A DNA stretch of 30,802 nt from a virus (Duplodnaviria; Caudoviricetes). The stretch is from the IMG/VR virus record IMGVR_UViG_3300027828_000083, positions 1 to 30,802 of that record. One strand, given 5' to 3'. The position numbers were made by a program, and so were the translations under genes. Shown one piece after another: positions 1 through 30,802 of the stretch (the first letter of the stretch is position 1; each line of letters begins with the position of its first letter). The notes beneath the pieces were generated by a model that saw only the letters and a list, made by a program, of their open reading frames with translations, did not search any database and was not told the DNA's origin.

Positions 1-204
1 CTCAAGAACAACAACAGGTGGGCCAGAATACCTCACCTCCTCGCACGTCACCCGCTTAGCGTCCAACCACAGCCCCTTCCCTTTCGGGTGTAGATTACGC
101 TCTGCAATCTGCCGTGCCTCATCTTCATTCGCGGCACGGATGACCGCCCCGTCATGTTCGTCGTAATCCCAGTCGACATCTCGGCTCAGTTTGTAGAGCT
201 TCAT
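1..204 (-). CDS. Hypothetical phage protein (partial, runs off window)
   Basis: ATG at 204 overlaps helicase stop (TGATG); frame open to the edge: MKLYKLSRDVDWDYDEHDGAVIRAANEDEARQIA... Not in ORF track. Confidence 0.75.
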   Translation of the reverse strand, partial: MKLYKLSRDVDWDYDEHDGAVIRAANEDEARQIAERNLHPKGKGLWLDAKRVTCEEVRYSGPPVVVLE

Positions 205-1778
205 CACCTCACCCTGTATGGATTGTCTGCCTCAGAATACTTCCCCACGGTAAAGCCGTAGGTGTCACGCACTCTCAGCTTCGCATCGGGATGCCCGAAC
301 GGAATCGGCCTGTACTCTCGGCCAGCCACCTCAAACCGTGCTGGCACCCTGAATTTCATCCCCTGCTTTTCCGCCTCGCGTCGTGCGATGTGCCACGCCG
401 CACCGAAGGTCAGCCCTCGCTTGCCCGCAACATAAATCGCCATCGTCATCAGTTCGGCACACGTCTTCTTCGCCTTCGGTTTTTTGTCATCACGGGTTAT
501 CTCCCTCAACTCACCGCCGACGAATTCCAGCCCCTGCGACTTCCGCTCTCTCGCCGTTGGCTCATACCCACACTGCCGACACTTGCCGCCACGGTACACA
601 GCCCCGCAACTCGGACACTCAACCGTCGCGCGGGCTTCGTGCGTTGACGATGGACGCTCGCCCCATTCCAACGTCCACGCGATGTCATCCTCAAAGAACC
701 CGTGTTTCCGAATCCCGTCCGCATGGTCGAGGATAAGGCAATCTGTCTTCGCTGGGTGCATCCGGGAACCCCGCCCTATCATCTGCTTCCACCGCACCAC
801 ATTTCCAACCGCAGTGCACATCTGGACGCAAGAGACTCTTGGGATATCCGTGCCCCGCTCAATCACCCCGACGTTGCAGATGTAATCAATAGCACCATCG
901 TTCAACCGCGCGAACAATTCTTCGCGCTCATCATCTGGCGTCCCCCCATCCACGTAGTGTGCGTCGATGCCGTTCCGTCTCAGAAGTTCCATCGCCTCTT
1001 GCGCATGTGCCCGCCGTGGAAAGAACCCGACCGTCGCTCGTCCTTCGGCGTGTTTCTTCCAGTCCCTCACGAGGTCGCCGGCAAGCCCCTCCATCGCTTC
1101 GGCAACGCTCTTGTCGGTGTAGTCGTCGCCACTCTTCACGAGGCGGTCTAGCTTCCCCTGCGTTGCCTGAAAGTAACGGAACGGACTGAGGTACTTGTGG
1201 TCAATCAACCACTGCGGTGATGGCCCGTTGACGATGTGCCGAAATACCTTGTTCAGCTCCTTGTGCTGTGGCGTAGCCGAGAGCCCCAGGACGTAGGCTG
1301 GACGTTGCCCGAGCTGTTCCCGCTTCGCGTCATGGGCTTTCAGAAACGTCCTGAGCTTACTTATGTGCGAATGCGTCTCGTCGAACACGACAAGGTCATA
1401 GGTGTAAGTTCCGTCATACTCACCGCCCTCACAATACCACGAGTTCTTTGTGTCGATGCTGGCCACTTGAATTGGCTCATACAGGTCCGCCTTCGCCCCC
1501 GCCATAATCACGCCGTGAGGCAGTTCTGGCTCCTCTAAGAACGAACTGGACGCGTTGTGGACAAGCCCCCTTCTGTGAACGGCAAACATCGCACGCCCTG
1601 ACTCGCCTTCCCGTTTCTCCCGCCTCGCATAGCTTCCGAGTATCCACTTCGCCAACCGCGTCTTCCCGGTGCCCGGTGGTGCACAGAGGATGACTCGCCC
1701 GTGCCGCATCAACGCCGCGCGGGTGTCGTTCCGCATTTGCTCTTGGTGCGGGTAAAGGGCTGGGAGGTCAGTCATCAT
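204..1778 (-). CDS. SF2 DEAD/DEAH-box helicase (RadD/YejH-like) with C-terminal Zn ribbon
   Basis: Walker A APPGTGKT, motif Ia VHRRGL, DETH, LSATP, GTDIP, QMIGRGSR, CPSC...CRQC. Confidence 0.92.
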   Translation of the reverse strand: MMTDLPALYPHQEQMRNDTRAALMRHGRVILCAPPGTGKTRLAKWILGSYARREKREGESGRAMFAVHRRGLVHNASSSFLEEPELPHGVIMAGAKADLYEPIQVASIDTKNSWYCEGGEYDGTYTYDLVVFDETHSHISKLRTFLKAHDAKREQLGQRPAYVLGLSATPQHKELNKVFRHIVNGPSPQWLIDHKYLSPFRYFQATQGKLDRLVKSGDDYTDKSVAEAMEGLAGDLVRDWKKHAEGRATVGFFPRRAHAQEAMELLRRNGIDAHYVDGGTPDDEREELFARLNDGAIDYICNVGVIERGTDIPRVSCVQMCTAVGNVVRWKQMIGRGSRMHPAKTDCLILDHADGIRKHGFFEDDIAWTLEWGERPSSTHEARATVECPSCGAVYRGGKCRQCGYEPTARERKSQGLEFVGGELREITRDDKKPKAKKTCAELMTMAIYVAGKRGLTFGAAWHIARREAEKQGMKFRVPARFEVAGREYRPIPFGHPDAKLRVRDTYGFTVGKYSEADNPYRVR

Positions 1779-2133
1779 TCAGATACCTGCTGGGTATGTA
1801 AACCTCGCTCAGGTCACTTGGATTGTGAGTCAGCCCTAAGAAGTTGTCTGCCACGTCACAAACCGAAAACTCCCCATCCGTCAGCGTCAGCCCCAACACT
1901 GAACGGTAAGGCTCCTCCACCTCCTCAATAGACGTCCTGTCTGCACCACTTCGCAAGACGTATCGCGTCGTGGTGACTGCCACCAACGCGATAAACAACA
2001 CTGGCTCAGTCGTGTACAGGTATCTGCCACTGTTGTTTTGCTGTGCGTACACTGCATGCAAATTGTTCGCTGGATACACATTGAGGATGTCGTAACTGTC
2101 ACGCGACCACCTTTTGTCTAATTGCTCTACCAC
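1768..2133 (-). CDS. Hypothetical protein
   Basis: 121-aa ORF overlapping both neighbours in operon orientation; no motif recognised. Confidence 0.65.
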   Translation of the reverse strand: MVEQLDKRWSRDSYDILNVYPANNLHAVYAQQNNSGRYLYTTEPVLFIALVAVTTTRYVLRSGADRTSIEEVEEPYRSVLGLTLTDGEFSVCDVADNFLGLTHNPSDLSEVYIPSRYLNDD

Positions 2134-2756
2134 AACTGCCCCCCTATATGCTGCAACGCTTTGACAATCCTGTCACGCTCCCCACGGTTCGGCTCGAACT
2201 CATGCAGGTCACACACCGCCCTGATGGCCTTGTCGATGTACGCCTGAGCCAGTTTCCGCGTCTGGTTCGCCTGGTCGGATGCACTGGCTGATTTCGCTGG
2301 CTTCTCAATCACCACCTCCTCACGCGTCGCCCGCACGTGCTTCGCCGTCACCTTCGGTTTTCCCGCCTTGTCCTTCGGGGCTGTTTCAACGGATTTCACG
2401 AGCACTTCCGCCGCTTGCTCTTCCGGCAGATCCTCCACCTCGCGGGTGTGCGAAACTTTCAAAGTGGTGTCAATTGACGACACTTCGCTGTTCTCTTGTT
2501 CACCTTCTGGAACATTGTCTGAGAGGTCGGAACCATCAATGATTCGCAGGATGCTGCGGTGTTTCATCAACCGTGCTGCGTGTTGACGACTCATCCCCCA
2601 TTTGCTGCGGCAGTAGTCCTCAAACGATCCGTATTCCAGTTTGTACAACTGCTCGCGATGAATGGCTTCCATGCCTTCGTTGATGTCTTGGATGCCCTTG
2701 CGAATCTGAGACTCAAGGTATCTCAGCCGCGTTGCCTTGCGTGACAAATCGTTCAT
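2127..2756 (-). CDS. Putative DNA-binding phage protein (HTH-like, DUF3102-like N-terminus)
   Basis: LYKLEYGSFEDYCRSKWGMSRQHAARLM segment typical of phage HTH-like proteins; directly after a leader/terminator. Family assignment is tentative. Confidence 0.6.
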   Translation of the reverse strand: MNDLSRKATRLRYLESQIRKGIQDINEGMEAIHREQLYKLEYGSFEDYCRSKWGMSRQHAARLMKHRSILRIIDGSDLSDNVPEGEQENSEVSSIDTTLKVSHTREVEDLPEEQAAEVLVKSVETAPKDKAGKPKVTAKHVRATREEVVIEKPAKSASASDQANQTRKLAQAYIDKAIRAVCDLHEFEPNRGERDRIVKALQHIGGQLW

Positions 2757-2767
2757 TCCGCTGGTCC

Positions 2768-2813
2768 AAAAAAGAACCCGCCACGCAACTGGTGCAGACA
2801 GTCACGGACGGGC
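2768..2813 (-). terminator. Intrinsic terminator/attenuator upstream of the 209-aa gene
   Basis: Minus strand GCCCGUC-CGUGACUG [UCUGCAC] CAGUUGCG-U-GGCGGGU followed by UCUUUUUU. Confidence 0.7.
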
Positions 2814-2844
2814 TATATATCAGGGTTGCCCCCGATTGGTTCAG

Positions 2845-2873
2845 ATTGTGCTGCCCCGTCTGCACCGGGTCAA
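2845..2873 (-). promoter_or_regulatory. Candidate sigma70-type promoter
   Basis: TTGACC-N17-CACAAT in the intergenic gap. Confidence 0.4.
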
Positions 2874-2888
2874 CAGCCGCATTGTCGT

Positions 2889-3788
2889 TTAGAAAAGCGA
2901 TGTCTGCAACGCTGATTCCCTCTTAGTAACAGCGGATGCCAGATTCTTCCGTGCCTGCTCGTAGTATTCAGGTTTCAACTCGCAACCGTAGAAACGCCGA
3001 GGGTCGTCAATCCGCTTCTTCGTCTTAGGTGACACGCCGCCAATCGACATAAAACCCTCGCTGCCGATTCCAGTGAACGGACTGAACACCAATTCGCCAG
3101 GGTTGCTGAACAACAACACGCAACGCCGAATCACCTCCAATTGAAGCGGGCAAATGTGCTTGGTGTCATCTTCACTCTTCGCCGCTGCTGTGTTCAGTGT
3201 GTCCGTTTCAATAATGTCATCCCAGCAACCCTCCGCCCACTTAATCCAGTCGTTTCGACTGACTTGATTCTTCGTATTTATCGGGACGGCGTTTTCCCCG
3301 GGCTTGCGGAACTTAATCAAGTAGTCCTGAAGCGTGCCCCGCTGACGGCTTCGGTCTGACTCCAGACCAGCGAACTGCAACTCTCTGGAACGCGTCCTGA
3401 TGGCTTGTGCCTGCGGGTTCTTTCTTACGGACCAGTCATACTCGTAAATCAGCCCGCACCGTTCACCGATCCGAATCAGAGTTCCGCGGAAATCATGAAG
3501 ACCCTCGCCTCCAGACCGTTTCATCCTTGGAATCTGGCAGCAGTGAACGACCGCAACCCTGCCAGGCTTCAGCACTCGTGCCAGCCCACGCAGGACAAAT
3601 CCCATGTGAACCTTCGCCTCACCATCCCACCGGTCAACATTCCCCACGTCAGCTTCGCTGTCTGTGTAAGCGTACAACGAAGGGAACGGCGGACTGAACA
3701 CCGACATATCCACGCTTGCAGGAGGCATATCTTCCAGCATGTGCGGGATGCAGTCTCCGTGGAACACATCCCAATCATCAACGTCCAT
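2889..3788 (-). CDS. DNA methyltransferase, N4-C/N6-A family, beta-class motif order
   Basis: Catalytic motif FSPPF near N-terminus, HICPLQ, SAM-binding FSPFTGIGSEG near C-terminus, GCELK. Start placed at ATG 3788 (TGATG overlap); ORF track extends to 3806. Confidence 0.88.
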   Translation of the reverse strand: MDVDDWDVFHGDCIPHMLEDMPPASVDMSVFSPPFPSLYAYTDSEADVGNVDRWDGEAKVHMGFVLRGLARVLKPGRVAVVHCCQIPRMKRSGGEGLHDFRGTLIRIGERCGLIYEYDWSVRKNPQAQAIRTRSRELQFAGLESDRSRQRGTLQDYLIKFRKPGENAVPINTKNQVSRNDWIKWAEGCWDDIIETDTLNTAAAKSEDDTKHICPLQLEVIRRCVLLFSNPGELVFSPFTGIGSEGFMSIGGVSPKTKKRIDDPRRFYGCELKPEYYEQARKNLASAVTKRESALQTSLF

Positions 3789-5263
3789 CACGCAACCTCC
3801 ATACAAGGATGACCAATCTGGCGAAACAATTCCTCTTGCTCACGGGTATCCGATTCAACCCGGTCTGCTTTCCGCAACACGTTCTCAACGAACGGCACCT
3901 CCAGTTCTGTCACTGGAATATGGACATTCAGAGGACGTGTTGAGCCGATACGATTGCTGCGTTTCACGGCCTGATAGAATTCCTCGTATGAATCCTTCAA
4001 GCCTGAAAATACCTGCCTCGTGCATACTTGGAGGTTCAAACCGAACCCTAGAATCTTCGGCTTTGTAATCAGAACCTTCGCTTCGCCCGATTTGAATGAG
4101 TCGATGGCATCCTGTCGTTGTTCTTCCTTTGTGTCACCAGACACAGATACAGCATCCGGGAACACATCCTCCATCATCTTTTGCTCATCGTTGTAATGAC
4201 ACCAGATGATTGTGGATTCATCAGGCCACCCATCGACCATGCTGCGAATCGCTGATGGCTTCGCTGTAGGAATGCCGCCTTTACCTTTGGCAATCTGAGA
4301 CAACTTACCACGCTGACCAATCCCGCCAACCTGATTTGTAATCAGTGAACCTGTCAGCATCTGAGCCGCTTTGCGTTGCTCTGGAGTTAGCTCGATGTGC
4401 TCCACGTGAATATGGATCGGCGGAGTCGTTTCGACATTATCCTTCCACCCATATACTGCGGGATTCGCCAGGAATATCGACCACTCTGCCAAGCTCTTGT
4501 AGAAAGGTTTCAACGCATGCGGTTTCAGTTCCCACCGGTTCTGCGTCTGCCCGCGATTGATGAAATACGTTGCGAGAAACTCGTTGACTGTTCGGCACCT
4601 GTCCAGAAACACAGCATGATTAGCAAACTCAATTCTGTCATTCGGTGCCGGCGTGCCAGTCGCGCACAATTTCCACCTGACACCTCGCCCCATCTCAATC
4701 AGCCGCGTCCCCCACGCTCCGTAATGGCTCTTGAGCATTGACGACTCGTCGAGAATCAATCCAGCCAGTTCACATCGCGGGAGTTCGTCACGGATGGATT
4801 CATAGTTTGTGATTCCGATGCCGCTGCCTGACTCCAGCCACTCTGGCAATTCCGCTGCTGTCACTCGACTGACTGGAAGAGAATCGCCATACCATCTCCT
4901 CGCCTCGTCAATCGTCTGCCGCACAACCATCAACGGGCTGACAATCAACACCTTCCCATCAGCCACAGCATGCTTTGCGAACTCCAGCAGAATCAAAGTC
5001 TTACCAAGTCCGCAATCAGCAAACACCGCATACTTGCGTTTCTGAATCGCAATGCGGGCAATGTCTCGCTGGTAGTCGAATAAATCGGGATGCAGGTCGA
5101 CCGCTGCTGTTCCTCGTCGCTCCACTGCAATGCCAAGTTCGTCAGCAAACTCATCAGGGACGAATGCCCGCGAACCCCTGAAATGATAGAGGGGAAGATT
5201 CCGCACCTTCAGGAAGCGGCGATAGCAGTCCGCAGACGATGTATCGAAGTCAATGCTAATCAT
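3788..5263 (-). CDS. SNF2-family helicase/ATPase
   Basis: DCGLGKT, ILDESS, ATGTPAPN, GFGLNLQ, QAVKRSNRIG. Start 5263 (alternative 5284). Confidence 0.88.
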   Translation of the reverse strand: MISIDFDTSSADCYRRFLKVRNLPLYHFRGSRAFVPDEFADELGIAVERRGTAAVDLHPDLFDYQRDIARIAIQKRKYAVFADCGLGKTLILLEFAKHAVADGKVLIVSPLMVVRQTIDEARRWYGDSLPVSRVTAAELPEWLESGSGIGITNYESIRDELPRCELAGLILDESSMLKSHYGAWGTRLIEMGRGVRWKLCATGTPAPNDRIEFANHAVFLDRCRTVNEFLATYFINRGQTQNRWELKPHALKPFYKSLAEWSIFLANPAVYGWKDNVETTPPIHIHVEHIELTPEQRKAAQMLTGSLITNQVGGIGQRGKLSQIAKGKGGIPTAKPSAIRSMVDGWPDESTIIWCHYNDEQKMMEDVFPDAVSVSGDTKEEQRQDAIDSFKSGEAKVLITKPKILGFGLNLQVCTRQVFSGLKDSYEEFYQAVKRSNRIGSTRPLNVHIPVTELEVPFVENVLRKADRVESDTREQEELFRQIGHPCMEVA

Positions 5264-5264
5264 C

Positions 5265-5606
5265 TCAATACACCTTCCCGCCATGCCTCGCAGGCCGCCT
5301 CTGATTCGCTTCCATCTTTGCCATCAACGCACCACCGAGATTCAGCCCGAGGAACTGACAGGCATCCATGATGCGAATCACACAATCCGCAAACTCAATC
5401 TCCGCGTTGCCGAACTCCGGGCAGTGCTTGTCAGGCGGGTTCCCGTTGCGAAACGCTTCCAACGCCTCGCTCAGTTCCGAGTGCATCAATGCAATCAACT
5501 CCGCAGGATTCCGTTCCGTGCTGCCGTCGTACCATCCTTTGTCGATGGCCGTTTGATGGATGTCCATCTGCAACCGGTGCAGACAATCTCGCATGACTTC
5601 GCTCAT
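5265..5606 (-). CDS. MazG-like nucleotide pyrophosphohydrolase
   Basis: LIALMHSELSEALEAFR ... EIEFADCVIRIMD ... KMEANQRR; ATG 5606 overlaps upstream stop (ATGA) with GGAGG SD at 5611-5617. Confidence 0.82.
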   Translation of the reverse strand: MSEVMRDCLHRLQMDIHQTAIDKGWYDGSTERNPAELIALMHSELSEALEAFRNGNPPDKHCPEFGNAEIEFADCVIRIMDACQFLGLNLGGALMAKMEANQRRPARHGGKVY

Positions 5607-6079
5607 TGAACTCCTCCAATCAAATACGCGTTGAACCTCACACCCACAACCTTTTCGAACACGTCCGGCTCCACGTACTCGCGGAACCCCTGAATGATGT
5701 CCATGTAATAGACCGCGTTTTTCGTTCCCTGAAACGATCGGTGCTGGTTTGTTGCCATCACTTCCACATACCATTCTGCCCGCAGTGGATGATGCTTTGA
5801 AAGCCACATCATCCATCCGAGTGCGTTCTGGTGTGGTGATATCTGTGAGTCGCGAGTGTGGTGGTAATGGCACAACGCAATCCCGTTTCGCAAGTCGAAC
5901 CGCAACGCATAATGCTGCCGCGGTACCAAGTGATGCGCATGGCACGGATGCTTCCCGCACACCGCACAACAGTTGTTCCAGTCATCACGCACTGCGAGTG
6001 ACCACAACTGGTCTGCCATCCGCTTGAGTGTGTACTTTGCTGGCACGTCCTTATTGGTCCGCTTCCTACGCTTCACCAT
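5603..6079 (-). CDS. HNH endonuclease, NinG/Rap-like
   Basis: DQLWSLAVRDD..CAVC..HAHHLV.R...LRFDLRNGIALCHYHH; GGAGG upstream of ATG 6079; lies in the recombination cluster. Confidence 0.75.
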   Translation of the reverse strand: MVKRRKRTNKDVPAKYTLKRMADQLWSLAVRDDWNNCCAVCGKHPCHAHHLVPRQHYALRFDLRNGIALCHYHHTRDSQISPHQNALGWMMWLSKHHPLRAEWYVEVMATNQHRSFQGTKNAVYYMDIIQGFREYVEPDVFEKVVGVRFNAYLIGGVQ

Positions 6080-6440
6080 CAGTGTCCTCCATGACTCGTC
6101 GGAACGCATCCGGGTTGTTCACGCAATACTCCTGCATCAATCCCCACGCCACAGTTCGCAACGCTCTCAGTCGCTCAACTTCCGTCAGTCCGACCGTGTC
6201 ACCATAAACCGTCGATACAAACCGAACCGCCCACTCTTTCAGAACACCTACTGTCGGTGTCACCGGGTAATCACTCCGCCGGCAGTAGCCAATCAGGTCT
6301 GGCCCCGTTCGCTTGCCGTGCATGTACGAATTGTGAGGAACGGGGCAAAGGAACCCACGGCCCGCGAATGCGAACATATCGCACTCACGCAGGATGTGTC
6401 CTTCGGGAAGTTTCACGATGTCGTCATCACGTGCGTTCAT
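6066..6440 (-). CDS. Hypothetical protein
   Basis: 124-aa ORF, ATGA overlap with erf stop, GGAGG SD. Confidence 0.65.
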   Translation of the reverse strand: MNARDDDIVKLPEGHILRECDMFAFAGRGFLCPVPHNSYMHGKRTGPDLIGYCRRSDYPVTPTVGVLKEWAVRFVSTVYGDTVGLTEVERLRALRTVAWGLMQEYCVNNPDAFRRVMEDTDGEA

Positions 6441-7009
6441 TTCGTCACCTCCGTTAGTGTAGCTTTCAGCTCTTCCTTACGTTTCATGTAATCCTGCCGC
6501 ACCGCCTGCTGAACAGCCTGCGACTCGTTCTGCAAACCCTCGCCAACCTCCTGCAAGTCTTCCAGCGTCTCCGCTTTTCGGATGCGTTCACGAGCCGCAA
6601 CCACGTCCTTCGGTGGCTTACGTCGGCTCACAGATGCCGCGTCGTCATCCTCATCGGACACAGTCTGCGAGATAGCCGCCAGTGCGTAGCGTCGGAAGTA
6701 AGTGATGGCGCTGCCCATCTTTTGCGGGTCGCTGATGTCCACTTCTGCCGCGAGTGTTCCGCAGTCCAAATGCTGGCCGCTTTCATGCAGCAAGATTGTG
6801 AGCAACCGCAATTGGCCGTTCTCGACCGTTGGTGTCTGGATGACACTCAGCCCGTTCGCCGCGAACGCCTCCTGCATCGCCGTGCGAATGCTCTGAAGTG
6901 TCGCGTACCTCGACTTGAAGAACGGGTTCTTCGCGTCTCTCGGTGCTGGCTCAATCATCCCCTGAGCCTTTGCCAGTGCTGCTGCTAGTTCGTTGATATC
7001 GCTCACCAC
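6437..7009 (-). CDS. erf: ERF-family single-strand annealing protein
   Basis: LAAALAKAQ..KNPFFKSRYATL..LLHESGQ..DPQKMGSAITYFRRYALAAI..DEDDDA signature. Confidence 0.93.
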   Translation of the reverse strand: MVSDINELAAALAKAQGMIEPAPRDAKNPFFKSRYATLQSIRTAMQEAFAANGLSVIQTPTVENGQLRLLTILLHESGQHLDCGTLAAEVDISDPQKMGSAITYFRRYALAAISQTVSDEDDDAASVSRRKPPKDVVAARERIRKAETLEDLQEVGEGLQNESQAVQQAVRQDYMKRKEELKATLTEVTK

Positions 7010-7605
7010 TTCACCTCCATAGCTTTCTCAATGCGTTCAATCTCGTCCAACAGTTTCGCCATGCACGCCTCAAGCTTCTCGTGATACTTCGGGTCAGCCT
7101 CCACGCGATACAAAAACGGCGTGAGTCCTTCATGCCACCCGTAGAAGTCACACCACGGAAGCCCCGATATCCACAGCAGGCCCTGCACCTGCGGTTTGTA
7201 CTCATCAGGCATCGTCCCCTCAGCGTGATACTGGATGACCTTCTCAGGCTTCGGGCACTTAATCTCAATCAACCCGCCATCCACCAACCCATCAGGTGAG
7301 CCGCCATAGGCTTCCGTGTGGTCAGGGACAAGGAAACCCACGTCCACAATCTCACGCCCCGTTTCTGCCGTGTAGCTGGCTTTCGCGTGCGGCTCCATCT
7401 CTGTGCCACGCTCCATCCAATATGACGGCGGGGACTCGGTGTAGACGCCCAAACGCTTCGCCACGATTTCCGCTGCGTAAACTGTCGCCTGACTGGCGTA
7501 TGCGCCTTTGGCCGGCGTGCAGAACCTGTAGAACTGTGACGCCGTTGGCCTTGCTCTGAGTCGGTCCCATTGCTCAGACCGCTGAGCTACGTCAATCACT
7601 CTCAT
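7003..7605 (-). CDS. YqaJ/lambda-type exonuclease
   Basis: QRSEQW..R..TAS, MERGTEMEP.A, GGSPDGLV...IEIKCP, Y..QVQ; adjacent to erf. Confidence 0.93.
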   Translation of the reverse strand: MRVIDVAQRSEQWDRLRARPTASQFYRFCTPAKGAYASQATVYAAEIVAKRLGVYTESPPSYWMERGTEMEPHAKASYTAETGREIVDVGFLVPDHTEAYGGSPDGLVDGGLIEIKCPKPEKVIQYHAEGTMPDEYKPQVQGLLWISGLPWCDFYGWHEGLTPFLYRVEADPKYHEKLEACMAKLLDEIERIEKAMEVKW

Positions 7606-7608
7606 TCG

Positions 7609-7917
7609 TTACTCCCTGTTTCTCGCATCGGCAACGCACATCTCCCGAAAGTCTTCCCACTGGTTATCAATCACGCACGCCGCTATCTCATCCAGTATCG
7701 GCCACACGTCCGACTCATCGCGCTTCCGCTCCTCCGCCCCAACGAACCACCGTGACACGTACACGCTCAACCTGTCGCACGTGTCAGGACTGCCGGGATA
7801 GCCCGGAAACGGTCGCTCACCTGTCGCGTACCAATAGTCGATATCGACAAGCAATGTGCCGTAGCCGATTTCTTCCAGTTCGGTGGTGATTGAGCCGCGT
7901 TTAGTCGTCATCGTCAC
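7609..7917 (-). CDS. Hypothetical protein
   Basis: 102-aa ORF tiling the operon. Confidence 0.65.
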   Translation of the reverse strand: MTMTTKRGSITTELEEIGYGTLLVDIDYWYATGERPFPGYPGSPDTCDRLSVYVSRWFVGAEERKRDESDVWPILDEIAACVIDNQWEDFREMCVADARNRE

Positions 7918-8167
7918 TGCCCTTCAGGTCAGCCCATCCCATGTCGTTGTCAATCCACTCAAGGATATCGGCATCCCCAATAAGTTGTCCGAGCGATTCC
8001 CACGGGTCATCGTCAAACAAATCCACGTCATGAGCCCCGAATGTGTGCGCCTCCCACAACTCAAAGGTTGCGCAGTACACACAGCACCCAAAACGCCAGC
8101 GACCAATTCCGTTCAACTTCCAGCGAAACCGCTGTGGAGGTGTGTTTGCATCTGGTTTAGTCGTCAT
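7901..8167 (-). CDS. Hypothetical protein
   Basis: 88-aa ORF, acidic C-half, overlaps neighbours. Confidence 0.55.
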   Translation of the reverse strand: MTTKPDANTPPQRFRWKLNGIGRWRFGCCVYCATFELWEAHTFGAHDVDLFDDDPWESLGQLIGDADILEWIDNDMGWADLKGSDDDD

Positions 8168-8249
8168 CGGAAAAACACCCCTCGCATATCATCACGCTGG
8201 CCACGATTCCGACCGCGATGACACATGCAATTGCTAAGGCTTCATTCAT
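8157..8249 (-). CDS. Small putative single-pass membrane peptide (30 aa)
   Basis: MNEALAIACVIAVGIVASVMICEGCFSDDD*; fills the gap and overlaps both neighbours; below ORF-track cutoff. Confidence 0.55.
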   Translation of the reverse strand: MNEALAIACVIAVGIVASVMICEGCFSDDD

Positions 8250-8562
8250 CGCAGGGAATCTCCACTTCGCGTGTGTTGCCTGTCAAGTGCACGACAGACC
8301 AAACGTCTCGATACTCTGCAACGACTGTCGTGTAACCGATGTACAAGTCGCCCGCACTGTCGCCGTATACAACCTCGTGAAACACCACCGTCCGCGTCTT
8401 CGTCTTGACGGGCTCCACGACAAGGTGTTGTCCCTCTGATGGCGTATCGCCTGGCCACTGCACCGCAGTCCCGTCAGCCTGAACCAGCCACTGGTCTTTG
8501 CCAACCACACCCCACCTCAGAGCCCGATACCCTTCAGGCACTCCCGGTAATTCAACGCTCAT
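8242..8562 (-). CDS. Hypothetical protein
   Basis: 106-aa ORF, ATGA overlap with upstream stop. Confidence 0.7.
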   Translation of the reverse strand: MSVELPGVPEGYRALRWGVVGKDQWLVQADGTAVQWPGDTPSEGQHLVVEPVKTKTRTVVFHEVVYGDSAGDLYIGYTTVVAEYRDVWSVVHLTGNTREVEIPCDE

Positions 8563-8861
8563 AGCACTCTCACCCCGTCTTTAATGTCCTGAACAACTTG
8601 CCGCATCTGCCCGTAACACTCGCCGCAGATGTCTCCCGAATCCACACCCGCCAACGTGCAGAACTGCAACGTCCGGTGTGCCGTCTTCCCGCACTGTGTC
8701 AGCCCTGCCGGTGTCGCGATACACAGCTTCCGTTCTGCAACACTGGCATCGTCTTTGTCTATCGCACGTGCCTGATGTGCTGCGAAGGTTTCCACCATCC
8801 GAAGGTGCCCAAACATCGCCACAAGTTCCTCGTGTTTCGTTCTGCGTCCTTTGACTGGCAT
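8559..8861 (-). CDS. Hypothetical Cys-containing protein
   Basis: MPVKGRRTK... start with GGAGG/GGAG SD; C-terminal CGEC. The ORF-track extension to 8999 crosses a terminator and structured RNA. Confidence 0.6.
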   Translation of the reverse strand: MPVKGRRTKHEELVAMFGHLRMVETFAAHQARAIDKDDASVAERKLCIATPAGLTQCGKTAHRTLQFCTLAGVDSGDICGECYGQMRQVVQDIKDGVRVL

Positions 8862-8916
8862 CGCTCCACCTCCCGAAAACAGGTGACGACCGCAGCCGTG
8901 CAGCCGCCACCCACAA

Positions 8917-8983
8917 TCACAGACCCGGTTCAGCGTCTTGCTGTTCCTGCGAACCGCTTTCGGTGCCTTCCGGTAGCCTGTGA
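8917..8983 (-). ncRNA. Candidate multi-stem structured RNA
   Basis: Closing stem UCACAGGC(UA)CCGG/CCGG-GUCUGUGA enclosing hairpins ACCG-AAAG-CGGU and CAGC-AAGAC-GCUG; folded by eye only. Confidence 0.4.
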
Positions 8984-8990
8984 CTGGCTC

Positions 8991-9061
8991 AAAAAACACC
9001 GCCCACCCGCTTCCTTCTCTGAGACACCCCTTTCTAAAAATAGTTTTCAGGCGGGCGGTGC
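8991..9061 (-). terminator. Long-loop terminator-like hairpin overlapping the sigma-like gene stop
   Basis: 14-bp stem GCACCGCCCGCCUG (9061-9048) / CGGGUGGGCGGUGU (9009-8996), 38-nt loop, then U-run. Confidence 0.5.
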
Positions 9062-9937
9062 GTGCTCAGAACTCAGTTGTTTCCATCGCGCCCGTTGTGC
9101 ACGTGCTTCAAACTCTTTCTGACGCTTCAACGCCATCCGCCGTCTGGCGTCAATCTCGCTGAAGTCAGGCTCAGTGTCGCAGTATCCGATGAACCGCTCA
9201 GCACGCGTGTAATGTTGCAGTTTCTTGACAGCCACCAGCTCTATCTGCCTCACACGCTCCCGCGTTATCTTCCAGACGCACCCCGCTTCCTCCAGTGTCA
9301 ACGGTTTGACCCCAGCAATCATCCCGTACCTCATTGCGACAATCCCGCCCGTTCGTGCATCCATGCTCAACAGTTCCTGCCTCACCGCTTTCTTCAACTC
9401 TGCACGGGAAGCAATTTCATCCATCGGAACTTCGTAGGTCAGCGTGTCTGATATCGGTTCTGTCGGCACCGACTTTTTGTCAAACAGGCGTGACAAGCTC
9501 CATCGGCACTGATTGACCGTTGCTGTTGTCAGCGAACAGCGGACTGGTTTTTCGCTTATGTTGCGTGCCATCGCCATCCACACCTCGTGAGCGAACTCAG
9601 TGACGCTACCCACTGCCGCTATAACCTTACGCTTCATGAACTGGGCACGCGTGATGCGCCATTTCGCAATGGCAATGATTTCATCGGCTCGCTCGTAGAC
9701 ATCTGCTGGGTGCACCCATTCACCTTTGAATGGTGTTCGCTTCTCCGTGTTGTCTGGAACACCTGCGAGCACTGAATTCTGTCGGTGCTCCTCTTTCCGC
9801 TTGTCAAGTTCTTTCTGGCGACGTTGTTTGATGCGTTCTTCATTGCAGGCATCACAGAAATTCCGTGTCCGCCCCTTCCTGTGAACTGACCGCATCTCAA
9901 TCAGAACGCCGCATGACTTGCATATGACTCGTTTCAT
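9047..9937 (-). CDS. Sigma-70-like protein (clear region 4 HTH) with N-terminal Zn finger
   Basis: MRYGM..PLTLEEAGCVWKITRERVRQIELVAVKKLQ matches sigma70 region 4.2; degenerate region-2-like EFAHEVWMAM..SLTT; N-terminal CKSC...FCDAC. Start moved to ATG 9937 because the ORF-track start lies inside a terminator. Confidence 0.82.
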   Translation of the reverse strand: MKRVICKSCGVLIEMRSVHRKGRTRNFCDACNEERIKQRRQKELDKRKEEHRQNSVLAGVPDNTEKRTPFKGEWVHPADVYERADEIIAIAKWRITRAQFMKRKVIAAVGSVTEFAHEVWMAMARNISEKPVRCSLTTATVNQCRWSLSRLFDKKSVPTEPISDTLTYEVPMDEIASRAELKKAVRQELLSMDARTGGIVAMRYGMIAGVKPLTLEEAGCVWKITRERVRQIELVAVKKLQHYTRAERFIGYCDTEPDFSEIDARRRMALKRQKEFEARAQRARWKQLSSEHAPPA

Positions 9938-9965
9938 CGTTTCGCCCGTGTTTCCATCGCGCACG

Positions 9966-10005
9966 AAAAAACCGCCAGCAAGTGATGCAGCCACTCGCTG
10001 ACGGT
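9966..10005 (-). terminator. Intrinsic terminator/attenuator upstream of sigma-like gene
   Basis: 14-bp stem ACCGUCAGCGAGUG [GCUGCAU] CACUUGCUGGCGGU plus U-run. Confidence 0.8.
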
Positions 10006-10070
10006 CCTATTGATTCGGGATTTCGCCCCGTCTCAGTTCCATTGTTGCCGAGCTGCATTCGACGTGCAAG

Positions 10071-10100
10071 ACTCTACACAGTTCCTCGCAGCCGTTGCAA
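10071..10100 (-). promoter_or_regulatory. Candidate early promoter
   Basis: TTGCAA-N18-TAGAGT with A-rich upstream sequence at the late/early module boundary. Confidence 0.55.
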
Positions 10101-10143
10101 CCCCTTGTGGGTAGTTTTTCGGAAATTGTTCAGCGGTTCGGAA

Positions 10144-11712
10144 TCACTGACTCACACGCGTCACTGTCACGGATGTCGGTATCGCAGGGTCTGGAAACGC
10201 GGGCAGCAACGCATTTGCCGCTGTGTTGCTGTACAGCCCTCGCAGCGTCTGAAACGCAAGCGGCGTCCCCACTGTCGCCGACCACGGTATCAGGTCAAAC
10301 GTCGTTGTGCCGTCCTGCGTAAACGTGCCAGCAGGCCCCACATTGATGGTCCCGTAGTCCGTCTGAGCAACTGACTCACGATAGTCGGACGAGTCTGACG
10401 GGCTGTACTGCACGCCGAGGAAATGAGCCCCGTCGTCAATCGCCATCGCCTCAAGCATCGACGTGCCGGCAGTGATGGTCAGTGTCGGAATCTCCTGGTC
10501 CCACTTCAACACAATCTGCCGGACCCACTGATACGTTGGGTGCGTGTTGTCGACAGTCCACGTGATTTGACCGCCGCCGATTGCCGCCGTCACACCAGTG
10601 CCCGTCTTCAGGATTGCGGTGTTGCTTCCGAGGTGCAACGTCCATCCAGTGTGACCATTGATAGTGATTTGATACGTCTGCTCCTGATAGCTGAACTCAG
10701 GCGAGTAGTCGAGGTTTCGCAGTCGCACAAACGGTATCCATGACCGCCCCTTGCCTCTGTTCGCAGACGTGTACTGATACACAAATCGTCGTGTTCCACT
10801 GCTGGCTTTTGTTGTTGGGAGGTATGGACACGTCCGTCCCGGCGTCGCTGGCAAGTTCGGTCGCGGCGTGTATTGGATTCGCCACCAGACATCGAAGTAA
10901 TATCCGTCATTCAACGCGACAGAATCAACGTGCTGCCATGCCGTTGACGTGCTGTGCAACGCCCCAGATGCAGACGCGTTCACGTAGTGCTGGACGCGGT
11001 ACGGTGTCACAGATACGTAACTGTTTCCGAGTCGCTGATATGTCGGCTGAATCGCCTCTAGCGTTGATTCCAGCCACGTGGAAGCAGCGTGCGTTGCGCC
11101 GTAGGGATGAATCGGCAGTAGTGATAAAAACTGCGGGTCGCTGTGAGTCATCCTGTCCGACTGAAAGACGGCGTGCGAATTTGTTTGCAGCAACTTGTCA
11201 TGAATGCCCATCACCTGCGTTGAATACTGAGCGTATTGATCGTAACTGCTGCTGAATGAGTCGATGCCGATCCGGCCTGTGAACCGACTGAACCCGTACC
11301 GCCCATCGTGCGACGCGGGCAAATACACCTGACCGAATCCCGTTTTGTTCAGCCAGTCAAACGTCCCGCCATTGCTCGCCGGTGCGTCAATCTCGTACCG
11401 GATCGGATTCATGATTTCATCTATGCCGTTCGTCTGACAGTTCGGCGTTGTCAGGTGCGCATAGATGCAGTTCCAACTATCAGTGCCGCCCGTCGTCCCT
11501 GTTGACCACGTCGCCGTTGCGATGGACTCATAGTCAGCAACGCTCGACGCCTTGAAGTATCGGTAGAACTCACCGTAAAAGGGAACTGGGTCAACCCCTC
11601 CGCCGAGAGTCAGTTGCCGGTATGGACGTTTTCCAGACTGCCGGCCACGCACGAACTGATCAAACGTGGGCGTCCCTGTCATCGCTGTCAGCGGTCGGAA
11701 CGGGCGTCTCAC
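10144..11712 (-). CDS. Tail tip / receptor-binding protein (putative)
   Basis: Last tail-module gene; Thr/Ser/Tyr/Trp-rich; GTG 11712 overlaps upstream stop (GTGA). ORF track extends to 11775. Confidence 0.55.
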   Translation of the reverse strand: MRRPFRPLTAMTGTPTFDQFVRGRQSGKRPYRQLTLGGGVDPVPFYGEFYRYFKASSVADYESIATATWSTGTTGGTDSWNCIYAHLTTPNCQTNGIDEIMNPIRYEIDAPASNGGTFDWLNKTGFGQVYLPASHDGRYGFSRFTGRIGIDSFSSSYDQYAQYSTQVMGIHDKLLQTNSHAVFQSDRMTHSDPQFLSLLPIHPYGATHAASTWLESTLEAIQPTYQRLGNSYVSVTPYRVQHYVNASASGALHSTSTAWQHVDSVALNDGYYFDVWWRIQYTPRPNLPATPGRTCPYLPTTKASSGTRRFVYQYTSANRGKGRSWIPFVRLRNLDYSPEFSYQEQTYQITINGHTGWTLHLGSNTAILKTGTGVTAAIGGGQITWTVDNTHPTYQWVRQIVLKWDQEIPTLTITAGTSMLEAMAIDDGAHFLGVQYSPSDSSDYRESVAQTDYGTINVGPAGTFTQDGTTTFDLIPWSATVGTPLAFQTLRGLYSNTAANALLPAFPDPAIPTSVTVTRVSQ

Positions 11713-13619
11713 GTTTGCTGCACTCCACGATCCACAATCAGCACGGTAAACGGTCCTGAGTCGTCGAACTCCCAACGCCGTTCTACGATTTGAACGTACC
11801 GTGGTGCGGACGCTGTATCACTGGCAGCGTCCAGACTCACTTCACGGCCTTCGATCTTCGTGATGAGGTCGCCAATCTTGTACTCGATGTGCAGTCCCGG
11901 CAGCCGAAATTCGCAACTCATATCCGCCATGTCGTTCTTGTCGCGGATGGCTTCCGCATAGCTCTGAATGTCGTCGGTGTCGTCCCGCTCGTCAGCTCCG
12001 TTGTCGTTCGATGATTGCAAATGAAACGTGCTGACAAACTCACCAGCGTCCTGACGTTTCCGAAACAGAAACTTGTGCGGCATGTCCAGCAGCAACTCAT
12101 TCGTCCGACCATTAACCGCTGAGTCCTGTTTCAGAGCTTCCCCCTCAATACGTTCGTCGACTGTGATGGTCCCGGTAATCCGCATCCGCAGATTATCACC
12201 GGCGTCGAACAAGTCCTGCGGTGGCGTGTCACCGTCGAAGTAAATTCCGATCTGGTCTGGAAGCAACCGCACCGACCAGTCCTCAGGAACCACCTGCCAG
12301 ACAGGGTCGTTCGACTCGTCCAGTTCAACAGCATACTCAACCCAAAACGGGCGACGTTCTTTTTTGTCGGGATCGGAATGCTGGCCCATGTACGTCAGCG
12401 GTTCTTCGAGCACCCTGCGTCGCGCTACCCACGGATCACTAATATCTGACAGGTCTGGTATCAACGGGTCATTACCGAGTCGGGTTTCTGTCGGGTCAAG
12501 CGTTCCGTCTTCGTTCGCGATGAACAACCGCCAGACGTTTTCATTGCCCTGCCCGTACTGACCGCCCTCGCTCAACTTGGCAAGTTCTGACGGTGTCGTT
12601 TCGTCTTCTGACTCAGGCCATCCGGGGTAAAGCGGCAGTGTCACCTCATATTGCTTGTAAGCCCCCAGCACTCGCACCTGATTGAACGCGTCGCCGATGT
12701 CACGCTCTACCGCATACTGATTCAGGTTCGACCATGCCAGGTTCAGCACCTCACCCGGTGCCTGATAATACAATTCCTTCTCGTCACCCTCGCCGATTTC
12801 GAACAACGTAATTTTCGGCTTCTCGTTTCCCTCACCATAGTCAACGTACCAGTTGTAGCCGTGAGGAATTAGTAACGCGTCGAGACACTGAGGCAGATAC
12901 CACCCGAGAGGGATTGTGATATCCCGTATTTCCGGTGCACCGCTCAGCACAGTGAAGTCAGTGGGGTTGTCGATGAACTCCTGATCCTCATTGAGCAACG
13001 CGCACATTGCCTCAATAGTCTCAGTCAACACCCACTCTCCTGCCTCGTTGGTGTCATGGTACGTTCGGCTCTGTTCCGTCCATCCAGACTCACCGTGCAG
13101 CCAGTACCAACCTTCACCGCTGTCTGTGCTTTTGTCCGAACGGTTGAATCTGACCTGTCCGTCAATGGTCGGGTTGAACGTGACCGGATAGGGAATGGTG
13201 GCGTCCGCTTCGTTGATGGGATCGTAGACCAGCATCCCCTTGACCGGCGTTCCGAAATGATACGGACGCATTTGTGATTGAGCTGTGAGAGACTCGCTGC
13301 CCTGCTCGACGCGTTCCGATTCTGTCACGTAGTCGCCACGATGCAGCCGCGTATCACCGCCGTCAGGCAACGTCACTTCAACCACGCGAGTGAAGTCTGA
13401 CGGCTGCACGCGATTGATGAGATTCGTTGTCAACCCGTAGCGAATGTCAGCAAAATCCAACCGGCTGCCGCTGGCAGACTGCACGACACGGATTGCGTGA
13501 GCACCCTCAAACTCATCTGTTGAACCGGGAGGGTCACCGCTGTCGGGACCAAGCAGCGTGTTCCACCGCGGGTAGACGAAGAACGACTCGTCACCAGTGT
13601 TTAGAGCGTCGGTGCCCAT
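11709..13619 (-). CDS. Tail hub/baseplate protein (putative)
   Basis: 636 aa, acidic; FNQVRVLG and YKIGDLITKIEG..QIVERRW segments typical of hub proteins; position after TMP and Dit-like gene. Confidence 0.6.
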   Translation of the reverse strand: MGTDALNTGDESFFVYPRWNTLLGPDSGDPPGSTDEFEGAHAIRVVQSASGSRLDFADIRYGLTTNLINRVQPSDFTRVVEVTLPDGGDTRLHRGDYVTESERVEQGSESLTAQSQMRPYHFGTPVKGMLVYDPINEADATIPYPVTFNPTIDGQVRFNRSDKSTDSGEGWYWLHGESGWTEQSRTYHDTNEAGEWVLTETIEAMCALLNEDQEFIDNPTDFTVLSGAPEIRDITIPLGWYLPQCLDALLIPHGYNWYVDYGEGNEKPKITLFEIGEGDEKELYYQAPGEVLNLAWSNLNQYAVERDIGDAFNQVRVLGAYKQYEVTLPLYPGWPESEDETTPSELAKLSEGGQYGQGNENVWRLFIANEDGTLDPTETRLGNDPLIPDLSDISDPWVARRRVLEEPLTYMGQHSDPDKKERRPFWVEYAVELDESNDPVWQVVPEDWSVRLLPDQIGIYFDGDTPPQDLFDAGDNLRMRITGTITVDERIEGEALKQDSAVNGRTNELLLDMPHKFLFRKRQDAGEFVSTFHLQSSNDNGADERDDTDDIQSYAEAIRDKNDMADMSCEFRLPGLHIEYKIGDLITKIEGREVSLDAASDTASAPRYVQIVERRWEFDDSGPFTVLIVDRGVQQT

Positions 13620-13900
13620 TACTCATCCGCTTCAATGTCATCCGACACGACAGTCAACGCGGGTGGTTCTGTTGCGTTCCATTCTTCGCGGAACAAATGC
13701 TGGCTGACGTAGTCCGGGTACACCAACGCGAACGCTTCGTCCGGCGTTGTTGCTCCCGTGCATTTTGCGTGCTCAGCGTCAGTGAGTTCCTGTCGCTGAT
13801 ACCGCCCACGAAACGACCCGGGTGATTCCTGCGAACCGTGCAGGATTTCGTAAGCCGCATCACAGTCGCAGCCGTTCGGGAGTTGTGTCTTGTCAATCAT
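13619..13900 (-). CDS. Hypothetical tail-module protein
   Basis: MIDKTQ start with ATGA overlap; stop overlaps the next start (TAATG). Confidence 0.6.
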   Translation of the reverse strand: MIDKTQLPNGCDCDAAYEILHGSQESPGSFRGRYQRQELTDAEHAKCTGATTPDEAFALVYPDYVSQHLFREEWNATEPPALTVVSDDIEADE

Positions 13901-14298
13901 GATGCCACCTGCCTGAATCGAAGTTTGCCGCGTTGCTGCCACCCATTCTGACCGCTGCCGTCTTTCCACGGCGGTTCGTCTGGTTCATACCCGGTGAATA
14001 TGCAGTTTGTGTAGGATGACGAATCACCGCCACCGAGGTCTACCGTCAAAGTTCCCGTCAGTGTTTCCTGCTTCGTGCCAATTGTAGCGATGTCCGCCAG
14101 AAGCAAAGCCATTGTCGCGTAGTTGTAGAAATGAACGTCAATCGTGATTTCGTGTGCGTGCCTCACCCCTGTGAGTTGATATTGACCAACCACGCCGAAG
14201 AATCGCTGGATAGTTTTCCCGACTTCCCATTGTGGCACGATCGGCGTACCGTGGATGCCGGGATCTTCAAACGTGTAACTGTCGAGGGTGATTGTCAT
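13897..14298 (-). CDS. Distal tail (Dit-like) protein (putative)
   Basis: 133 aa, beta-rich, immediately after TMP; assignment is by synteny. Confidence 0.55.
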   Translation of the reverse strand: MTITLDSYTFEDPGIHGTPIVPQWEVGKTIQRFFGVVGQYQLTGVRHAHEITIDVHFYNYATMALLLADIATIGTKQETLTGTLTVDLGGGDSSSYTNCIFTGYEPDEPPWKDGSGQNGWQQRGKLRFRQVAS

Positions 14299-14461
14299 GA
14301 GAATTCATGTCAACGTGTGGGAAGTGCTGTGCCGATTGCTGTCGGTGTACGTGTTTCTGTGTTGTGTCGCTGCTGGCGTTATGGGTATCGGATGGCCGCT
14401 GCACCTTGCCGCCTGTGGTGTGTTTGTGCTGGAAATGTCACGGCAACGTAGCTGCCGGTAG
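14297..14461 (+). CDS. Small antisense membrane protein (54 aa, two hydrophobic segments)
   Basis: MRIHVNVWEVLCRLLSVYVFLCCVAAGVMGIGWPLHLAACGVFVLEMSRQRSCR*; GAGG upstream; fills the gap between TMP and the Dit-like gene. Confidence 0.5.
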   Translation: MRIHVNVWEVLCRLLSVYVFLCCVAAGVMGIGWPLHLAACGVFVLEMSRQRSCR

Positions 14462-16162
14462 TGGTGCCTCTTTCGGTCGCTGCTGTGGTCCCTGAACCAC
14501 CACTTTCTTTTCGTTCTGCTGCTGCTGTATCTGGTTTGCTGCACGCTGCAATTCAATCAGCTCCGCCAATGCTGCGTTGAGTTCCTCACGCCCTTGAGCA
14601 CTGATCTCCTGTTCGAACAGTCCCTTTGCCGTTGTTGCTGACTGCAAGGCAGTAAACACCGCCCTGAACTCATCGCCACCCGATGCAATCTGCCCCTGCA
14701 TCTTTCGACGTTCAAGAGGGATACGTGCTGCGTCGAGACCAGGCAAGTCAATGCGGTTTACTGTGCGGTCGAATATCTCTAACGCCTGACCACGCAACCC
14801 GCGGTCGCCTTCTGTCTCGATGAACTGCCGCTGTGCCGCTCCTCTGTTTGATGCACGAAGCCCCGATGTTGCTGCATCGACACCAGACGCTAGCCCCTCA
14901 TACTCGCCAGCCGCCTCATCAATGCCAGTGATTTTGTTCTCGGCTTTTGCCAACCACCCCATCGCCCGCTCGGACCCGCTGACCAGCTCCACCTTCCCGA
15001 TTTTTGTTTCTGACTCTCTCAGGGTGTCGATGAATTGATTCCGCAGTCCTTCGTTCTGCCGCATCATCTGTTCACGCTCTTCGAGCGACCGTGTCGAGGT
15101 AAACTGACTGATCAATGCTTTTGAGACAGTTGCCTCAGACCCGTCTTTCAGCGTTGCCCTTTCTTGCGGAATAAACTTGTCCACATCCGACACGTATTGT
15201 CGCAGACCGGTCGCTGTTACTGAGCCTGTCTGGTCTTTTGCCGCTTGCGAGAACACTGCCGCATGTTCGAGAGCCTGCTCAGTCGTCATCGCGTCGACGT
15301 TCTGCCGTTCCGCGGTCGCCGCTGCCAATGCTCCACCAATTGCCTGAGCAAACTGAGCCGGGTCGTCTGCCCGCACTTCTGATAACACCTGGCTCATTTG
15401 CCCTAAGGCACCCTCGAAGTTGTCTGAGCCTGCTAGTGAGGTGATATCAAGTGCGGCACCCGCGTAAGCGTTAGCGGCCTCAGCATCACCAGCGGACAGC
15501 CTTAGCGCCGCTCCAGCAACTTTACCAGCTTCTTCGAGGTCTTTCGCACCCGCGCTGATGGCGTTGGCAATCAGATTCCCATAACCCTCCTGAGTCGTAC
15601 CCGTCTCCACCGCACCAGCACGGATCATGTCCCGCGCTTTTCCGATGTTGGCGGCGCCGATGTTGGGAGCAATATCTGCAATGACTTGCTCCAGAGAACG
15701 GTTAGTCTGAGCCGCGGCAATCTTCAACCGGTCCGCCTTTTCCAACTCCGCGACAACCATCGACACGGTCTGATGCAGTCCCATCATTCCGGCTGCCATC
15801 TTCGCCACCGAAGTGACGCCACCTGCCGCCGCCGAACGTAGACCCGCCGTCTGCTGATTCACTCCGCCAAGTTCACCCTTCGCACCTTTGAGCGAACTCC
15901 GCAACCGGTCAACCTTCGCACGCTGCTTCTCGAATTCCTTCGTGCCCATCGCCATCCGCTTCAACGCGGATTCGTTGTCCTTCAACTCCTTCTCAAGGGC
16001 AGCAAACGAACCTTCAGCCAACTTCGCCGATTTCTTGCTGGTCGTTCCGGTCTTCTCCAGTTTCTTTTCGGTCTCATCCAGTCGCTTGTTCAGCTTCTCA
16101 AACGCTTTCAGAACCTGCTGCTGCGTGGCGATGTACTCGACCTCAATCTTTTCATTGGCCAT
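14438..16162 (-). CDS. Tail tape measure protein
   Basis: 574 aa, Ala/Gly-rich helical protein with N-terminal coiled coil; follows chaperone-like gene. Confidence 0.8.
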   Translation of the reverse strand: MANEKIEVEYIATQQQVLKAFEKLNKRLDETEKKLEKTGTTSKKSAKLAEGSFAALEKELKDNESALKRMAMGTKEFEKQRAKVDRLRSSLKGAKGELGGVNQQTAGLRSAAAGGVTSVAKMAAGMMGLHQTVSMVVAELEKADRLKIAAAQTNRSLEQVIADIAPNIGAANIGKARDMIRAGAVETGTTQEGYGNLIANAISAGAKDLEEAGKVAGAALRLSAGDAEAANAYAGAALDITSLAGSDNFEGALGQMSQVLSEVRADDPAQFAQAIGGALAAATAERQNVDAMTTEQALEHAAVFSQAAKDQTGSVTATGLRQYVSDVDKFIPQERATLKDGSEATVSKALISQFTSTRSLEEREQMMRQNEGLRNQFIDTLRESETKIGKVELVSGSERAMGWLAKAENKITGIDEAAGEYEGLASGVDAATSGLRASNRGAAQRQFIETEGDRGLRGQALEIFDRTVNRIDLPGLDAARIPLERRKMQGQIASGGDEFRAVFTALQSATTAKGLFEQEISAQGREELNAALAELIELQRAANQIQQQQNEKKVVVQGPQQRPKEAPLPAATLP

Positions 16163-16847
16163 CGTCTTCGCCCTTTCGATGCAGCTTCAACGTAGCAAGA
16201 ACAGTGTCGATGATATGCCGCTTCCGTGTCCACAGATTCAGCATCACAGCAACCTCAGGCGTCAGGCGATAATTGACCCGCAGCAACTTCAGCAGCCACG
16301 TGACCTGCTCAACTGGGTCAACTTCAAACACCATCGACTTCACGCCGAAAGACTCTCCTAGATAGCGGTCCTGCATCAGCTTCGCTTCGTCACACATCCA
16401 CGAGAACTGACGGATAGGCTCCCACCGCATCGACCCGTCGTCGTTGTAAACCGCCCGCGCATCAACCGTATCAGGCGTCGGCAGTATCCACTTCTGCCCA
16501 CCGAATTCGACCAGTGCACCCTCCTGCGTGTAATGCCGACGCAGTTCCGATTCCTTCGGCGGCTTGTCGTTCCAGATGCCGACGTAGTACAGCGGGTTGC
16601 CATCTTCGTCTTTCAGGACCGATGGCTCCCACGTCTGTTCGTCAGGTCGGTAGACAATGCGAGCGTTCTGCGGGGAGGTCCAGTTGCACAACAGGCCGTC
16701 GAGGTCACGCGGCCCCTGTGCCCGGAGCGTTTCCATACCTTCGAACAAGTCACTCAAGTCAGCCCGCTTGGTGATTTGCTGCAACTGGTCCGGGTTCTCT
16801 GACGCCTTTTTCGCATCGACGCCAGGTAGAAATATCTGGAAATGCAC
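16152..16847 (-). CDS. Hypothetical protein, tail assembly chaperone position
   Basis: 231 aa directly upstream of TMP; synteny only. Confidence 0.5.
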   Translation of the reverse strand: MHFQIFLPGVDAKKASENPDQLQQITKRADLSDLFEGMETLRAQGPRDLDGLLCNWTSPQNARIVYRPDEQTWEPSVLKDEDGNPLYYVGIWNDKPPKESELRRHYTQEGALVEFGGQKWILPTPDTVDARAVYNDDGSMRWEPIRQFSWMCDEAKLMQDRYLGESFGVKSMVFEVDPVEQVTWLLKLLRVNYRLTPEVAVMLNLWTRKRHIIDTVLATLKLHRKGEDDGQ

Positions 16848-16859
16848 CGGCCATCCTTT

Positions 16860-17225
16860 TCACACACCGTACACGCAGACAAGCACCTGACAAGATGCCG
16901 TGTTGGCTTTCAGGTACAGCGTTGTCGCACCGCCGTCCAGTTCGAGCAGGTTCGGGAAACTCGATGGCTTGAGCCGCCCGATGTAGCTTCCCGTCGCGTT
17001 GCCGTACTGGACGTAATTCGTCGAGTCGAGGTTGTACAGGTAGCACAGCCCCGGTGTCGTCACGTCGGTGAACGTCAGCGACTCTTCGCTCGTTCCAACC
17101 GCAACAACACGCTTGAACAATTCAACCGCTGACTGGTCGACCTGGATGCGTCCTGGGTTGAAGTCGTCAGGCAGGGAAGAGTTCGCCAACTGCACCCGCA
17201 AGTTCACCGTGATTTCATCAGCCAT
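16860..17225 (-). CDS. Putative virion structural protein
   Basis: 121 aa, beta-rich, in tail operon. Confidence 0.6.
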   Translation of the reverse strand: MADEITVNLRVQLANSSLPDDFNPGRIQVDQSAVELFKRVVAVGTSEESLTFTDVTTPGLCYLYNLDSTNYVQYGNATGSYIGRLKPSSFPNLLELDGGATTLYLKANTASCQVLVCVYGV

Positions 17226-17235
17226 CGTTCAAACC

Positions 17236-18126
17236 TTATGTGATTGCAGACGCTGCCGAAGCTGTCAGTGTCTTGCCCTTGAGTGTGATCGTTGTGGTTC
17301 CGTTGCTGTTGTCAGACGCTTCCATTGACTCGACGGTTTTCAGCCCGGCTGCAAAGGTGATTTTGATGTGCTCGGCAGTACCGTCCGACACATACAACCC
17401 TGAGTCGTCACGTTTTCGAAAGTAGACATTCGCTGCGGTCATTGCCGTCCAGCCACCTGCCGGCGTCGCTTCTGCAAAGTCATCAACCACGATTTCAATC
17501 ATCGGTGCGACTTCCTGAATCGACACAAGAACCGGGTACGGTTGCCCCTTCTCGCGAGACTTCACGACGGTGATTCCCGGAACCACTCGCACCGACTGAA
17601 CGCCCTCCACGTCCGTCCCGTTGAAGTCCACAATCCCGAGGCTGAATTCAGCATTGAACGACTGAGCTGCGAGAGCCTGACCCGTTGACAGTGTCGCCGC
17701 TTTTGTCTCACCGTCGCTGCTGATCCAATGAATGTCACACGTGCAGGACGCCCCCTGTTCCTCATCCTGCGACGCCTCAATGGATGTCGGCACAATCAGG
17801 CAGTTCGAACCGCTGAGAGCGTTGTGGTTCGACCCTGAGGCGAAGAACGCAGCCTGAGACCGTTCCTTGTACGGCACCGTGACAGTCCCGGATGCTACGC
17901 CCAGTCCTGCGGAGATGAATGTGTTGGTATTTAATGCAATCAACGCGGCAAGGTCGGCACTGCTGATTGTCGTGACCTCTTCCGCAGTGATACCAGAAAC
18001 CTGCGATACGGTGGCACCGCCGCTGGTCGTTGCCTGCCGTGTCGTCTGGTTCACACGGTGGCTGCTGTTCGTCACCTGTCGAATGTTCGTGCCGTCGAAT
18101 ACGGCGTCAGCTACAACCACAGTCAT
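17236..18126 (-). CDS. Major tail tube protein (putative)
   Basis: 296 aa, Ser/Thr/Ala-rich, after neck genes. Confidence 0.55.
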   Translation of the reverse strand: MTVVVADAVFDGTNIRQVTNSSHRVNQTTRQATTSGGATVSQVSGITAEEVTTISSADLAALIALNTNTFISAGLGVASGTVTVPYKERSQAAFFASGSNHNALSGSNCLIVPTSIEASQDEEQGASCTCDIHWISSDGETKAATLSTGQALAAQSFNAEFSLGIVDFNGTDVEGVQSVRVVPGITVVKSREKGQPYPVLVSIQEVAPMIEIVVDDFAEATPAGGWTAMTAANVYFRKRDDSGLYVSDGTAEHIKITFAAGLKTVESMEASDNSNGTTTITLKGKTLTASAASAIT

Positions 18127-18127
18127 T

Positions 18128-18610
18128 TCATTTCACCTTGCGTTTGCGTTTTGCTTTGTACTGTGGCGACTTCGCCAACTTCCTGTAATTCCGTGCGGTC
18201 AACTTGGCTTCCTGCCGTCGCTCTTTCAGCGACACCGCTGCGATTTCCTTCAGTTGCCACGCTGCCAGACGATGCTCACGAGTCCCCCGCGTGACCATGT
18301 TGGACTTGTGCTGAGTCGCTGTGATTTTCACCTTCGCCAGAACCGAGTCCCGCAGTTCACCCGTTGCGACGTTTGGCTTCGTGTGCCCGTATTTCCGTTG
18401 CTTCTGTTTCGTGTACTGTGCACTCCGTTTGCGGTATCCGTATCCGCCGCCACCCGGTGAAGTTTCCGGCACGTTTTCGAAGTGTCTCGGAAGCCTGTTA
18501 TCGCGATGACGCTCCATCCATTCGCGGTTCAGTTGACGCAGGATTTTCGCGTGCCCCGCTTTGGTCACACCTTCCCGAGTCAGCGTTGAGCCAATGACAA
18601 CAACCATCAC
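18128..18610 (-). CDS. Neck/tail-completion protein (virion morphogenesis-like)
   Basis: Basic 160 aa; YTKQKQRK...PNVATGELRDSV motif typical of Mu gpG/HK97 gp10-like proteins. Confidence 0.65.
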   Translation of the reverse strand: MMVVVIGSTLTREGVTKAGHAKILRQLNREWMERHRDNRLPRHFENVPETSPGGGGYGYRKRSAQYTKQKQRKYGHTKPNVATGELRDSVLAKVKITATQHKSNMVTRGTREHRLAAWQLKEIAAVSLKERRQEAKLTARNYRKLAKSPQYKAKRKRKVK

Positions 18611-19080
18611 CGCAACCAGACTTCAATCCCAAGAATACACATCCACTCAACTCGGCCTTCGTTCGTCTCCGGGTCAATCCTCCCGGGCTTCAACGGCATC
18701 GACAGGTTCTGAAACATCAACTCACCGCTGCCCCTGACGTTGCTGTTGATACCCGCCAGAATCGACGCAAGCTGTTGCCAATACCATCGACCTTCCGTGC
18801 TGTACGTCAGCCGGTTCGCGTCAGGAATCTCCAGCTCTAACCGAGCCTCAATCATCAACGAACCGGCAATCCTGCCCGCTCGCCATTCCCCAGGGAATTC
18901 CGCGATGTCCAGAATGAAACACGGCGACTCTGACCCTGCGGAATCATCAACGCCGTACTCAAAGATACGCTTCGCAGCTTCCGCCGCTGAACTGGTGCCG
19001 GTAATCGTCTGCCACGCTGACAACTCGCTCAGCATGGTTTTCACGTTCTGCACCGCTCCGTCAATGTCGAGAGCCGCCAT
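18607..19080 (-). CDS. Tail terminator-like protein (putative)
   Basis: 157 aa in neck cluster; synteny. Confidence 0.5.
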   Translation of the reverse strand: MAALDIDGAVQNVKTMLSELSAWQTITGTSSAAEAAKRIFEYGVDDSAGSESPCFILDIAEFPGEWRAGRIAGSLMIEARLELEIPDANRLTYSTEGRWYWQQLASILAGINSNVRGSGELMFQNLSMPLKPGRIDPETNEGRVEWMCILGIEVWLR

Positions 19081-19436
19081 CAGATATCACCCGCCGTCCG
19101 AACCCCTCTCGCCTCGCTGGCATATCGCACGCACGAAACCTCACGTGCCCCATGTTCAACAGGCTTCACGGCCAGAACTTCATACCGCTCATTTCGAATC
19201 AGGAACGCGTCACCAGTCGCGACGGTCACGGCATCATCGACCATGACCATCGCTTTGGTTTGGTATCCTCGCCCACGTTCCTTTTCGAACGTCGGCTGTT
19301 CAATCTCCACGATGGCTGACACCGCCTGACGGTTGCCGCTATCGCCCCCGACGTACCGAATGACCTGCTCAGCAAATTCATCGGTATTCAGGAAGACAGA
19401 AGCAACGTCAGACGCAATCAGCTCACGCAGTGTCAT
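19080..19436 (-). CDS. Head-tail joining (head closure) protein
   Basis: MTLRELIASDVASVFLNTDEFAE..GD...I....YEV pattern of gpFII-like proteins. Confidence 0.75.
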   Translation of the reverse strand: MTLRELIASDVASVFLNTDEFAEQVIRYVGGDSGNRQAVSAIVEIEQPTFEKERGRGYQTKAMVMVDDAVTVATGDAFLIRNERYEVLAVKPVEHGAREVSCVRYASEARGVRTAGDI

Positions 19437-20122
19437 CGCTTGCCCCAGACCTTGACGTAATCCAGAGTGAAGCCGTCCGTGTTCGCGTCGGACGTCTTCT
19501 GAATCTGAGCAAACACCTGAAGCGACCCGGTGTAGTTGCTCATGTCGAACGTCGTTCCCGACGCAACGCGAACAAGAGCACCGTTCCCGTCGTCCATGAA
19601 GAACCGCACGTCACTGGTGCCGTTGCTGAAGTCAATCTTCAGCCGCTTGTAAGCGTTGATGAGAGTCTGGCCAGTCGCAACGTCGTTGTTGTCGTTTGTC
19701 CCGTCATCAGTCTCAACAACCACTGCCGTTGTGCTGTCAGCACCGACAACGCGGAACAACGCAGCCTGAGCAATCGAATCAATCGCGTCGTTACGGTCGC
19801 CAGTCAGCCCGATGGCAAAACTGGTTGTCGCATCGGCGGCAGCCTGGTTCATCTTGACCCGGCATTCGAAGCCCTGAATCTTGTCGATGTCGAATTGCAG
19901 CTTGTCACTCTGAAACAGGCAGACGTTCTGAGCTTCTGCCTGCGAATCAAAGTCGAGAGCAACCTCACCGCTCGATGAACCGTCCACGTAAACGTATGTT
20001 GGCGTTCCGGCGGATGAGGTGTCGGCGATGTCCCAATAGTCAACACCCGCCGGGGATGCTGTCAGGGAACCTGCACCGAAGAAGTCGTCACAGAATTCCC
20101 AGTAGTCTTGAATTCCAGCCAT
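19433..20122 (-). CDS. Putative capsid decoration/minor capsid protein
   Basis: 229 aa, beta-sandwich-like (DDFFG... F.LDYVKVW); strong SD TAAGGAG; directly after capsid gene. Confidence 0.55.
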   Translation of the reverse strand: MAGIQDYWEFCDDFFGAGSLTASPAGVDYWDIADTSSAGTPTYVYVDGSSSGEVALDFDSQAEAQNVCLFQSDKLQFDIDKIQGFECRVKMNQAAADATTSFAIGLTGDRNDAIDSIAQAALFRVVGADSTTAVVVETDDGTNDNNDVATGQTLINAYKRLKIDFSNGTSDVRFFMDDGNGALVRVASGTTFDMSNYTGSLQVFAQIQKTSDANTDGFTLDYVKVWGKR

Positions 20123-20167
20123 TTCAAATTCTCCTTAGCTTGTCTTTCTCAAGGTGCAAGCGACCTG

Positions 20168-20221
20168 AAAAGGTGCGGCTGACCACAACGGCCAGCCGCT
20201 ATCAACTCCGCGTTGCCGCGG
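20168..20221 (-). terminator. GCAA hairpin plus terminator-like hairpin after capsid gene
   Basis: CCGCG-GCAA-CGCGG (20221-20208); GCGGCUGGCC-GUUGU-GGUCAGCCGC (20199-20175) followed by ACCUUUUC. Confidence 0.6.
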
Positions 20222-20222
20222 C

Positions 20223-22418
20223 CTACGTGTTGCCCTGATACAGACCGCGGAAGTCGATCGCCTTGGCAGCGAACGTCTGGCGAATCTTGTACTTCAGCGT
20301 ATCCGTGCTGAAACCTTCCTCACGGCTCAGAACTGGTGACTCCTCGCCCTGTAGGAATGTGATTTCAACCGTGTCGACAATGCCAGTGTCAGCAGCCAGA
20401 TACCATGCTGTCGTGCTGTTGCTGGTCAACTGAGCTTCAACCACAACCCGCAGCGGACGCGGTCCGCCTGGGCCGTACAACGCGACGTTGCCGACAGCTT
20501 CTGGAATGACGTTTCCGCCAGTCAGCCGGTACGCTGTGGCGGCAAGGTCCGGCGGAACAATCAGATAAGTCGGCATGATGTTCAGCGGGGTTCCGCTGCC
20601 ACTCAGACCCGTCTGATTCATCATCACAGTGTAGCCCGTGTCCAGCGCTGACTCTGCCAACGCGTTCGTGTCGAGGTTCGCACCGTGGCTCGACGCGTGG
20701 AACAGAGCGATGCTGTCGCTCAGCGTGTCATTTGCGGTCAGGACGTTGTAGCACGTCTTATTGACCTTGCGTCGCATCGCGGAACCCTGCATCTGCGGAA
20801 TTCGCGTGATGGCGTTCAGGTCGTCATTCACCACAGCCTCAAAACTGATGGAGAAAATCGACCCGTGCTTTTCAACGCCGTAGCTTTCTTTCGAATCGCT
20901 GGTCGCCTTCTCCGGGTATTCCATGTTTTCAGGAACAACTTCCGGGTCAGCCAGTTCACCGAAGCGAATCCGGTTCAGGTCCTTGAAGTCCGACGCCGAA
21001 GGAGCCATCCGCACCCACTGGGTGTAGGTTGCCGGAGCCTCGTCGTAACCTGCCAGCAGCGTCTTATTCGCAGCATCAAGCAGGAGGTTGCTGAACGTGC
21101 CGGTAGTGTTGCTCGCCTGGTCGGAACGCTCAACGAATTCACGCTGAGCCATCGCACGTCGAACAATCTCAGTCTTCGGCAGGCCGCTCACACGCTGGCC
21201 AGAACGCTCAAGGAACATGCGGGCAAGGTCCGGCAGCGGAACAAACCGCAGTTCGTCAGCACCGGAATCCGACCGCTTGATTTCCTGCTTGAGTTCCGCG
21301 TTGCGTTCGACGGCTTCCCGTTCCAGTTTGTCAGCCTGAACCCTGTCAGGGTTGATCTGCTTTGTGTCAGCCAGTCGCCGAGTCAGTCCCGACACGGCAG
21401 CGGCATAGAACTTCTCCCGCTCACTGACGCCCGAGTCGATCCGTGGAGGTGCGTTGCCTGTCGGCTTGTCCGCCACCTTGCCAGACTGTTGCCGCTTGAG
21501 AATCTCAAGTGCAGTCCGTTCGGGTGTCCAGTTGTCATCAATCGCCGTGCGGCAGATGTCATCCGCGTCGTGCTGACGGCAGATGTCCGTCACTTCGGTC
21601 ACTCGCTTGCGTTCAGCCGCAACTGCCGCGGCTGTTTCTTCAGTTGCAGCCATTTCTGCTTCATCCTTTTCTTCGGCATCTTCCGTCGAGGTCTGCTCAA
21701 CTTCCGGTGCCTCAACTTCGTCTGAGGTGACAACCGTTGTCGCCTCTTCCTGTGCTTCCGTCGTGGATGTCGTCGCCAGTTCCGTTTCGGCAAAGTCGAT
21801 CATCTCGGCATCCGTCGCGTTCTCGTCCATCCCGCGAGCGACCATCAATTCACGCAGCTTGGCAGCTATCATTTCTTCCCTCATCTCTTCGGGATTTGTG
21901 TAAGCCCGCAACGCGTCACTGATGACCTTCGCCCCGGGATCCTGGCCAGCGACCACCGCCGACCCCTCACGCAACACGCTTGAAACGACGTGCTTCTGTC
22001 CGCCTCTGTATTCACTGGCACGAATCGACGCACCGACCGAAAAGTCAGTCAAGTGACCGTCCTTGTAGTTCTGATATGCCCGTTGACTCTCAGGGTCTGA
22101 GGAAAAGTAGGCTCGCCCGACAAGCTGCCCGTTTCGAACTTCGAGATTGCGAATTGAACCCAGCACAGACCGCACAGAACCCCTGTCGTGAGAGTCCACC
22201 ATCGGCACCTGAGACGGCATCTGCATCCCGTCGAAATGCAGCACTTCATCCAGCACTTCACCGCGCATCAGGTCGTATGTCGGAATCGGGTCTTCCGTGG
22301 CGAGAATCATCGGAATCGACCGATCCTCATCACGAGCATCCGCCCGGTTCAGTTCCGCCGATCGGTACAGATACGGAGCCCCGCTTTTGTCTGCCGGCAG
22401 TTTTCCCTTACGTGCCAT
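20223..22418 (-). CDS. Fused prohead protease / scaffold / major capsid protein
   Basis: N-terminal HK97-type protease (DSHD, FSVG, REGSAV..G.DPGA), acidic linker, C-terminal capsid (FSNLLLDAANKTLL.GY, VVNDDL, LIVPP, IDFRGL). Confidence 0.9.
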   Translation of the reverse strand: MARKGKLPADKSGAPYLYRSAELNRADARDEDRSIPMILATEDPIPTYDLMRGEVLDEVLHFDGMQMPSQVPMVDSHDRGSVRSVLGSIRNLEVRNGQLVGRAYFSSDPESQRAYQNYKDGHLTDFSVGASIRASEYRGGQKHVVSSVLREGSAVVAGQDPGAKVISDALRAYTNPEEMREEMIAAKLRELMVARGMDENATDAEMIDFAETELATTSTTEAQEEATTVVTSDEVEAPEVEQTSTEDAEEKDEAEMAATEETAAAVAAERKRVTEVTDICRQHDADDICRTAIDDNWTPERTALEILKRQQSGKVADKPTGNAPPRIDSGVSEREKFYAAAVSGLTRRLADTKQINPDRVQADKLEREAVERNAELKQEIKRSDSGADELRFVPLPDLARMFLERSGQRVSGLPKTEIVRRAMAQREFVERSDQASNTTGTFSNLLLDAANKTLLAGYDEAPATYTQWVRMAPSASDFKDLNRIRFGELADPEVVPENMEYPEKATSDSKESYGVEKHGSIFSISFEAVVNDDLNAITRIPQMQGSAMRRKVNKTCYNVLTANDTLSDSIALFHASSHGANLDTNALAESALDTGYTVMMNQTGLSGSGTPLNIMPTYLIVPPDLAATAYRLTGGNVIPEAVGNVALYGPGGPRPLRVVVEAQLTSNSTTAWYLAADTGIVDTVEITFLQGEESPVLSREEGFSTDTLKYKIRQTFAAKAIDFRGLYQGNT

Positions 22419-23925
22419 CGTTCATCACCTCTTCCGGTTGTTCCATTGGCTGAGAAGGTGTCAGGCCAAGAGAGTCCTCAAGGTCCCGCTCCCGCTTCCG
22501 CTGTTCCAGCACTTCCCGCACGTCTTTTCCACGCTTGCCAAGCTCGTCAGTCAGCGTCGACAGGTTCGACTGAATCGCTTCGGCAGACGCCTTCTGCTCC
22601 TTGACCGGGTCAACCCATTCCCAACCCGGTGGCTGCCAGATGTGATGCTGCCACTCGTGGTAGTTCGTGAGGTACTCGTTCGGCGTCGGAAATCCGGAAA
22701 GCTGCTCAGTGACCGCGGCATCGAAGAACCGTGACCACACCGGTTCGCACAACTGGTGAATCAGCCAGTCTTGCAACGGGCGGAACTCTCTGCGGTCTTC
22801 CAAGTCGCTCGCGCGGTTGCTGCTGTAATTCGTCTTCGAGTAGTCCCGTGACAACCGCTCGTAACTGAGACCAGTCCCAACAGCCAGGGAACGCAACATC
22901 AACTCAATCCACGCCTGCGAATCGGTGTGACTTCGCCCCGGGTTGATTGTGCTCACGTCTTCACCTGGCATCAGTCGTGCAACCATGCCGGGTTCGATGT
23001 GCTCGAAGGTGTTTCCGTCTGAGTCCACGCTGTCGGAATTCGTGTCGCCGAGTAGTCCACCATCCGCCGCACCGCCCATCGACTTGATGACCGCTGTGAA
23101 ACAGGACGCAATCGCTGAACTCTGCAACTCGTTCTCGACGTACAGACCAAGAGTCCGCAACCATTGCAGCACGCTGGCAAAATCACTGATGCCTCGCGTC
23201 TGCCCGATGCGATGCTGCTTGAACACGTGCAGAAACTGGTCAGCAGGGTATTCCTTCGCCTCGAACCGCCATGAGTTCACAGCGTTCGGGTGATGGTCAT
23301 AGAGCCAGTATGAAACAGGCTCGCCGGCAGCGTTCAACTCGACGCCTCGACGTACTTCATTCCCTGTCGCGGGGTTGATGCCACGGATGAAATGATCGGT
23401 GGCGAATCGGTCCGCCTCAATCATCTCAAGAGCCAACGGGAGAACACGGCTGCGATTGTCCGACCTCACAAACCGAATCAGCACCTCACCCGCCTCGACA
23501 CATTCGCCGTAGGCTAGTTGCTGCAATTCGTAGAACGACAGACGCCCAGTGATGTCTGCCCGCATTTGCCAACGGTGCCACCAGTGCTCAATCCGCCGAT
23601 CCGCTTCCGCCCCGCCCGGTGTCCGTGCCTGTGGCTTGATACCGCAACCGACGACGTTCCGTTTCAGAGCTTTCAAAATGCCCTGAGCGTAAGCGTTATC
23701 ACGAACCAACGCCCGAGCACGTCCGCGAATCGTGTCGGCAGACTGCAACAACTCAAGGTCGGCTGACGTGTTCGGTGTCCGCCAGTGTGCGTTCAGTCGA
23801 TCGGTGCGGCCCGATGCGTAGCTGCGGGTCATCGCCTGTTGATAGACAGACCGTGCGTGTGCCCGCTTCGCTGCTGCGGCAGGCGAAAAGACGCTCACGA
23901 TTCTGTCGATGGCTTCGCCGATCAT
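22408..23925 (-). CDS. Portal protein, lambda family
   Basis: RGRARALVRDNAYA, NVVG.GI, GEV, RIGQTRGIS, GLSYE.LSRDYS.TNYSS.R, WVDPVKE. Confidence 0.95.
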   Translation of the reverse strand: MIGEAIDRIVSVFSPAAAAKRAHARSVYQQAMTRSYASGRTDRLNAHWRTPNTSADLELLQSADTIRGRARALVRDNAYAQGILKALKRNVVGCGIKPQARTPGGAEADRRIEHWWHRWQMRADITGRLSFYELQQLAYGECVEAGEVLIRFVRSDNRSRVLPLALEMIEADRFATDHFIRGINPATGNEVRRGVELNAAGEPVSYWLYDHHPNAVNSWRFEAKEYPADQFLHVFKQHRIGQTRGISDFASVLQWLRTLGLYVENELQSSAIASCFTAVIKSMGGAADGGLLGDTNSDSVDSDGNTFEHIEPGMVARLMPGEDVSTINPGRSHTDSQAWIELMLRSLAVGTGLSYERLSRDYSKTNYSSNRASDLEDRREFRPLQDWLIHQLCEPVWSRFFDAAVTEQLSGFPTPNEYLTNYHEWQHHIWQPPGWEWVDPVKEQKASAEAIQSNLSTLTDELGKRGKDVREVLEQRKRERDLEDSLGLTPSQPMEQPEEVMNDGT

Positions 23926-24143
23926 TCCGCGTTCTTCCTCTTGGCGACGCGGAACAATCCCCCGGCGGATCGACGTGCGGCAATGCCCTCAAGTAATAGG
24001 GCAGCCTGAACCTGCTCCAACGGTTTGCCACGCTTCACGCGACGTCGACCGGGAGCGACTTCGTACTCTTCCACAAGCCCGCCGTCAGTCGACTCGTTTA
24101 GCGACGAGGCAGCGTTTGCTGATGCTGTGCTGTAATCCGCCAT
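23922..24143 (-). CDS. gpW-like head-tail adaptor (putative)
   Basis: 73 aa before portal, VEEYEV..GRRRVKR pattern. Confidence 0.65.
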   Translation of the reverse strand: MADYSTASANAASSLNESTDGGLVEEYEVAPGRRRVKRGKPLEQVQAALLLEGIAARRSAGGLFRVAKRKNAE

Positions 24144-24188
24144 GCGAGCATCATCCGTCAGGATGTGCTGCTGCGGAATGTTAGTTGT

Positions 24189-24578
24189 TTACGTGTCCGA
24201 CATGAATAGTTCCATCACGTGTTCTCGCGCTGTCGCAGCCGCTTCTTCTTCATCCTTCGCCCAGACTTTGAGCATGAAATACTCTGTGTCTTTTTCAAAC
24301 CAGTGAGTCTCAAGGCGGCATTGTGTGAACACGTATTCCTCTGGCGGCTCAGGATCTGACGTGAATCTGTGTCGCACTCGCCCATCGTTCTGCATCACGA
24401 TCGTGTAATGCTTCTGGCCGTCAGGGTACGGAACCGCCAAGTTGATCGCCACCTCCTGGATATCATGACTCTGATAAAACGCCGCCAGTTTTTCAGCACA
24501 CTCACGTTTCGTGAATGCCCCTACTATCACTGGTGAGTCGTAGTCGTCATATGACAGGACAGCATACACGTTCTCCAT
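24189..24578 (-). CDS. Hypothetical protein (moron-like)
   Basis: MENVYAVL..IVGAFTKRECAEK..VWAKDEEEA; AGGAG SD at 24587-24591. ORF track extends to 24626. Confidence 0.7.
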   Translation of the reverse strand: MENVYAVLSYDDYDSPVIVGAFTKRECAEKLAAFYQSHDIQEVAINLAVPYPDGQKHYTIVMQNDGRVRHRFTSDPEPPEEYVFTQCRLETHWFEKDTEYFMLKVWAKDEEEAAATAREHVMELFMSDT

Positions 24579-24615
24579 CGCACCAACTCCTGCAATTGGA
24601 CGCCTGAGAAATGAC

Positions 24616-24667
24616 GCGTGCCACACGGCTCAGGATCACCGCTGTTCGGGAGCTACCCTAGACACGC
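24616..24667 (-). ncRNA. Three-way-junction structured RNA leader
   Basis: P1 GCGUGUC/GGCACGC; UA; P2 GGG-UAGCU-CCC; GAACA; P3 GCGGU-GAUCCUGA-GCCGU. Confidence 0.6.
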
Positions 24668-24682
24668 CACGCAAGTCTCGCA

Positions 24683-25027
24683 CTACTGATTCCGTGGTTC
24701 AACCGTCCACGCAAAGTTCGAACCACAACAACGACACTTCACCCGCTGACGTGTGCCGACGCTACTTTCCATCGTCCCGGTGCTCACCGTATCCGGGCAA
24801 GGTCGCTTCTCGCCGAGGTTGCTGCTGCCACACTCACGACACTTATTCACCAAGTGAGAGTTCTCGGCATGGCAGTCCTGGCATTCACGAGTTTGACACG
24901 AACGGCAGGGAGGTGCCCAGTTGATAGGTGCCGCCGGCCTGTCACTCACCGGTGTCCGCAATTCCCCGTTCTCGTTCGTCACGGGCTTCTGCCGTTTCCG
25001 TCGTCGTGGTTTCGCTGGCTGTGTCAT
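24683..25027 (-). CDS. Multi-CxxC Zn-ribbon protein
   Basis: CRSC, CQDC, CREC, R.RVKCRCCGSNF; ATGA overlap with terL stop. Confidence 0.65.
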   Translation of the reverse strand: MTQPAKPRRRKRQKPVTNENGELRTPVSDRPAAPINWAPPCRSCQTRECQDCHAENSHLVNKCRECGSSNLGEKRPCPDTVSTGTMESSVGTRQRVKCRCCGSNFAWTVEPRNQ

Positions 25028-26922
25028 TGTTTGAGACCCCTGAGCCATCCGCCTGGCCTTTCAATAAAGTTTGGCCGCTTCCGTGATTGCTTGCGACCCG
25101 GGTTGTGTGTCGGTGTTGGGTTTGAGTGTCCCAAAAGTAAACGCCCGACGAATGCGTATCGCTTACAGTCTCGGAAGTCGTTCGGGACCATTGTATCAAT
25201 TCGCTGCCACTCTTCCCGCGGGTTGTTGTGGCTGTCCAGCGATGCGACCAACGCATCGTTCAACACCTGCTCCAGATAGTCCTGATGCTCAATCAATGAC
25301 CCACGAAACAGCGTTGCCTGTCCGCTCGACAACTGCGAGTCAATCCAGTCCTGAGTTGAGTGAGTATCCACCCATGTGACCCACTGCCCAGGGTTGCTGC
25401 TGCGGCTCGTGTTCTGCTTATTGGCGTAGTACCCCGGAAGCCTCTGACCGTAGGAGCCACGGCAGGCACGCACCGGATATCCACGCTTCGTGCATTCGTT
25501 GACAATCTTGTGCACATCCGCAGGGCGGAACCCGCTGTCAATCAGTGCCGCTGAGCACTTCAACTGCCCACCGCCTTCTTGGTCCCACTTACTCTCAATC
25601 AGCTTCTGTACATCCGCTGCTGTCTCACAAATCCCATAGTCAATCGTGTGAGGTCCATGCCCTGTGCCCCACGCTTCCGCCACGTAAACGTAGAATGATT
25701 CCTGCTTGTCAATTCCCAACGTCACAATCGACCTGTCAGCGGGAACAACCAGCCGAGGAACCTTGATGATTGACCGTTCGCCAAGAGACTGCCAGTCGTC
25801 TTTCCGCTTGACAACCTCCCACGTTTCCGCCTTGTCTTCGTTCGTCCACTGCCTCAAGTCCTGCGGGCTCTTGCACTTCCCCAAAAAGTCGTAAGCGATA
25901 TCGCCCCAGCCGTGAAACAGTGCATAGAACACGCTGATTTGTGACCCGTACTCACTGCCCCAGTGCGAAGGCTCGCCACGCAACCAGCTTCGGTCGTCCG
26001 GTGGAAGTTCTCGCGCCATCATCGCCCGCTCATGGTCGACCTCGCAGCCTGCCGGAACCCAGACCCCCGCGTTCATCATCGCCGGTCGGTGAATGTCATC
26101 GATCCGCCCCTCGCATTCTGAGCAGATGTAGTGAGCCGTCTTCCGTGCAAGGTTCCTGTCAGTGTCTCCGTTCGGCTTCCGCTCCCAGTGAATTCCGCCC
26201 GGGCTCTTGCCGTCCCCGAACTGGATGACCTGAAACTTCCCGCAGTGCGGACACGGCACGTGATAGCGATGGTCTGTGGACTGCAACCGCCCACTTTCAA
26301 TCCGACTTCGCCCCTTCTGCCCTGGCGTCGATTCCAGCACGAACTTCCTGTCAGGATACTCAGCACCACGCTTCAGGAATCGCGGAAGCGGGTCACCTTC
26401 AGTTGACGTTGCCTGATGTTCCCATTTGTCAATCTCGTTCGCGTGACCCACGGGAATCGACTTGTCAGCCAGTCGTGACTTTCCACGTGGCCACGCACCA
26501 TGACAGACAGACCGCTGCAACTTGATGATGTGCTTTGCCTGACGATGCGGAATCGGGGCCTGGTCCCTCAAAACCGGGCAGTGCTCAATCATCTTCCACA
26601 GTCGCCCGAAGACGCTCTTGCAGTTCGTCTCATCGGGTGTCGCAAACATCGATTCCCCGGGCCGCTGGTGCATCCGACGCATCAACATTCCAAGACCGAA
26701 GTTCGTCTTGAACATCCTCGCCGCCCATTGCAGCCAGAGCGTTCTGAACTGAATCGAGTCATACGCCCACGCCGGCCCCTGTGGAGCTGTGACCCACGGA
26801 ACTGACTGCTCTGAGAATGCCCGTCCATCGTGAGTGTAGAAATACTGCCGCAACCAGTCCGCCGCCGTGTCTTCCTCAACAGGCGTCAACGCTTCGCGGA
26901 TGATGGATTGCAGGACTGTCAC
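25024..26922 (-). CDS. terL: Terminase large subunit, lambda gpA family
   Basis: ESTP, D.RY.VPCPHCG.FQ, Y.C..C...I, TLGIDKQ, LIDSG, ND..DC..YA; Walker motifs deviant. Confidence 0.93.
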   Translation of the reverse strand: MTVLQSIIREALTPVEEDTAADWLRQYFYTHDGRAFSEQSVPWVTAPQGPAWAYDSIQFRTLWLQWAARMFKTNFGLGMLMRRMHQRPGESMFATPDETNCKSVFGRLWKMIEHCPVLRDQAPIPHRQAKHIIKLQRSVCHGAWPRGKSRLADKSIPVGHANEIDKWEHQATSTEGDPLPRFLKRGAEYPDRKFVLESTPGQKGRSRIESGRLQSTDHRYHVPCPHCGKFQVIQFGDGKSPGGIHWERKPNGDTDRNLARKTAHYICSECEGRIDDIHRPAMMNAGVWVPAGCEVDHERAMMARELPPDDRSWLRGEPSHWGSEYGSQISVFYALFHGWGDIAYDFLGKCKSPQDLRQWTNEDKAETWEVVKRKDDWQSLGERSIIKVPRLVVPADRSIVTLGIDKQESFYVYVAEAWGTGHGPHTIDYGICETAADVQKLIESKWDQEGGGQLKCSAALIDSGFRPADVHKIVNECTKRGYPVRACRGSYGQRLPGYYANKQNTSRSSNPGQWVTWVDTHSTQDWIDSQLSSGQATLFRGSLIEHQDYLEQVLNDALVASLDSHNNPREEWQRIDTMVPNDFRDCKRYAFVGRLLLGHSNPTPTHNPGRKQSRKRPNFIERPGGWLRGLKQ

Positions 26923-27410
26923 GACTTCCCCTCCGCCAATTCCTTGAGGCAGATTCTGGCCTGTTCATCAATCAACGCCTTCACCGGCGCCTTCAACTCA
27001 GCCGGGACCACATTCGCGCATTGCAGTCCGAATCCCTGCATCTTGTTCCGCAGCCTGCCTAGCAACAACGACCATTCCCGCTCAACGTCGCCACGGGACA
27101 AAAGCAAACCCTCTTTGATGTCGTTGGCTATCTGCTTTTCGCGAGCCTGTTCCAACGTCTTCGCCAGCTCAGCACGCTGACGCTCAAGCATCACTTCAGA
27201 CTTGTCAGCCGATTCCGCTACGGCCTTGATATTCTCTTTCCGCCATTTGATGACGGCATCCACAGAGGTTCGAGGACAACCCCGCTTGATGTACTTCTCA
27301 ATCGTCGTGGTCCCGACGCCAACCCCGTCAGCCATCTGCTGAATCGTCAGGTTCCGCGTGCCACGCTTGCCAGTCTTCCGCGTTGTCTTGTTCTTCGTTG
27401 CAACTGCCAT
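26919..27410 (-). CDS. terS: Terminase small subunit (Nu1-like)
   Basis: N-terminal wHTH (QMADGVGVGTTTIEKYIKRGCP..VIKWR), coiled coil, GLLLSRGDVEREW; precedes terL. Confidence 0.85.
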   Translation of the reverse strand: MAVATKNKTTRKTGKRGTRNLTIQQMADGVGVGTTTIEKYIKRGCPRTSVDAVIKWRKENIKAVAESADKSEVMLERQRAELAKTLEQAREKQIANDIKEGLLLSRGDVEREWSLLLGRLRNKMQGFGLQCANVVPAELKAPVKALIDEQARICLKELAEGKS

Positions 27411-27531
27411 TCAGCCCCGCTTGTGGTCACTCCCACCCACCTTTTTTCAAATCCTTATTCGCAAAAAAAATCAACCGTCGCAAAGCCGGAGGTCTCCATT
27501 CCGGCCCAGAGGGAGCCGTGGCCCCGCCGTC
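27411..27531. other. Candidate cos/packaging-initiation region
   Basis: Non-coding gap between HNH and terS with a GC-rich block, inverted repeat GCCGGA/TCCGGC and A/T tracts; positional inference from lambda-like phages. Confidence 0.35.
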
Positions 27532-27771
27532 TCATCCATTCCATTGGGCCACCTTTTTGCAGACCGCGATGAACTCCTGCTGCGTCATTGTGCCCTTCAT
27601 CTTGTTCATTGCTTTTGAGACGATTTGCACGTTGCTCATCACGTGCTGGCCGCCCTTGCTTAGCGGTGTAATGTGATCCAGCGATGCTGCTTTCGGTGTC
27701 AACTTCTCGCCACTCAATGCACAGCGATACTCTTGCTCCTGAAGCATCCGCATCAGCCCTTTGCCTGACAC
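27532..27771 (-). CDS. Small HNH endonuclease
   Basis: RCALSG..SLDHITPLSKGGQH.MSNVQIV...NKMKG; GTG 27771 with AGGAGG at 27777-27782. ORF track extends to 27849. Confidence 0.85.
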   Translation of the reverse strand: MSGKGLMRMLQEQEYRCALSGEKLTPKAASLDHITPLSKGGQHVMSNVQIVSKAMNKMKGTMTQQEFIAVCKKVAQWNG

Positions 27772-28469
27772 CTTCTCCTCCTTGCTTTTCTGTCCATGCG
27801 TTTCCTCTGGTTTGAGCACATATTGTTCACTTTGGCCTGCCACTGACAAATCCCCTTTTTCACGATAACCATCTTCGCTGCAACTTCACCCCATGTTGGC
27901 CCGCCCGAATTCGTTACTTTTGAATCCGGCTTGCCTTGCAATCGCCTGTGAGCGTTCGAGTAAGCCATCGAATGCACACGCTCCCACCATTGCTCCTGTT
28001 CGCTCTGAGCTTTCGGGGGCTTTGCCAATCGCAACATGACGCCCCACCAACCACGGTGCCTCTTGCGTTTCTTCTGCTGCCTTTTCATCCACCGCCGAAT
28101 CCTGCCGCAATCACGCTTGGATTCGTTTCGGCATTCACTGCCGCAGAACTCTTTCCTTCGGCATGTCCTGTTGTTGATGCTGCTTTCAAACTCTGTTCCA
28201 CATCGCCTGCACTGCATCAATGGCATTGCTCGTGCTGCGTTCATGCACACGTGTGAGCAATAGCGTTGCGTGCTGCGCCACGGGATAAACAAGGACTCAC
28301 ATCGTGCACATTGGGATGCTCTGCACTGTCTTCGGCAGGCCGTGGAACAGAACGACCCGTCTTTCGGATTTGGTGAGCCTCGGTGCACGTAATGCACAAC
28401 CCCGCAGTTGTCACATCCCCTTGGCTCAGTCTTGCCGCCAGTTGGAACTAGCGGGTGTGCCTTGCTCAT
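27753..28469 (-). CDS. Protein with three CxxC...(F/Y)C(S/G)xxC Zn-finger repeats
   Basis: CDNC..FCSTAC, CARC..YCSHVC, CRRC..FCGSEC, then a basic Trp-containing C-half. Confidence 0.75.
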   Translation of the reverse strand: MSKAHPLVPTGGKTEPRGCDNCGVVHYVHRGSPNPKDGSFCSTACRRQCRASQCARCESLFIPWRSTQRYCSHVCMNAARAMPLMQCRRCGTEFESSINNRTCRRKEFCGSECRNESKRDCGRIRRWMKRQQKKRKRHRGWWGVMLRLAKPPKAQSEQEQWWERVHSMAYSNAHRRLQGKPDSKVTNSGGPTWGEVAAKMVIVKKGICQWQAKVNNMCSNQRKRMDRKARRRRCQAKG

Positions 28470-28825
28470 TCCATCACCCTCAATCGTGCCGTTCTGACCA
28501 GTGATTCACCCGCCGATGTCGTGGCTGTCACCTTGATGCGAACCGGTTCTGCCGTGCTTGCTATGGCTGTGCCCGCGCTGAGCTGGAACTTGATGCCCTC
28601 ATCCGCTGTGATGACTCTTGTGCCTGACCGCGTTGGCACTGTCGTGTTTGTGCTCAACACGGAAACAGTCCCGATGACCAACGCTGAATCATCCGCACAT
28701 GTGGCCGTTGCTGAACTGATAGTCTCTGACGGTGCGAGCATCGGCCCGAAGTCAACGTACCGTGTCAGGGTGTCGTCTACATGCTTGCAGATTGTGCCAT
28801 CCAAATCAGTGCACTGATCAGCCAT
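28466..28825 (-). CDS. Ig-like virion protein (fibre-tail adaptor-like)
   Basis: YVDF...L..SETISSAT...LSAGTA...IKVTATTSAG...VRT pattern. Confidence 0.6.
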   Translation of the reverse strand: MADQCTDLDGTICKHVDDTLTRYVDFGPMLAPSETISSATATCADDSALVIGTVSVLSTNTTVPTRSGTRVITADEGIKFQLSAGTAIASTAEPVRIKVTATTSAGESLVRTARLRVME

Positions 28826-28982
28826 TGTCTGAATCCTTGCTCACCTTGCAGACCCATACCCTCGACGTCTCAGGTGCTGCCCATACTCTGGACACCTCAG
28901 GAGCTACCCATCCGTCACGAGGGTCGACAGCAACCACCAGGCCGCCACCCTCGATCCCCATGTACGCATGCCAAAATCCCAT
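28818..28982 (-). CDS. Small hypothetical protein with internal repeat
   Basis: MGFWHAY...WVAPEVSRV-WAAPETSRV-W; fills gap between structural genes. Confidence 0.45.
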   Translation of the reverse strand: MGFWHAYMGIEGGGLVVAVDPRDGWVAPEVSRVWAAPETSRVWVCKVSKDSDNG

Positions 28983-28986
28983 TGCA

Positions 28987-30300
28987 TCACACCTTGCTTG
29001 TGAATCCAGCCACTGCAATCGTCAATGTCGTTGTTGCCGCTGAAGCATCATACGCAACCGCCGTATTTGCCGTCAGTGGAATCGGTGGCTCAAACGTGTG
29101 AGTCACCCCGCCCTCAGCAGGCACTGGCAGCGTCCACAACACCGCACCCGCTGCACCGTCTCGGATGTCCACCGTACGAAACGACGATGATGAGTTGCTG
29201 ATTGTCGCCTTAGTCAAGTAAATCCTGATACCCGCTCCCGGTGCCGCAAGCCCCGAAGCAAATGCCGTTGACGCCCCGTCTGTGTTTGTGTCCACCTCGG
29301 AAACCACGTCAGCCAGGTGACAGTGTGGCCGAGTGATGAGAACACCGTCCTCACCGGCGTAGAGGTCCGTCCGGTCGTCATCGTCCACCAGTGTCTGGTC
29401 GGTGATGCTGGTGACAGCTTTCGCGCCCATCTTGTGCGGATTGCCACTGTCAGCCGAACCGTGAGCAACGCCACTGCCCGTCAGCGTGTTGCACGTAAAT
29501 ACGGTGTTGATGCTGCCGATTGTCGCGGAACCGCTCGGCAGACTACCGACAACGTCAACCTGCATTTCCGAGCCGGAAACAGCCCCGGCAATCGTCGTAA
29601 TGTCCGCGTTGTCAATCGTCAGGCTACCGCTGTTGTCATCCACCGACACAACGCCGCTCGGCTTTGTCCACAATGCCCCGTTGGCATCAACCCGCAACCC
29701 GACCGCATCACCCTCAACTGGTGTCAGGCTGCTCAGTGCGTCATCGCGGATACCGACTGCGAGCGTCCCCGTTGGTGTGCTGCCAAGTGCCGCATCAACC
29801 GCGTATTGAGTCCCGCCACCGAATGACGTGATTTGTGTGTCTGACGCGTCGAAGATTGCCACCCGCATAACGTCGGTGGAACTGATTGTCGTGACCGGGT
29901 CGTCAATCGTCTGCAATGCCGTCAACGCTGACCCGTCAACCTGCACGGCGAATGTGCCGGCATTGGTGACAGCGTGTGAACCAACCGTGAGAGTGCCATT
30001 GATTGTCGTGTCAATACTGTCGAGCACTGCGTTGTCGGTGGCTGAGAGGTTAGCTGTTACCGTGCCACTGACAGGCTGTGTGACGCCGGAACCGTCTACG
30101 GTCACCGTATTGGTGATGCTTGTGACCGCTGTGAGCGTGCCCGTGACTGGCAATGGATTTGCCGACGAAACGTCACCGTCGTTTGTGCCATCAGCACCGA
30201 TGACGATTTTCGACCGCGGATACTTCACCCCGCTGATGTCATCAGTTGCGAGCGTGTCACCTGACCCCACCGCCGCCGATAGTTGCGTATTGTCTGCCAT
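28987..30300 (-). CDS. Fibre-like virion structural protein
   Basis: 437 aa, Thr/Ser/Gly/Asp-rich beta repeats (SSANPLPV, TQPVSGTVTAN) with a compact C-terminal domain. Confidence 0.65.
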   Translation of the reverse strand: MADNTQLSAAVGSGDTLATDDISGVKYPRSKIVIGADGTNDGDVSSANPLPVTGTLTAVTSITNTVTVDGSGVTQPVSGTVTANLSATDNAVLDSIDTTINGTLTVGSHAVTNAGTFAVQVDGSALTALQTIDDPVTTISSTDVMRVAIFDASDTQITSFGGGTQYAVDAALGSTPTGTLAVGIRDDALSSLTPVEGDAVGLRVDANGALWTKPSGVVSVDDNSGSLTIDNADITTIAGAVSGSEMQVDVVGSLPSGSATIGSINTVFTCNTLTGSGVAHGSADSGNPHKMGAKAVTSITDQTLVDDDDRTDLYAGEDGVLITRPHCHLADVVSEVDTNTDGASTAFASGLAAPGAGIRIYLTKATISNSSSSFRTVDIRDGAAGAVLWTLPVPAEGGVTHTFEPPIPLTANTAVAYDASAATTTLTIAVAGFTSKV

Positions 30301-30802
30301 TTATCCAACTCCGAGGAGCATTAAGTTTCCGGTTTGTGTCACACCGCCAGACGACGCAATCGCACCGCTCATGTCTGAATTTGTGTCTGCCGCTGAATCG
30401 TTCCCGCCGTCATTACTTGCAGCCACGCGGCACCGAATGAACTTACCGACATCTGCCGCCTGAAGCGTGTAAGTGCTTGACGTCGCACCTGCGATGTCCG
30501 CCTCACCAGTTCCGCCCGAATCGTTGCTGCGGGTCCACTGGTACGTATAGGTGACTGTGCCGTTACTGCCACCCGACCAGACACCACCCAAACCCCACGT
30601 GCCGTTGGTTGTGCTGAGCGTCTGGCCTTCGGTCTCTGTGCCGCTGATCGCTGGAGCCACAGTGTTGATAGGCTCAGGGCCGCCGCGAATCTCTGCCAGG
30701 TCGTCATCGTTGGCCACGACAAGGATTTCGGAAATCTCGCCGTTCCAGCGAAAATTGCCGTCCTGCCTCTGCCCGCCGTACAAATTCGTCGACGACGAGT
30801 CC
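30301..30802 (-). CDS. Virion protein with LamG-like end and Ig-like domain (5'-partial)
   Basis: Frame open to window edge; WNGEISEILV (LamG-like terminus), then NTVAPAISG..GQTLSTTNGTW..YTYQW.R..IAGATSSTYTLQAADVG..IRCRV.ASN. Confidence 0.75.
   Translation of the reverse strand, partial: DSSSTNLYGGQRQDGNFRWNGEISEILVVANDDDLAEIRGGPEPINTVAPAISGTETEGQTLSTTNGTWGLGGVWSGGSNGTVTYTYQWTRSNDSGGTGEADIAGATSSTYTLQAADVGKFIRCRVAASNDGGNDSAADTNSDMSGAIASSGGVTQTGNLMLLGVG

Follow-up and report, generated by a model that had tools for sequence, protein, structure and literature searches.

Two minus-strand segments of a Caudoviricetes phage, here called modules A and B, may be leaders behind predicted promoters in which pairing between the loop of a 5' hairpin and the loop of a terminator-like hairpin would serve as a gate for read-through, each gate having a 7-nt code of its own. 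Judging from folding models and the comparison of related loci, we put the probability of this reading at roughly 0.5. Since the two loops are swapped jointly in related phages, it is likely that a separate RNA lock and key serves each block of genes, and not one antitermination signal shared by all. The window, i.e. the whole stretch of DNA analysed here, comprises the 30,802 nt of IMG/VR record IMGVR_UViG_3300027828_000083 and represents an incomplete genome.

Anatomy of modules A and B

Both modules (Table 1) exceed the size first reported for them in a preliminary description of this DNA, and their parts follow in the same order, namely a sigma-70-like promoter (P1), a 5' hairpin (H1), a mini-hairpin (H2), a terminator-like hairpin (H3) and a U tract. 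All promoters and terminators discussed here are predictions from consensus or folding. The preliminary description had pointed to mini-hairpins at A, B and a third site, C, each with a long hairpin 7-10 nt further on, as well as to the H3 loops of A and B and their upstream complements containing UGCAG, and all of these are confirmed. What it overlooked is that each UGCAG complement forms the 7-nt loop of a hairpin beginning at the predicted promoter +1. Namely, in both A and B, the 7-nt loops of H1 and H3 are exactly complementary, at a spacing of 67 nt. The earlier statement that the sites have little primary-sequence identity does not hold for A and B, which align well across the mini-hairpin and terminator, and the mini-hairpin loop of B is not of the GNRA type that had been ascribed to the architecture throughout.

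Table 1. Features of modules A and B, the genes behind them and site C.
Feature	Positions	Strand	Details	Basis
Module A	2768-2909	-		
A, predicted promoter P1	2881-2909	-	TTGCAG-17-GACAAT; +1 ~2874	consensus match only
A, 5' hairpin H1	2850-2874	-	loop GUGCAGA, 2865-2859	folding
A, promoter-like site P2	2845-2873	-	TTGACC-17-CACAAT; overlaps H1; +1 ~2838, at mini-hairpin	putative
A, mini-hairpin H2	2821-2834	-	GCAA loop; identical in ortholog	folding
A, terminator-like H3	2768-2813	-	loop UCUGCAC, 2798-2792; U tract	folding
First gene behind A	2127-2756	-	209 aa; no family found	family scans
DEAD-type helicase gene	204-1778		next after the 209-aa gene	family scans
Module B	9966-10100	-		
B, predicted promoter P1	10071-10100	-	TTGCAA-18-TAGAGT; +1 ~10064	consensus match only
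B, 5' hairpin H1	10047-10063	-	loop AUGCAGC, 10058-10052	folding
B, promoter-like site P2	10041-10069	-	TTGCAC-17-AACAAT; +1 ~10034, at mini-hairpin	putative
B, mini-hairpin H2	10016-10030	-	CGAAA loop; G-U closing pair	folding
B, terminator-like H3	9966-10005	-	14 bp; loop GCUGCAU, 9991-9985; 6 U	folding
First long gene behind B	9047-9937	-	sigma-70 region 4 domain protein	family scans
Site C	20170-20221	-	GCAA mini-hairpin (20208-20221) and 10-bp hairpin after capsid stop codon	folding

A search pattern for complementary loops, drawn up after A and B had been seen, has 2 matches in the window, compared with a mean of 0.03 in 100 shuffles (three with one match, none with two). The only minus-strand hairpin loops in the window that contain UGCAG are those of H1 in A and in B and, among its 10 short hairpins with GNRA or CGAAA loops, only those of A and B precede a hairpin with 5 or more U in 9 nt. 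The stretches at A, B and C fold better than their shuffles (z of -3.09, -3.87 and -3.44, respectively), and better on the minus strand than on the plus strand; for the modules, the plus strand is worse by 11-13 kcal/mol, and G-U pairs favour the transcribed strand. The 16-bp H3 of A is followed by UCUUUUUU and the H3 of B by its six U, i.e. in both cases a GC-rich hairpin stands directly before a U tract, as in an intrinsic terminator, and we take both as predicted terminators; a simple terminator scan of the window listed none of the sites A, B and C.

A promoter-like site lies immediately before H1 in all six modules with sequence at this position, versus 0.9% of minus-strand positions. The second promoter-like site, P2, turned up in A and B and in the variants of each, but in none of the three other modules; its counterpart in the ortholog of A reads TTGACC-17-CAGAAT. 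Downstream, the U tract of A stops approximately 12 nt 5' of the ATG at 2756, and B ends 8 nt short of an ATG at 9957, so close that the start codons leave no room for a separate promoter. The sigma-70 region 4 gene behind B precedes a recombination/replication block with exonuclease, Erf, helicase and methylase.

Loop pairs in related phages

In the ortholog of A (L204/L205), where the P1 counterpart is TTGACA-16-GACAAT, just 2 of the 14 loop bases match those of A, compared with 76 of 94 bases elsewhere (Fisher p 2e-6). Both the H1 loop and its closing pair are swapped, and the pairing is complete. In a variant of B, found in two runs with one contig each, changes at 9988/9989 in H3 and at 10054/10055 in H1 together restore full pairing; the H2 loop of this variant is shortened by 2 nt, and a change at 10044 brings the -10 box of P2 closer to consensus. 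The two variants of A and of B co-occur in the same runs. A third module of the same phage, D, which lies beyond the window (L001, +8802), again has complementary loops in other letters, and two further modules are found in L064, one of them also in L116/L117. All 7 distinct loop pairs are fully complementary (7/7) with letters that differ among pairs, and in a cross-pairing matrix the cognate pair is the strongest in 7/7 rows. That said, orthogonality between the loops of A and B is incomplete, as cross-pairing is possible at 5-6 of the 7 positions in this isolate. In other words, because the pairs differ in letters and both loops are swapped in the ortholog and in the variant of B, it is the pairing that is conserved, and not CUGCA. 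As for the mini-hairpin, its stem is retained in A, the ortholog of A, B and D, three of which have a GCAA or GAAA loop; the loop is variable, and in the two more distant modules of L064 the mini-hairpin is reduced or missing.

Modules were seen in three groups of phages only, namely the phage of the window, the L204/L205 type and the L064/L116/L117 type. B has no ortholog among the stored loci because its sigma-like protein has no close relatives. Among 80 methylase-anchored loci, modules occur in L001, from the same phage, and in L064 only, whereas 80 Erf-anchored loci, mostly 30-46% identical, hold none except in this phage; no other methylase- or Erf-anchored locus has a convincing module. 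DNA patterns derived from the terminators of A and B recovered only this phage from viral contigs (30 loci, 1 true; 5 loci, 1 true and L111 equivocal; 3 loci, 2 true) and gave 90 matches in genome contigs, none with an upstream loop complement. Under relaxed settings, a scan of the 2.5 Mb of all loci returned 24 rows, 17 of which are known modules; the other 7 are weak, pairing imperfectly or through G-U, and were left out of the counts. A model of mini-hairpin plus terminator, R1, trained on 4 sequences, found no new member over 93 loci, and its 5 matches in 151 genomes sampled from the phylum to which a Pirellulales genome belongs include none with a kissing module. Of 401 genomes, 5 had a capsid match, at no more than 30-42% identity, and capsid identity to cultured phages of several hosts is approximately 33%.

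Site C is similar in shape but stands outside the kissing-loop family. There is no promoter-like site and no loop complement within 150 nt upstream, and the tail, ACCUUUUC, which can close a small hairpin of its own, is poor in U for a terminator, although a U-rich tail had been described at all three sites. The earlier view of termination checkpoints is supported for A and B, as candidates relying on short loop pairing, while C lacks the defining features.

The proposed gate and competing explanations

How might such a gate work? In a first step, modelled on the guanidine-IV riboswitch, H1 would fold first and its loop would catch the H3 loop as it emerges from the polymerase, hindering closure of the terminator and raising read-through, with the mini-hairpin as a compact spacer. 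In guanidine-IV itself, kissing of the 5' hairpin loop with the terminator loop is reported to hinder formation of the full terminator and to promote read-through (PMC7736828, PMC11611296). In an equilibrium model, the H1 loop pairs with the H3 loop in 4 of 4 modules tested if transcripts are cut just 3' of the H3 loop, and the terminator already wins in 3 of 4 once 9-12 nt of the 3' arm of H3 have been made. The complete H3 has -14 to -27 kcal/mol, compared with -6 to -10 kcal/mol for the 7-bp loop duplex, and a rough geometry (linker reach of 9.5-14 nm versus a span of 6.7-8.7 nm) allows the kiss and the full terminator to coexist. For these two reasons, the kiss may not antiterminate at all.

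The same energies and geometry favour a stand-alone small RNA, or a short leader similar to PR'-6S-tR' of lambda late control, with a constitutive terminator and a kiss that only compacts or stabilises the finished RNA; read-through would then depend on a protein antiterminator that polymerase takes up at the promoter. The promoter-proximal position of the modules fits as well. What this leaves unexplained is the wholesale replacement of the loops with the flanks kept, and no Q-like protein was recognised in the window of this incomplete genome; we consider such a leader rather unlikely, if the most serious competitor to the gate.

The second and weaker step of the gate model is that RNA would throw the switch, rather than a metabolite or an N-like protein. 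Namely, short terminated transcripts, from P1 or, without H1, from P2, would offer a free H3 loop, which would occupy the H1 of new transcripts and force termination, the outcome being negative feedback and the exclusion of co-infecting phages that share the code. A trans-acting step of this kind would account for loops that change much faster than their flanks. A short terminated RNA that acts on its own read-through transcript is described for IsrK of Gifsy-1 (PMC4825925). We only tentatively suggest that the modules provide an RNA-only form of immunity and dosage control distinct from c4/CI. Each early operon would lie behind a leader, the terminated product closing the gate in trans, with several near-orthogonal feedback loops, free of proteins, in one genome and co-occurring strains evading mutual repression by a joint loop swap.

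Alternatively, the short RNAs could act chiefly in trans on other messages in the manner of OxyS or c4, with the H1 or H3 loop as a seed that the kiss in cis would mask. Terminator loops can indeed pair in trans, as for OxyS, cited in PMC11979758. In the window, the first codons of a pyrophosphatase-like gene (5570-5590) contain an 18/21 copy of the apical H3 hairpin of A with the same loop, a match equalled by 3 of 3000 random 21-mers, and CUGCAC occurs in a hairpin ahead of the start codon at 8861. However, this latter CUGCAC, at 8900, is buried in a stem, neither site is backed by covariation, and B, D and the L205 ortholog have no such copy within the available sequence, which makes a seed function in trans improbable.

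Attenuators of the pT181 type share both the logic and the loop-based specificity, in that termination depends on recognition between kissing hairpins and a changed loop means a changed specificity (PMC3753616). Here, an antisense RNA from the opposite strand would kiss H1, whereupon the terminator would form, and fast loop change would be accounted for. In pT181, however, the regulator comes from the opposite strand, while the matching loop here is the terminator's own. What is more, the poorly folding plus strand has no promoter-like site before the reversed module at A or D, and a weak one in L204 only; we judge an antisense regulator quite improbable.

The preliminary description proposed that one RNA or RNA-binding factor reads the GNRA mini-hairpin or CUGCA at three sites in a phage-wide antitermination system. 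In its favour, the mini-hairpin stem is retained as described above, UGCAG is common to the loops of A and B, and, within the window, R1 has its best non-training match at site C (19.5 bits, E 0.001), although the reverse strand of B, at 18.2 bits, reaches the same level. That said, CUGCA and its partner loop are replaced jointly in D, in the ortholog of A and in the variant of B, the mini-hairpin is reduced or missing in the modules of L064, and C has neither promoter nor partner loop. A scan for lambda boxA-like octamers with 1 mismatch gave 15 matches in the window against 15.1 by chance, none of them within the modules or before the mini-hairpin of C. PHROGs, Pfam and NCBIfam scans of the window agree with the preliminary description that no N, Q or repressor gene is recognisable, and reveal no integrase and thus no sign of a lysogenic state, although N proteins tend to be short and divergent, and part of the genome is missing. 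The trans factors put forward do not fit, either: the two Arg-rich proteins (24683-25027 and 27753-28469) are Cys-rich, lie among packaging genes and have only zinc-finger-like leads in the atlas and no N/Nun match, and the 8917-8983 RNA matches the loops over at most 4 nt, as do 59-74% of random 67-nt stretches. A single factor of this kind is thus very improbable. Finally, the modules could be DNA-level sites at which intervening DNA inverts between two palindromes, given that matching inverted 7-bp cores free to vary are typical of tyrosine-recombinase sites, but no motif is common to the arms of H1 and H3, the G-U pairs are strand-specific, a U tract closes each module and no joint across B was seen among 24 contigs (contigs drop rare forms), leaving DNA inversion with hardly any likelihood.

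Relation to known systems

The proposed kissing-loop gate is closest in layout to guanidine-IV (GGAM-1, mepA), where the loop of a 5' hairpin is likewise complementary to that of the terminator hairpin, here in 7/7 pairs. In contrast, the loop bases of guanidine-IV are strongly conserved and required to bind the ligand, whereas loops are the least conserved part of the modules, and the genes behind are exporters there and phage early genes here. A cmscan against Rfam at E<=1 matched neither guanidine-IV nor any other family at A, B or 7 related loci; in the window it gave nothing at C and no C4, c4-a1b1 or c4-2, its only hit being int-alpA at 24602-24668.

The c4 RNA of P1/P7, P4 CI and IsrK of Gifsy-1 are phage leaders that use short RNA-RNA pairing to control premature termination or expression, and heteroimmunity of P1 and P7 arises by matched base changes. 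Those systems use a separate or processed RNA and two target sites; here, two 7-nt loops lie inside one unit of 80-110 nt from +1 to terminator, with several copies per genome. No separate small RNA complementary to the loops was found in the window of this incomplete genome. A c4-like three-way junction enclosing H1 and H2 was dropped because the predicted +1 lies at H1. With lambda N/nut and HK022 put, some modules share a small hairpin with a GNRA-like loop and a promoter-proximal position, but here the loop is not fixed and the hairpin is only 7-10 nt from the terminator, and no terminator-loop kiss is known at nut or put sites. In the accessible papers, no phage leader with a kissing-loop terminator is described, although it may have been listed earlier as a nameless motif.

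Terminator-loop kissing as an on-switch has been described for one riboswitch class, under the control of a ligand. The phage studied here has this geometry in at least three places, with no Rfam family for it and with loops that vary like a specificity code among coexisting strains. At approximately 100 nt, the units lend themselves to tests by a small number of base swaps, which nature has already made. If the code does act in trans, it would represent a new form of phage self-recognition and, at the same time, a natural set of orthogonal transcription attenuators.

Complementary loops in the leaders of modules A and B

The preliminary description had placed three mini-hairpins correctly, and likewise the long hairpin that follows each of them and two 7-nt terminator loops. 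The upstream complements that it gave for these loops at modules A and B are present too, but they are larger than reported, being the entire 7-nt loops of a 5' hairpin, H1. Namely, in both modules the H1 loop is exactly complementary to the 7-nt loop of the terminator-like hairpin, H3, at a separation of 67 nt. A scan of the window for this pattern, which was fixed after both sites had been seen, returned only A and B; across 100 shuffles the mean count was 0.03, and no shuffle reached two. A sigma-70-like -10 box, predicted by consensus, lies a few bases ahead of each H1, an equally close promoter-like site being found at 0.9% of minus-strand positions. In both modules only 8-12 nt separate the end of the U tract from the following ATG, so the genes behind A and B can be transcribed only through H3. 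A second promoter-like site, P2, overlaps H1 in both modules with its +1 at the mini-hairpin, and its predicted transcript would equal the mini-hairpin and terminator unit noticed originally.

Positions of modules and neighbouring elements
Feature	Position	Strand	Remarks
Module A	2768-2909	-	
Module B	9966-10100	-	
Module D (same phage, beyond the window)	L001, +8802		TTGACA promoter; loops AUGACUC/GAGUCAU; mini-hairpin with GAAA
Ortholog of A	L204, L205		loops ACGUGAC/GUCACGU
Two modules of a more distant phage	L064		loops GAUCCAG/CUGGAUC and GUGCAU/AUGCAC
Site C	20170-20221	-	tail ACCUUUUC; after capsid stop codon
Structured non-coding hub	8862-9075	-	ahead of recombination genes
Three-way-junction RNA of hub	8917-8983		
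14-bp direct repeat	9078-9091, 9949-9962		brackets sigma-like gene
Copy of A's apical terminator hairpin	5570-5590	-	18/21 identical, same loop; first codons of pyrophosphatase-like gene
int-alpA Rfam match	24602-24668	-	35.9 bits (gathering score 35.8), E 5e-4
Element with CUGCA loop	L111:1100-1225		

The pairing persists where its letters change. In the ortholog of A from a close relative (two of the five loci of that search, identical in sequence and counted as one), the H1 closing pair turns from G-C to A-U, spacing is equal and the mini-hairpin identical; loop bases are kept at 2 of 14 positions and other bases at 76 of 94 (p 2e-6). In a variant of B, present in each of two runs on one contig spanning both loops, positions 9988/9989 and 10054/10055 are changed, so that CUGCA becomes CACCA, UGCAG becomes UGGUG, and all 7 pairs are retained. 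The source of the window may be among these runs, and as habitat evidence the two do not count as independent. In L064 the mini-hairpin is small or missing; one module directly follows the methylase gene, the same position as A, and the other also occurs in L116 and L117, in L117 ahead of a different gene. All seven distinct loop pairs are fully Watson-Crick complementary. The presence of G-U pairs and the asymmetry between the strands speak for RNA. The leader of A, B and D is thus a real, covarying kissing-loop terminator leader, uncatalogued and present in at least three copies in this phage, and we put the probability that the loop pairing is functional at about 0.9.

Five of the seven pairs (A, B, the L204 ortholog and both L064 modules) contain a 4-nt palindrome, which is UGCA in three of them, ACGU in one and GAUC in one; few as these cases are, such loops could let like pair with like between molecules. 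Cross-pairing of loops is possible between A and B, at 5-6 of 7 positions, and is not possible for D. As for the copy of A's terminator tip, 3 of 3000 random 21-mers matched as well.

Read-through, trans-acting partners and site C

In an equilibrium folding model, transcripts of A, B, D and the ortholog of A that stop immediately behind the H3 loop fold with both loops paired. In such modelling the completed terminator is far more stable than the kiss between the loops, and rough geometry permits both together, so that we can only infer the direction of the kiss's effect. Namely, the H1 loop may capture the H3 loop during transcription, hinder the full terminator and favour read-through, as is reported for the guanidine-IV riboswitch (PMC7736828, PMC11611296); on this analogy, the odds that the modules gate read-through in this way appear roughly even. 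The modules share the geometry of guanidine-IV and possibly the logic of c4/CI/IsrK or of pT181, but lack tested defining features of guanidine-IV, c4 and nut; for the antisense RNA of a pT181-type attenuator, no good plus-strand promoter-like site turned up.

In strains that occur together the loops change more quickly than the sequence around them, which suggests that molecules recognise one another. Among the window's hairpin loops, the modules' own are the only ones that fit. On both counts short terminated RNAs, possibly P2-derived, are favoured as the repressors that would feed the gate. IsrK and P4 CI offer precedent (PMC4825925), by analogy with which a trans self-code of this kind is conceivable, if rather doubtful.

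The mini-hairpin is kept within this phage's own group, with GCAA, GAAA or CGAAA loops; it more likely serves as a spacer or 5'-end protection than as a boxB, and a boxA-like octamer precedes none of the mini-hairpins. The proposal that one RNA or RNA-binding factor controls all three sites is not supported: conservation of the pairing and not of its letters speaks against a shared factor that reads CUGCA, and equally against a loop-borne ligand pocket. Among the candidate factors, the three-way-junction RNA folds well (z -3.2 together with the next hairpin), but its loop match of at most 4 nt is at chance level, and the Arg-rich 121-aa and 238-aa proteins, Cys-rich with Arg patches and encoded among packaging genes, gave only zinc-finger-like leads. 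Finally, two of the three proposed sites, A and B, belong to the kissing-loop family; site C shares their shape but falls outside it, with no promoter-like site and no loop complement in 150 nt upstream. A mini-hairpin and terminator model of four true modules scores C at 19.5 bits, the top non-training match in the window and no more than the level of B's reverse strand (18.2). Site C is most likely a 3' stabilising or partial-stop structure behind the capsid gene.

Genomic setting

The window is a single entire 30.8-kb contig of a tailed phage with every recognised gene on the minus strand; another assembly of this phage, L001, reaches ~1.6 kb past position 1. The block that runs downwards between 27.4 and 10.1 kb holds terminase, lambda-type portal, a protease-capsid fusion and probable tail genes, followed by a sigma-70 region 4 protein, exonuclease, Erf, HNH, pyrophosphatase, helicase, methylase and a second helicase; integrase, repressor, N and Q families had no match among the window's genes. 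The int-alpA match is intergenic: it lies between the gene that follows terL and the one after that, with a weak promoter-like site ahead.

In contigs of two runs 9075 is joined to 9948, as if in a variant without the sigma-like gene or with a replacement, and each repeat copy contains the ATG of a 6-7-codon frame. The hub begins with a long terminator-like hairpin, inside which lies the sigma-like gene's stop codon and whose 40-nt loop contains GUGUCUCAGAG, able to pair with the upstream-adjacent UUCUGAGCAC; the three-way-junction RNA follows, and behind it, ahead of the 8861 gene's ribosome site, stands a hairpin of 14 bp whose tail is U-rich.

Further members and novelty

A strict scan of ~0.97 Mb of distant phage DNA gave zero false modules. 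Most methylase-anchored and Erf-anchored loci held no module, and neither pattern nor model searches found an additional member. The L111 element has an extended -10 promoter-like site, a short hairpin and a B-resembling terminator-like hairpin; the complement of its CUGCA loop lies in the stem of the first hairpin, not in its loop. In L032, L033, L058 and L061, two-hairpin and U-tract elements common to these related phages follow a gene with a Phe-Ala-Lys-like tail, and a scan of them found no kissing loop. Directly after the methylase gene in L037, L039-L048 and L050-L052 lies a conserved multi-hairpin element of 150-190 nt, with variable inner hairpins and a GC-rich terminator-like hairpin at its end.

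The modules were matched by no Rfam family, and full-text literature searches, with PMC2864571, PMC5737381, PMC10690425, PMC3753616 and PMC11979758 among the sources, turned up no account of phage leaders of this kind.
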